A stretch of DNA of 64,000 nucleotides. It comes from Octopus vulgaris. Taxonomy: Eukaryota. Where the stretch lies: contig OX597817.1 in NCBI GenBank assembly GCA_951406725.2, positions 108,252,001 through 108,316,000 of the forward strand. The letters run 5' to 3'. Made by a program: the position numbers and the translations under genes. The notes beneath the pieces are model-generated. The model was not told where the DNA came from and searched no databases. It saw only the letters and a list, made by a program, of their open reading frames with translations. Position 1 is the stretch's first letter. Each line of letters begins with the position of its first letter. Shown here one piece after another: positions 1-64,000 of this stretch.

Positions 1-140
1 GTCGCAGAGTTGGATCGAACTGGGTACCAAGAACTTGCGATGCGAAATCCTTAACAGCAATGCCTTGTCTGTGCCCAAAGATTTAAGTTTATAAGTTTTT
101 TCATAAGAACAATAAGTCTGCTACATGAACTACTGATATA

Positions 141-187
141 CGATGTATTGTCCCCTCTGAGTTGGTCCTTGTGAGCAATAAAGAAAT
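141..187 (+). mobile_element. 5'-truncated SINE tail with 15-bp target-site duplication
   Basis: TGAACTACTGATATA flanks both sides (126-140, 188-202); the insert resembles the SINE 3' end at ~43175-43229 (tgtcccctc...gcaataaagaaat). Confidence 0.65.
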
Positions 188-1023
188 TGAACTACTGATA
201 TATATTTCTAAGACGAAGCAAAAATTACGCTTTTTCTTCTAGCTTTAGATGGTGCGCTTCGAATATGGACACTGCTCAAGGGCTTATAAGAGGCTAGTAG
301 TTTGCCTGGTTTTTAATTAGAGAAAGGCAAAGTTGACCCGAGTGTCGAAGGACCTAACTGCGGCGGAGCACAATTCAAGGTACAGCACACCGATCTGTCC
401 ATGTCACACTGACACAAACATACTTGTGTATGTTGTCTCGTCATTGGTTACTCATAATCCAGCACAACTATGCTCAAAGATATTCCATCTGTGGCCATCT
501 AGTCTTTTTTTGACAATGAATAACACTTTTCAGTGTGTAATTTATTTTTCAACAACAGTAGAGTTTATTTTGAGAGGGATTTAATTGCTAACTTCTAGCC
601 TGTCGAGCGACTGCATAGAAGATCAATCGTTGATATACCATCGTACATGTAATCTATATACATGCTTTCAGTATTTGACAAGTGCTTTATTTGTTTCCAC
701 TCTGGATAAACCCCAAATAGAGCTTAACTGAATTTAGGTCAGGCTTTGGCAATTTTTCCGAGAAGTGGGTCGTATGAGATATGGTCAGCATCACGCAGGT
801 CGCACTATTAAAGTCAGAACTTTTCGTATGACGTCCCACAAGCTGCATGCGGCCAGCGGTTTGTCCAATATTGAACAAAGAGATATTATAAAATGCTACC
901 AGAGAAAAAAGTTGTTAAAAGAAGTATAAGAGGACTTTAACGGCGGAAATTCAAAAGATGCCCCCCTCCCAATAAAAATACTTCCGCTTACATGAATAAA
1001 AATTTTAAACTTGGCTAAAATTT

Positions 1024-1438
1024 GGATCTTTTCGGTTTGAACGGCAGTTTTTAACATATTTTTCTAGGTAACTAAAAAATTTTAAACTTCGTATACTGGT
1101 AGAATGTGTTTATAAAACATCTTTTTCTCTTGGCTTTATTGAGAAAATTCTATAGTTTGTAAGATATTTGTTGTTTCTTTTCTTCAATTTCTGCAATTTC
1201 AACCAATGAAATACGTCTATTGAGGTAAAAAAACATTCTGTGCCGTATGAATATGTCCCTCGTTTAAGAAACAGATTGGGTTTATTTACATTTGTGAAGA
1301 AAAAAAAAGATACCCTTCCCCCCACCCCTAACCGTAAAAAATATTGAAATGCAATAGATCGATACTAGGGTCATAATTATGGGTGACAATTTCATATGAC
1401 ACCGCTAGAAAAAACTGCCGTTCAAACCGAAAAGATCC
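1024..1438. mobile_element. MITE with GG...CC TIRs (Merlin-like)
   Basis: TIR GGATCTTTTCGGTTTGAACGGCAGTTTTT / AAAAACTGCCGTTCAAACCGAAAAGATCC; 8-bp flanks TAAAATTT/CAAAATTT; 5' region homologous to the element at 55709. Confidence 0.8.
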
Positions 1439-2339
1439 CAAAATTTTACCGGTAATAGGAAACTTTTGCTGTGATCAGTTCATGATCCTCTTCAAGATAA
1501 ACATTGCAAATCTCTTATATATGTGGGATGGCGCTACAAGCATACATCCCAATGCCCATCGCATCTAAAAGGTCATTAATCTAACTGTAAAGACACGTTT
1601 ACGAATTGACAGCAGATGTTATTTCTCTTCCTAGTCGCTTCAACCGTTACTATAAGAGGTTCTGCTCCTAATCTAATGGTATGCAAGCTGTGTATCGTCT
1701 CTCACCTGGTGAATCTAACTGTCTATCATCTTTTGCCATTTCTTCAAGATTCTCCACCACAGATCCTGCTCTAAACACTTACTTCCCCCAAATCCTCAGT
1801 GCTACAACTCAATGAAAATCTCTTCCAGCCCCGTTTTTAAAATTTTTATTTTACTCAAAATGAACTTCAAACGCATCAGTTTGACATGTGAACGTTGCTC
1901 TTTCTCATTCAACAAATAATAAAAAAAGGTAAAAAGAGTAACGAAAAAGCCAGAGACACTAAAGCTTTGAAATTCATTAACTTAGAATAATTTACTAGTT
2001 CTAATTAATAAACTGTAGTTTACTTGTCCATTCATGTGTGCATATTCATTAAACGATTTAGTTTTATTCATTTATTTAATTTCCACAGCTAAAATACGGG
2101 GTAACCCGCCTAAAGCCATGTTGCTTTTAGCTGTCTGACCTTGTACGAAGAATTCTTCGAGACGAAGTTATATTTCTAGCAAAGAGCAACAACAAGTGTA
2201 AGCAATAAACATTTTCCTATGTAGTTACAGCTACTAGCTGCTGCATCACAACCACTATTACTAGATTCAAACAAACGTCAGTAGCCCAGATTCTCTGTTC
2301 GTGACAAGTTCGTGGTAATCCGACGTAAGCTTTTCACAC

Positions 2340-2717
2340 ATGCCTGCCAAAACGATTCCACCTAACCCTAAACTAGATGGGGTACCTATAGTGGACATCG
2401 GAGAACAAGGATTCAGCAGGTATGTCCTATGCAAAGTATACGATGGAAATAATCCTAAAGACTTCCAGTACATCGTTCGCGGTTCTACAATCGCTAGATT
2501 CCATGCAGACATTTTCGACTTGGTGGATGCTGAACTTGAAATCCATGGACTAAACTGTATATGTGTGGGTGGTGGCAAGATGGAGCACTTACCCGAGGCT
2601 GGAACGATTCATGTGTACGGTCGATCTCAAGGATATGGCCGAGCTGACCACTCAATCACGACAGAGCTTGTGCGAGAATCATATCCTCATTACAACAGTA
2701 TCACTTGGGATGACTGA
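2340..2717 (+). CDS. PHPT1: 14 kDa phosphohistidine phosphatase-like protein (Janus/ocnus family), intronless CDS
   Basis: 125-aa ORF with family motifs PIVDI..G..RYVL, IVRG...FHADIF (catalytic His), C.GGG, IHVYG.S.GYG.ADH, YP.Y..ITW; candidate splice acceptor ttccacAG at 2087-2088; A22 at 3005-3026. Confidence 0.95.
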   Translation: MPAKTIPPNPKLDGVPIVDIGEQGFSRYVLCKVYDGNNPKDFQYIVRGSTIARFHADIFDLVDAELEIHGLNCICVGGGKMEHLPEAGTIHVYGRSQGYGRADHSITTELVRESYPHYNSITWDD

Positions 2718-5012
2718 CTGATATTTCAGATATTTTTATCTTCGTTTTTGGAAGATACAAGAATCTCTATGATTTCCGAACTAAGTACAGTAAGTAAATT
2801 AAAAAAAAAAAGTAAAACAATTTTAAAATGGAATAAAAAAAAAGGAAAATGTTTAAATTGTTGAAGATAAAACAACTCGGTGTTGGAAAAATATTTTCGA
2901 GAAATATACACATCTATTTTGAGAAATTTACTAAACGAACAACGACAATAAGTGATTAATACGTTGTATCCAAAAGCAAACAAAATTTTATTCTAAAACT
3001 GCTGAAAAAAAAAAAAAAAAAAAAAAGTAATGTTGAACAAAGTAAAGAAAAAAAGTAAACAAAACAAATCAAAAAGAAACAAAACTGAAAAGTGAAAAGT
3101 TGTCGCTAATTATCTTATGACGTTAAATTGGATAAAACCATACTTTAGGCAATTAACAAAATTATGAGGTAAGTTCTTTAACTTGCAATTTCAAAAACTT
3201 ATAAAACTTTTTCGATTAGCAATGGAAATTAAGAAGAACTAAAGATGTTTTTAAAACAACAATGTAAGGTAAGAATAATGTGAACTTTGAGGAAGACATT
3301 TTAGCTTTGCATTTATTTGTTACATTTTTTTATTTAAAAAAAAATATTCTGAATTAATAACTGATTTGAAATTTACAGAGATTATCATTGCATTTATTGC
3401 AAGTCTTTGTTTCAAGATTTTCAATAACGTAGTTCACACATGCATGAACAACAAACATTCGCATGCATATACCACACGCACTGACAGTACAAAGTATCCC
3501 CAAAACATACTATTTTGTTTTCACATTTACTTATCGTCTATTTTACTGGATACACCTGAAATTTGAACCACATCCAGTGTAGAATGCAACAGTTCTTTTT
3601 TCTTGTTTACATTTCAAAAACCTGTGTGCAAACGCGTGTGTAATTGAGAGCATCCATGTGTATGCATTAGTTGAAGTGTGCTCGCAACCTGGCGGCAAAC
3701 TGCGTTTTATTTTTGTTTCTTCTCGGTACGGAATTATTTTCATGACGTAGTTCTTCGTTCTGCAGGAATCTTGTGTCTTAGAAAGTACTTGCTTGAGAGA
3801 TAGTACTTACGAGATTTAAGATTATTTATTGAGCTTTAAAATTTTCAGCAAAATTCATATACTTTACTAGCAGAACAGATTATGTTGTGCCTTTAGACAT
3901 AGCTTTACCATTCCTAATTAAACTGGTTGCCATAATAATTTACAATTACATTTGTTCAAATAAGGAATCTTATACCTAATTTTTCAGTCTATTCACAAGC
4001 AACGCAAATTTAAGTAAAACTTCACACATAAAAAAAAACCCCAATAATAATAATGAGCTTATAGTACGCAGCGTTCAAGTGCAGCATGTGTCTATCTTCC
4101 TTTCAATACGCATAATAGATGTTTAAAAAAGATATTACTTGCGAAGATATGACTTCAGAGTACTATAAAAATAACTGAGTTCCTGATTGACGTAGTTGCT
4201 GTCAGACACCTGATTTTAATATACAAACCATAAAGCAGAGGTAGTCTTAAATGTTTCAACGTGTTTTGGATAAAACAAGTCTAAGGGAGGCAATTACGAA
4301 ATGTTTTTCTTTTATTTACCTGATTTTTATTCATCATAAAAGTTATAAATATTTGACATTAATTAAAATTTTAAAGTAAAGTAAGAACGTTTATAATTAT
4401 ATGACTAATTAAAAATAACGACTATGGAATCATATTCCTTTAATTTGATTCGTATTGCTATAGAGAAATTAACACCTCAAGAACAGTTGCTGAATATATT
4501 CTAAGTGAACGGAAGTTTATTCATGTAAACATTATTTCTATTAACATTAGATTAGACACATGCCTATTTGTGGGCATATACGTACTAGCAGCATTACCTG
4601 GCCTTTTCGGTTTATCAATGTCTTGAAAAGATGCAGTCACTTGAATTTATAATATTTGTGATAAATTGTTGCCAAAAGAAGCAGAAATCTTCATTTTGTC
4701 CTGGGAAATTGCTTCACTCAGAATTGTTGCATCCAGACTATCCAAGGGGAATATTTACAAGAAGGCGCCATCAATGAATAAACAATATACAACCTAAATT
4801 ATATTTTTTACTCTACTTTAATTTGTGGTATAGCATGTTGTATTTAAAATACTACATAAATTTGCATACTTAGTTTCAATTATGTTTTGTAAACTTAATT
4901 TTCCCTATGTCTTTTGTAGCAGTGAGGGAAGATACCATTTTCTTAGTTTATATATATATATATATATACATATATATAAAGAAGAAAGTATCAGAAAATG
5001 TCACATAGCCTA

Positions 5013-5362
5013 TTGTTTCAGTCAGTAGACCTGGACCATGCTGGAGCACTGCCTTGAAGGTTTTTTTTTTATATAAAAAAATTGACCCCCAGGAATTATT
5101 ATCTTTTTCTTAAAGTTTGGTTTTTATTCTATCACTCCCTTTTGCTGAACCACCAAATTAGCACCATTTGTCAAGCTGTTGTGGTTTACCCCCCCCCCCC
5201 ACACACACACACGACAGGCTTCTTTCAGTTTCTGCCAAGCAAATCCACTCATAAGGCTTTGGTTGACCTGAGGCTATCATAGAAGACATTTGCCCAAGGT
5301 ACCACTCAATGGGACTGAACTTGAAACTACGACATCAGAAAGCAAAATTCTTACCATACAGC
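5013..5362 (-). mobile_element. Degraded tRNA-derived SINE
   Basis: Similar to 25610-26008 (ccatgctggagcac, caaatccactc, tgcccaagg). Confidence 0.65.
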
Positions 5363-6177
5363 TGTGATGCTAACAGCAAATAACTTTACTAATCTTTCAA
5401 ACTTTTGCTGATTCAGACCACCAGCATTTTTTTAGATTTCAGATTTCTTTACTATTTAAATATGGTAATGACTAGGTTATCTATTGCTGAATATAGAATA
5501 TTTTATACAGAACCTGAGGATAATGGTTTTGTAGCTTAGCAAACTTATTGTTAAAATGTTAATAGCTAAGGAAAACAGTTGTTAAAATTCACCACAGGGT
5601 ACTCATGGTTGTGATTTATACATATATATACTTTAAGATGTTTGTCATCAGATTGACATTCTTAATTACATACTTGCCAACACACACATATCACTCGCAA
5701 AGGAAATAAATGATATGATAGGTCTTGATTATTGGGATCAACTTGAGAAGCTCAGAGTTTTATTCCCTCTAATGTCACTTAGTACTTTATCATTTATATG
5801 ATATGGAAAATATTCTAACAGCTGCCCAAATGATGCTGGCATCAAATTTAAAATTCACCCAAGGTTATGTCCCTGTGTCCATCACATCACAACACTAAGA
5901 CAACTAATTCACCTCATTTGGCCCTGTTGTCTTTAACATCATATCAAGACACAAGGGAAGAAACAGATCTCATGACATTCAAATGATTTCTGGATGAATA
6001 TCTCCAACAAATTCCAGATAAACAAACTACAGCTGGATATATCTCTGCAAACAATTACTCTTTACTTGAATAGGCTTTGGTGGCCAAAGAATGACTGTAA
6101 TATGAAACCTCATTAAATGTCTTTTCCATGTGGTGCTATTAAGTTAGTCATGGCCTGGGCCAATTCTAGCCAAAACT

Positions 6178-6212
<35 letters not shown>

Positions 6213-7325
6213 ATGCATGCATGCACTAAGACTCATTTATTTAGTGAACAAGAATGTAAATAGAATATTTCTTTCTTAATCTTGTTTTTTTATGCCAAAT
6301 TTTATATTGTTCAGTATAATATTGGACTATACACCAAGCTCTACCATCTATTATGCAAAATTTAGTTGACATTCTTTGTGCCTGAATTACTTAGAATCTC
6401 TCTTATGCAAATGTGTGCACACTTTCACAAAGTCCTGATTTCTTTCTAATTGAACAGCACTTGTGAGAAAACTCAGATGGCTGTAGCTGAGGAGAAAACT
6501 AGGTCACATAATTCAACCATTCAAATCGCTTGTTACCATTCACTGCATAGGCCCAGTCTGTAACAGTTTCTAGCAGAGACCATCTTTGAGTGTAAACATG
6601 CAGTTTCCCATCTGACAGGAATCTTGTTAAAATTGGGTGCATGGACTTCCTTCACATTTCATTACAATGAATGGTAACAAAAGAATCAACAAACCAACTG
6701 ATGGTTGATCAAGTGATTACTTCAGCAATCAATTAATTAATTGGTTAGTTAGGTTATTAATTGGCTAATAATAATGAAAAGAAGTGAAATAGAACCAGTA
6801 TGAGTGTTCATATTGGCAAATTGACCCACATGAGATACAACAGAATTAAACACTATTGCTAAGTAAGGCAGATAATGGGACAAGATAATATGGTTTACAG
6901 TGATTAGTATTGGTTCACTACATTCTGAGTTCAAATATCACAGTTGTTACATTTATATAAATATTACTTCTACCTGTTAAAATCCCACCAATGCCAACTT
7001 CTGAGGTTGATTAAATAATGTACCAATGAAATACTGGATCCATTTATATTTCTCTACTGCATTCTGAATGGAATAAAACATAGGGATTCACTCCATGAAA
7101 TACACCTCTTGCTTTCATCAAAAGACATTATATTAGAGTTGTTCGTAAGATATAAGTTTCTGGCCAACTTTTTAAAAGAGATTTTATACATTATACCATG
7201 TGTCCTTCACCTTTCAAGGCTGTAGATTATGATTTGTGGGAGATTTCACTACTATTTCTAGCAGATAAAGCGACACATTAGGGCTAGGATATATAAATAT
7301 ATCTATATATAAATGTGTATTTATC

Positions 7326-7355
7326 TTGATATTATTTAAATTATGCGTGTGTGTC

Positions 7356-7396
<41 letters not shown>

Positions 7397-7539
7397 TGTA
7401 TATATATGTATCTATGTGTATGTCTGTCTGTCTGTATGTATCTATGTATATGTATGTGTGCATATATATATATCTATGATTATGTATGTATATGTGTCTA
7501 TATATATGTATGTATATATGTCTATATATATGGATGTGT

Positions 7540-7585
<46 letters not shown>

Positions 7586-7590
7586 ACACA
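7326..7590. repeat. Compound (TA)n/(TG)n microsatellite
   Basis: Low-complexity dinucleotide tract. Confidence 0.9.
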
Positions 7591-7814
7591 TGTACAGATA
7601 CTTGTGTTATATATAAGAGGGTGCCTCTGCGCAGCCCCTTGAATTGCTACAAGTAGCATCGAAATCTCCATTAAGTCACACATCATAGTGCTTTTAAAAG
7701 TGAAGGATGCGTTAGATAAGATGATCAGTGTTACTGCCAAGTAACACTGTCTTTATGATACAGGATGTGTGTGTGTGTGTGTGTTTATATATATATATAT
7801 AGATATATATATAT

Positions 7815-8048
7815 ACCGGAGTAAACACATAAATGTGAAACAAGGTGGAAAAACGAGTACTCAAATACCAGTGGTAGAGTAATATGCTTTATTTAAAGCA
7901 GCAGAAAATTCAACAAAACCTGTTACTCTGAGTTTCACGTTTACGTTTGTCGGACAGTTTTTTCTAGCAAAAACTGTCCGACGAACGGGAATGTGAAACT
8001 CAGAGTAACAGGTTTTATTGAATTTTCTGCTGCTTTAAATAAAGTATA
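7815..8048. mobile_element. Non-autonomous Penelope-type inverted element with two hammerhead arms
   Basis: ~80-bp inverted arms (7883-7962 / 7969-8048) plus a ~70-nt one-sided extension, flanked by (TA)n. Confidence 0.7.
7974..8011 (+). ncRNA. Minimal type I hammerhead ribozyme motif (C4 core variant)
   Basis: CTGT-CCGACGA-AC(GGGAAT)GT-GAAA-CTCAGAGT-A-ACAG: stem I CTGT/ACAG, stem III ACTC/GAGT, GUA site. Confidence 0.65.
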
Positions 8049-8175
8049 TATATATATATATATATGTGTGTGTTGTTACAGAGAAAGGGAGAATGCCACT
8101 TATATTTGAACACTATACAAATATTCCTTTAAAAAAACTTTTCTTCTAATTTTTCTAAATTTAATTATTTAATCG

Positions 8176-8218
8176 TTACAGTTGAAAAGGTCTCAAAATG
8201 ACCGAAACCGGTACTGAA
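8176..8218 (+). ncRNA. Minimal type I hammerhead ribozyme motif (U3:A8 variant)
   Basis: TTACAG-TTGAAAA-GGTC(TCAAAAT)GACC-GAAA-CCGGT-A-CTGAA; palindromic stem III ACCGGT. Confidence 0.7.
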
Positions 8219-8435
8219 ATGTTCTTTATAAACACTAAGCTGTTGAACTATATATTCTTTTTGCAGGATATAAACAAATATTGATACTACCCAAGCAGTA
8301 GCAATATGAAGACAATTTAAGATTCAAATTAATGAAGTGCAATAATAATGTTTAGCTCTTCAAAGCTGTGAGTAGTGAAATGCAGAATTAGGTCAGCTGA
8401 TCATGAGAATCAAATATTGATTGCTAAAAACTGCT

Positions 8436-8873
8436 GGTGGTATGGTTTATTTCCCTTGGGTTGTTTAAATAATATATTTGTAATATGTAGTAGATAAGAG
8501 AATCCATTAGATGGGCACTATTATCGATTTTTTTCAACAATCTAAGTATGTCACAAGGTTTTCCAGACATGAGTTCTACTCACGTGTCAAATAAGGTAAA
8601 AAAAAAAGAGATATTGTCTGCAAAAATTAGAAATAGAACACACAAAAAATCAATATCCAAAGTAACTGAACATAAACAATGAAATGGGCTGTTTCCCATG
8701 AGTGTTTAAAAAAAATATTATGCAGGTGGTATGGGTTATTTCCCTTGGGTGTTTAAAAAATTGGTTATATGAGGTAGATACAAAGGTCCCTTCTAGGGGC
8801 TGTATTATTGATATTCTTCAACAATCTAAGTATGTCATGAGGTTTCCAGACATGAGTTCTATTCACATGTCAA
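8436..8873. repeat. Diverged local direct duplication (~150 bp, ~290 bp apart)
   Basis: ggtggtatgg.ttatttcccttggg ... caacaatctaagtatgtca...tccagacatgagttcta occurs twice. Confidence 0.8.
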
Positions 8874-9376
8874 GTTTCATCAAAATCAATAAAACCATGT
8901 AGGAGGAGTTAGATAACAATGTCACAAACAAACACACACCGATTTTCCACATATGTAGTAGATAGATGCAGGCATGGGTAAGTGATTTTAGAAGTTTGTC
9001 TCACACCACTTGGATTCAAGTTCAATTCCATTGAATGGGACTTTGGATAAAAGTCTTTTGTTACATGCTTGAGTTGACTAGTGCCCCGTGAGTGATATTT
9101 GGCAGCTAGAAACTGTATGGAAGCCTGGTATGTGTGTATATGTGTCTTTGTCTTCATATTGCTACTGCTTGGGCAGTATCAATATTTGTTTATGTCCTGC
9201 AAAGAGAATATGTAGTTCAACAGCTCAGTGTGTGAAGACAAGTAACGTGAAGTGCTCAACCTGAAAACAACTAAGTTGGTATCAAGCAGAGCATCTGGCC
9301 ACATGCTACAGTCCCAAGAGATCTTGTCTAACCAATGTCAGCATGAATTGGACAAGTCTTGATGATGATGATGATA

Positions 9377-9410
<34 letters not shown>

Positions 9411-9459
9411 CATACATGTATATATCTATATATAAATGCACACACAAACATGCACACAC

Positions 9460-10800
9460 TTCATCTTGTGGTGCACCTGGACACTTCATCATCATGTGAT
9501 CTAGAGTCTTTGATTTTGTAGATCCTTGATGATTGGACAATGTCTTGTATCCAGGTAGCTCTTTCCCAAATAGTACTACCCTGGTAGCACTATACCAGGA
9601 AGCATAACCAGCTCTATGGTTCTCTCCAGATTCCCAGCAATCTTGAAGCAACTTTTGTTGCATCAGTGGCTAACTTGATGGCTATTTGCCCTGTGGCACC
9701 TGTAATACTCAGCATGTATGTCCTGCTGAAGGACTGACCTGCACTCCATGTCAATGGGCTCATACCTCACTTGTACCACCTATTCCTTCAGCATACGTCC
9801 ACTGTCAAAATTTACTTTTTTTTTCTTTTATGAATCTCCTTAGTGCAGTTTTACAGGGAATGGGGGGGGGGGTTCTAACTAGATAATTTGCTTGGAAGCT
9901 GCTGAGATTAGCACCATGTTTGACTGTGATGATAGATTCTGGGAATTACAATTGCCTCTCTCTGTCTTGTAACATTGCTAGTGGGTTAGAAAAGGTGTCT
10001 TGGTAGCTTATGTTTACTTCTCCCAGCCTTGATGAAAGTGATCATTTTTGTTGATTAGAGAAACCTATAATGACCTATTGCACCTCATATAATGTCTGCT
10101 ATATCAGTGAGGACATAGTCATGGCACTAGTAGTAGAAGTATCCCTAACTCAGGTCTGATGGACAGCTGCAGACAATATGTTCCTGAGTCATCCTCCCCA
10201 GCCACAAAACGTAAGTTGGTAACTCCAATTCCCTCCAACAAAACAATTTGGATGGCTTTAGTAGGATGGCCATAGACAGGATTAAGAATCTTATTTGATT
10301 GTACTTATCTTTTCAAAGCTCAAACTATTAGACTTCGCACTCCACTGTTTACTCCCATCTTGCTCAGGCTCCTTTCTGTCACATTCCAACCATTCTGCAA
10401 GGTTATGCCTCCTCAACTGGCATTTGCATCTCATTGTAGATCAGTAACCTCCAGACATATTGAGGAGTTGCACTGCTACCTTGGTCAATCCTTTCCTGAA
10501 TAAATGCAGTTACCTACACTCTGTCTTAGCCACAACTTGTGCAATACCTCCATAACTTCTGCTGTCTTTCATTCTATCCTGTTCTGATCACAATACTGAC
10601 TTGAGAAAGTTTTGGGTTGTAAATCTTTTGGTATTGTTGCACCCCACTACAATGAGTCATCATGAATTTTCCTGTCAGGCTGCTGCTGGGGAACTTCTTG
10701 TTTTACCTATAAGGGGTGATGTTGATCAAGCTTTGTAGTTGTTCCAGTCACTTTCATAGAAACATGCTGATCTTCAATTCAAAGCTCTTCATTATGGCTA
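9460..10800 (+). mobile_element. Possible highly decayed LTR retrotransposon (BEL/Pao-like) remnant
   Basis: Cys/His patch PCGTCNTQH and a DLRKFW..ESFGI-like stretch near 10598-10640; many stops. Confidence 0.25.
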
Positions 10801-13338
10801 TCAGGATTCCATAGATCAATAGGAGTCAAAGAATATGTGGCATAATAGCAATGATAGCATACAAGCCTTGAACTTTCCAGATAGGCTTGTCTTGTCCACT
10901 GTAGATAGCAACAACTTTCACCTCTTGGTTTGTTGTATCTGCAGTCAAACACCTATATATACTTATACATACAAGCATACATACATGCCTACATACATGT
11001 GTGCATGTATGTGTGAGAGAGACGGAGGGAAGAAGGAGGGGTTCAAGACTGAGGCATTAAAATAGATAAATAGCAACTTTGAGTTAATTCAACCAATTGT
11101 AAAATCCTGCTTAAACACTAATTCATTTGTAACCTAATCAAAAGAAAACACATTCACGTATTTTTTTGTATCTATACAAGATACTCATATGAAAGGGCGT
11201 AGGAACTATGACTTCTAGAGTCTCTCCCAGAGACAAACAACACTTTGATGATGGTGTCACCAATGCATTTGGTGTTTAATCTCAACATTTCTGCATTGAT
11301 GTCTAATGTAAAAATGTGGTCCAGGAATGAATCATTGAAGATTATAGTTCTGACTGCTGTCATATTTACTGAAAAGTCTTGGAGGTGAAGGTGCTGGGAG
11401 GAGAGATGGAGTGGAACAATAGGTGCAGGTGGAAGAGTTACACAGCTACCACCTAGTTCAGATTAGCCATTGTTGCAGCCATGAGGGAAGACGCTTACAT
11501 CATGGTTATCACAGATGATCATGTTTTTGGGAAAACCTATTCCTGCTGATCTAGCAACTGTTTTGTTTTGTGTTAAGATCAGAAATATTAGCTGTTATTT
11601 TAGATTTATTATTCATATAAAAAAAAACTGAGTTTCTTCTCTTAATGGTAACATTTCATGTGTTACTCTAATATTAGTAGGAATGCTTTTTATGTGGTGG
11701 TATGTGGATCTACAATGTGTGTGTGTTTCAGTTTACATAAATACACTCTTCTGTGCACTTGTGATATAAAAATATGCGTGCACACACACACACACGTGTA
11801 CATACTTAAATCAGTTATTTGGCATTGTTGATCAGTTTATACAGAAAAGAATGAAACATTTACTGACAGAGGGGACATGGTACACTTTGTAGTGTCAGAA
11901 TTTTCACTGAGGCATGGTTTCAAGTTTCACTTTGAAAAAGCTGATAATACAAAACTTCTAGTCAACTTGAAATTATATATATATATATATATATATTCAT
12001 ATGTGTGTATATATGTATATATATCATCATAATCATCGTTTAACATCTGTTTTCTGTGCTAGCATGGGTTGGACGATTCGACTGGGGTATGGGAAGCCAG
12101 GAGGCTGCACCAGGCTCCAGTCTCATCTGGCAGTGTTTCTACAGCTGGATGCCCTGACAAAATGGGACAAGAGCGCAAAACATCTGGACAGTTAAGTGAT
12201 ACAAAAATGGAATAACAAAACATCCAGATAGACGATACAAAGAAAACAAGGATGAGTCTTTCGAAGCTTTCTTTCCTCAGTCAAGTACCAGATTATCTTC
12301 GCAATTTCGACACACATACACACTCACATGGTGTATAAAAAAACCTAATGTAATCTAGACATAAACTATAGTTTTGTTTAGCCGTTATCTGTGTAACTTT
12401 AAATACATGTGAATGCATCGTGTTATTCTCTTTGTACACAGAAAAATAAAGGAAGACACTGTCCTGATATGTTCCATGGTTCATTGACCAGACATTATAA
12501 GTCAAGTATCACTTCTTTCCTCTGTCCTTGAGGAACTTTTATTGTAGTAAATAACTATTTAAATTAAATATAAGCTGGGTATTAGGTGTAGTGGGTTAGG
12601 CTAATTTGCATACTGTGTGTGTTTCTTGGTGGTGGGATTAAATAATTAATAAATATTTATGTACAATACTGTATGCACAAATCAGTGCTGAGAAATATAA
12701 CATTATTGATATAATTTGTCGTTGCTTATGATTAGAATTGACCAGTTTATTTAAAAATTCCAGTGTTTATGAAACAATTACAAAATTTATTTTTTCACCC
12801 ATCTTTAAATTATGGAGAAATTCTTAATTGATATAATATAAATTTTAGTTTTTTCCTATATTTGAAAGTTTTCTATTATCATCTCTCAAGCATTTTCAAT
12901 TCTAAGTTATTCTTTAAGCTCTTATAGACAAATACAGAAGTAGTTTATGGACTAAATATATCTCTTTTCATAAAACAATAAGTCAATATATACTTTACTT
13001 TTACTTTCTCTTTTTTAACATTAAATGCTTGTAAAAAATTACTATGTAACACCAAATGTTTTTAACACTTCTTTGCCTCCCCTTATTTGTCTATCCATCC
13101 GTTTCTAATGCTCTCACTCACACTCTATCTCTCTATATAGATATGTGTACACACACACACACACACACCCACCACCACCAACAATAACAACAACAACCTT
13201 CCTTTCTTAATATCAGATATTTACTTCTGATAAGTAAATTGTTTATTCAATTTTCTGAATAATGTTAGATTTTTGTATTTTCAGATTTATACTGGCATGA
13301 AAGCAGCCAGATAAACATCTGGCACATTTATATGAATC

Positions 13339-13420
<82 letters not shown>

Positions 13421-15217
13421 GGTTCACACATATACACACAGAGCCCTAAAATTCCTGGTATCCAGTGACTTAATTAAATTTGTACAATGTGCTGTAGAAA
13501 TATCCATTTATATATTATAATTGTATGTAAACAATTTCACAGACAGAGTACAGTGTTTTTAATATTCTTTGAAAAAAATAATGTATTTTCAACTTCATAC
13601 TTTTCTAATATAACTTTTACCCCAATTGCAAATATGAAAATTCAGAGTATTTTTATTTGTCAATCATGACAAAAGTTTTCTCTTCCACACAACTGGTGGG
13701 GAGTATTTTGTGATCATAAATTCAAGGTCAGTTTTATATATTTACTAGCATTTTACCAATGCTTCTAAATGATACCTTTTAAAGGTACAATTATTTGGTA
13801 ACTTTGGCAATTTATTTTATTATTTTGAAATCTTTTTGAAAATATTGCCCATAAGATAACACAGTTTTTCTCTATGTAATGACAAAGAAACAATAGTGAT
13901 TAACTATTGTTGAATTATATTTATATTGTGCATCTAGTTTGGTTTATATTGAATCAATATATCAAGATGACAAATTTCTTAGATTATTATTTTTATCTGG
14001 TTACCTGTCTGTTCTTGCTGGTAAAATTTAAAAGTGATTTTTGAATGATTTTTCTTTACATGTTTTAAGAACTAGAAATTAAACTGTGATATTTAATACT
14101 TAAGTGTGAATTTCTTTAAATAAATGCTTTGAAAATGTATATGTTTAAATGCTCTTCATTAATTATTTTAGCAAAGATTTACTTTTCATTTTTTCAAATA
14201 AAATTTCATGAAATGTATTTATAATAATTATGAGGTTGCAGACATGTTGATGCATATAATATCTAGCTGAAAAAACAAAAATGAGAAAACCCTTCGCTTC
14301 TATCATTTTCCTAAGTCAAAACTCATAGTCTCTAAAAGAATCAAATGAACCAACTAGCCTGTTACTTTAATCACTTAATCTGAAGATATGAAACTTGAAG
14401 CGCAACAGAGAGAGAGAGAGAGAGAGAGGTGGGGATTGTTCATAAGCAGTCCCATAGTTGTTAAATGTCTCACTGTCTTAAATAAAGGCTATGTTGAACA
14501 ATATAATTCATGATATACAATAAATGGGATTATCACCATTGGAGTGCCTTTCACCATAGTTTTGTTTGACTGCATCTGATCTGGGACAGAACAACAATAT
14601 AGTTTACTTAGTGTCAAGAAGGCAAGGGCCTATGCATGGTCGTTTGGCCTGCTAGATACAGTAGCCAAATTTCCTTCAAATCACATCCTACTATCTTAAA
14701 TCTGAGAAGTACACATTGGAAAATACAGTCCTATATATGTATACAGATAAAAATTATGTTTGTATACTTGACAGAGTGTATTGTTCAGAAATCAAGGTGT
14801 CTCTCCAGGTTCAGCTGCTCCTTCATCACATCAGGACGATGCAGCTCTGGTACTATGGACATGATTACAATGCTGCTGTAGAGAAATTGCAAGATGGATT
14901 CTTCAAGCTGAGCCATCTAGTGAGAAACCTAGTGGATGACCAAGAGTATATCCATAGTGTCAGTTGGTCAGGCTTAGGAATCCATCCAGAAAGTCTCATG
15001 AAGGTTGCTTCTAAAAGGACCCTATGAAGGAGGTGCCAAGGACTTTACTACCCCTTATGAGTTTTCCAGGAATACTGGGCAGAGAAGATGGCTGACTGGC
15101 TATATATATATATTGATAGAAATGGCAAGACAACAAAAGAATGAAAGAGACCTCAATATTATGCAATTAGAGGAATTTATCTGTAAATATAATATGTGAC
15201 AATTATTCGGTAGCCAT

Positions 15218-15278
15218 GATAAAACTCCGAGTTCCAGATGTCTGGGCAGAAACCCATGCCAGCATCTCTTCAGTTATC
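15218..15278 (-). ncRNA. Hammerhead motif, degenerate copy (GAAA to GGAA)
   Basis: Reverse complement of the 16043-16105 motif. Confidence 0.5.
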
Positions 15279-15795
15279 GGGCCATCAAAAAAATGCTATG
15301 AAAATGACCGTTAAACAAAGGGAAATTACTGTGTGATTGACCGTTATTAAGACAAAAGAGCTATTAGAATGACCGCTAAGTAAGGGGAGGAGGAGTAAAG
15401 GTAAGGGAGTAAAAATATTCATAGTAATCGCATAAGTGTGCATGTCCATACATACACATGTGCGCCCACACACCCACGTACATGTGCCTATATATATACT
15501 CATACGTGTGTGTGTGTGCGTATATAGACATGTATGGGTATGTGTGTATATTAGATGTATGTGTGCATGCATGCGAGTATGTGCATATATAGATGTTTTA
15601 CTCTCGCTTATTTTTTACACTTTTTTCACACATTTTTCTATATTTTGCTTTTAGCCCGGATTTTCTTGTGCATGTGCCTATATAGATGTGTGTATGAACC
15701 TTTTTTGTGCATGTGCGTGTATGCAGGTATGTATATATATTTTTGGGCGAATGTGTGGGTGTGCATGTGTGTGTTTTTAGTGAGGGTGGATGAGT

Positions 15796-15826
<31 letters not shown>

Positions 15827-16042
15827 ATATATACATATATATATATAGGCGTATGTATGTGGGCATGTGGGTGCACATGTGTATGTATGGACATGCGCGC
15901 TTACACGATTACTACGAACATTTTTACTCCCTCCTCTTACTTAACGGTCATCCTAATAGCTCTTTTGTCTTAATAATGGTCAATCACACAGTAATTTCCC
16001 TTTGTTTTAATGGGCATTTTCATAGCATTTTTTTCGATGGCC

Positions 16043-16105
16043 TGATAACTGAAGAGATGCTGGCATGGGTTTCTGCCCCGGCATCTGAAACTCAGAGTTT
16101 TATCA
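16043..16105 (+). ncRNA. Type I hammerhead ribozyme motif
   Basis: TGATAA-CTGAAGA-GATGCTGG...CCGGCATC-T-GAAA-CTCAGAGT-T-TTATCA; 6-bp stem I, canonical CUGAAGA. Confidence 0.75.
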
Positions 16106-16123
16106 TGGCTACCAAATAATTGT

Positions 16124-16154
<31 letters not shown>

Positions 16155-16158
16155 AGGA

Positions 16159-16196
<38 letters not shown>

Positions 16197-18793
16197 TGTG
16201 TGTGTGTGCATGAGAGAGAGAGCAGTGGAGAGGTTCTCTTTCAGTCTTGTGGAATATGGAGTGTGCCTGTGGTGGAGGATGAGAAGAAACTTTTGAAGTA
16301 ACTAAAATCTAAGCCTTGATTTGCAGCATTGGACATAGATCAACTTTGCCTTTCATCACTTGAAGGTCAATAAAATAGTACCAGTCCAGAGCAGTGGAGT
16401 TGTAAAAGTGTTAGAGGGTTGATGAAATTCTTTAGTGTCTCTTCTGGCTGTCTGTGTTGTGACAGCAATGCCTGTGATGATACTAACACCAAGCTGTATT
16501 GGCCCTATGTTGGTGGCCTTTCCTCTGTATAAACATCAGTGGTGTGGACTTGCAAGCATAGATAACTGCCAGTCTTCTTCTTTAAAAAAAAATCTTGCCC
16601 AGGCTTTCACAAACACGTACAGCTGCATGTTAAAACCTTGGCAGATGGCGGCCCTATAAAAATCAAAGCATGATAATATGACTTGCAGAAAACCACCCAG
16701 AGGGCTGAGTTTCTGCAAATATTTATGACTTTTAGCATATTTTACTTCAAGCTGTTGATTGAGGATTTAATCCAGATTTTTAATTTGCTTAAAACAATCA
16801 CTGCTTGTTTTGTTTGGCATCTAGCTGTTTTCTAGCTATCCAAATAAACAAGAAATGAATGTTAAACTGTGATTATTATTGAGTATAAGAGATATATTGC
16901 AATTAATTATATATTATAAAAATATAAACAACATAAATTTGTTTAAGTACTTTCACTAAGTTTGCATTTCATATTTATATTGTACATTATGAGATCAGTT
17001 TTGGTAGAAACCAATAAGTGCAAGCAAGACAAGGAGATTGAAGCAGAACTGGCAGCTGAAAATTTACTTTGAGGAACAATTTTCATGTGAAATGGTGTTA
17101 GAAGTATCTTCCAGTTATTGGATTTCAACTGTAAGGTTAGTACATGAAGTGTGTCTAAGTTTAAATGTTTTGTCCTGTCTCAGTTCATTGTAATATCATG
17201 TATATATTGCCAATTTACATATACATATACATGAATATCAAAAAATAATACCAAATATTTAAATCTCTTACTCTGGCTTTAATACCCTAATGTTTGTTTG
17301 TTACCTTTCTCTTTTATCAATCAATGCATACTTCTTTGTTGCATTGTACTTATTTTAATCCAGAATCTCTCAACCTGATTATGAAAATAGGAATAAAATG
17401 GTGAAAAAAAAAATTGCAACAGAGTAATGAATGAAAAGAAAATTAGCAATGGAATGGTGAGACAAATAGAAATAGTATAATTTTAAAAAATGAACAGTCA
17501 GTATGATAACCATTAATAGTTTTTATTTCTCAAAAAAGAAAGAAATTTTTTTGTTCTTTGTTGTTTTAAACTTTGATTTATTTTCCCTATTAAAAGTGTA
17601 ATAGTTGATTAAACATAAAGAGTTTGACTTCAAACCCAAAGAAAATTACTATAGGGTTGACCCTATATGATTGATAAAGTGTCAGATTATGTTTCACAGT
17701 ACTTTGTTCATAGTTACACATTTTTTCCGTAATGTCCTATTATGATTTAATTTTGTAATGTATGGAGGATTGCATGTGTGTAGTTTAAGGTGTTGTTTTC
17801 ACTACAGTTAGGTCATAGTTTTGATTCTTGGACCAGCTAGGCTTTACCTCTGCAATGGCCTAGTGGCCTATTAAGTGGAAAGTTCTTTTACTTTTAGGAA
17901 ACTCAGATAAGCCCCAGCCTCATGAATCTGTATGTTTGTGGCAAATTTAGGTAGAAGGAATATAGACTGGTTATATTCCTTGCTCTTAAAAGTTGTACTT
18001 TGCACTTATGGAGAAAAAAATTAACTGGATATAGAAATATTAAGATTTAATCCACCTTTGGAGTCATTAGTTTTTTGTTACACAATCTATCCATTTGACA
18101 AAATATATCAACCTCACAAATACATTCAGTTACTGAATGTAGACATGAAATAAAATGATAACTATGTAGAACTGTTTTGGCAATGAGATATTGTTTGGAT
18201 ATAATTCATTTCAGTTCAGTCCAATAAAATGAAATATATCATCATTGTATTTAGAATGAAAATATAATTGCTGCCTGTGTTGGATTATTGATTTAGTCAT
18301 AATACTAAAAAACAACAAAAAACAAAAATAAAACAAAACATATAACTTATAACAGCAAATGCAATGGTAATAGAGAAAACAAATGTATTGAAATGAAACA
18401 TCAATATATCTTATTACATATTCAGTATCACTATGTAATTATCCATATTCTTTAATATAGAATCCAGCTGTATGACACTCTTAATTAACAGATTGTTAAT
18501 GATCTCAGTTGTCCAGAGTTAAATACCAGATTGAATGTTTTTTTTTAGGCCACGTATGGTGAACCTCACAAGCATCTAAAGTAGCACTTTAGATTAGAAA
18601 TGATGCATTATTCAGCCATCCATAATTGTTCAATATGTGTTTGATTCTTGCCTGATTTTGTTGTGACACCAGTCCATTACAGTTTTTTATCTGTCAGATT
18701 ACAGTAGGCTCTCCTAAGCTATACAGTTGTACTTTGTTATGGGTTTGTAATTTTTCAAAAGTTAGGCCTTGCTTTTAATTTTTTCCATCTCAG

Positions 18794-18951
18794 TGCAAAA
18801 GAAAAGCAGTGACAGCAATTGTGAATTCAACAAACAATGGGGAAAAAGAGCTCTTGTAATAGGCAATTCAGGAAAACTTTTGTGGATCGATTGTGAAAAT
18901 AGTTTCTCACATATTAAAAGATATGATCTTAATACACTGTACAAAACATAA
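18794..18951 (+). mobile_element. Fossil hAT (Buster/Charlie-like) transposase N-terminal fragment
   Basis: KKSSDSNCEFNKQW...GKLLWIDCENSFSHIKRYDLNTLYKT resembles the FNEKW...GKPVCLIC...KEYNL.RHY.TKH zinc-finger region. Confidence 0.45.
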
Positions 18952-20524
18952 CATAAGACTTAAATAGAAGGTAAACTGAAGTTAGTGCTTGGGTGTGAGT
19001 TGATAAAATATATTTCTTTATTGCTCACAAGGGGCTAAACATAGAGGGGACAAACAGGGACAGACAAATGGATTAAGTCGATTACATTACGAAACTGGTA
19101 CTTTATTTATCGACCCCGAAAGGATGAAAGGCAAAGTTGACCTCGGTGGAATTTGAACCCAGAACGTAGTTGAAAGATAAATATCCTTTGAATTGACTTT
19201 AGCGTTAGTCAAAGAACAGTAGATATTCTTTGATGGAAGGAGAAATTGTTAGGCTTAGGTTGCAAATAAATTTTGGTAATGGAAAATATCAAGGGAAAAA
19301 GTAAATGGAATTAGTCTATGAAAGCAAACAGTTATAAGACACACCAACTGTCTGTCTATCTGTCTCTGTCTGTCTCTTGATGTATTTGAGCAACTGAAAG
19401 GATTTTTCCATTCTGGTGCTTTATTCTCTGTAGCTTTGGATAAATCTACTGACATATGTGATACACCCCACATAAGCATTTTTATAAGAATTTTAGTGAC
19501 TTTGAATTACTTGTCTTGAGTTCCTTCATGGAAAAATAATATCAGACTTATTTAACAAAGTGAAGTCATTCTTGGAAAGTCTAAGTAAATTCATCTTTTT
19601 AAATCTGACAGTTACATTGATGACTGGTAAAGCTGTTGAGATAACAGCTTTGCTTGAAAATGTCTGCAATCATTCTCTAGTAAAAACATCACAGCATTAT
19701 ATGCCAAAGACTTTAAACCTGCAGTGCAAAAATATTATATTTATGTGTATCTGTCTTTATGCCTGCATTTGCCCCCACCACTACTTTCACCTGATGTTGG
19801 TGTGTTTACATCTCTGTACTTCATTGGTTTGGCAAAAAGCGACTGATAGAATAAGTACCAGGCCTTAAAAAAATAAGTCCTAGGATTGATTTGTTTGAGT
19901 AAAACCCTTCAAAGCAGTGTTGTAGCATGGCTGCTATCTAATGACTGAAACAAGGAAGAGATTAAAGATAGCATGCAAATTGAATTTTCTGATGTTTTCT
20001 TAAAAACAAATTCATTATTGAAAATGAAATTTGACTGACCTTCTCTCAGTTCCAAATACTGTTGACATGATTAACTTCCAGCAATTATAACTGAATATTT
20101 TTTAGAGTTAAGAAAATTTGCCAAGAACTACATCTGTCATTTTGAAATAAACTACAGCTTTGAAAAAATATTTTTATCTATGAAATAGATAAAAAAAAAC
20201 AAAACAAGATGATAACTGAAATTTTATAAAATTTTGTTGCTCTCAGTAATTACTTTACCTCCAAATATTAAAAACTTGGTTAAATCAAAAAACGAATTTA
20301 AAATGCTTATTAAATTAGAAAAATCTTTTTTAAAATCATATCTCAAGTGAAATAAACATTGGAAATGTTTTGCCCCAGACAGAAACTGCAGGCGCTACTG
20401 AGTCATATTGCAAGCTCTTCTGATGAATCTATTGCAATGTAAGAAATCCTTCCATATCATGAACAGGTATATCAGGGTCACAAGTAGTAGAAATGGTTAT
20501 TATCATCATTAGTGAGCTTAAGAT

Positions 20525-20830
20525 GGCCATCTGGCAGAATCATTAGCATACCAGACAAAATGCTTAGCAGCATTTCTGCTGGCTTTAAGTTCTGAGTTCA
20601 AGTTCTATTGAGATTGATTTTGCCTTACATCCTTTTGGGGTTGATAAAACAAGTACCATTTCATGTTACAAAGGATTACCAAAAGTAGCAAGCTGGACAC
20701 AATGCTTAGCAGTATTTCTTCCAATTCTTCGCATTCTGAGTTCAAATCCTACTAAGGTTACTTTGCCTTTCATCTTTTCAGGGTCAATAAAAATAAGTGC
20801 CAATCAAGTACTGGAGTCAATGTAGTCAAC
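20525..20830 (+). mobile_element. Two tandem degraded Nin-domain-type SINEs
   Basis: aaatgcttagc...ttctgagttcaa...tttgcctt.catc...aagt.cca repeated twice. Confidence 0.7.
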
Positions 20831-22289
20831 TTGCATTGAAAATTGATTTTTAGCCTGTATACCATACCTGAGTGAGGCAGTGAAGACTGAATTAGTCTTC
20901 ACCTGCAGAAGGGTTTTAACCTACTGTTTCTTATCAACCACACTCCTCTTGAGCTGGTTTCAGTTGCTATGACTGTTTCCTTGGTGGCTTTCTTGAGTTA
21001 TATGGGTTCCAGTTTACTTTTCTGCTGGAAATAGCACACTGATTTTGCTGGAAAGCCTTGGCAGCTGATTTCAATAGTGGATGAGGCCATGTGCCATCCT
21101 TAACAAGTGACTTGTCAATCAAGTTCCCATATTTGATATTCTTTAGTTGGTGAGAAATATTGAGTCTTTCCCAGAGCACTGGAAGTTCAGCCACAATGAT
21201 TGTTTTGGGAGTAGATTATGGATAATGACTACAAAATATAGTTGTTTTACATGAACGTGAAATTTCTTGTCAGAAACAGCCACATAAATGGTGTAAGGAA
21301 ATTGAAGGAAGATGTTGAAACTTCTCCTCTGTGAGTTTATTCATTTCAACAGCAAAGGGAGCTATTTTTTTTTGGAGAGAAAAGCTAACAAAAGCCCCTT
21401 TATTCTATCTTCCCACATAGCGTGCACATAAACTAACAGCGAATGCTACATAAAGCTAAATTGGTATGGAGCTTTCTGAAAGATGTGTAAAGCTTTTGCT
21501 AGTGGAAGCAAAACTATTATTTAAAGGTTGATTCTTTGGGACGTGTTTAAAAAAGGCTAGAATGACAATGCTAAAACCTATTTGAAACAATGGACAGCAG
21601 TTGAAATATCATAATGGCTGGGTAAAGAAGCATCCTTAAAGTGAAACAATGGTATCAAAGGTAAAAAAAAAGGTATCAACAATCAGAAGAGAGGGAAGGG
21701 AACATCACCTTTCAAGTAACTCAGAATAGGTAAAAGTAAGCTTGCCAAAGTTTAATGCAGTTTCAATATGTAGATTAAGATAGTTTGGTATTGGATATTC
21801 ATCAAGTATAGCTTTCCTAGTCAACTGAATCACTGTCGTAAGTGGACAGCAGAAATGGATGAAAACCTTTCACTTTTATAAAAAGATTAAAAAGAAAATA
21901 AGGGAAAAAAGCAATCGTTTTTTCACAGTGAAAAATTGTTTCCTAGTAGCTGGAATTTTGCAACAAAATGTATGTTTATTAAGCATAACAGCCTGCAGTG
22001 CATGCTGCTGGGCATTAAAAGTCAATTGCACAAACCTAGAGGGGCTCTGGGCCCCCTTGAATCAATAAAAAATCACTCTTTTTGCCATAGCAGCCACATC
22101 TTTATAGCTTGCGAATTTTAACCATCGCAGGTCTCATCCTCACTATGCATTTAGTATCCCTGCCAATTTTCAGCTCGATCCTAACCTTGGTTTGGCTGCC
22201 ATTAACTGTCAAAGCAAAATATGCATACAATTTTCGTCCAAGGCCTGTTTTATAGATATAGAAAATAATAATAATAATAATTATTATCA

Positions 22290-22500
22290 TTTCAAATTTT
22301 TGCCACAAGGGCAGCTTGGGGGAGGTGGGGATGAGTTGATTACATCAACCCCAGTGTGTAACTGATACTTATTTCATCAACCCTAAAGGGATGAAAGGCA
22401 AAGTTGACCTTGGTGGAATTTGAACTCAGAACGTAGTGACAGACAACATACTGCTAAGCATTTCGCCTGGAGTGCTAATGATTCTGCCAGCTCACTGCCT
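22290..22500 (-). mobile_element. Nin-domain-type tRNA SINE
   Basis: ggatgaaaggcaaagttgacc...tttgaactcagaac...gctaagcatttc. Confidence 0.8.
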
Positions 22501-22916
22501 TAATGATGATGATGATGATAATAATAATAACAACAACAATAATAATAGATCAGCTGTAATCTAAAGTAATTTGAGATTATGGGGGGTCTAGGTTTACAAT
22601 AAAGTAATAAAATGAAAAGTTTAGGATCCAAGGTAAAGGTCTCAGGAACAGAAACAAATCAATTTCAACTCCTACTACAAAGAAAACTTTATAATAATAG
22701 TTTAATGCTGAAAAGAAGAAAAAGAAATGAGAAGTGTTCTGTATTTTGGATAATAACACTATTTCAAGGAAAAGCAAAGAAGAAAGGAAGAGCTAAGTTC
22801 CATGGAAAGATATTGCAAAATTATGTGTATATATATGTATATATATATATATGCACACAACACACATAAATACGTATGTGTGTGTGTATGTTTACATATA
22901 TATATATATACATATA

Positions 22917-23267
22917 CAGGGTTTCCCAAAAGTCACTGATGGGTTTCAGTTTTTAATAACTTCCTTAACTTTACAAATAAATGCATGAAATTTTGATTCA
23001 ATATAAAGGACATAATGGAAATTAATATGCACAAGTCAAATTTTGCAACACAACTGCATCACGTATGAAAAATGACATTGCTTAAATGGCAGCCATTTGT
23101 GGCTTTGCATGCCTGTGCTCTTTCGAAAACTTGCACAATAACATCCTCAAGGGTTTCAGACCCCACTTCTCTGATTTCTCTATTGATGTTCTCCTTCATG
23201 CATTTATTTGTAAAGTTAAGGAAGTTATTAAAAATTAAAAGCCATCAGTGATTTTTGGGACACCCTG
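22917..23267 (-). mobile_element. Tc1/mariner deletion derivative (rosa/DD41D-like C-terminus)
   Basis: ~70-bp TIRs CAGGGTTTCCCAAAAGTCACTGATGG... ; minus strand reads RAQACKATNGCHLSNVIFHT*. Confidence 0.8.
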
Positions 23268-23369
23268 AATATATATATGTACATAGCTGTCTAAGAAACC
23301 ATAAGTCAGAAAAAATATGCACTCATTTATTTGTCAGTACAGTAGGTATATTAATTGAAGCGTAGAATA

Positions 23370-23605
23370 TTATATATCCATTATTGCCAACCGTACCAAT
23401 TGGTTTCACGCTAGGGGTTCAACAGAGTGTGATGTAACAGCCCAATTATGTAACCCTGCACTCTTCAGAGATTGCAGTCACCATATTTCCTTTCATAACT
23501 ACTACCTCTGAAAAGTGCAGGGTTACATAATCAGACTGTTACCTAACACTCCATTGAACCCCTAGTATGAAATTGATTGGTAATATCAACCTTAATAGAT
23601 ATATA
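23370..23605. mobile_element. Palindromic MITE/fold-back
   Basis: ctaggggttcaa...ttatgtaaccctgcact.ttcagag versus ctctgaaaagtgcagggttacataa...ttgaacccctag. Confidence 0.75.
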
Positions 23606-24559
23606 ATACAATGTACACCTCGGTTTATATTTGTAGGTGCAGTATAGCAAAATGGTTGGGAGGGTTACTTTTCTAACACTACATCTAGTTCAGTGCCACT
23701 GCATAGCATCTTGGGTAAATGACCTTCCCCACTCAAACTACCATATCATCTTTGCTCATGCTCAATGCCTGCTCCCTCTCTCTCTCTCTCCCTCACAACT
23801 GCAGTGTGCCAAAAACAATCCATCCCTTTCCTCCCTCTGTCAACTGTATCATCATTACTATCCTGCTACAAGCATCTGTCTGCATTCTCCAATTCATACA
23901 CCTCCAACTTCTATATCCATCACTCTCTCCACCCATCCTTCAATCTTTCTCAGTCTTTACAAATGTTTCCTACCTTACTTTTTCCCCATTTCCCCTATCT
24001 CTTCCCCCTACCATACATTCTTGCAAACCCTCACTCATTCCTAGCCTCTCTGTTCCCACTCACTACTATGTATGTATGTGTAGGTGCAATATAGCCTAAC
24101 TGTACACCTTTATCTTTATGTTGTGGGCAGTGTTATGGTAGTTCCATAGATGCTTCTTGAGGGACCCAAAAGTTCTGTCGCTCAGATTGTTTTCGCCTCT
24201 CAACTTCAAGGTCAGAAGAATTAGTACAAGTCATTGAACTACTGAGATAGGTAAAAGCCTTGGTGTACTTTAGGGGCTCTCTCAATCTATTAGGACATCT
24301 TGGTAGAGCAACTCAGTTTTCTTGAGATTAGACATGTCTGCTGCTCAAGAAAACTGGTCCACAATGTGTTGCATTGTCTTCAATATTGCTAGTTATGAGT
24401 GCTGAGTCTTGTGTGTAGGGCAGTTTCCTGGCACACACATCCCTGATTTTGATGGAAGCATGAAGACAGGCAAGTGCTAGGAAGCCCTTTGCCTTGTGTA
24501 CCAGGGGTACAGTGAAGATGCTGACAACAGGACATTGGATAACCAACACACATATGTAT

Positions 24560-24865
24560 ATACAAAGTGTTTGGGATAAATTTGAAAGTTTACATAAAAG
24601 GGGAAAAAGAAATCAATATCCTATCTAAAAATAAAAGTATTTTAAAATATACAAAAATACCAACTAGATTATGGCTGGGAGATGATAGTTCACTTGAAGT
24701 AGCTGCCCTCACCACAGCCTCAAGATGATGCCAGAACCTAGTACATGCATTCCTCACATACCAGGTTCTCATACGTTCAGGGGATATATTTGAACATCTT
24801 GGTCTTGGCCTCCAGCTTGGTCTTGGTGTTGCAGGCAGAGTAGCTGGTGTCTTTCTCAACTACAC
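24560..24865 (-). mobile_element. Tc1/mariner transposase 3' fragment
   Basis: VRNACTRFWHHLEAVV followed by frameshifted GSYF, typical of a Tc1/mariner C-terminus. Confidence 0.55.
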
Positions 24866-24875
24866 CTGACACATA

Positions 24876-25086
24876 GTGCTGAAAAGTTCCTGGCTTTGAA
24901 TAAATAAAAAATTCAGGAGGATTAGTTACTTATAATTTTATTCAACATGTTCTCCTCAGATTTGCACACTTATCTCAGCAGTCCTTCAGTTTTTCTAAGC
25001 CCTGTAAAAGAACTCAGAAGGTTGGGCCTCCAACCAGGCCTTTCATGATACTCTTAAAGTCAAGAACTTTCCAGTACCCTTTCGTA
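24876..25086 (-). mobile_element. Mariner-derived MITE
   Basis: TIR gtgctgaaaagttcctggcttt / aagtcaagaactttccagtac; sister copy at 62967-63156. Confidence 0.7.
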
Positions 25087-25609
25087 TGCATGTATGTATG
25101 TATTTTGTTTGACATTTGAATTTATTTTTTTATATCCAATTTTTAAAATAAATCATTCAAAATAAATATGCAAGATTTCAGTGTCTGTTTTATGTTTTCT
25201 TCGACTTGATTTATTTGTGCCGTGATTAATAACAGACACATACATTGTTTCCTGACATGATGTGCTTCCATATATCATAGCTGGCAGTTCATCAAGACAT
25301 CAACACTCTTCAACACTATAACAAACGCAATGATTTATGTAAGTAAACAAGATTGCATAGAAACCATTCTTACTCACTTCTGTTTTACTGAAATATTTTT
25401 AGTTATTCATTTTTGTTTTTATCGTATTTTTTTATTATTAGCTTTTTTTTTGCCTCTAATGTATCAAGGTGATAAATAAGTACTACATGTTGTTACTTAG
25501 ATTTTACAACAGAGTGTGCTACCTCTAAGCAATTTCTGTTGGTCAAAGTTACACTGAAAACGAACAGATAAAGATTTATTTGCTTTCAACATATTTATTT
25601 AGTTAGTTA

Positions 25610-26008
25610 GCTCTCTTTCTCTTTTTCTCTTTTACCTGTTTCAGTCATTTGACTGTGGCCATGCTGGAGCACCGCCTTTAGTCGAGAAAATCGACCCCGA
25701 GACTTATTCTTTGTAAGCCCAGTACTTATTCTATCGGTCTCTTTTGCCGAACCGCTAAGTGACGGGGACGTACACACACCAGCATCGGTTGTCAAGCAAT
25801 GCTAGGGGGACAAACACAGACACACAAATGCACACACATACATACATATATATACATATATACGACAGGCTTCTTTCAGTTTCCGTCTACCAAATCCACT
25901 CACAAGGCATTGGTCGGCCCGGGGCTATAGCAGAAGACACTTGCCCAAGATGCCACGCAGTGGGAGTGAACCCGGAACCATGTGGTTGGTTAGCAAGCTA
26001 CTTACCAG
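25610..26008 (-). mobile_element. tRNA-derived SINE, near full length
   Basis: Minus-strand tRNA-like head (tggtaagtagcttgc...ccgggttcactccc); same family as 42095-42485. Confidence 0.85.
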
Positions 26009-26193
26009 TTATTTATTGTAATATATTTGCTTTCAGCATTCAATTAATTAAATAATTAATTTATTTTTTGCACCCTCATAATATCTTAAAACTGCAGAAA
26101 TATTTTAATTGGGTAATCTGAAATTATAGTATGAAGCTCTCATTACCATTGCTGCTGTTGCCTCCAATATTGCCAACAACAGCAACAGCAGTA

Positions 26194-26375
26194 GAGGCGC
26201 AATGGCCCAGTGGTTAGGGCAGCGAACTCATGGTCGTAAGAACGCGGTTTCAATTCCCAGACATCGTGAGTGTTTATTGAGCAAAAATACCTAAGCTCCA
26301 CGAGGCTCTGGTGGTTGGGTGGTGGTGAACTCCGCTGTACCCTTTCACCACAACTTTCTCTCACTCTTTCTTCCT
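26194..26375 (+). mobile_element. tRNA-headed SINE fragment
   Basis: A box TGGCCCAGTGG and B-box-like GGTTTCAATTCC. Confidence 0.6.
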
Positions 26376-27097
26376 ACTTCTGACACAAAGCAGAGGAACC
26401 ATGGTGTAACCCACTATGGTGTGGTAAACTTTCAGACCTTAGTCTAGGTTGCGAATTCTCTGTACACCAGGATGGTTCAGCTCTCCACCCGTTAAAAGCC
26501 ACCGTTTATGGAATGAGGATAACAATGTAGCTTTCATGCCCGTACAACTGCCAGTCTATCACGTGTGGTGGGTGGATCTTCAAGTTGGCACACACCTTCT
26601 TAGTAGCTTAGAGTAGGCTCGAATTAGAGATTATTCCTTGTGGCTAATGGCGTGAGTCCTGATTGGAAGAAGAAAAAGATAGCAGCAGCAGCTGTCAACA
26701 TCATTTTAGCCCTTTGGATACAAACCCACTCAAAACTGGCCCTGTTTCTTTGATACAAACTTCATGTTTTAAAGTAATCCATCTTAAAACCCATTTGTCA
26801 AAATTTAATGCTAATTTATATTCCAAATACTAGCTTAATAAAAATAAAGTTATTTTAATAAATTTTTCATTATTTCCAAAATTAATTGAAACAAAAGCAG
26901 TGTATTTCAAAAAAAATATGCTAAGAAAGAGGTTAATGAACTGACTACCTGGTTGGTAGACCCGCTATAAGTCAGTAAGGGACACACTGTCTTTAAGAAA
27001 AGGAACAATGTTTTGGAGTATGTAATTCTAGATGTGTGAATAAAAGATTGGATTGACATAGTTGGAATGTCTTTAATCATAGGTTTACTTAATTAAG

Positions 27098-27870
27098 ACC
27101 TTTGTTGACTCGGAGAAAGCCTTTGATAGGGTCCTCCAATCCCTTATCTAGTTGTCAATGGGGAAACCAGGGATAGATGAGTGGTTGGTGAAAGCTGTAC
27201 AAGCTATGTACAGGGATGCTACCAGTAAGGTGAGGTTTGGCAATGAGTACAGTGAAGAATTCAGGGTACAAGTAGGGGTTCACCAAGGATCGGTGCTCAG
27301 ACCCCTTTTGTTCATCATAGTCTTGCAATAACAGGGGAATTCAAGACAGGCTGCCCCTGGGAGCTCTTCTATGCTGATGACATTGCTCTTGTGGCCTTGT
27401 TCAATCTGTAGAAAAGGTGTAGGTAGAAACTCCATAAGATGCACTCAGTGTAAACTTTGGACACATAAAAGGTGCAGCAATATCAAGGGAAGGTTAACAA
27501 GAAAACTAGCTTTTGTATGTGAGATGCACAGTTACAATAAACGTTGAAAATGGGCAGAAAATAGACTCCATGAACTGCCAGGGGAACAAGCTAGAGGTAG
27601 TAGATATCTTCCGTTATCTAGGTGACCAAGTTAGTAGTGGAGGTGGAAGCTCCGAGAGTGTAGCTGTGAGAATAAGATTAGAATGGGCAAAGTTCAGAGA
27701 GCTCTTACTCCTGCTGGTAACAAAGGGCCTTTCTGTGAAAGTGAAAGGCAGATTGTTGTAAGCCTGTGTGCGAACAGCTATGCTGCATAGCAGTGAAACA
27801 TGAACTGTGACAGCTGATGACATGCATAGGCTTGAAAGAAATGAAGCCAGTATCTGCTGTGTAATAACAT
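27098..27870 (+). mobile_element. RTE-clade LINE reverse transcriptase remnant
   Basis: FVDSEKAFDRV, VGVHQGSVL.PLLF, FYADDIAL, FRYLGD; stops and an internal deletion. Confidence 0.9.
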
Positions 27871-29698
27871 TAGAATGATATGTGTGTGTGTGTGTGTATA
27901 TATATAATCGAAATAAGTGAAATATTTTAAGAAGCTTTTGGGTGACTTGTGAATTTTTAGATGCTTAAAACATGACACTTCTGATAACTTATTGATATAT
28001 CACTTAAATAACCAAGGAAATGTGGAGCAAAACTCAAAATCCCCAAGGGCTACCATTCATACTGAGTGTTTAGAATTTTAAGAAGAATTTTGAAAACTCA
28101 CTTCCAGAATTGATAAATAAGGTACTAATCCATTGTAAATGGACTGGCAGAATCATTACATCAATAGGTTGGACAGGATGTCTTGTGGAATTTGTTCCTG
28201 GTCTTTGAGTTCTGAGTTCAAACCCCATAGTAGCCTGCTCAGATGGTAGACTTAATACATCACCCGGTTTAATGTCATCCAGTGATTTTTATTTTAGATG
28301 CTTTAGAATCCTCTCTGTGCTTATATGGTTACTTGAGCTGCTAGAAATAACAGCTATATAGATTTGATGTATCCTTGTTATTAGTTCTTTTAACTCTGAA
28401 GCACCTTATGATACAAAAGATTTTGTTTTGGAAATCTAGAGAGAAAACTAAGGCAGTGTCTGTATATCTCCTATCATTGCTGTTTGAGACTTCTTTACTG
28501 TGGAACATCTTTCATGATAGGCCTGCTCAATAAGAACAGTTCAGGTGCTACACAACATACATTCAAGAAGAAATATTGTTTTCAATGGGATAAGGCCTGT
28601 TTTTGTTGAAGAGGAAAGTAGTCTGTTGTTGAGCGCTGTGTCAGCTGCGACCAGGTAGACCTATGATCAAAGGTCATACATCAATGATCATCCCAACACT
28701 TTATTATTTTATAGTGCATCTAAAGTGTCCTATTGTATGTAGGATATTTACCTGCTAAACAAGCTGAGTGACCACATAAAGACTTCCCTTTTTATCAACT
28801 CTGGAGAAAGAGAGAGCAAAACTGATTCAAACTTGGAATCAAGAGGGACAGACTGATTAAAAGTAATAGGATGATAACGTTTACTAAACTGTACCAATCA
28901 ATGTGGAGTAACATGAAATACCAAGCTATAATTAACAGCATCAAAACGTTACTGAATAATGTCAACTATGCATCAAACAATGAAGAAAATCTACATTAAA
29001 CAGCAGTCAAGAGATAACAAAACAAAGCTATGTAAAGTGATTTTGTGAAATCAAGCTTTTACCCTGACTACATCTTTCTTTGTGGTTGTTATATAGTATC
29101 TGAAATCCACAGATATTTAGAAAACAACTTTGATTATCACCAAGATTTTAGGGAATTTATAAAAATCAATCTTATTTTTTGTTTTCGAAACAATGTTTAT
29201 CCCAGTGGTGAAACAATAGACTTTTATTAATGTATTGTTTTGTCAGATTTTACAGAACTTATAGCTTTGTCAGTGTAATTTAAACTGTAGTTTCTTGAAG
29301 CAAGTATGAGAGAGAGGTTATCATTTGACTGAAGAAACATCTAAAGTACTGGCAGACTAGTTGAGTTGATTTTTAAAATAACTATTTTGATAAATATTTT
29401 TAAGAACTACTTTCATTCACATATTCGGTGATTCAATATAATGTATCTGGACAAGAAAATTGATCTAGTTACTTATATTTAAAAAACAAAACAAAACAAA
29501 AATAGTAGCTCATGTTTGAACTTTCTGCAGCACTTGTTTTATATTTAAAAGAGAACATTCGTAACATGATAATATGCTAGCTGACCTGTGATCAAAAATG
29601 TCGTTCCAGCTGTGATAATCCCATTTCACTTTTAGACATAGCGTAACTAGCAGTACTTTTATGGTAGCCATTTTTTCTAAGACGTTTTTATGCGATTA

Positions 29699-30089
29699 CT
29701 AGCAGTATCGCCCGGCGTTGCTCGGGTTTGTTTCGACCCTTTAGAATTGGAATTTTTGAAAAGTAAAAATGTTGCATTATGTAGCTTATTATTCTCTTTA
29801 AGTGAACATTTTTCTGGTTGAAATGCACCGAAAAATGGCGACACAGCAGTCAAAAACTCGTAAAAAATAGGGATTTTCATAGAAAAAAACCCACCTTTTT
29901 GACGTAAATAATTTTTAGTCTTAACATGGTCCGATTTGAATTTTATCTTCTACAGAATGAAGAGCAAGCCTTCTTCTATCATACCCTCAATTTTGGTCAA
30001 CTTGCACCACAGGGTCTCGGAGGAGATAGTGTCAGCTGAAGGCTACTAAACCTGCCATACACAGACAACTTCAGCTTTATATATATAGA
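29699..30089 (-). mobile_element. Non-autonomous Helitron
   Basis: Minus strand starts TC(TATATA), ends with hairpin CCCGAGCAACGCCGGG then CTAG; inserted between A and T. Confidence 0.8.
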
Positions 30090-30502
30090 TATAAAACATC
30101 TGGATCGTGAATTGGTAGCGTTAGTAGAGCGTCGGATAAATTACTACAGCAATTCAAATCCCACAGACGTCATTTCTTCATTTCATCCTTCTTAGTCATT
30201 TATATAAAATTGACACATTAAATAAAGCTCCAACATCGGCACTCCTTTAGAAACGCACCTCTCCAAGACAATGCAATTAAAAATAAAAGTTATGGAAATG
30301 GAAAATATATACAAAGTAAATAACGTATGCAAAAAATTAGAAAGATTCATCCATTTTAAAATATTTTATGCGAAAAAATAAAACAAACGGAAAACGGCCA
30401 CTCGTGAATATAAACAAACGTCAGACGATACAAGGGGCGGAAAATTGCTTTTACCAGTAAGGTAGCCACTAAAACTTTTTTATTTTCTCTCTGCTTATTT
30501 CT

Positions 30503-30548
30503 GAGTTCCTTTCTGTTGAAGAGCCTAGGCTCGAAACATAAACGACTC
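30503..30548 (+). ncRNA. Degenerate hammerhead-like motif
   Basis: CTGTTGA-A-GAGCCTAGGCTC-GAAAC-ATA; A6 and stem III altered. Confidence 0.35.
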
Positions 30549-30639
30549 TCACTTCCTGAGCGTTAAGCTAATTCATCTGTTTGTTGTTTACACACCCGTC
30601 TTCGTCTTTTTTTTTTTTTTTTTTTTTGTAAATTCCAAC

Positions 30640-30937
30640 TATTATTAATGATACGTGGGGCCCGACAATATCGTCTGCGAATCGTAAGAAGACCGTTTCA
30701 CAATCTGTTTCTTGAAATTCAGTTTATAACCAATACGTACTATTATGTCGAATTTTGAGCCTGAACGTGGAATTTTTAATTCTATGACTTTATTTAGTCT
30801 CGGAAGAGATTTGGGAACAATAGAAAAGACCAATAACTAACCCTAACCCTAGCGAGTATGTACAGTAAAAAAATCTGATTAAAAATAATCAAGAATTTGC
30901 AAACGATATTGTCGGGCTCCTCGTATCATTAATAATA
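30640..30937. mobile_element. MITE
   Basis: ~45-bp TIR TATTATTAATGATACGTGGGGCCCGACAATATCGT / ACGATATTGTCGGGCTCCTCGTATCATTAATAATA. Confidence 0.8.
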
Positions 30938-31544
30938 CTTGACTGGTAAAAGTAAATTACCGCCCCTTGTATCGTCCGACATGGTTTTCCGTTTGTTTTA
31001 TTTTTTGGTATAAAATATTTAAAAATGGATGAATTTTTCTAATTTTTTGCATACATCATTTATTTTGTATATAGTTTCCATTTTCATTACATTTTCTGTG
31101 AGAGGTGCGTTTCTAAAGGAGCTCCCCGACATCAAGCAACTGACTTGGTAGACACCTACAAGATTATCCACCATCTTTCCAATAACAACTTTAGGCACCT
31201 TTTTGAATTCCATACGTTTAACATCCACGGAGGTGCTAACAAAATCAAAAAACAGCACAGCATCCATGACTTTCGGAGATATCTTTTTACGCTCAGAATT
31301 GCTGAAGCATAGCATTATCTAATCGTATCGGTTGTTAGCTGTCGGGACAACATCCTTCAAGACGTCCGTGTTTCCTGAAATTCGCCAGCACTACACCGGA
31401 TGTTCTTTTTAAAGATATTTTTGTGACTCATTCACTGTTCGTATTTTTTTGTGCATTATTTGTGTACTGTGCATACACTTTTGGCTACCTTTTCTGATGA
31501 GTTATAGTGCATTTGAACACTGTATAATTAAGTTCATTATTATT

Positions 31545-31985
31545 GGCTAGCCAGCAGAATCGTTAGCACGTCGGGCAAAATGCTTAGCGACATATCGTTC
31601 GTCTTTACATTCGGAGTTCAAATTCCGCCGAGGTCGACTTTGCCTTTCATCCTTTCGAGATCGATAAAATAAGTACCAGTTGAGCACAGGGGGTCAATGT
31701 AATCGATTCACCCCTCCCTCGATTTTGCTGGCCTTGTGCCAAAATTTCAAATCATTATTATAATTATGAAACCGGCGAACTGACATAATCGTTAGCAAGC
31801 TGGGCAAAATTCTTTGCAGCATTTCGTCTGTCTTTACGTTCTGAGTTCAAATTCTGCTGAGGTCGACTTCGCCTTTTATCCTTTTGGGGTCGATAAAATA
31901 AGTACCAGTTGGACAGTGGGGTCCATGTAATAAGCTTATCCCTTCCCCAAAATTGCTAGCCTTGTGCCAAAACTTGAAACCATTG
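31545..31985 (+). mobile_element. Two head-to-tail Nin-domain-type SINEs
   Basis: Two complete units, each ending ccttgtgccaaaa.tt.aaa. Confidence 0.85.
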
Positions 31986-32599
31986 TTATTACTACACACG
32001 TGTATACTCACAAGTGTGCGTGAACAAAAGTAAATATAAATATATGCATACATAAATAATTATCAGCAAGTGGCCTAATTTTGAAAAACACCTCTCCAGT
32101 TTCTCGACATTATTGGCAAATAATTAGGATAACAGCCACAGAAGTTATACAGAATAACCGGTATATTGAGTTTCCCACTCTCTCCAGAAGAAACTTGATA
32201 TGCATATTGTTATAGTAGCTAATGATTGAGGTAATCTCGAAAGAAGGACACATTGGTAAATAGAGAAGCCAAGCAGAAAGGTGAGACGAGAGAAAGAAAC
32301 AAAGAAAAAGAGCAGGAGACTGGGGAAGATAAGTGGTTGTAAAAGAAATATAATGATGGTGATGAAATATAATGAATAAGTAGAGCGGGATAAAGGAGAC
32401 ATGAGCCAGACTGACGAAGAAAAGAAAGTGAGAAGATGAAAAAGAAAACGACAGAAATGTGAAGGAAAATTAGAAGGCAGAAAGTGAAGATGAATAAAAA
32501 AATGCCGAGAAGGTTAAAAATAATAAATAAAAAAGAAGAAAACGGTAGACGAGGAGAACAAAGAAGCAATGACAAAAAGAATAATGCCATAATATTTAT

Positions 32600-32812
32600 T
32601 TCTTTATTACCCACTCGGGGTTAAACATAGAGGGAACAAACAAAGGGATTAAGTTGATTACATCGACACCAGTGCATAGCTGGTACTTATTTAATCGATC
32701 CAGAAAGGATGAAAGGCAAAGTCGATCTCGGCGGAATTTGAACTCAGAACGTAACGGCAGACGAAATACCGCTAAGCAGTTCGCCCGGCGTGCTAACGTT
32801 TCTGCCAGCTCG
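32600..32812 (-). mobile_element. Nin-domain-type SINE
   Basis: Family sequence as at 42986-43229. Confidence 0.85.
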
Positions 32813-33029
32813 GTGTATATAGCGGCCATAATATAAGGGTCAGTAAAAACAAGTGTATTGAAATAATTATAGAAGGTTAAAAACACATTGACTAGATATT
32901 TTACACATATTTAAATATATCTAATATCTATCTTTCGTGAAAATTTCAAGTGAATGGAATAAATATTTCGTAATTTATGAAGAAATAAACAAACAATCTT
33001 CCAAATTGCTGCGGCTAAAAGTTAAGGGT

Positions 33030-33496
33030 AACTTAGAAAAACTGGACTCCTAACCAAGGTTCTGTATTTAAGAGATGAGGAATTATGTACATAAGAAGCC
33101 CACGCTCTTAACCACTACGCCAAATGCCCGTGGGGAATTATGGAGTGAATTTTAGGGCTTATTAATCTAATATTTTTCTATCCTTCCTTAATACCGGTTC
33201 CCATATGCTGCTCATATCTGCACTCGGTCTGCTTAGGAGGTTGTTGTGACACGAGGAGATATTGGCCACGGGCATTTGGCTTAGTGGTTAAGAGCGCGGG
33301 CTACTAACCCCAAGATTCCGAGTTCGATTCCAAGCAGTAACAACAACAACAACATCGAAGAATACCTTAGGAATGAGAACCCAGGTTCGAAATTTCGCTA
33401 AGACACCCGAAGAAGGCTGGAGGGTATATCAGCCGAAACGTTGTGTTAACAACAAACAAGATGAGGACAAATATCCGTCGAATGTAAATAATGTAC
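33030..33496 (+). mobile_element. tRNA-like-headed element with 3' hammerhead and partial inverted copy
   Basis: A box 33277-33287, B box 33320-33331, hammerhead 33402-33447, inverted head 33097-33133. Confidence 0.65.
33402..33447 (+). ncRNA. Minimal type I hammerhead motif
   Basis: GACAC-CCGAAGA-A-GGCTG(10 nt)CAGCC-GAAAC-GT-T-GTGTT; palindromic AACGTT stem III. Confidence 0.7.
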
Positions 33497-33664
33497 TAAC
33501 CAAGTTATTTGTTGTTTAGAAGATTGTCAATGGGTTAACAGTTACTTCTTGTGATATTACATTATTGGAACATTCAACTGTCGACATGGCGGTATGTGAG
33601 AGACGACCGGTGTCCTGTGATGAAAAACAAAGAATTGTGTGCCCTTCAAAGAGAATAAGTGAAA

Positions 33665-34103
33665 TTGCTCCATGTCAGATGCTCTAGGGTTGGAAATCCG
33701 GAAAATTTATTCATCTCTGCACCCAACGGCAAAAACCAAAAACATTGTGTATCACGAAGCCCTGCAAGATTGAAATTTTGCATCAAAGATGCCTCTCCCT
33801 CCGACAACCTCTCTCACCAACCTCCGAAAACCTCTCTCGCCAACCTCCAACAATCTCTCTCGACAACCTCCAACAATCTCTCTCACCAGCCTCCGGCAGT
33901 CTTTCTCGCCAACCTCCGACAACCTCTTTCGCCAACCTCCGACAATCTCTCCTTCCTCCAGCTGACAGTTTTTTGTACTTTTTTGCGACGGAAAATACAC
34001 TTTTTGTGACACTTATAACGAAATTGCTTTTTTTCATATCAGAGTAATAAGGTGTTTAAATAGAACATCATTACCCCCGGGAATTACCGGGTATACCAGC
34101 TAG
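33665..34103 (+). mobile_element. Helitron 3' end (Pif1 helicase C-terminus)
   Basis: LHVRCSRVGNPENLFISAPNGK/TKNIVYHEAL; terminal hairpin CCCGG-GAATTA-CCGGG then CTAG|T. Confidence 0.85.
33795..33955 (+). repeat. ~21-22-bp minisatellite inside the Helitron 3' region
   Basis: About 7 copies of caacctccgacaa(t/c)ctctctc(g/a)c. Confidence 0.85.
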
Positions 34104-34134
34104 TATAGACATATATACATACATACATATTAGT

Positions 34135-34343
34135 TTCAAATTTTGGCACAAGGCCAGCAATTTCGGGGAGGGGATAAGTCAGTTACATCGACTTCAGTGC
34201 TCAACCGGTTCTTATTTAAACGACTCCGAAAGCATGAAAGGTAAAGTCAACCGCAGCGGAATTTGAACTGAGAACGTTGAGACGGACGAAGCGTCGCTAA
34301 GCATTTTGACCGGCATGCTAACGATTCTGTCAGTTCACCATCT
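34135..34343 (-). mobile_element. Nin-domain-type SINE
   Basis: Family sequence. Confidence 0.8.
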
Positions 34344-35693
34344 TATTATATATACACATACATATTACTCAAAACCTTGGAACGCCTGAATCAGGGCCTT
34401 AAAACCGGAAGCAGCTTAAAGTCATAATCAGGACTATGTATGTATGTATGTATGTATGTATGTATGTATGTATGTATGTATGTTTTAAATAAAAAGTATG
34501 AAACTTTACTCTCATATTTAGTATTGAGTGCTACATATCAAAGTTATCAATTCCAGCAAATTAAAGACATCTCGCTGTCTCTGTTTCTGTGTGTGTGTGT
34601 GTGTGTGTATGTGTATAAGTACATTGTTGACATGTAAAATTGAATGACGTCATAAACGCTTCTGGAGGAGTCGAAATGAATACTGCTGACGATTTAATCT
34701 CAAAGAAATATAGAAAAGACGAAGCGGTTGAGGTTGATATTAAAGATGAAGTTTCCCTGGTGTGAGCAAATCGTCGCTAAGGAAAGTGAATTTAGAACCA
34801 TAACACTGTATAACACGACTTTTATCCTTGGGTAGCAACGATTATTTCTTACTTATTTACCCCTATAAAATATGTAAAACGGCTAATATTTCCTTCAAAC
34901 TTTGCTTTTGTTACAATATTTATTCAAACCCTAAAGAATCCCTCTTGGCACATGGCTATAATGCTCCCCCACTACAGCTCATGATCAGAGATGCACATAT
35001 TGTCAGCCACTAAGTGGACATGCTCAAGTGGTTTATCTCAAGCAACTGACAAAGCAAATCCGTGGTATTGAGCAGAATATTTTCCTATAATGATATTTCT
35101 GCTTCCACAACTCAATGCTGAATCCATCTGAAATGTAATGGAAAATAGGTCAACTTCAAAATATTGATGTCCAGGTCACAAAAGCAAAGTTTGAATGGAA
35201 TTATAGTAATTTTCTTTGATTTCTCTATTGAAGCAAATAGGAAATAACACTTACTGACCCCATTACCCCACAAAAGAAACAAACTCCACCTCACACAGTG
35301 TAATGTATCAAACTATATACTGTAAGAGCTAGTGGTGTAAAAACACTCCAGCTATTTCTATCGTTCTCTTTCAATATGTACTTTGTTATTTAAACACAAG
35401 CGTAAATGTGTGGAGAAGGATATAATTGATTCGTAAAAATCTGTATAACATCGGTATATATTTTGATCTGAAGAAACGAGAGGCTAAATTGACTTCAGCA
35501 GGATCTAAACTCTCAGAAAGAAAGAAAATATTTATTTCAGAAGTCCTGTTACACATCTAACACCCATACTTACCAGTCAAAGGTGGAGGTCTAGGAGGTT
35601 ACACAAGCCTGCTAGACTTAGCAGCAAAATTTCCTCAATTTGCACCCTGCCATCTCAGAACACGAATGGCGACAAACGACAGATATCGCAAAG

Positions 35694-35758
<65 letters not shown>

Positions 35759-36544
35759 TCACACGTCGACAGAGCTTCCTCCTTTCTCAGTATTCTCGAC
35801 ATGGATTCCAAACAAGATCACGGTCAAGGTGACTTATGATCAAAAGTGTTTCAGCTGTGATCACAACTATTTTGGCACCAATCCAGATTCGCATATCACT
35901 TTACAGTTTTACATTTCATTTGACACCTAACAGTTTTGCACTTTTTCACACTTTCACCTTACCTTTGAAATTACATTGTACGCCCACCATAACAGCTATG
36001 AGATCGCTAGTTCTGCTAGAAATAGCAGCCAAATCTACCTTAAATTATATCCTAATACTTTTACAAGAAGGAAGTACACATTTCTAATGATAGTCATTGC
36101 TGGGATGTCTGACCAAGTGTTAACAACAGCTATAGATGATGGGCAATTTCTAAAAGGTTTATTAAGGTAACCAAATGCTAAAAAATAAAAAGAATTACGA
36201 AAATCCTTTATGAAATTGAATAAATAAATAAATGAGCGGAATATCCTTTTAAACATTTTAAATAAAGATGAAAACACCGGGAAAAATGCTTAGCGGCATT
36301 TCTTCCAACTTTACATTCTAAGTTTAAATGCCACCGAGGTCGACTTTGCTTTTTATTATTCGAATGAAGTAATCTTGGCAACCTGGGCCTCCCACACTGA
36401 GTGTGAAAGTCAGATCTCTCCTTTCGAACAGATGAACTGTTTCGAAACATTGTTTACAAAATAATAGCTGATCATTTGCGAAGGAGCGTGTCTGCAGTCA
36501 ACATTTAACACTTTTGCTCTGGTAATCTTTATATTGTAGATAAT

Positions 36545-39120
36545 GCACTTTACAGCAGTTTACTAAGAAAAGAAATACCCAGCAAATATAAACAGGCACC
36601 CAGCAACACTTTAGATGAAATAAATAAAAAGAGAATGGTTTTTAAGAGCAGAGAAAAAAAAATTGGATATAGATAGTTACTACTCAACTATTAATCCAAT
36701 AGTAAGTGTTAAATAAAGCTCTCATTTTCGCAATGAAAAAAGCTAGTTTATCTAGAGAAGACGTGGACATAATCCTATCAGCTCGTCAAACTGTTATTAG
36801 TTACGATAACAAAATATGGACGAGATCTGATAGGCCAAATTCTTTTGATATAACAATGGGATCAAGCGATTCGGCTGAGGTTTCGGATATCTTGGAATCT
36901 ACCTATTAACCGAAGTCAAATCAGAATTCCCACAGATAACAGGAGGTCTGTAAAAAACTGTACTAAAGTTGAGATCGAAAGATACAGAAAAAAACTCCGA
37001 AATATTTTTAGACGTTTCGGCCTTTCTATTACTATAGACGGTAATTATCCTAAGGTAAACTCTTTAGATGCAACTTTCAATTTGGAAAATGGCATGTACG
37101 AACCATACCTAATGAATGCTTAAGATATATAAATGTTAATTCCAACCATCCACCTTCCATAATCAAAAGTATAATTAAGAATGTAGCTACCAGAATATTA
37201 CGTTTATCAGCATCAGAAGAAATATTCAAACAACATGCACAATACTACAATGAAGTGTTTGCTAGGGCCGGATATAAAGAGAGAATCAAGTTTGTAAATA
37301 ACAAAACATCAAATAACAATAACATAAACACCAATAAGATAGAATACGCAGTTAAGTCGAATTGCATCAACTAAGGAATAACAAGAAAAAAGGGAAAACC
37401 TGAGGAACAAAGGAAAGATTGGAGGAAAATGGATATATACCCAAAAGGAAAGAAAAAATACAATCACACATAATCACTACACACAAAAATATGGAAGAAA
37501 CCAAACAAAACGTACAAAAATTCCGAAGTCCTATGGTATAATCCAATTTTTAGACTCCAAATATCGTCTAAGATTGGTAAGCAATTCATTGCAGCATTAA
37601 ATAGATGCTTTCCTAAAACACATAAATACTACCGTTTATTCAACAAACAGTGAAAATATCGTATGCAACATCTTACAACATGGAGGACTACATACATAAA
37701 TACAACAACCAGAAATTGAATACACAAACAACGTCTGTTGGTAGAGAGCAAACAAATCAAAACTACACAGAATTTAACACCAATAACCAAAATACACAAC
37801 AGATAAACTGCAAAATCTCAGATGGCGTAAAAGACGGTGACAATATAGTTGAAATATATCATACAAAAAGATCCAACAAAACAGATTACCGATTAAACAA
37901 AGCCTCGGATACTAGAAATCAAACGGAACATCATGAAAACAGAATCAAAAAGCCGCCAGATAAACATAAGAATAATAAGAATACGATTAACTGCACATGC
38001 TGCGAAAATCCGTATGTCCGCTCCTGAACCAATGTGCTCAAAAAACATAGTATATAAATGCATAATCTACACATCTAAACATAATTACACATAAATTACG
38101 TGTACATAGGTGTCACTGAAAACCAATTTAAAGTCCGTTATCGAAACCACATCTCGTCATTCCGAAAAATAAATAGACGGCACACGACCTCGCTGGCAGA
38201 CCTCATATGGGGACTGAAAGAATCAAAAATTAAATTCCAAATAGAATGGTAAAAAAAAACAAAACAAAAAAAAAACGCACATCCATGTACTTCACTATCC
38301 GGAAAATGTCACCTTTGCCTTGCAGAAGCACTGAGTATTCTACTGAGTAATAAAAAATCTAGTGAATAAAGATGATGAGAACATTCCAAGATGTAACCAC
38401 CGTACCAAATATGCTTTTCCAGATGAAACAGTGTATAAATTATAATAATAATTATTATTCTACCTCGCTAAACCCATTTTTACCGCCTTCACGTATGTAT
38501 AGGAGTGTGTATTTATGATGGAGCGTTCAGCAATATAACTATGTACATGGAAATGAGTAAATAAATATATAAGCGTCTATAGATGTGAATGTGTTTATTG
38601 ATATGTAGGTGAGTATATGTATGCGTGTGTGCATCAGAATATATGTACATATATCTTATATATATGCATGTACGTGTCTGCGTGTGAGTGTATGTTTGTT
38701 TGTGTGTGTATGTGTGTGTGTTTGTGTGTGTATGTATGGAAACACTCAGTGATATATGGTATATCGGTGTGTAAGTGATTGCATATGTATGAGCTAATGC
38801 ATAAATGTATTTTGCGTAATGGTAGTTTGGTATGTGTAGAATAATATATCGAAACTGAATAAATAAACAGACAACGTGTACATTGCGGCTCATATCGAAC
38901 GTGATAACACACTCACACCGAGCGATTTGAAACCGTCAGCGTTTGTTAGTTTTAAAGAAGTCATGTAGCATGGAAATCTAGATTTACTAACGGAAACAGC
39001 AAATGAGTATCGCCTGAGGAGATACATATAGATCTTCTTACACAGGTAAATCGTTACATAATTTTAACTTAAATTTAAATCCTGTATGTACGAAGATATG
39101 TATGTATCGAAACTCTTCCT
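36545..39120 (+). mobile_element. Penelope-like retroelement (Naiad-type RT + GIY-YIG endonuclease), disrupted
   Basis: FDITMGSSDSAEV; YINVNSNHPPSIIK; VKISY; CTC..CPLLNQC..NIVYKC; YIGVTENQFKVRYRNHISSF; GKCHLCLAE; RCNH; frameshifts. Confidence 0.9.
39005..39115 (+). ncRNA. Hammerhead core with an 88-nt stem II in the PLE 3' region
   Basis: CTGAGGA (39014)-GATACATA...TATGTATC-GAAAC (39109); internal pairs ATCTTC/GAAGAT and CAGG/CCTG. Confidence 0.6.
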
Positions 39121-39163
39121 TTTGACTCTTTTACTTTATATATATATGCATATATTGGGTCAT

Positions 39164-39201
<38 letters not shown>

Positions 39202-39203
39202 TA

Positions 39204-40470
39204 TATTGAGTCATCCCATAAATAATGGGTTTTTTTTCAATTGCATGAACTAAAAGTCGGAGGGGGACGCGATAAACTACCTGCATCAACTTGTTATAAA
39301 AGCAGGTTGTAATTTTATCTGTGGTTTTATTCTTAGTGCAAGTTTTGGAGAGTGCAGTTCGATTTTAACAGTTATTTTTTCAAAGCTATAATGGAAGCGA
39401 CAAAGGAGCATATTCGGCATATTTTACTTTATGAGTTCAATAAAGGCAACAACGCAACGGAAAGTGCGAGGAATATTAATGCAGTATATGGGGATCGGAC
39501 AATAAGCGTAAGCCGGTGTCAAAGGTGGTTCCAGAAATTCCGAGCTGGAAACTACAACCTTAAAGACGAGCCTCGTCCTGGAAGATCTGTAGAACTCGAC
39601 GAGGAACAAAATTCCATCGTAACTGTTGAGGAACTAGCAGAGAGGTTTGGATTTGGTCATTCAGCCATTCATCGACACCGGTGTGCCATCGGAAAAGTCA
39701 GCAAATTGGGGCAATAGGTTCCTCACAAACTTTCCGAGTCTAATCGCGCGCAGAAAGTGAATGTGTTCTCTTCTTTGCTGTCACGTCTCCCGAATGAACC
39801 TTTTTTTGACCGAATAGTGACTGGTGACGAGAAATGGGGTTTCTATAAAAATGTCAAGCGCCGAAGACTGTGGGTAGGGAAAGGAGAAACACTGGCACCA
39901 CAGGATAAAGAAGGTCTTCACCCACATAAGGTGTTATCTGTTTGGTGGGATATGAAAGGTTTAGTCCGCTTTGAACTTTTAAACCCAAACCAAACGATAA
40001 GAAAGGGGATCTACGGCGAGTAGCTTGAGCGACTTAAGTCAGCGCTAGGAGAAAAAATACCATCTTTGGTTTCAAGACGAAAGGTGTTCTTCCACTAGGA
40101 TAATGCTCGGCCACATACAGCGAGGATGACATTCCAAAAGCTGGAGTAGTTTGAATGGGAAACGATACTTCACCCAACATATTCGCTGGACATTGCCCTA
40201 TCTGATTATCATTTATTCCGCAGTCTTCAAAATGATTTGGACGGCAATAATATGAATTCTGTAGACGAGGTCAGAACAGTACTGGCGGAGTATTTTTCAT
40301 CACGGACAACTGAAAATTTGGAAGAGGGGCCTTGCAAGTCTACCAGATAGATGGAAGAGCATTATAGAAAATAAAGGAGAGTATATTTTAAATTAAAAGA
40401 GAACTTTATCTTAATTTTGAAAAATAAAAGTAGTATAAATAAATCGCATTATCTATAGGATGACCCAATA
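39204..40470 (+). mobile_element. Full-length mariner (DD34D) with inactivated transposase (~39391-40396)
   Basis: TIRs TATTG(A/G)GTCATCC.ATA.ATAATG in TA context; motifs *VPHKL, IVTGDEKW, DNARPH, YSLDIALSDYHLF; multiple stops. Confidence 0.95.
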
Positions 40471-40478
40471 TATATATA

Positions 40479-40564
40479 AGAGATGGTGTTGTGGATTTCC
40501 AACTCGGCATCTGAAACTCAGAGTTTTATCTTTGCTATTGAATAATTGTCACATATTATTTTAC

Positions 40565-40570
<6 letters not shown>
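40479..40570 (+). mobile_element. Truncated copy of the 16043 hammerhead element
   Basis: ggcatctgaaactcagagttttatc...aataattgtcacatat; the 5' core is missing. Confidence 0.65.
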
Positions 40571-40614
<44 letters not shown>

Positions 40615-41646
40615 ATACATGAATACATACATATATGTATCTCTTTGCGTTTGTATCTTTGTATGTGTTTGACAACCGGTGTTGCTATGTTTACGTTCCT
40701 GTAACTAGCAGTTCATCAAAAGATGTCGGTAGAATAAGTACAAAGCTTAGAAAACAAACCAACAAATAAAAATCTAAGTACTGGGTCGATTCATTCGACT
40801 AAAATTCCTCAAGGTGGTGCTGCAGCATGGCCACGATCTAATGACTAAAACAAATAAAAGATAATTTTTTGCGGTGGAGGTGGGAGTGTTCACGCTTGCT
40901 CTTGAGGGTTAATTCCCTTATTTATTTGTATTTTGGGGTCTACAATAACAGCAATGAGTGGGTGAAGAATAAAACACTCGGGTATTACTCAGAGTTGTTT
41001 CCCTTTAATTCAAAATATTAATAACGTTTTGTAGGAGGAAGGATAGTTTGAATTAAAAAAAAATAATCTTAAACTGTTACTTTTAATTAACAAATTTGGT
41101 ACTGCAAGTTAAAGAATATATTATTTGTTTCTTAAATAATTCCAAGTAGGTTTTAATCTAATTTTTAAATAGCAAGTTTTAACTAATAGCATTTATATTT
41201 TCTGACATAAAATACAAATGACTTTATTTTTATAATTGGTTTGTAAAGGTTGGTGAGCTGCAGAATCGTTTGGATATCAAAAGAAAAAAAAAAGGAAGAA
41301 AAATAAATTAGCGATATTTTATCTGACTCATGACATTGTGAGTTCAAAATCTTACTGCGGTCAAATTTGCTTTCCGTTCTTTTTTCTGTTTTGAGGGGTC
41401 GTGGAGGTTTGATAAAAATAAACTATTAATCTCCCTTGAAAATTGCTGATCTTGTGCTAAAATCAGAAACGATTAAGATGGCGAAGTGGCAGAATTTTGC
41501 AACGTCGGAAAAGAAGAAGCAAAAAGAAAAGAAAAAGATGTCACAAAGTGTTTTGTTCTGGTTTACTCCGAGATCAACTTTTCCTTTTCATACTTTTGGG
41601 GTCGATACTTTATCGACCTAGGTATTTTGGGTCGATAAAGTATCAC

Positions 41647-41973
41647 TCAAGTATTTTGTCTAAGGTACACTTGCTGAATTCTTGTTCTCCGATGTCCTCT
41701 ATAGGTACCCCATTTGGCAGGCATGTGTGAAAAGCTGACGTCGGATTACCACGAACTTGTCACGAACAGAGAATCTGGGCTACTGACGTTTGTTTGAATC
41801 TAGTAATAGTGGTTGTGATGCAGCAGCTAGTAGCTGTAACTACATAGGAAAATGTTTATTGCTTACACTTGTTGTTGCTCTTTGCTAGAAATATAACTTC
41901 GTCTCGAAGAATTCTTCGTACAAGGTCAGACAGCTGAAAGCAACATGGCTTTAGGTGGGTTATTCTGTTTGAA
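41647..41973 (-). pseudogene. Inverted partial copy of the PHPT1-like gene (5' UTR + frameshifted first codons)
   Basis: Matches 2102-2420 with few mismatches; a 26-nt deletion after MPAK gives a 25-aa ORF 41724-41647. Confidence 0.9.
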
Positions 41974-42094
41974 CTGGAGAAAAAGTGAGTGAGTGAGCGA
42001 GTAAGAAAGAAAGAGAGAGAGAGAGAGAGAGACAGATACGTAGATAGATAGATAGAGAGAGAGAAAACATTGAACGAATATGTACAAATAGATG

Positions 42095-42485
42095 CAGGAG
42101 TGGCTGTATGGTAAGAAGTTTGCTTCCCAACCACATGGTTCCAGTCCCATTGCGTTCAATCCCACTGCGAGGCACCTTGAGTATGTCTCTTCTACTAAAG
42201 CCTTGCGAATGAATTCGGTAGATAGAAACAGAAAGAAGCCCGTCGTACACACACAACACACACACGTGTGTGTGTGTGTTTGTTCCCCTACCACTGCTTG
42301 AAAGCGGTGTAGGTGTGTTTACGTCCTCGCAACTTAGCGGTTCGGCCTGAGAATCGATAGAATAAGTACCAAACTTAAAAAAGACAAAATAAGTACCGGG
42401 GTTAATTCATTCAACTAGAAATTCTTCAAGGCGGTGCTCCAGCATGGCCACAGTCTACTGCCTGAAACAAGCAGAAGGTGAAAGA
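42095..42485 (+). mobile_element. tRNA-derived SINE
   Basis: Same family as 25610-26008. Confidence 0.8.
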
Positions 42486-42804
42486 TATGAACTGACAAGT
42501 AGGCAATGCAATCTGCATATTATTAATTAGAATTTCTAATTTCTAGCAAATCAATATTGTTACTAATATTAAAAAGAAAAAAAATTGTTGGAAGACGAAG
42601 AGCAACGTTGATGACCTTCCAGATGGGTCAGTGATGATCAGTTCATGCACAAAAGAAAAAAAGAATGTCTGGTAGAGAAATAGATCGTAGCTCTGATGAT
42701 TGTGCAGTAGTGAAAACGCATTCCCCTTCCCACGTGACGAAGTCAGTTGTTGTAGCAAATCAGTAATAGTAGAGTCGTACGAGTTATTAATTGGAGTCAG
42801 TGTC

Positions 42805-42985
42805 AGTTACGTGATATATACGAGTTCGTGATATATATGCGAGTTACGTATATATCACGAGTTCGTGATATATATGCGAGTTACGTATATATCACGAGTT
42901 CGTGATATATATGCGAGTTACGTATATATCACGAGTTCGAGATATATATGCGAGTTACGTATATATCACGAGTTCGTGATATATA
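42805..42985 (+). repeat. 35-37-bp tandem repeat inside the LTR
   Basis: gagttcgtgatatatatgcgagttacgtatatatcac about 4.5 times. Confidence 0.9.
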
Positions 42986-43229
42986 GGGCGGCGAGCTGGC
43001 AAAAACGTTAGCACACCGGGCGAAATGCTTAGCGGAATTTCGTCTGCCGTTACATTCTGAGTTCAAAATCCGCCTAGGTTGACTTTGCCTTTCATCCTTT
43101 CGGGGTCGATTAAATAAGTACCAGTTATGCACTGGGGTCAATGTAATCGACTTAATCCTTTTCTCTGTCCTTGTTTGTCCCCTCAATGTTTAGCCCCCCC
43201 CCCCCACCACCTGTGGGCAATAAAGAAAT
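42986..43229 (+). mobile_element. Young Nin-domain-type SINE inserted in the LTR
   Basis: ggcggcgagctggc head through gcaataaagaaata tail; CpGs intact. Confidence 0.9.
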
Positions 43230-45110
43230 AGATATATACGAGTTCGAGTCATCGTGAAGGTAGACTTTTCAAAGCTATTGTCTTGCGGAGCTATCAGTGA
43301 TAGCAGGATAGACGAATCAAGGATTATAAGACGCGCAATACCGCCACAACACAATAGTGGCGACAAGAATATTACAGTGCCGACAATAAAATACAAGTGG
43401 ACGAGGATCCACATTATAACTGGCGACGAGGATATAAACATTTTACGCGGACAACGTTGAAAAACAAAAATATTTTCACGAGAAAATAAACAATTCACGC
43501 GGACGACGTTGAAAAACTTTTCACGTGGAGAAACTCAACTGGAGAGTAACAAACATTTTTGTTCTACTTATTTTACGAAAAATCCGTAAAATTATGGAAA
43601 ACTAGTCAGAGAGTCTAGTTGAGTTCCAAAAACAGCAACGACTCGACGAACAACAAGAACAACAACAAATGTTATGGCGACAAATGCTACAACTAATGAA
43701 ATTGGGTAGCAAAACCGGAAAATACGTTTTCGCCAGACCATGTAGCAAATTCAATAAATGAATTTAAATATGACCCGGAAGAAAAAGTCACCTTCGAAGC
43801 ATATTATCGAAGTTTTGAACAAATTTTCGAAAATGAATGACAAGACTTGAAATAAAAACGCGTCTAATTCTGAGGAAAATAGCGACGATAGAGCATGAAA
43901 CACACTGTAACTTTATATTGCCTAAAAAGGTTTCTGGCATAAATTTCACAGATACAACATTTTATGTAGGAAATTTAGTGAAAAAACATCGTTGTTCAAC
44001 ACACGTTGGAAGTGTTTGAATACCGAGAAACGTGATGACGAAGACTTTACCACATATGTGGGTAGAGTAAACAGAGCGTGCGAGAGATTTAAACTGGATA
44101 AACTAATTCCAGACTCGTTCAAGTGCCTGATGTTTGTTCAGGGACTTACATAACTCTCCAGAAACTGTCAGAAGAGTGTGATATGATATTAATATGACAC
44201 AGAAGAAATCCAAAGCAGAGATTGTTAACAGATAAAACTTGTGTGGAAGAGATGGAAGACGGATGAGGTGTTTCACAAAGATCACGATATACAACAGGAG
44301 ATAAATCCATGTATGGCATGCGGTGATAGCTACTTGAGAAAAGAGTGTCCGTTCAAAATAGCAAAATATTTTTCGTTGTGGGAAAACAGGACACATTAAA
44401 TCGCACTACAGAACTAAGATGACGAAAATCTGGACTAAACGAGAAAAAATAAATAGTTTGTCGTTTGAGAAAAAAGTTTGTATAACGAACAGAAAATCCA
44501 TCAAGGCGAGAATCGAAACCACTAGTGTCAAAATGCAATTAGACATGGGTAGTGATATCACTCATAAATGAAGAAACAGCGAAAAATCGGTAAGCCGAAA
44601 TTATTTATATATAAAAAAAAGTAGCATATGGTGTTACAGGAAAGAAACTATATTTCAACGGCGAATGTATTTGCAACGTAACTTTTCGAGATGGAACGAA
44701 AAGGACAATCATTTATGTATTGAAAAAAAATTACTAAACCTATTTGACACAAAATGCATAGAGTTATTTAGAATGTGGGATACTCCCATTAGTGTTCTCT
44801 GTGAAAATGTAGTCGGCACGGTTAAAAGTTCGAAGGAAGTCGAACAACTGAGACTATTGGATCCATGAGGTAACTTTCTGCCCAGCCATAACCAACGACT
44901 ACATAATATATAGCGGATCTTCTGTGTAGAAATAGATGTACAACTGCTACTGTTAAATATAATGTCCCACGTAAATTATCGTCGTCCGATCTGTTTCAGT
45001 GGTAATCAACTTCTATACTTAGTATTACTAATAATGAACTACAGTGCAAATATAGGAGAAATTAAGATAAACATAAGGTTATATTATAATTGAGACATTA
45101 GTGCTCTGTA

Positions 45111-45218
45111 TACAGGCATCCAGCAACAGGACCTCCGTAATGCCATGATGGACCGTGAAGTCTGGCGTAGCATGGTAAATTCCATTGTCTCGACCACGGT
45201 CGAACAATGATGATGATG
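45111..45218 (+). mobile_element. RTE-type LINE 3' end
   Basis: TGIQQQDLRNAMMDREVWRSMV...* followed by a (TGA)n tail. Confidence 0.7.
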
Positions 45219-45356
45219 AAATACTCTGTAACATAAGACAGTAACTTGTTCCCTGGTGATCAGTGGTAGTGAAACATCCAATTTCAGTTGAAACACCCAA
45301 TGCAGAACTCCAAAGGAACCACAATGATGAAACGTACGTGGGAACTAATAATCCTT

Positions 45357-45558
45357 TTTACTAAAGGCACACGGTCTGAAATTTGGTAGGAGGGGAATAG
45401 TCAATTACATCAATCCCAGTACGCAACTGGCACTTATTTCATCGACTCTGAAAGAATGAAAGGCAAAGTCGACTTCGGTGGAATTTGAATTTAGAACGTA
45501 CGAAATGTAGCAAAGTATTTTGTCCTGCGTGCTCACGATTCTACCAGCTCGCTGCCTT
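45357..45558 (-). mobile_element. Nin-domain-type SINE
   Basis: Family sequence. Confidence 0.75.
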
Positions 45559-47757
45559 TAGACGTAGGAACTATTAATAATATAAACTTGTGTTTATCTT
45601 AATTTCTCATATTTGTTTGTGTGTGTGCTCATGTGTGCGTGCGCGTGTCTGTTTGCGTTAACAGAGCCATGTCTCCGTCCGTTTGTCTTTCCGTCTATTC
45701 ACCTGTCATACCACACCGTATTTCAATGATTTCATAATTTGATAAAGGTATTATGACATCATTTCAATCATTGTTTCAACAGAGAAAATTAAAAGAAAGT
45801 AATTTTGCTTATATTTTTCCTTTGCTTTATATTTCATTTGAAAATTTTAACACATTTCTGTTATGATGTCATAATGTGCTGATTACTCTTATGAATATGT
45901 GGTCCATAATTTCCAAGTAATTGGAGAAACGAAATAACAATGAATTCGTTTTATTCATTGAATTTACGAAGGTAACGCATTTGGTCAGATTTATTTTTTT
46001 CCTACCGTACCTCTGAAAAATAAAAATCACCATGACTATTTCACTCTTAAAATACAATAGACTGCGACGAAAGGAAAAGGATAAAGATGGGGAGACTGGA
46101 AGAATATGAAAGGTACAGTTTATTGTAAACTTAATTCGATTTATAGAATACGGTTTATTCTCAAACCTCTTATATTCGAGATTAGTTAACTATTTTACAA
46201 AAAAAAAAAAAAAGTTCTGCTGATGGTAAAGGCAAATATATATTTTCCACTTATATTGATATTCAACAATTTTGGAAATAAAAAAAAATAGATAAAGAAA
46301 ACTATTTTATCACTTACTTTCAGTATGAGGAAGTTTTGGCTAAGATATTGCACTAGCACTGAAATGTTAAGTTATTGTTGGTAACATTATTTTTTTAAGA
46401 ATTCATCGTCTGCGATAAATATTACTTACAAACATAAACATATAAATATGAGAGCTTTCGTGTAGTCATTCGACTTGCTAGAAATATCAGCCAAATTTCC
46501 TTCAAGTCAGTCACAAAACTACATCATAATGATGGAAATTGAACCTTTTCCTCGATACATTGTCTGGAAAAGTCATCTAAATAAATGTAAATATTGTACT
46601 ATGTCTATGCTGGGTTCACAGAAAAGGAACTGCAACATTTTTAAAGTAAGCGTTTTTAGTTAATCAATATAAAAAGATTATTAATTCATTCTTCATTGAG
46701 AAAGACAACCTAGATTTCAATAATTTACCCACTTAAAAAAAGCGCCTAATATAACTTCCGTTTTTGTTTTCTTTTTGAAAATGAAAACAGGAAAAGTTCA
46801 ACGACTCATTGTATTTTTCGTTTGCAATTCTACTTTTTCCTTTGTTCCCGGACAAAGAATAAAAGCATGAAACGTAGGATTTGTCTTTCTCTACAGCAAA
46901 TGAACGCATAGAATATTTCTATGCACTCCCCTTCAAGACGTTTGGTATCGTTTAAGTAAACTAAAACCCAATCGGCCTATCGCTACTAATCATTTTATTC
47001 GGTGATGTTAGTTCTCTCGGTTATTCATAAAATATTCTACGTATTTTGAACGCTTGTGACGGTGGAGAAGGCAAACTTTTGCATCATATGAATGGGAATG
47101 ACCGAGATACCAGAATTCCATTATTTTCTCTTCAGGATAGAGAACCTAGTCTTTAGCAGTCTTGTTGATGTTGTTTAGCTCCATGTCAGCTTTGATCAAA
47201 TAGATCATCAGACAGGCAATCCTATTCCATCCTCCCCACCCCATACAGTGGTCTACATTATAAAAAGTCTTTCCTTTTTAAATAAATGTGGTGTAATTTG
47301 AAGATACCTGGCTTCTTTTTCTAGCAGATATTGCTGACCTGCCATTCACTTAAGTGGTATCTATTTCTGACAAACATACTATGGCTCATATGCTTGTTCT
47401 AAGGTAGATTTGAACTCATAAAATTTTACCGGCGTATCTTTTTAAAGTTACTTTATTCAAGCCTGCTAGAAACAGCTACCTGTATTTCTAATCAACGTTT
47501 ACTGTAGATTATGTTTATAAACACCCCAAAATATCATGGGGTTTCTTTTCCTGCTTTATTTCGGTATTAGTTGCCAAAGATTCCAGAAATGAATTTTGAA
47601 ATGTTTCAAACATTCTTTAGCTTGATGTCAGATTGCTTATCTAACAAACGCCAAGGAGTTACAAGGAGTAACTGCCATAAATGTTTACTTGAGAAACAAC
47701 TATCTCTCTCACACATAATAAAATATCAATATACAGTAGTTGATGATAAGTTGATAA

Positions 47758-48447
47758 CCCATGAGAGTTCCGGATCCCAGTAATGAACTCATTTGCATAC
47801 AGCCAATCAGAGCTCACCTTGACCTTGTTGTCAAGTTAACAAAGGTTGGCATTCAAAGTGGCGACCTCCGATTGCCATGCGAATCTTGTGTTCTGCTTTC
47901 ATTCAGATGCCAATATCATCGGTACTGAACACAAACGCTGGTTAGCTGTAGGTTTGAATTACTATATCAATCAAAGATAATGTTTTGGACGAATATGAAA
48001 GTACGGAAACTGCTTGAAGGTTTTATGAATACGCATTGATTCACTGATACGAATTATGGACGTGTGTGTATTGTTAATGTATCTTTAGCTATCCAAGTCC
48101 CACATGTGCATTTTCCTGTGGTCTTCAGCGAAAAACGAATTTTATTTATTTTATGAGCTTTTGTACAAAAAAAAAGTCACGAAAATGTGCGAGTACTATT
48201 AGTAGTAATTATAGATTAATTTATTATAATTATTGAATTTAATTCTATGTCAAACCTACAGCTAACCAGCGTATGTGTTTGGTATCGATGATATTGGCAG
48301 AATGAGAGCAGAACACAAGATTCGCATGGCGATCGGAGGTCGCCATTTTGAATGCCAACCTTTGTTAACTTGACAACAAGGTCAAGGTGAGCTCTGACTG
48401 GCTGTATGCAAATGAATTCATAAAATAAGGTCCGGAACTCTCGCGGG
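47758..48447. mobile_element. Long-TIR fold-back element
   Basis: ~200-bp arms 47758-47957 / 48250-48447; related termini at 61043-61542. Confidence 0.85.
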
Positions 48448-50324
48448 AAAAAAAAAAAAATTCGCTGCCGGGTGAAATACTTAGCGGCGTTTTGTCTTTC
48501 TTCGTGTTCTGAGTTCAAATTCCAACGAGGTCGACTTTGCTTTTCATTCTTTAAGAGTCGATAAAATAAGTACCAGTTGAGCACTGAGGTCGATGTAATC
48601 GACTTAGCTGGCCTTGTGCTCAAATTTGAAACCAATATGCAGCTCTTGATGATAAGAGTGAATTATTCACGCTGATGCTACTGTAGTGATACCATTTTGG
48701 AAATCTTCAGCACGCATGCGCAGAGTTTGGATTTTTCCGGGAAGCCTGCTGGAAGTTCCCTCATGCGTATGTGCAGAAAACTAGCAGCAGCAAAATTTCC
48801 CGCGTATCGACCTCTCTCGAATGCTGACAGTCTAACAGGACGGTCGTGTTGCAGCAGCTCTCTCAAACTGCCACATCGTGGCTACACTATGCTTGAACGG
48901 ACAGGATTTGGCTCACTCCACTTGACTACTGCGATGAGCTCCTAGGCTGCCGATTCGCCCTGAAGAAGAATGTATATATTGCGAATCCAGAAATAAAAAT
49001 ATTTATGCTGTTGAAGATATTCGGAAGTCTTGGTTTTTCCTTCGATTAATAATTTAATGTAAGCGATGAGTGCTGCACCCCGCCAGTGTTATAGACTTTT
49101 CATCCTGTTACACTACTTTAAAAGTATTGTCTGGGTGTGTTAGAAAGGTATTCATAACAGAGCCAAAACACTGTCTTCAAATTAATATTGAAATAATCTT
49201 ACCCAGGAAATATTTTTGAAATATCAAACATCAGAGCAAAGAAGTATAAAAATAGAAACCATGAAAATTCTGGAATATTCAAAGTGTACAGAATTAACGA
49301 GATTGTTTACATTAATATGTTTTTATTTGTCAGAGGAAAAGTAACAAGTCACAAACGCCTTAAGTTCTTTTGTTGTGTGATAGTTTAATTAATGTTTGGT
49401 TTAGAGATGGAACGAAAAAAAAAGAAAAAGTTACTAGAAGGTAAATTAAATGAGATTCAGTAGAGAAGAAATTGAGCAAATGTTTAACATGAAATCTGGA
49501 AGGAGAGTAATAATGAGGCTGACAAAAATAGATTGAAATATAACGAAACAACTTTTTAGGAAGGGACAAGACAAAAGAGAGTCACCGTAAAACAAGTTAA
49601 TTTCTTTGGTAGCACTGATTGTAGATCTATAATCACTTGTTGAAGCGGCCTATTGCCTAATAAAACGTCAATAATTAAATCTTATAATTGCATTGTATCA
49701 TGTTCACATCTTTGAAATTCTCTTGAATCCCGCTGAAATCCTATTTGGTTAAGCAGCCCATTTCGTTTTGTTAAAATGTTCGTGCAGATTCTCTGAACGA
49801 AGCGTTCGTTGATACTTTTGCAAGGAACATGCTTTATTTTTTTGTTCCTAATTCAAAATTAACTACAATGATGCATACTAAGAATGAAAATTATTATGCA
49901 TTCAGTTCTCAAGGAAGTTCTCGCTGATATCAAATTCCTTTATGCTTAAAAACAATCAAGTTTCTGATGTTTGGCAATGAGACAAAGCTTTTAAAAGAGG
50001 AAATAATAGAAATCTTTAGAGAGTTTAGAGATAATATACTCGCATATAAAAGTGAATATACAGGCTAGTACCAAATAGGGACAACAGAAAAAGCTTTTGC
50101 TTTCGTTCGTGGAATCTTTAAGTCGAATTGTAGCTTGTTAATACCTAATTACTGTCGATACATAGAGTTTCAACTGAAATTTTCTATAGCATATATACAA
50201 TAATGCACTATTGTATTGTCAAAATTTTCGTTAATTTAGAGTCTAGCATTTAATTTTAGCCAAAGAAATAAACTCCCGACTGTCGAGCTCAGAATGACCC
50301 AAACTCAAATCAAGTATCTTAGAC

Positions 50325-51781
50325 TAAAGGTTCTCAACCCATTTTGGCTAAAGGCCCCATTTTGACCATTGCTCCCCCCTCCCGAAAATATATTTATTTT
50401 TCAATATACTACCTATTTTGATATCAGCAGATAATGATTAAAAAATAAAGGACGTTGTTTTACATATGCGTTTGTACGCAGTTGGGAGTACAAATGTACA
50501 AACTGAAATGCCCCCCCCCCAAAAAAAAAACAAGCAAACGAAATAATGAATTGAAAGTTTGGTAATTGCGTTTATTTTCACCATGCGACACTTATGAGAT
50601 CAACGTGTAGTTTATCGAAAGAGTGCTCTTTCGTATAAGTAAATGCCTATGAAATCATTTCAAACCTTTCCGATTTCCCTTATCAAAACAGCTAGAACTT
50701 GTGCAACAATCTGACATATAAGTTATTGAAACCCGGGAAGAGCATTTTTTATGCGCAAGAAAGAGTGTATTTGACTGAAATTCTTGAAATACATATGCAC
50801 TTCATATGAGTAGCCAATTGTGGAGGATGGTATTCACTGTACTGGATCTAGTTAGTTTGAGTTACAAAATCAGCCCCCTTTTAAAATTACGTCAAAATCT
50901 GAAAATTTGTCATATTAAACATTCATTTCTTATTCAGGATCTAGTTTGTTTCATTCACAAAATCTGCATTTTTTTAAAAGGAAGTAAAAAATCTGACAAT
51001 TGGTTATATTGATGCAGTTTTCCACGCTTATTCTTACGAAGCCATGAACTTCTGGAGAAAAAAATTGACGCACACAATTTTTTTTAAATTCGTGGTTTTA
51101 AAATACGGACAGTTCGAATCTACCATTCATTTCTCTTTATAATTTCCAAATAATTTTTTAAATACTTCAAAATCAAAATTGCGTAAATGTGTGCTAGAAA
51201 CAGTAGTTAAAAATTAAGCAAATAGATGTATATACACGTGGGTGTATACGTATTGTTTTAATTATATACAGACACATATTATACACGCACATACACACAT
51301 AAAAAACTGGCATATCGTCGGTTACGACAATCACAGATATCCAAAATTTCTTCACCACTCTTCCAACTTCATTTTTCCTCTTAAACAGAAGGCTCTCGCC
51401 TACTTAGGTTATATGTCGTACCATTGCACGGCTGTCTGTCTGTTAATATTGCTGATGGACATGCAGCATGTCACTGACATTTCACATATAAAGTCCAGGA
51501 TTATGTGAAAAAGTGTGAAGACCATCAATTGACTTTTTTTTTTCCATAAAAGTATAAAAAAATTATTTGGAAATTATAAAGAGAAACGAATGGTAGATTC
51601 GGACTGTCTATATTTTAAAACCACGAATTAAAAAAGAGGAAAATTAGCGGAGAAGAGGAGGAGAGATTTTTTTGTTGTTGCATAATCATATCAATTCCAT
51701 TATGCAGAAGACAGAATCGAAAAAAATTTGTAAAAATACGAAAGTTATGAGGGGTTTTAGCACGTGCTTACATCATAATTC

Positions 51782-51835
<54 letters not shown>

Positions 51836-52864
51836 CACGCGCGTCTTTGCTAGTGTCTGTTTTTCCTTTAGTTTTTGTTTACTTATACACATCAACAGAT
51901 GAGCCAATGCGGTACTCTGTGTGGTTGTTCAATTTGCTAGAAATAAGAGCCAAATCTTCCTCATGCTATGCTCTTGTTTGTATTAAGGAAAGGGAAAATG
52001 TCTACTCTTCTCCAGCATTACGTTTAAAATTAATATTTTTGATTTTGTTCGGCTCTATGAATCTATTTTTTTAAAAATGCTTCTGTCCATTGCTTGATAC
52101 TGGAAATTGGGATATCCTCACCAAAAATAGAGAAATTCTTACTTAACAAGAAATATAGAAAGAGAAAGAAAAGGTTCTGTCTTCCAAAGCCAAAAGATGT
52201 GTTTTTAGCTGGGGTGTAATTTTATAATTGAAACATATTCAAAATTTAAATTTTAGAACATAAAACTTACCACGTTATCTGGTGTGTAGCCGCAGTTCAA
52301 ATGGGTACAAAACCTAAAACAAATGTGTGTTGTGTGGTTGTGTCTTTAATAGCCAGGGGGTCAATTTAAGTTCAATCGCAGAAAGGAATTCAAAACGGCA
52401 ACACACGCAATCATATACATACATACATACACAAGTACATACCTATCAGCTACTCCCAAAAGCCAGTTTGATCCAAAATTCTGACCACCATTCTTTATAT
52501 ATTTGCACACACACATTCAGCTTTTCGCTTGTATTCATTACTTTTTTCTTTTAATCGTCTGTCACTATTAATCTATTTTTAGTTTTTGTTTTGGGGGTTT
52601 TCACTTTTGCGATACCAGTTACACATGGTACCAGGAATTTGCTTGGTGTCGTCATAGTGGAAAATGCTTTTTAAGTTTTTGAAAGTTTGAAACAAAATGA
52701 CACAGGTTTTTTTAAAGTGACTGTCGCAGAGATGTGAAAATATGGCTACCGCTCGTTAATTTCAAATTAATTTTCCCAAATATGAGGGTCTTCCAGCGCC
52801 CCCTCCCCCCATGCCTCCAAAATGCCCTCTTGTTGCTCCAAATGCACCCCGTTGAGAACCTTTG
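50325..52864. mobile_element. hAT (Charlie-like) non-autonomous element with nested insertions
   Basis: TIR TAAAGGTTCTCAAC / GTTGAGAACCTTTG; exact 8-bp TSD TCTTAGAC. Confidence 0.85.
51078..51636. mobile_element. Nested MITE with ~80-bp TIRs
   Basis: aattcgtggttttaaaata...ctctttataatttccaaataattttt mirrored at 51558-51636. Confidence 0.8.
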
Positions 52865-54940
52865 TCTTAGACCATAAACTAAAAATAGTGGAATTTACAT
52901 GTGAAACATTTGTGAATACATATTCTTAGAAGGATGAATAGAAAATTGGCAAGAGCCAAATGATTATTAAATGTTCTGATTAATGTCAATTATGTCACTT
53001 GTCTTACACTAATTGTCAGTTTATTTAATGCTTTATGTCTATAGAACACTTTCAAGAATTATTATGGTATTCTTCACGTTAAGTTACAATGCTGGAGCTC
53101 AATAATTTTCGCCATCCCAACTACGTGACCGCAAAGCTAATCAGTAGAGAAAGAGAAGCGGTACTCTATATAGAACGTGCAATGCAACAAGTCAGTGACT
53201 TCATATTTTGAAAGCGAATGCTTGCTAATCAGTCTGTAGAGAAGTAGGAAAAGTCATCTACGCTTTTATTCATTAGACGTTCCAACAGTTATATAAAGTT
53301 CCTCCAACAGATATGGTGCGTTTATGGTTTGATAATCTCCACTAAAATGGCAACACGATGTTGAAAGGTTAATAAATGTTCCTTGATTCATACAAGTTTA
53401 GAGAAATGGCAAACTGCGAAGAATATAGACTTCAGTGCACTAGCAATTTTATTTACTGTTAGATGACTGTGAAAGTATACTGTAAAGAAGTGGTAGAGTA
53501 CGCTGTGCAAGAGACGTACTCCGGTGGGAACGCTGTCCAAAGCGAAAAGATATAAAGTCATTCTACACTTTCTTTTGTAAATATCATATAATGATAATAG
53601 CGGGACTGAGTTAGTCCCATTGCTGCTGGTCGTAGGAGAAATAAAGAATTTGCTAATCCAACCTGGAATACGGTATTAGCGGTAAACAATTTTGAAAGGG
53701 ATGTACGGTATGAAATTTACTAGCACATTAGATAAACAGAGAAAGTTGGCATCGCAACAGGTTAAAAATGAAGTTCAAATATAGTTGTCCTTAGACACGA
53801 TGTAAGTAAAGAGACGATTTGTTTGTGTGTATGTGTGTGTGCGTTTACGTGTATGCATGTGTGGAAAGAGAGGGAGAGAGAAAAAGAGAGAGGAGGGGAG
53901 TGAAGGAGAGAGAGATATGAAATAGGTAGGCAAGCAATAGACAGATAGAGCTCTTATACGCATAAAAAAAAACTTAAGAGAGAGGAAAAAGCTATTTCTT
54001 TATTAGTCTAATTGTCTTCTTTCCTTCTATCTTTATTATTGTTTCTGTTTCACTGTCTCCATCTAATTACATCTCTCGCATTTGAGTCTCTACTACTCGT
54101 TTCTACGAGTAAACTTTCTCACCTAGGGCATCTATATTTCCGTTTATTAAACAGGGAAAATACTGTGTGCACAATTCATAGACAATTTTATTAAAAGAGT
54201 CATGACGAGACAACATGAACTGTGACAATATAATAATAATGAAGGAAATTGTTGCATACAGTGCTCAGGTGCACTTTGTGACTGTGGAACAGTCCTAACC
54301 AGTCGCCCCCAGGTCTGCTAGTTATTGTATTTCTATTGTTGGAATGATCCTAGAAATGACAACGAATGCGTTAAATAAGTTAAAGAATTGATATGAACAC
54401 GAATTATAATGATTTTGTCCCTTCGCATAAATGCAAAACCAACATGCATACATACATACATAAAAAAATATATATATAGTGAGCTTTTATGTATTCACAC
54501 GTCGTTGATTCTATATTGCTTATACTTTTTCTTTTTATTTATACGTGTGTGTGAAAGACATGTACTAAGGATAGACATAGAATTAAACATTTATTGTATA
54601 TATTTGCAGACGCAATTTGTACCCCCAACAATCCGACAAGAGTGCGAAATATGAAGCGAAACAAAATCGCAGTTGACAATGAGAGTTAGCTACCTTTATA
54701 TTGATCTTTTCCATCGAAGTCAAATAGTATCAGCATTTTGCCAACAAATGAATATTACGGATAATTTATTGTAAAGTGGAAACTAATTAAGTTTACTAAG
54801 TTATATGACGCAACTACTAAACTAATCACTCTAGTTTTTTTGTATATCAATGTGAGGCTTTTAACTATATAAATATATACATATATATATTGAAAAAAAG
54901 TCAAGATAGAAAATGCTAAATTAATTTTATAAAAAAACAT

Positions 54941-54981
54941 TTCAGTACCGGTTTCAGTTATTGAGACTTTTTCAACTGTAA
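54941..54981 (-). ncRNA. Second U3:A8 hammerhead motif (same family as 8176)
   Basis: TTACAG-TTGAAAA-AGT(CTCAATA)ACT-GAAA-CCGGT-A-CTGAA; flank 54925-55070 homologous to 8090-8235. Confidence 0.7.
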
Positions 54982-55127
54982 CAGTTAAACAATTAAATTT
55001 AGAAAAATTAAAAGAAAAGTTTTTTAAAAAGAATATTTGTATAGTATTCAAATACAAGTGGCATATTCCTTGTTTCTGCCTGTCTCTGTCTCTCTTGTTT
55101 ACTCTTCTGGGTTTGAGGTCATTGTGG

Positions 55128-55177
<50 letters not shown>

Positions 55178-55329
55178 TGATGATTTGTTGCCAACTTAAT
55201 GTGGCAGTCCCAGGAAAAGGAAAAATGCTACTGCCATTTAACCCCAGGAAATACCGTTTCCAGCTGGCCATGTAACACAAGCGTTCTGTGTCCTTATGTT
55301 TTCAAACAAGGGAGGGGGTTAAGTAACAA

Positions 55330-57620
55330 TTCTGCCAGCTTGCCAAATGAGGATTAAGGCCAGCATGTTTAGGGAGTTGGGGGTAGTGAATTGCATCAAC
55401 CCCAGTGGTCAACTGAAACTTATTAACCCTTAAAGGATGAAAAGCAAAGTCGATCTCAGTGGAATTTGAGCTCAGAACATAAAAAGCTAGAAGAAATTCT
55501 GCTAAGCATTTTGTTTGATGTACTAACAATTCTGCCATCCTGTCACTTTAGATGATAATGAAAATAATGATTTCAAATTTTTGCACTAGGTCAGCAATTT
55601 TGGGGTAGGAGTAAGTCGATTATATCGACCCCAGTGCTTAACTTGTACTTATTTTATTGACCTGAAAAGGTGAAAGGTAAAGTTGACCTTGGTGAAATTT
55701 GAATTCAGGGATCTTTTCCTTTTGAATGACACATGTCAACACAATTTCTAGTTAACTAAACACTTTAAAACTTCGTATACTGGTAGAATGTGTCAAAATA
55801 AAACACTTTTTTTCTCTTGGCTTTCTTGAGAAAATTGTAATTTGTAAGTTTAACATAGTTTAATTTTTCGAATTTTAACCAATCCTATGCCCTCTATTTA
55901 GCTAAAATCATTTGCTGCGTCTAAAACTGAGACAACATCCTGTCACTAACCCTAACTCTAACCCTAACCCTCACCCTAACCCTAACTCTAAATTTTAGCC
56001 TTTCATTTTTTTTTTCTTAATTGTTAAATTAATTTAATTGTTACGCGTGTGTCTAAAATTATTCGTTTTGTTTTTGTTTTGAGTTTTTGTTTTCGTTTTA
56101 GCCTTTCATTTTTTTTTTCTTAATTGTTAAATTAAAATTATTTTCCATTGCTTTCGTTTTAGCCTTTCGTTTTGTTTTTCTTAATTGTTATCCTTAAATT
56201 AATTTAACAATTAAGAAAAAAAAATGAAAGGCTAAAATTTAGGGTTAGTGACAGGATGTTGTCTCAGTTTTAGACGCAGCAAATGATTTTAGCTAAATAG
56301 AGGGCATAGGATTGGTTAAAATTCGAAAAATTAAACTACGTTAAACAAACAAATTACAATTTTCTCAAGAAAGCCAAGAGAAAAAAATGTTTTATTTTGA
56401 CACATTCTACCAGTATACGAAGTTTAAAAGTGTTTAGTTAACTAGAAATTGTGTTGAAAAGTGCTGTTCAAAAAGGAAAAGATCCGAATTCAGTATGTAG
56501 CAGCAGATGTAACACAGATAAGCATTTCATCTGGTGTGCCTATGATTCTGCCAGCTCGCCACCTTAAAATCCTTTCTAGTAAAGGTACAAGGTCTGAAAT
56601 TTGGTGTGAATGGACTAATCCATTACATTGACCACAGTGTTTCACTGGTATTTAATTTATTGGCCCCAAAAGGATGAAAGGCAAAGTTGACTTCAGTGGA
56701 ATTAGATCTCAGAAAGTAGAGAGCTGAAATACCGCTAAGCATTTCACCCAGCATGCTAACTATTCTACCAGCCCACCGTCTATAATAATAATAATGATGA
56801 TGATGATGATGATGATGATAACAAACACCTTGATGCAATATCAGGCAATGGCTTTCATGGCTTTTGATCTTAACTGATTGGAAGTGTTATCACGTATGTT
56901 TTGTCTTGGTATAAAAGATGGGCTACAGCAAATATTCTGCTCAATGCCACTGATTTGCTTCTCAGTTACTTGACCTTGACCACTTGAATATGTCCCTTAG
57001 TGGCTGATGATATGAGCAGCTCTGATCACAAGCAGGAGTAGTGGGGAGCACCATAGACATGTGTTGAGAGGACTTCTTTGAGATTTGAATAATTCACCTC
57101 TGGAAACATGGGTGTTTTGTTCATCACTCTGAAACAGACCTTATTCAGGGATCTTTTGAGTGGGATGGGCTACTTGACCTGAAGAAAATTCTAAGTGTGT
57201 CCCTCCTGCAAGGTCATGCTCTGTTTTATCTTGATATGAAATCACCATGTTGTACATATATGGTTGCAGTGCATGCACCTGGTGTACCATTATCAGACAG
57301 GTGATCACGATGAGTATATTGGGCTTCATATAGTTGTACCTCAGTGTCACTTTGATGGCATACATTGCTCTCTCAGTCAATAATAATAATGATAATAATA
57401 ATAGTTTCAAATGTTGACACAGGGCCAGCAGCTTTTGATGAAGAGGGGAAAGTTGATTACAGCAACCCCAGTACTTGACTGGTACTTATTTTATTGACCC
57501 CCCAAGAGGATGAAAGACAAAACTGATTCCAGTAGCATTTGAATACATAACATAAAGAGCTAGAAGAAATGCTACTAAGCATTTTATCCAGGGTACTAAT
57601 GATTCTGCCTGCTTGATATC
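55330..57620 (-). mobile_element. Cluster of co-oriented Nin-domain-type SINEs
   Basis: Copies at ~55330, 55570 (split by a MITE), 56570 and 57405. Confidence 0.75.
55709..56485. mobile_element. Merlin-like fold-back MITE
   Basis: GGATC...GATCC termini, ~280-320-bp arms, exact 8-bp TSD GAATTCAG, (TAACCC)n at ~55947-55990. Confidence 0.9.
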
Positions 57621-58289
57621 CCTTTATTAATACGTGATTAATAATAGTAATATAATAATACTAGATGAAACAGAAGAACCTACTGTGAATGCTTTTGAGA
57701 TAATATCAAATGGCATTCACAAATACCATGATCAAATACAGGAATCCCTCACTTTACAGAAGCAATGTGTTCCTGAAAATCTGGCTATAATGCGAAATTC
57801 CATAATATGAAGTTAATTTACCTATTGATATTCATATTATCAAGTGAAATGGCATTCTTTTTTTTTTTTAGAAAAAAAGAAGAAAAAGAAGGAGCACAAG
57901 AAATCAGTAGAGAACAAGCAACACAGTCACCTTTATACATGAAAAAACATATGCAGTACAATATAAATACATGGAAATAATAATAATTATATAGATACTT
58001 AAAAATAATATAATGTAGATACATGAAAATAACACACAGTACAATATAAATACATAAAACCAAAATTATTTCTACAGGACTACTTTAGAGAATTAATAAG
58101 AATCATATCATAAGAGTATGTTCTTACTACAAAAGATGTTGACTACTCTGTGAGGGGTAGCAGTGGAATGAGTGTTACTAAGAGGATGAGCAGCAATATT
58201 TATTATCTTATAGTTCATTCTCATGAACTTCAGCTTGAGAGGCAAAAAATTTATACAAAGCTGTTTGTTGTTTATATAACATCATCTCT

Positions 58290-58790
58290 TCATACAGCCC
58301 AGAGCAGGAACCTGAGCTCATTGTAAACTCCTTTGTAATTTTCATGTTATTTTCATGATTACAATCTTTATCAGCAAAAACCTGCCAAGCGTCCTTGATA
58401 TGTGCCAGCCCTTAAACAATAATTTTTGTAGTCAATTTAAGTGGTGTAGGTGGAATTTCTGTTGTCTCTTCTGTATTCTCAGTTTCTTTTTCTAACAACA
58501 TCAGCTTCATGTCAGATAAACTTTCTCTCTGGGATTCTAGCAACACAATCACATCATCCTCTATAGCTTCTTCAAATCCTACATCATTTGCAAATGTCTC
58601 AATATCTTTCCAAATTTGATGTAGACTTTATGCTTGAGGGAAACTTGTAATCTCATGCATACAGTCTGGCCATATACTTTTCCAAGCACTTTTCAAAGTT
58701 GAAGGTTTCACTTCATCTCATGACTCAGCTATATTATCCATAGCTTTCATTATGTTGAATTTCTTCCAGAAATCTCTAACTGTAGGTTGT
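58290..58790 (-). mobile_element. Tigger/pogo transposase remnant
   Basis: TVRDFWKKFNIMKAMDNIAES*DEVKPSTLKSAWKSIWPDC; GFEEAIEDDVIVLLES. Confidence 0.8.
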
Positions 58791-59519
58791 AATAATAATA
58801 ATAATAATAATAATGATAATCATCACCACCACCACCACCACCACCACCACACCACACCACCACCACCATTTAATGTCCACTTTCTATACTGGCATGGGTT
58901 GGATGGTTTGACTAACTAGTAAACCAGAGGGCGGCACCAGAATCCAGTCTGATTTGCCAACCACTCCAAGAGTGTAATGAATGCTTTTTACAAGCCACCG
59001 GTATGTATTGTTATTACTGCTTAGTCTTTATCAATCCTCATAGATGTAAGATCAAAGACATTGCATTCAATTTTTAAAAATGCTCTATGACACCTCATTA
59101 TATGTTTTTATTTGAAATGGATTTGCTTGTCTTCTTCATACTATATATTACTGTTGCTTTGGTGGATGTGTTGGTGCTGCTGATAGAAACACACACACAT
59201 ATACACAAATACTTTCTTTTATAAATAGAATATACATATATATTCTCATATTATGTACATTATATATATACATGTGTGTATATGTGTGCATGTATATGTA
59301 TAACGTGATTATAGTTTTCCAAATAGTTGAATATATACGTTGATCTTAAATAAAACACAAATGCTGATTGAACTAAAAAATAAGTATAGTTTTAAATTGT
59401 TAGCAAAATTACAGACCATATCCCCAAATTAATGGTCATACTTCACAATTTCTGTAAGTATGAAATTCCACAACCTGAGGTATCCATAACATGGGTGATG
59501 CCTGTACCAGGATTAATAA

Positions 59520-60345
59520 ATTAAGTACTTGACTGGTACTTAATTTATTAATCCCGAAAGGATGAAAGGCAAAGTCAATTATGGCGGAATCTGAACTCAG
59601 AATGTAAAGATGCACAAAATGTTGCTAAGTTATTTTGCCCAGCATGCTAATAATTCTGCCAGCTCACCACCTTGTAATGGTAGTGATATAATAATACTAA
59701 TTCGTTCTGATTTTGGCATGAGGCCAGCAATTCTGAGGGCAGGGGTTTAGTTAAATACATCGATCTGTGCTAGTATTTGGCTGGTACTTAAAAGCTGAAG
59801 AGCAAAGCTGACCTCAGATAGATTTCAACTCAGAATCTAAAGAGCTGGGACAAATGCTGCTAAGCATATTAGTAATGTTAAGAATTCTTTCTAGTATACG
59901 AACAAGGCCTGAAATTTTGCAAGAACAGGTTAAATGATTAAATCAACCCTAGCACTCAGCTGGTGCTTATTTTATCAACCCCAAAAGGATAAAAGTAAAG
60001 TCGATCTTGGTGGAATGTAAAGATGGATAAAATGCCACTAAGCATTTTAATAACAATCCCTTCTACTATAGGCACATAGCCTGAAATATGGGGGAGGGGC
60101 TGCTCAATTACATCCAGTGCTCAACAGGTACCTATTTCATCGACTCCAGAAGGATGAAAGGCAAAGTTGAATTTAGCAGAACATAAATTTAGAAAAAATG
60201 TTGCTAAGGATTTTGTTCAGTGTGTTAACAGTTCTGCCAGCTCACCATCTTCATTTTAATAATGATGATAATAATAATGCTTTGAAATTTTGGTACAAGA
60301 CCAGCAATTTCAGGTGTGGGATAGGTCGATTACATCGACCCAAGT
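59520..60345 (-). mobile_element. Head-to-tail array of about 5 Nin-domain-type SINEs
   Basis: Consecutive ~180-bp diverged units with short AT-rich spacers. Confidence 0.8.
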
Positions 60346-61020
60346 GCATTAAGGAAAACATTATGGGCAGTACAGGACAAAATAAAAAAATGTGTGTGCG
60401 TGTATGTGTGAGTGAGTGTGCTGTGATGGTTTTGCATGTAAAAAAAGATTAACAAGCTTAGAAAAAAAAAATCAATGGTGTGTCACCCTCAATAGGGAGG
60501 AGATGTTCAAGGGCTGCTCATGGAAAAAAACCCCATAAAAACCATGGGTACTCTGACTTTTGGGGCTGGTGCCTTTTTTTCCAACTCAGGGCATTCTCAC
60601 CACTTTCATCTACCTTTCAGCAAACTGGCTAGAAGACAACACTTCCCTCTATACCCTTATTTTCCTTTTCAAGTGAAACTTGAAGAAGTTGATTAGGGAT
60701 TGGTGAAAAAGAAAAGTGTTTGTCTTCAGCCCCTTCAATCTCGTCCACCATACAACTTTCACCATGACCACCAGGCATATAAACACAGCCTTTCCTTCCC
60801 ACTTAAAGGAAGGCGATGGGGTGATCTTCACGAGGGATTCAGTTGACAGCCGGATTTGTCTTACACATGACAGAGGTGTTTGACATAAACCTACAGGTCA
60901 GCAATGCTTGGGCACTGGATGGGTGCATGCAGGGCCGTTTCATTGTACTGCAGGCATCTCAGGCATGCTCAACTGACGGCACTTCCGTGCCTGTAAAGTT
61001 TATGTTCTCCAGTAGCACTG

Positions 61021-61565
61021 CCAGGCCAGAGATTTTTTTTTTCCCATGAGAGTTCCAGACCCCAGTTATGAACTCATTTGCACACAGCCAACCAGAGCTC
61101 AATTATCAAACTAATCTATGAGTGCATAACAAGTGATGGACGATAAGATAAGGTCACTTGGGTAAGGAATAGCCATGCTTATTTTCTCTTTTAAGAATGC
61201 TTACTGTTCTTGTTCCTGTTTCAACCATGGCTGCCTCTGCATAATTATTTGTGTTGTTTACTTTCTAAAACAATAAGGAGAAAGGGTTGCTAGCACATCA
61301 ACCTCTACACATTTTTCCCATCCACATCTTTGCCATATGAGACCCTAACAAAATCCAATAATAGGTATAGATGCAAATATAATTACTTGTTTACTTCTAG
61401 AATCAGGCATAATTTGGCGATTGGTCAACTTACAACACTGTTCTTCATCTTGAGTTTACTTGATAGTGTGTGTTTGTTAACTTGAGCTCTGATTGACTGT
61501 ATGCAAATAAATTCATTACTGGGGTCCAGAACTTTTGTGGGAAAAAAATTTCACATCCCGGGCTG
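61021..61565. mobile_element. MITE related to 47758-48447
   Basis: cccatgagagttccagaccccagttatgaactcatttgcacacagccaaccagagctcaa and its inverse at 61482-61542. Confidence 0.75.
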
Positions 61566-61639
61566 AAAGTTCTCTGGAAAAGAGTGACTAGCTAATCTTC
61601 TATGCCCAAGGTCTCCCCAAGAACTTCGTTGCACTTTCC

Positions 61640-62305
61640 CTCAGCTAATAAAGAACTAAAGTGGTCGTTCCACCTATCACTGTGTTCAATTGGTTGAGGG
61701 CTGTGAGTGCTTGAAAACATTCCACTTTCCAAATGCTCCTCATTGGTCTCTGTTTTACCCAGGACTGCAGCTCCATTAAAGAAACTAGCAGCAGAAATAC
61801 ATGTCTGGTGAATGGTGACCGCACCTGTTCACCATCAAGGAAGCACATGTCTGCGCATCATCAACTATGGCATGCCCAGGCCACCACGCAGTGGGTGTTG
61901 TGTAGTAGTGGCTCAAGAGTCAGTATATACAAGAGAGACGAGAGGGGAAAACCTTGTCGGACTGAGCACATGGTGTTGAATGGCTCCGAGAAGGGACTGT
62001 TCACATCTGTTCACCACTGAACAGATGTCACTGTGTATTGCAGTGATCCAGTCCTTGAATGCAGGCCCCAAACCAGCTGCCTTGAGGACCATCACCAGGC
62101 ATAGATAGTCGACTCTATTGAAAGCTTTAGACAGATCTAAATTGATCAGGGCCCCACCTGTGCCAGGTTCTTTAGTCACTTTCTCAATGATTTAGTGCAT
62201 GAGGTGGAGGTTGTTGTGGATGGATCTTTCCGGGATGGCGCATGTCTATGTCTTCCCTACCAGATCCCCGACAAGCACCAACCTCATAGCTAACACTTTG
62301 ACCAA
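61640..62305 (-). mobile_element. L1/Tx1-clade LINE RT remnant
   Basis: GALINLDLSKAFNRVD, VRQGFPLSSLLYILTLEPLL. Confidence 0.85.
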
Positions 62306-62627
62306 ATAATAGTAATGGCATCTGATTTAGGCACAAGGCCAGTAATTTTGTTGACCCCCAGTAATTGATTGCTACTTATTTTAGCAATGTTAGAGTATAA
62401 AGCTAACCAATTTATTTGTGGTCAATTCCCTGAATCATATAGTATTACTTATCTTATTCAGAATGGAAAATCTAATTACATCTCTCTTGATGGGTATAGG
62501 AGTAGCCCTGTTTTTAAAATCTTTACTATACAGCTATATGGTTCTGGATTCAATTTCTGTGCATGATACATTGCAAGTTGATGACGATCTTGTGAATGGA
62601 ATAAACTACAAAAGCATGTTGCATCTC

Positions 62628-62665
<38 letters not shown>

Positions 62666-62966
62666 TGTGTGTGTGTACGTGCATGCATGTGCATGTGTTT
62701 ATATCTTTTACTAATGTATATTGAGGAAATATGTTAGCACCAGCAAGAAAACTTAGTACATATATATATATAAAATCAACTGCTTTTCAATATTTGTTCT
62801 GTACTAAGTTATAGACGTTCCCTTATTATTTTCATTGCAATGAACTCTCAATGAAGTGGACCAGAGAGTAGTCTATTGAAAACCTAAAACTAACAACACT
62901 CGTTTACAAACTGTGATATAGAATAAAGACCTTACTGTGTGTTAAATGGGAACAGGAACATGTTAT

Positions 62967-63156
62967 GTGAGGAAGTGCTGTAAGGTTCCTGTCTTTAAGG
63001 GTATCATGAAAGACCTGGTTGGGCCACCAACTAAGCTTTTGTGAGTTCTTTTATAAAGTTTAGAAAAACTGAAGGACTGTTGCAATAAGTGTGTGAATCT
63101 GATCCTCCTGTATTTTCTTTTACTCAAAACCAGGAACTTTTCAATACCCTCTTGTA
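62967..63156 (+). mobile_element. Mariner-derived MITE
   Basis: Reverse-orientation homolog of 24876-25086. Confidence 0.65.
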
Positions 63157-63619
63157 TATCTTTAGACAGCCTGCTTACACTTGATATATGATGCCTGTAA
63201 GATAGACCACTGATTACAAATGAAACTTAATCTAAAAATCTGGACATCTCTTCAGTGCTGGGTCTACACCAGCTGAGCAGCATTATTCAACAACAATGAT
63301 AAACTGTCACACGGGTATTTGGAACATTTTGCCACCACCATCATAATCATGATCATCGTCATTGTTGTTTAACATTTTCCTTCCATACTAGCATGGATTG
63401 AATGGTTTGACTGGAGCTGGTCAGACAGAAGTCTGCACCATTCTTCTGTGTTTGGCATGGTGGTTTTGAATGAATGCCCTTCCTAACACTAAACACTCTG
63501 CAGAGTGGGCTGAGTGCTTTTTACATGGCATCAACACAGGTGAGATTAGTTTTGGCATGGCTTTTACAGTTTGATGCCCTTCCAAATGCCTACCACTTTA
63601 CAGTGTGAACTAATTATAA

Positions 63620-63790
63620 TTTAACATTTTCCACAAAGTACAGTTTAACATTTTTCTCAATACGTTTTAACATTTTCCTCATTAAATGCATAATCTTTTC
63701 CACATAGTATTGTTTAACATTTTCCATATAGTACAGATTGATTAGCATCTACACATGTTATAGCTTAACATTTTCTGCATAATACAGTTC
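63620..63790 (+). repeat. Degenerate minisatellite
   Basis: Repeated ttaacatttt(t)cc/t...atagtacag units. Confidence 0.6.
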
Positions 63791-64000
63791 ATTTAGATAA
63801 AACTCTCTTGAAGATGGTCTACCTTATCTAAAAACATTTAAATCTCTCATGGAAGAATTTTTGTTGTTTGATGTTAAAAAGCCTCTTTATTAATTAATTT
63901 ATTGTAGATTAATTACACTGTGTAACATGATTTTTGCCCTTGAGTAGCAAGTGTTATTTCCTAATATTTCCTTCAGACTTTGCTTTTGTTGCATTTATTC

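Follow-up and report, generated by a model that had tools for sequence, protein, structure and literature searches.

Hammerhead-Like Sites in the Window

The window, a 64,000-nucleotide stretch of Octopus vulgaris DNA (GCA_951406725.2 OX597817.1:108252001-108316000), contains a decayed coding Penelope-like element (PLE) and a series of short units with hammerhead-like motifs, referred to here as families A to D and F, together with site E in the coding element and a further listed site at 48960. The window was scanned with our own type I hammerhead descriptor, which was written after the sites were known and may therefore favour the listed sites. Six of the 11 listed sites passed, all of them in families A to D, and the six best of the 20 type I matches had their cores at 16049+, 33407+, 7978+, 7953-, 8182+ and 54975-. 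Five sites in the window reached a score of at least 21, whereas 12 local dinucleotide shuffles gave a mean of 0.92 such sites (maximum 3). There were 4 occurrences of the helix III motif GAAACTCNGAGT in the window, against 0.04 expected, and a helix II of at least 8 bp closed by an exact core was found twice (16049 and 39014); in 200 shuffles the mean was 0.04, and the count never reached 2. The core CUGANGA-GAAA-UH is exact in C (16049), canonical by majority in D and present as a U3-A8 variant in B. In families A to D, helices I and II are paired and helix III is palindromic with little or no loop; these features are weak in F, and absent from E (read as type I) and from 48960. The original prediction of minimal type I hammerheads with a palindromic helix III of the PLE kind was borne out. 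The list of cores stood in part: besides the six passing sites, two of the five that failed as type I (15218, 40479, 30513, 39014 and 48960) are decayed copies of family C, while 30513 is weak and 48960 unsupported.

We considered whether the motifs might be dead relics or chance matches, without selection on cleavage. Core changes are present in 5 of the 6 passing window sites, a clear margin over shuffles in folding is seen for C and E only, and the sole Rfam match, HH9 at 8168-8233 (20.4 bits, E 2.1), lies under the Rfam threshold; in addition, 48960 is a chance match and 30513 scores at background. The shuffle controls, however, argue against this explanation, as do D, whose majority core is canonical, and the compensatory changes described below for B and C, and we regard it as very improbable. 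Minimum free energy (MFE) dimer folds contained no clean dimeric hammerhead for most units, MFE cofolding being not informative here. Five window motifs were absent from the supplement of Craig et al., where wrapped lines make such a miss weak. A pattern of the A/C type gave 14 matches in viral contigs, whose helices I and II were unconvincing on inspection, and these were taken as chance.

Families A, B, C and F

Family A is formed by two arms in opposite orientation. The left arm (7815..7960, minus strand) adjoins (TA)n and carries a hammerhead at 7920-7957, the core of which shows U4C and G8A, and a 67-nt tail (7815-7881) that is missing from the right arm. The right arm (7970..8044, plus strand) ends in (TA)n and carries a type I hammerhead at 7974-8011, with its core at 7978, a palindromic helix III in the style of the Hydra clade and a predicted cut after 8007. 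U4C is common to both arms.

Family B is represented by two copies. Copy 1 (8079..8232, plus strand) has a hammerhead at 8174-8221, with a U3-A8 pair in its core at 8182, a 6-nt palindromic helix III and a predicted cut after 8213; its 3' end is broken by another inverted-repeat element (8232-9231). Copy 2 (54889..55078, minus strand, lower boundary approximate) is 87% identical to copy 1, has the same U3-A8 core at 54975, shows A-U in place of G-C at 10.1-11.1 and has its 3' end at (TA)n. The U3-A8 pair has been reported for Schistosoma Cercyon PLEs and also in natural ribozymes. The compensatory U3-A8 core in both copies is a sign of selection on the fold.

Three copies of family C were found. 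The left arm (15110..15498, minus strand) adjoins (TA)n and has a hammerhead at 15217-15279 in which A13 is changed, and a tail of approximately 80 nt with an approximate boundary; the listed site 15218 is this inverted arm. The centre and right arm (15499..16126, plus strand) consist of TG-rich, UTR-like DNA followed by a hammerhead at 16043-16105, with an exact core at 16049, one extra U before G12 and a predicted cut after 16099, and end in (TA)n. The third copy (40478..40572, plus strand) lies between (TA)n runs and is truncated inside the 5' core, at site 40479. In the distal part of helix II, three compensatory pairs distinguish the third copy from the other two. The alteration of three helix II pairs on both sides is likewise a sign of selection on the fold, in a covariation signal that comes from 3 sequences only and was matched by 29 of 500 shuffles.

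Family F (30459..30638, plus strand) is a 180-bp insertion in one arm of a palindromic element, of which the other arm provides the empty site. It contains a decayed minimal hammerhead-like motif (core 30513, A6U) that fails the descriptor; positions 15.2-16.2 are mismatched, and its helix I is weak. The site at 48960, which has no helix II and no descriptor match, was rejected as a hammerhead.

The similarity among families A to F is confined to the helix III motif in A and C, microsatellite-like stretches in C and E, and one 23-nt antisense match between D and F. Since they share almost no similarity, and since 39014 belongs to the coding element, we count four good families (A to D) and a weak one (F), where at least five unrelated families had been proposed.

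Hydra-Clade PLE and Site E

The coding element comprises a decayed ORF at 36715..38430 (plus strand, 5' boundary provisional), with many stops and frameshifts, and a TG-rich 3' UTR at 38431..39137 (plus strand) that ends at (TA)n. The ORF reads in the order RT (approximately 36721-37647), linker and C-terminal GIY-YIG (approximately 38038-38430), and shows collinear matches to P0001 (E 2e-21) and to the metagenome locus L015 (tblastx E 8e-29). The GIY-YIG match by Pfam is weak (E 0.007, below the cut-off). CxC, CxLC and CxH are readable across frameshifts, with the linker spacing broken, and DKT and RWK fall outside the readable part; no CCHH motif was seen in this decayed, partly readable ORF. 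The element had been taken for a Naiad, an identity which did not hold up, as RT precedes EN in the manner of the Hydra clade. Naiads are reported to lack canonical hammerheads. No PLE proteins were found in the viral contigs, and one of three metagenome PLE loci (L015) reached the 3' UTR.

Site E (39005-39116) lies within the 3' UTR of this element and is therefore a unit that continues upstream into an RT-EN ORF. It has an exact core at 39014, GAAA at 39109 and, between them, a long 88-nt helix II domain (z -4.2), and is without the 3' helix III and helix I of type I. As a type III motif, it was the best of 74 matches, with a 4-bp helix III in register and 4 nt of helix I unpaired, in one copy only. 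The arrangement would suit a metazoan PLE with a circularly permuted type III hammerhead, a reading that we consider improbable. A second hammerhead candidate at 38946-38999 was rejected, its core being out of register and its fold having a z of -0.7.

Family D and Its Copies Elsewhere

Family D was the only family compared with copies elsewhere, in assembled public contigs from 4 runs and three organisms, in which its abundance is very high. On the left of the window copy, an inverted 34-nt 3' tail (33059..33092, minus strand), defined from the joint tables of the 4 runs, is fused directly to the left arm, which contains the first part of a tRNA-like head (33093..33133, minus strand; A box at 33122) and high-copy DNA upstream of the head with an open frame (33134..33248, minus strand). 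In other copies the tail runs on directly from 33490-33495, and it is supported by opposite-strand joints in all 4 runs. The hammerhead and 3' part of the right arm (33402..33495, plus strand) contain a minimal hammerhead at 33402-33447 and reach the common right-arm end. This hammerhead has its core at 33407, an extra A after A9, a loopless palindromic helix III and a predicted cut after 33442. At core position 33408, the majority letter in the public contigs is T, at 94, 94, 97 and 99%; apart from this position, the free N7 is the only core site listed as variable, and the core is canonical by majority, a further sign of selection on the fold. The exact D motif gave 0 matches in the metagenome contigs, and neither (TA)n nor a duplication is visible at the flanks of D.

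In the public contigs, many D copies include the upstream DNA and extend in conserved fashion into a stop-free frame. Four of six listed variants in this frame are synonymous third positions (p ~0.1), in a listing that leaves 21 variant rows aside; a seventh listed variant removes the first stop of the window copy, and, by our own reading, the conserved loose end adds ten further sense codons. We infer that this frame is the end of an ORF, namely the C-terminus of a PLE protein, and the peptide presumably resembles PLE C-termini. No relative of the peptide was found by word-indexed searches, by phmmer on representatives, by Pfam or in the Craig supplement, and the one match in the Atlas, at 0.76, bore no name.

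Origin of the Hammerhead Units

An inverted 5'-truncated arm with a one-sided 3' tail is found in A (67 nt), C (approximately 80 nt) and D (34 nt), and (TA)n flanks A, the second copy of B, C and the Hydra-clade element. The published PLE insertion pattern is an inverted copy with a one-sided tail of 30-40 bp, and the tails of A and C are longer than this. The helix III sequence ACTC-N-GAGT occurs in A and C and also in L015, and no link to an ORF exists in the window for A, B, C and F. The proposed link of the insertions to PLEs is thus upheld by the inverted arms with a one-sided tail. Because of this insertion pattern in A, C and D, and of the canonical core and upstream ORF-like end of D, the units are most likely 5'-truncated PLE ends. 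We therefore propose, with a probability of roughly 0.7, that they are pseudo-LTRs, the 3' terminal modules of four or more PLE families, probably inserted in 5'-truncated form by PLE RT and GIY-YIG, with ribozymes predicted to cut only as dimers. In such a process, the endonuclease would nick a TA-rich target, RT would copy from the RNA 3' end and stop early, and a second, inverted copy would be made at the same site. Helix III of a lone unit could not fold, leaving it uncut, and in a tandem precursor two units would pair and be cut. The individual copies are probably dead, and the source elements probably under selection.

Alternatively, the units could be independent non-autonomous families of a retrozyme-like kind, released by their hammerheads from tandem precursors, perhaps circularised, and mobilised by PLEs in trans. 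Animal retrozymes have been proposed to be PLE derivatives. Both arms of A begin just upstream of helix I, the start points of the two B copies lie within approximately 15 nt, and 6 of the 21 distinct non-tail joint rows listed for D have their right side at 33441-33450, beside the predicted cut. However, self-comparison of the window revealed no direct tandem of two hammerhead units, which is the arrangement that defines retrozymes, and D copies continue upstream in a conserved manner. The D joint rows are a small, support-ranked share of the tables, several of them marked 'between: not known', and position 33471 recurs three times without any feature, so clipping at private mismatches may create such clusters. 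Independent families of this kind therefore appear rather unlikely to us, and truncated PLE ends remain our preferred explanation.

tRNA-Like Head of Family D

The right arm of D starts 4 nt before position 1 of a tRNA-like head (33270..33341, plus strand), with an A box at 33277-33287 and a B box at 33322-33330, at a spacing of 45. The head has a D stem of 4/4 and a 7-nt anticodon-type loop; its other stems are decayed (anticodon 3/5, T 2/5 and acceptor 2/7), and neither ARAGORN nor Rfam called a tRNA there. A combined A and B box match was found once in D and in 0 of 100 shuffles. D has no TTTT within 260 nt, as have 357 of 2550 such windows, and the other five units have 2-6 runs; the absence of internal TTTT is compatible with Pol III, and is not proof of it. 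All nine head-to-head or head-linked joint rows, among the 15 best-supported of 657 joints, start at 33123-33137. In three DNA runs, the head had approximately 5-6 times the summed depth of the upstream DNA, depth not being copy number. The tRNA-like head was absent from the original prediction. In run X15, which is RNA by guess only, the head-to-upstream ratio was approximately 20 versus approximately 5, and this was not counted as evidence.

Because the A and B boxes precede the hammerhead and the best-supported joints start at the head, we tentatively favour, at somewhat short of even odds, the view that a PLE mobilises D as a SINE-like sub-element driven by Pol III. D would have a tRNA-derived promoter right after the ORF and an RNA of approximately 260 nt with a dimer-type hammerhead and the PLE 3' end, and would have multiplied beyond its parent, reaching very high copy numbers in several related species. 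The boxes would let RNA polymerase III make this RNA from the head in D only, a step in which we have lower confidence, and with the PLE 3' end retained, short copies would therefore arise from its own transcript as well as by truncation. D may thus be copied as a short parasite of the parent element.

The same box match, lack of TTTT, head joints and depth would also suit an independent tRNA-derived SINE with a captured PLE 3' end, in which case the upstream-bearing copies would be template-switch chimeras and the upstream frame would not belong to a parent ORF. However, the DNA upstream of the head also reaches very high abundance, and long pieces (records 7 and 9) contain the two joined together. 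Depth, moreover, is noisy (approximately 1.4 M over two copies of the head start versus 0.76 M upstream, which is not copy number) and climbs further toward the 3' end, as plain truncation predicts. We consider a SINE with a captured end unlikely, and prefer the PLE-mobilised sub-element. Octopus tRNA SINEs were reportedly described by Ohshima and Okada in 1994, and D might be one of these, or an entry in Repbase or Dfam; hammerhead variants of the kind seen here may be listed by Lunse et al. 2017. In the literature searched, no SINE-like element was found paired with a PLE instead of a LINE, nor were tRNA-type boxes found ahead of a hammerhead as in D.

Comparison with Known Systems

Truncated PLE ends with minimal hammerheads are already known, and the general idea of ribozyme-processed, PLE-related elements is in print (PMC4209133; bioRxiv 10.64898/2026.07.22.740005). 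The window supplies further examples, in which the U3-A8 core and the compensatory pairs are good signs of selection, and many short unclassified repeats here are probably PLE ends. Cervera and de la Pena 2014 (PMC4209133) reported that minimal hammerheads mostly occur singly, probably as truncated PLEs, with some in opposite-strand pairs. Like the PLE pLTR hammerheads described there, the window motifs are of type I, with a short helix I and a palindromic or absent loop 3, and are mostly single truncated copies, with an extra base after A9 (D and F), U3-A8 (B) and opposite-strand pairs (A and C). In contrast, the extra U of C lies before G12 and not after A9, helix II of E is far longer and lacks a type I completion, and D has A and B boxes, whereas the parts covered describe no tRNA-like promoter.

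The coding element resembles the Hydra clade of Craig et al. 2021 (PMC8557442) in having RT followed by C-terminal GIY-YIG, (TA)n targets and a hammerhead-like motif near the 3' end, and A and C share the ACTC-N-GAGT helix III of hammerheads of that clade. The decayed window PLE is distinct from Hydra-1_Obim, for which a different hammerhead is listed, and none of the canonical Hydra entries in the portion of File S2 covered resembles site E. The units are like animal non-LTR retrozymes, as presented in PMC7229834 and bioRxiv 10.64898/2026.07.22.740005, in being short and non-coding, with a type I hammerhead and kinship to PLE ends. Those retrozymes, however, are direct tandem repeats with at least two hammerheads and circular RNA, whereas the window units are single or head-to-head and known from DNA alone.

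Helenus and Ajax (PMC10886601) are non-autonomous retroelements whose terminal repeat likewise contains a tRNA-like sequence, but they are LTR elements with PBS, PPT and TSD rather than PLEs, and the parts covered mention a hammerhead only in a reference. A hammerhead preceded by a Pol III promoter, which in D is putative, links D with the SINE-like elements Sm-alpha and Sj-alpha of Schistosoma (reviewed in PMC6765202), which are often tandem and have an active hammerhead, no PLE mobiliser being named in the text covered. D departs from that description in its minimal motif of the dimer type, its inverted arms with a PLE tail, and an upstream stretch that looks like the end of an ORF. If transcribed from its tRNA-like head, D would be partnered, as a SINE-like element, with a PLE and not with a LINE, and its very many copies make it testable whether a PLE template RNA starts at a promoter, a ribozyme cut or a truncation. 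A PLE-mobilised SINE of this kind, if true, would offer a route to a promoter-plus-hammerhead repeat of the Sm-alpha type.

Hammerhead motifs in the window

The original prediction had placed eleven hammerhead-like sites in this AT-rich DNA (35% GC, microsatellite-rich). When a type I hammerhead descriptor, composed with the sites already known and controlled with 12 shuffles, was run on the window, the listed sites at 16049 (+), 33407 (+), 7978 (+), 7953 (-), 8182 (+) and 54975 (-) were the best six among 20 type I matches. Five sites scored at least 21, as compared with a mean of 0.92 in the shuffles, and GAAACTCNGAGT occurred four times in the window versus 0.04 expected. Two further predicted sites, 15218 and 40479, proved to be damaged copies of the family of 16043. 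The remaining three did not hold as type I hammerheads: the motif at 30513 was decayed and scored at background level, 39014 did not match this type, and 48960 lacked helix II. Rfam returned no hammerhead above threshold in the window.

The hammerhead-carrying repeats fell into families A (7815-8044), B (8079-8232 and 54889-55078), C (15110-16126 and 40478-40572), D (33059-33495) and F (30459-30638). Hardly any sequence similarity links one family to another. In place of the predicted five or more unrelated families, this gives four good ones and a weak one, F, whose motif is the decayed one at background level. About 20 copies of a SINE-like repeat of approximately 200 nt (16337-60352, both strands, 70-86% identical) gave no match to the descriptor.

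Other features were noted in the window. The region 48700-48960 is GC-rich and contains, near 48712, a palindrome resembling GCGCATGCGC, an NRF1-type site; a host promoter or first exon may lie here, and that would account for the surroundings in which the rejected site 48960 occurs. Elements with MITE-like inverted repeats lie at 8232-9231, 22917-23267, 23368-23608, 47763-48442, 51087-51629 and 61043-61541, those at 47763 and 61043 having termini in common. An intact intronless ORF of the Janus/Ocnus family (Pfam E 6.5e-33) occupies 2340-2717 (+), and its upstream 250 nt recur inverted at 99% identity, 39 kb away at 41669-41962 (-), with the first codons only, representing a recent duplication, a truncated retrocopy or an assembly artefact.

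Signs of selection

C3 pairs with G8 in the hammerhead core. Both copies of B, which are 87% identical, carry U3 and A8 instead, a swap described in natural ribozymes (PMC3088659) and in Schistosoma Penelope-like elements (PLEs; PMC4209133). Between the third copy of C and the right arm, 14 of 79 positions are changed. Six of these amount to three pairs of compensatory changes in distal helix II, a pattern reached in 29 of 500 shuffles with three sequences compared. For D, U4C is private to the window copy: in four runs of public contigs T is the majority base, with 94, 94, 97 and 99% of the depth, and N7 was the sole further variable core position among the variants listed. The hammerhead copies in the window are probably mostly dead, and their source elements were probably under selection.

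The coding element and its 3' end

A decayed ORF at about 36715-38430 matched collinearly the Hydra-type comparison protein P0001 and metagenome contig L015, with the reverse transcriptase (RT) first and the GIY-YIG endonuclease last. In the sections of Craig et al. (PMC8557442) drawn on here, Naiads are defined by an N-terminal endonuclease and are reported to lack canonical hammerheads, and the Hydra clade has a C-terminal endonuclease, hammerheads throughout and (TA)n targets. From this domain order and these definitions, the coding element is assigned on its sequence to the Hydra-type PLEs, and its original identification as a Naiad is withdrawn. The stretch rich in Asn, Thr and Gln that separates the RT thumb from the endonuclease (37650-37980) is longer than its counterpart in L015; N-rich inserts have been described in rotifer Penelopes (PMC3846280). 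In L015 itself, the PLE end (1200-1407) bears a type I hammerhead of canonical form, placed about 170 nt past the stop.

The site at 39014 lies about 25 nt from the 3' end of the Hydra element. It has an exact core closing a long helix II (z -4.2), a combination found twice in the window versus 0.04 in shuffles. The second half of its 4-bp helix III is upstream of the core, not downstream, an arrangement that would fit a candidate type III permutation, but in this single copy the 4-nt helix I does not pair. Beyond the element, a decayed mariner (39153-40466; Mos1-type HTH, E 2.8e-24) sits in (TA)n, its left terminal repeat doubled at 39153 and 39205.

The helix III of A and C, ACTC-N-GAGT, is that of published Hydra hammerheads and of L015, suggesting that both are probably 3' ends from other Hydra families.

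Insertion pattern

A and C form head-to-head arm pairs inside (TA)n, one arm exceeding the other at the 3' side by 67 nt in A and about 80 nt in C. For D, 33490-33495 was joined to 33092 on opposite strands in all four runs of public contigs, and loose ends turned random past 33059 and 33495, which identifies the inverted 33059-33092 as the 34-nt tail. These arms and tails match the published PLE pattern of an inverted pseudo-LTR with a tail (PMC3846280). F is a clean 180-bp insertion whose empty site is the other arm of its host palindrome. Self-comparison of the window gave no direct tandem of hammerhead units, the arrangement by which retrozymes are defined.

The host of F, at 30242-31121, is one of two palindromic non-coding elements (the other at 55700-56492) whose arms have short runs of telomere-like TAACCC between them. 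In each of the three DNA runs, the flanks of D (32830-33045 and 33505-33620) are also multi-copy, with a depth far below that of D. Just downstream of their hammerheads, D (33442-33464) and F (30573-30594) match each other over 23 nt in opposite orientation (91%); the sequence is of low complexity and the match possibly due to chance.

Family D: truncated end or independent unit

Truncation versus independence was examined for D alone, using public contigs aligned to 32830-33620. The DNA upstream of the D head, 33134-33248 (-), was abundant, and long contig pieces connect it to the head. Past the window copy it goes on into a loose end that is conserved (agreement 0.88 and 0.78). It forms an open reading frame in which four of six listed variants are synonymous third positions (p about 0.1) and a seventh abolishes the first stop of the window copy. 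As read here, ten further sense codons come from the loose end, and the K-x-K-E-A motif in them resembles the last helix of PLE endonucleases. The peptide had no relative in word-indexed searches, phmmer, Pfam or the Craig supplement. With moderate confidence, we regard D as the putative 3' UTR of a PLE.

About 25 nt past the end of this frame, A and B boxes (33277 and 33322) occur at tRNA spacing, a match found once in the window and never in 100 shuffles. The D stem pairs at 4/4 positions and the loops are in register, with the remaining stems decayed; ARAGORN and Rfam detected no tRNA at this head. No TTTT occurs in the 260-nt unit, which is also the case for 357 of 2550 stretches of that length. 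Another tRNA-type A box, unrelated to this one, lies at 26203 and probably heads a different SINE.

Joints were ordered by support. The best 15 of 657 comprised four tail joints, one tail-33446 link, one internal deletion and nine with left sides that all end within 33123-33137, in the surroundings of tRNA position 1 (inverted copy: 33129), with private mismatches at 33123 and 33135 that can clip alignments; none of the nine fell within 33138-33248. Among 12 rows listed from a second table, seven end at the head and one in the upstream frame. Against a start of copies at the head, depth climbs noisily towards the 3' end, as expected from plain truncation. As a weak hint, the right side begins at 33441-33450, beside the predicted cut, in 6 of 21 distinct non-tail rows listed.

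Proposed mechanism and comparison with known systems

The motifs, the insertion pattern, the Hydra ORF and the majority core, tail and head of D are directly supported. PLE endonuclease and RT would insert 3' ends, stopping early and adding an inverted second copy. Lone hammerheads would stay uncut and tandem precursors would be cut as dimers, a scheme that has been proposed, with low in vitro activity, in PMC4209133. Starting at the head, Pol III may transcribe D into a short RNA that PLE enzymes may mobilise, a joint claim to which we assign a probability of about 0.4.

Families A-C and F, like the Hydra element, add new members to kinds already known. In literature searches that reached few subscription papers and no repeat database, we found no tRNA promoter within a PLE 3' end nor, apart from Craig et al. 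and a giant squid count of 235 Rfam hits, any study of octopus hammerheads. In the O. vulgaris annotation (PMC13282606), 30 Penelope families are given as recently active and 893 SINE families as unclassified, ribozymes not being mentioned in the portion of its text consulted. In Schistosoma, SINE-like elements are known in which a promoter is followed by a hammerhead (PMC6765202), the same order as in D.

Follow-up and report, generated by a model that had tools for sequence, protein, structure and literature searches.

Is the short motif near the start of this stretch of Octopus vulgaris DNA a hammerhead ribozyme, and if so, which element carried it there, has its structure been kept by selection, and could it still cut? 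The original prediction had described it as a hammerhead variant with a UUGAAAA core, in which the 3:8 pair is U3:A8. In the following, the window is the whole stretch of 64,000 nucleotides that was analysed, and copy 1 and copy 2 are its two occurrences of the motif.

Identification of the motif

The motif occupies positions 8177–8219 of the window on the plus strand and can be arranged as a type I hammerhead with a U3:A8 core, a 4-bp helix II, and a palindromic ACCGGU helix III (Table 1). Copy 1 contains UUGAAAA, GAAA, U16.1, and A17, with a Watson-Crick pair at 3:8 in the form of U3:A8. The first pair of its helix II (10.1-11.1) is G8189-C8203, and in the predicted fold the 5′ strand of helix I is extended by CGUU beyond an A·A mismatch. 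A descriptor composed of the U3:A8 core, 3-bp helices I and II, and a palindromic helix III found exactly two sites in the 64-kb window and none in each of 60 block shuffles. The presence of the predicted variant is confirmed. That U3:A8 is a known natural form is borne out by the available text of PMC3088659 and PMC4209133.

An Rfam search at the gathering score returned no match in the window. A weak match to Hammerhead_HH9 (RF02275) lies in the same register at 8168–8233, but it scores 20.4 bits where the cut-off is 52 (E value 0.01 for 301 bases). Rfam at the gathering score also returned nothing in genomic loci L190, L196, and L275; the canonical-core copies in L190 and L196 were thus missed as well, which indicates that the models do not cover forms with a short helix III. 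In the lowest-energy fold of copy 1, helices I and II are formed and helix III is open (z = -1.13, not significant on its own). Taken as a whole, the sequence supports a U3:A8 hammerhead for which self-cleavage is predicted.

Copy 2 lies on the minus strand, with the hammerhead core starting at 54975 and A17 at 54946, and is 87% identical to copy 1 over 155 bp. The first pair of its helix II is A-U. The original prediction had read this as covariation of helix II between the two copies; the change of the first pair from G-C to A-U stands, but the prediction overlooked that the fourth pair of copy 2 is broken (C·A; this copy reads AACU in place of the GACU of its subfamily) and that its helix II loop is 2 nt shorter. 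The minimum-energy fold of copy 2 is not a hammerhead.

Table 1. Positions of the two element fragments and of the hammerhead parts of copy 1 in the window
Feature	Position	Strand	Remarks
3′ pseudo-LTR fragment of a Penelope-like element assigned to the Neptune type, 155 bp	8078..8232	+	young G-C subfamily
Helix I, 5′ strand	8174..8181	+	CAG 8179–8181 adjoins the core; from sequence
Catalytic core U3 U4 G5 A6 A7 A8 A9 (UUGAAAA)	8182..8188	+	from sequence; fixed in the family
Helix II, GGUC 8189–8192 / GACC 8200–8203, 7-nt loop	8189..8203	+	from sequence, fold, and subfamily counts
GAAA 8204–8207, palindromic ACCGGU 8207–8212, A17 at 8213	8204..8213	+	from sequence; cut predicted 3′ of 8213
Helix I, 3′ strand	8214..8221	+	CUG 8214–8216, predicted extension AAUG; from sequence and fold
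Second fragment of the same element, A-U subfamily	54866..55126	-	between two (TA)n tracts

The carrier element

The 156 bases around the motif have 99% matches at many places in the 2.8-Gb genome (40 of 1,007 candidates were scored). The fragment that carries copy 1 is 5′-truncated and lacks the usual 3′ tail; its sequence matches, at 99% identity, the 3′ ends of copies with reverse transcriptase (RT) and GIY-YIG domains (L031–L036). In these six extended loci, the frames that encode both domains lie upstream of the motif. Each of the two window copies is an orphan 3′ fragment, and tblastn with the RT-endonuclease (RT-EN) protein as query detected no coding remnant anywhere in the window. L142 contains a 784-aa RT-EN frame with the RT followed by a C-terminal GIY-YIG domain (PF00078 and PF01541, the latter, across the longer copies, scoring above the cut-off in one search and just under it in another), and the hammerhead core lies 693 nt past the stop codon of this frame. 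L138 is near complete, with 951-bp direct repeats that each contain the motif, 4,386 nt apart; the predicted cut site of its 5′ motif lies about 124 nt before the ATG of the first ORF. In translations of the longer copies, a C-x4-C-x2-C linker precedes the GIY-YIG domain, and a CX2-5CxxC linker is described in the available text of PMC8557442 as a mark common to Neptune and Nematis elements. From the order of the domains and from the linker, which is shared with Nematis, the predicted proteins are assigned to the Neptune-type, endonuclease-containing (EN+) elements. Inverted pairs of 5′-truncated copies and (TA)n flanks are frequent in the genome.

Several further features of these elements were observed. 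The first ORF (∼410 aa) precedes the RT-EN frame and slightly overlaps it in another frame (L138:4057-5364 and L140:3683-4816, minus strand). It has no Pfam match, and the two frames may be joined by a frameshift or an intron. At L138:1-983 (minus strand), the 3′ repeat continues for ∼40 nt beyond the cut site and there joins the 5′ end of a sister family, just before the sister family's own hammerhead and first ORF. The two families thus form a head-to-tail chimera in tandem.

Other repeats were noticed in the window. An 84-bp inverted repeat (8232–8315 and 9148–9231, 94% identity) has a left arm that starts exactly at the end of copy 1, and a 159-bp direct repeat (8432–8590 and 8721–8873) lies between its arms; together they may explain the missing tail of copy 1. 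Just upstream of copy 1, between TA tracts, is a 168-bp near-perfect palindrome (7882–8049, 92%) that looks like the head-to-head inverted end of another repeat. An abundant SINE-like interspersed repeat of ∼150–300 bp is present at about 15 places on both strands, with its copies 70–86% alike (e.g. 22270–22530, 31550–31990, 42980–43230, and 55370–55710).

Conservation of the core and rewriting of helix I

Within the family, U3:A8 is fixed apart from 41 copies with U3:G8, 36 with C3:A8, and 3 with C3:G8. The compensatory swap of the 3:8 pair in the original prediction therefore holds relative to the canonical core, but covariation of this pair inside the family was sought and not found. The third pair of helix I reads U-A in 7/9 copies of the most diverged group, A·A in 16 of the 19 copies of another group, and C-G in 50/75 and 104/110 copies of the younger groups. 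Pairing in helices I and II is supported by compensatory changes (U-A/C-G in helix I and A-U/G·U/G-C at 10.1-11.1), and mismatch lineages exist. Old groups contain A·G and A·A as the first pair of helix II and U·U or U·G as the third. The multiplication of copies with A·C, A·G, U·U, and U3·G8 states counts against strict covariation.

These substitutions were also examined with alignment statistics, for which the copies are related and were partly ascertained by pattern. Among 64 hand-picked copies of 176 distinct ones, 84.4% of cells pair, compared with 81.5% in shuffles and 18–43% in slid controls. In the same 64 copies, four pairs have changed on both sides, which was matched by 161 of 500 shuffles and is thus no excess.

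The sister Penelope-like family, represented by 797 copies (control 0), shares the core and the palindrome and has a 2-bp helix II. Its proteins are 43% (first ORF) and about 50–61% (RT-EN) identical to those of the window family, and no DNA similarity was detectable between the unique flanks of the two families. G5, A6, A9, G12, A13, A14, U16.1, and H17 are identical in both. The sister family's helix I is a wholly different 7-bp helix (AAGAAAU/AUUUCUU) that is still complementary, and among the first 100 sister-family copies listed, 15 belong to a U3·G8 sublineage. The rewritten but complementary helix I speaks more strongly than any other observation for selection on the structure, and the proposal that the source elements were under such selection is supported most clearly by this comparison.

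Canonical C3:G8 hammerheads with ACCGGT also occur elsewhere in the genome (398 matches, control 40). Some form tandem arrays with ∼359–360 nt per unit and one such hammerhead in each unit (G000:C1:20002278-20004542, L189–L195, and others), which from their sequence look like non-LTR retrozymes. A further, dispersed C3:G8 family (e.g. L196–L198 and L203–L207) is marked by a long helix II and by one additional A ahead of GAAA, and is often found as inverted pairs. No RT-EN sequence was detected by tblastn within 1.5 kb of 30 canonical-core loci (L185–L214).

Predicted dimerization and the proposed cleavage

Helix III consists of A15.1-U16.1, a C-G pair, and a 2-nt loop, and its closing in a monomer is predicted to cost about 5 kcal/mol. 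For two strands, the predicted minimum is -27.1 kcal/mol and the canonical double hammerhead (trans) reaches -24.9 kcal/mol, compared with -19.6 kcal/mol for two monomers. In the two-strand fold, the strands pair through ACCGGU, which forms an inter-strand helix, and swap helix I strands. The cleavage assay on a single copy that had been proposed originally would probably give a false negative, because helix III cannot form in the monomer. In the available text of PMC4209133, hammerheads of Penelope-like elements are likewise described as inactive as monomers and weakly active as multimers.

The motif is very probably the type I hammerhead of a Neptune-type Penelope-like pseudo-LTR, truncated in the window, and intact elements likely cut only as copies paired through ACCGGU. 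If transcription of an intact element ran through both repeats, the RNA would contain the motif twice and could form a double hammerhead. Cleavage would follow A17, about 124 nt before the ATG of the first ORF, and would make a unit-length RNA possible. It would probably be slow or be helped by the element's own protein. Against this reading stand A10.1-U11.1 and a 2-bp helix II, which do not fit the published consensus of G10.1-C11.1 with 5–8 bp. Of the 35 motif matches in L002–L030, some of which lie in overlapping loci, 34 run on for 53–98 nt beyond the cut site until a microsatellite follows. These extensions suggest that cut RNA is not the usual template, and that the RNA copied into DNA would mostly be uncut at the 3′ motif or rejoined across it, in line with what is reported for the anole element. 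The lone copy at 8078–8232 is probably inert, as it has neither an ORF nor a partner on the same strand.

The extension of genomic copies beyond the cut site also speaks for a rival reading, in which the hammerhead fold was kept by selection for a non-cleaving role (protein binding, RNA dimerization, or a promoter or splice signal) and its catalysis is vestigial. The success of the mismatch lineages, which have multiplied, points in the same direction, as do the low published activity and the dispensability of the ribozyme for insertion in vitro: for the anole element, the accessible part of PMC11167929 describes protein-assisted cleavage and ribozyme mutants without effect on insertion in vitro. 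A pyrimidine-rich run at 8160–8181 ends in AG just before the core, and this AG is kept in older subfamilies. It resembles a splice acceptor in sequence and could be one. A splice acceptor has been described for Drosophila Penelope. Neither a splice joint at this AG nor an accumulation of ends was present in the assembled contigs of four of 24 runs; such contigs cannot reveal RNA ends, and the result was not counted as evidence. A non-cleaving role is nevertheless unlikely, since all catalytic positions are identical in two families with unrelated flanks, and related elements cut in vitro according to the published reports as far as available. We therefore retain the reading of a pseudo-LTR hammerhead that would cleave as a dimer.

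Subfamilies of helix II and their order

Exact-pattern searches recovered at least 3,475 copies of the motif genome-wide (control 0). Pair 10.1-11.1 is G-C in 2,018 of them, A-U in 966, G·U in 382, and A·C in 109 (control 0 for each). When positions 11.1 and 12 of the older subfamily were left free, the first 100 of 382 copies listed contained TG in 84 cases, CG in 10, TA in 4, AG and TT in 1 each, and CA in none (counted by eye); TG is therefore not a product of CpG decay. Helix II loops of 5, 6, and 7 nt were counted by eye in 23, 17, and 60 of the first 100 G·U copies listed, and in 0, 1, and 99 of the first 100 G-C copies listed. The spread of loop lengths identifies G·U as the source state for the forms with 5- and 6-nt loops. 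For G·U copies with a 7-nt loop, a source state and CpG decay are inseparable, and many may be decay products.

The flanks of the motif give an order to these states. In a flank-only tree of 128 of the 215 copies (87 were left out for having less than 130 nt of alignable upstream flank, and the bootstrap is not fully settled), the young G-C copies form one clade (100/99), with the G·U copies below it. Scored at 10 flank markers, A-U copies (59) have a median young-type fraction of 0, G·U copies with 5-, 6-, and 7-nt loops (8, 7, and 6 copies) have medians of 0.3, 0.44, and 0.7, and G-C copies (43) have a median of 1.0; the older subfamily has the A-U type at 9 of these markers and the young type at none. 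The A·C copies form a side lineage, with a linked flank marker in 12/13 versus 20/51 copies. We infer from these sequences that helix II followed the path A-U → G·U → G-C, which leads to the canonical pair and runs counter to CpG decay.

A bolder interpretation would take this series as a dated record of the tuning of a selfish ribozyme by selection, in which the first pair moved from A-U through G·U to G-C, the loop grew from 5 to 6 to 7 nt, and helix I was rebuilt, and would add that RNAs of several unrelated Penelope-like families and of the ∼360-nt tandem retrozymes could pair through the shared ACCGGU and activate one another's cleavage in trans. If true, this would be a ribozyme-level interaction between mobile elements. 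We consider the combined claim quite unlikely, and the sharing of the palindrome by several families is partly ascertainment, because the search patterns required ACCGGT.

That the two window copies differ merely by neutral decay after insertion (CpG loss and a change in an A run), with the covariation accidental, is very improbable. C8203 does lie in a CpG, copy 2 carries a private helix-breaking change, and many 7-nt-loop G·U copies may be CpG decay, but A-U is common to 966 genomic copies, the decay product CA is found in 0 and TG in 84 of the 100 old-subfamily copies listed, and the polarity is from A-U to G-C. CpG decay, against which the original prediction had asked for the G-C/A-U difference to be checked, is ruled out as its cause: entire older subfamilies are characterized by A-U, the 5′ A lies outside any CpG, and for pair 10.1-11.1 the explanation is already refuted. 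It is very improbable that copy 1 is an active monomeric ribozyme co-opted by the host, for although its motif is intact and its lowest-energy fold contains helices I and II, it shares 99% identity with thousands of young transposon copies, and a monomer cannot close helix III.

Comparison with known systems

The class of the motif and its U3:A8 variant have been published, as has their occurrence in Penelope-like repeats, and the octopus motif is an ordinary new example that adds a genome but not a concept. Its modest extras are the age-ordered A-U, G·U, and G-C series and the palindrome common to several families. Within incomplete literature coverage, no published report was found of the window family or of a G·U-intermediate series in a retroelement ribozyme. 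The role of such hammerheads in transposition is described as still open in the available text of PMC8557442 and PMC11167929. The natural, age-ordered variants (A-U, G·U, G-C, and A·C; U3:A8 and U3·G8) with known copy numbers form a test set in which the cleavage rate can be compared with the extent of spread of each version.

Natural U3-A8 hammerheads were first reported in PMC3088659, the accessible text of which states that they were active in vitro in earlier work. These motifs share the core covariation of the octopus motif and are, in that text, not described as Penelope-like repeats. The portion of PMC4209133 at hand places hammerheads in the pseudo-LTRs of Penelope-like elements, reports the U3-A8 variant for ∼1,300 Schistosoma mansoni motifs and a palindromic helix III, and has a Saccoglossus row with U3·G8. 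Of the traits given there, the octopus elements have a motif in each 951-bp pseudo-LTR of L138 and the palindromic ACCGGU, with the dimer predicted to be favoured. From its consensus, the extra base after A9 is missing and G10.1-C11.1 is found only in the young subfamily; the shrimp row lacks both.

Among the systems in this source, as far as its text was available, S. mansoni Cercyon resembles the octopus family in its U3-A8 core (the S. mansoni(4) row reads UUGAAAA), type I layout, pseudo-LTR location, palindromic 15.2-16.2, and many single truncated copies and inverted pairs. Unlike in Cercyon, helix II of the octopus motif has 4 bp, no unpaired base follows A9, loop 3 is a 2-nt palindromic loop, cleavage is predicted after an A, and there is very little variation within the young subfamily. 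The row of the Penelope-like element of the shrimp Marsupenaeus japonicus is similar in its 4-bp helix II with A-U first, as in the octopus A-U subfamily, in having no extra base after A9, and in its 6-nt palindrome with a CG loop and A17, but its core is the canonical C3-G8. The shrimp element MjPLE01 is Neptune-like and is described as lacking an endonuclease in the part of PMC8557442 that was available. Poseidon of Anolis carolinensis, as presented in the available sections of PMC11167929, shares with the octopus elements a pseudo-LTR hammerhead near the start of the ORF, a tail beyond the motif, and AT-rich targets. It belongs to a different clade and has a C3-G8 core, and its cleavage has been measured, whereas that of the octopus motif is predicted.
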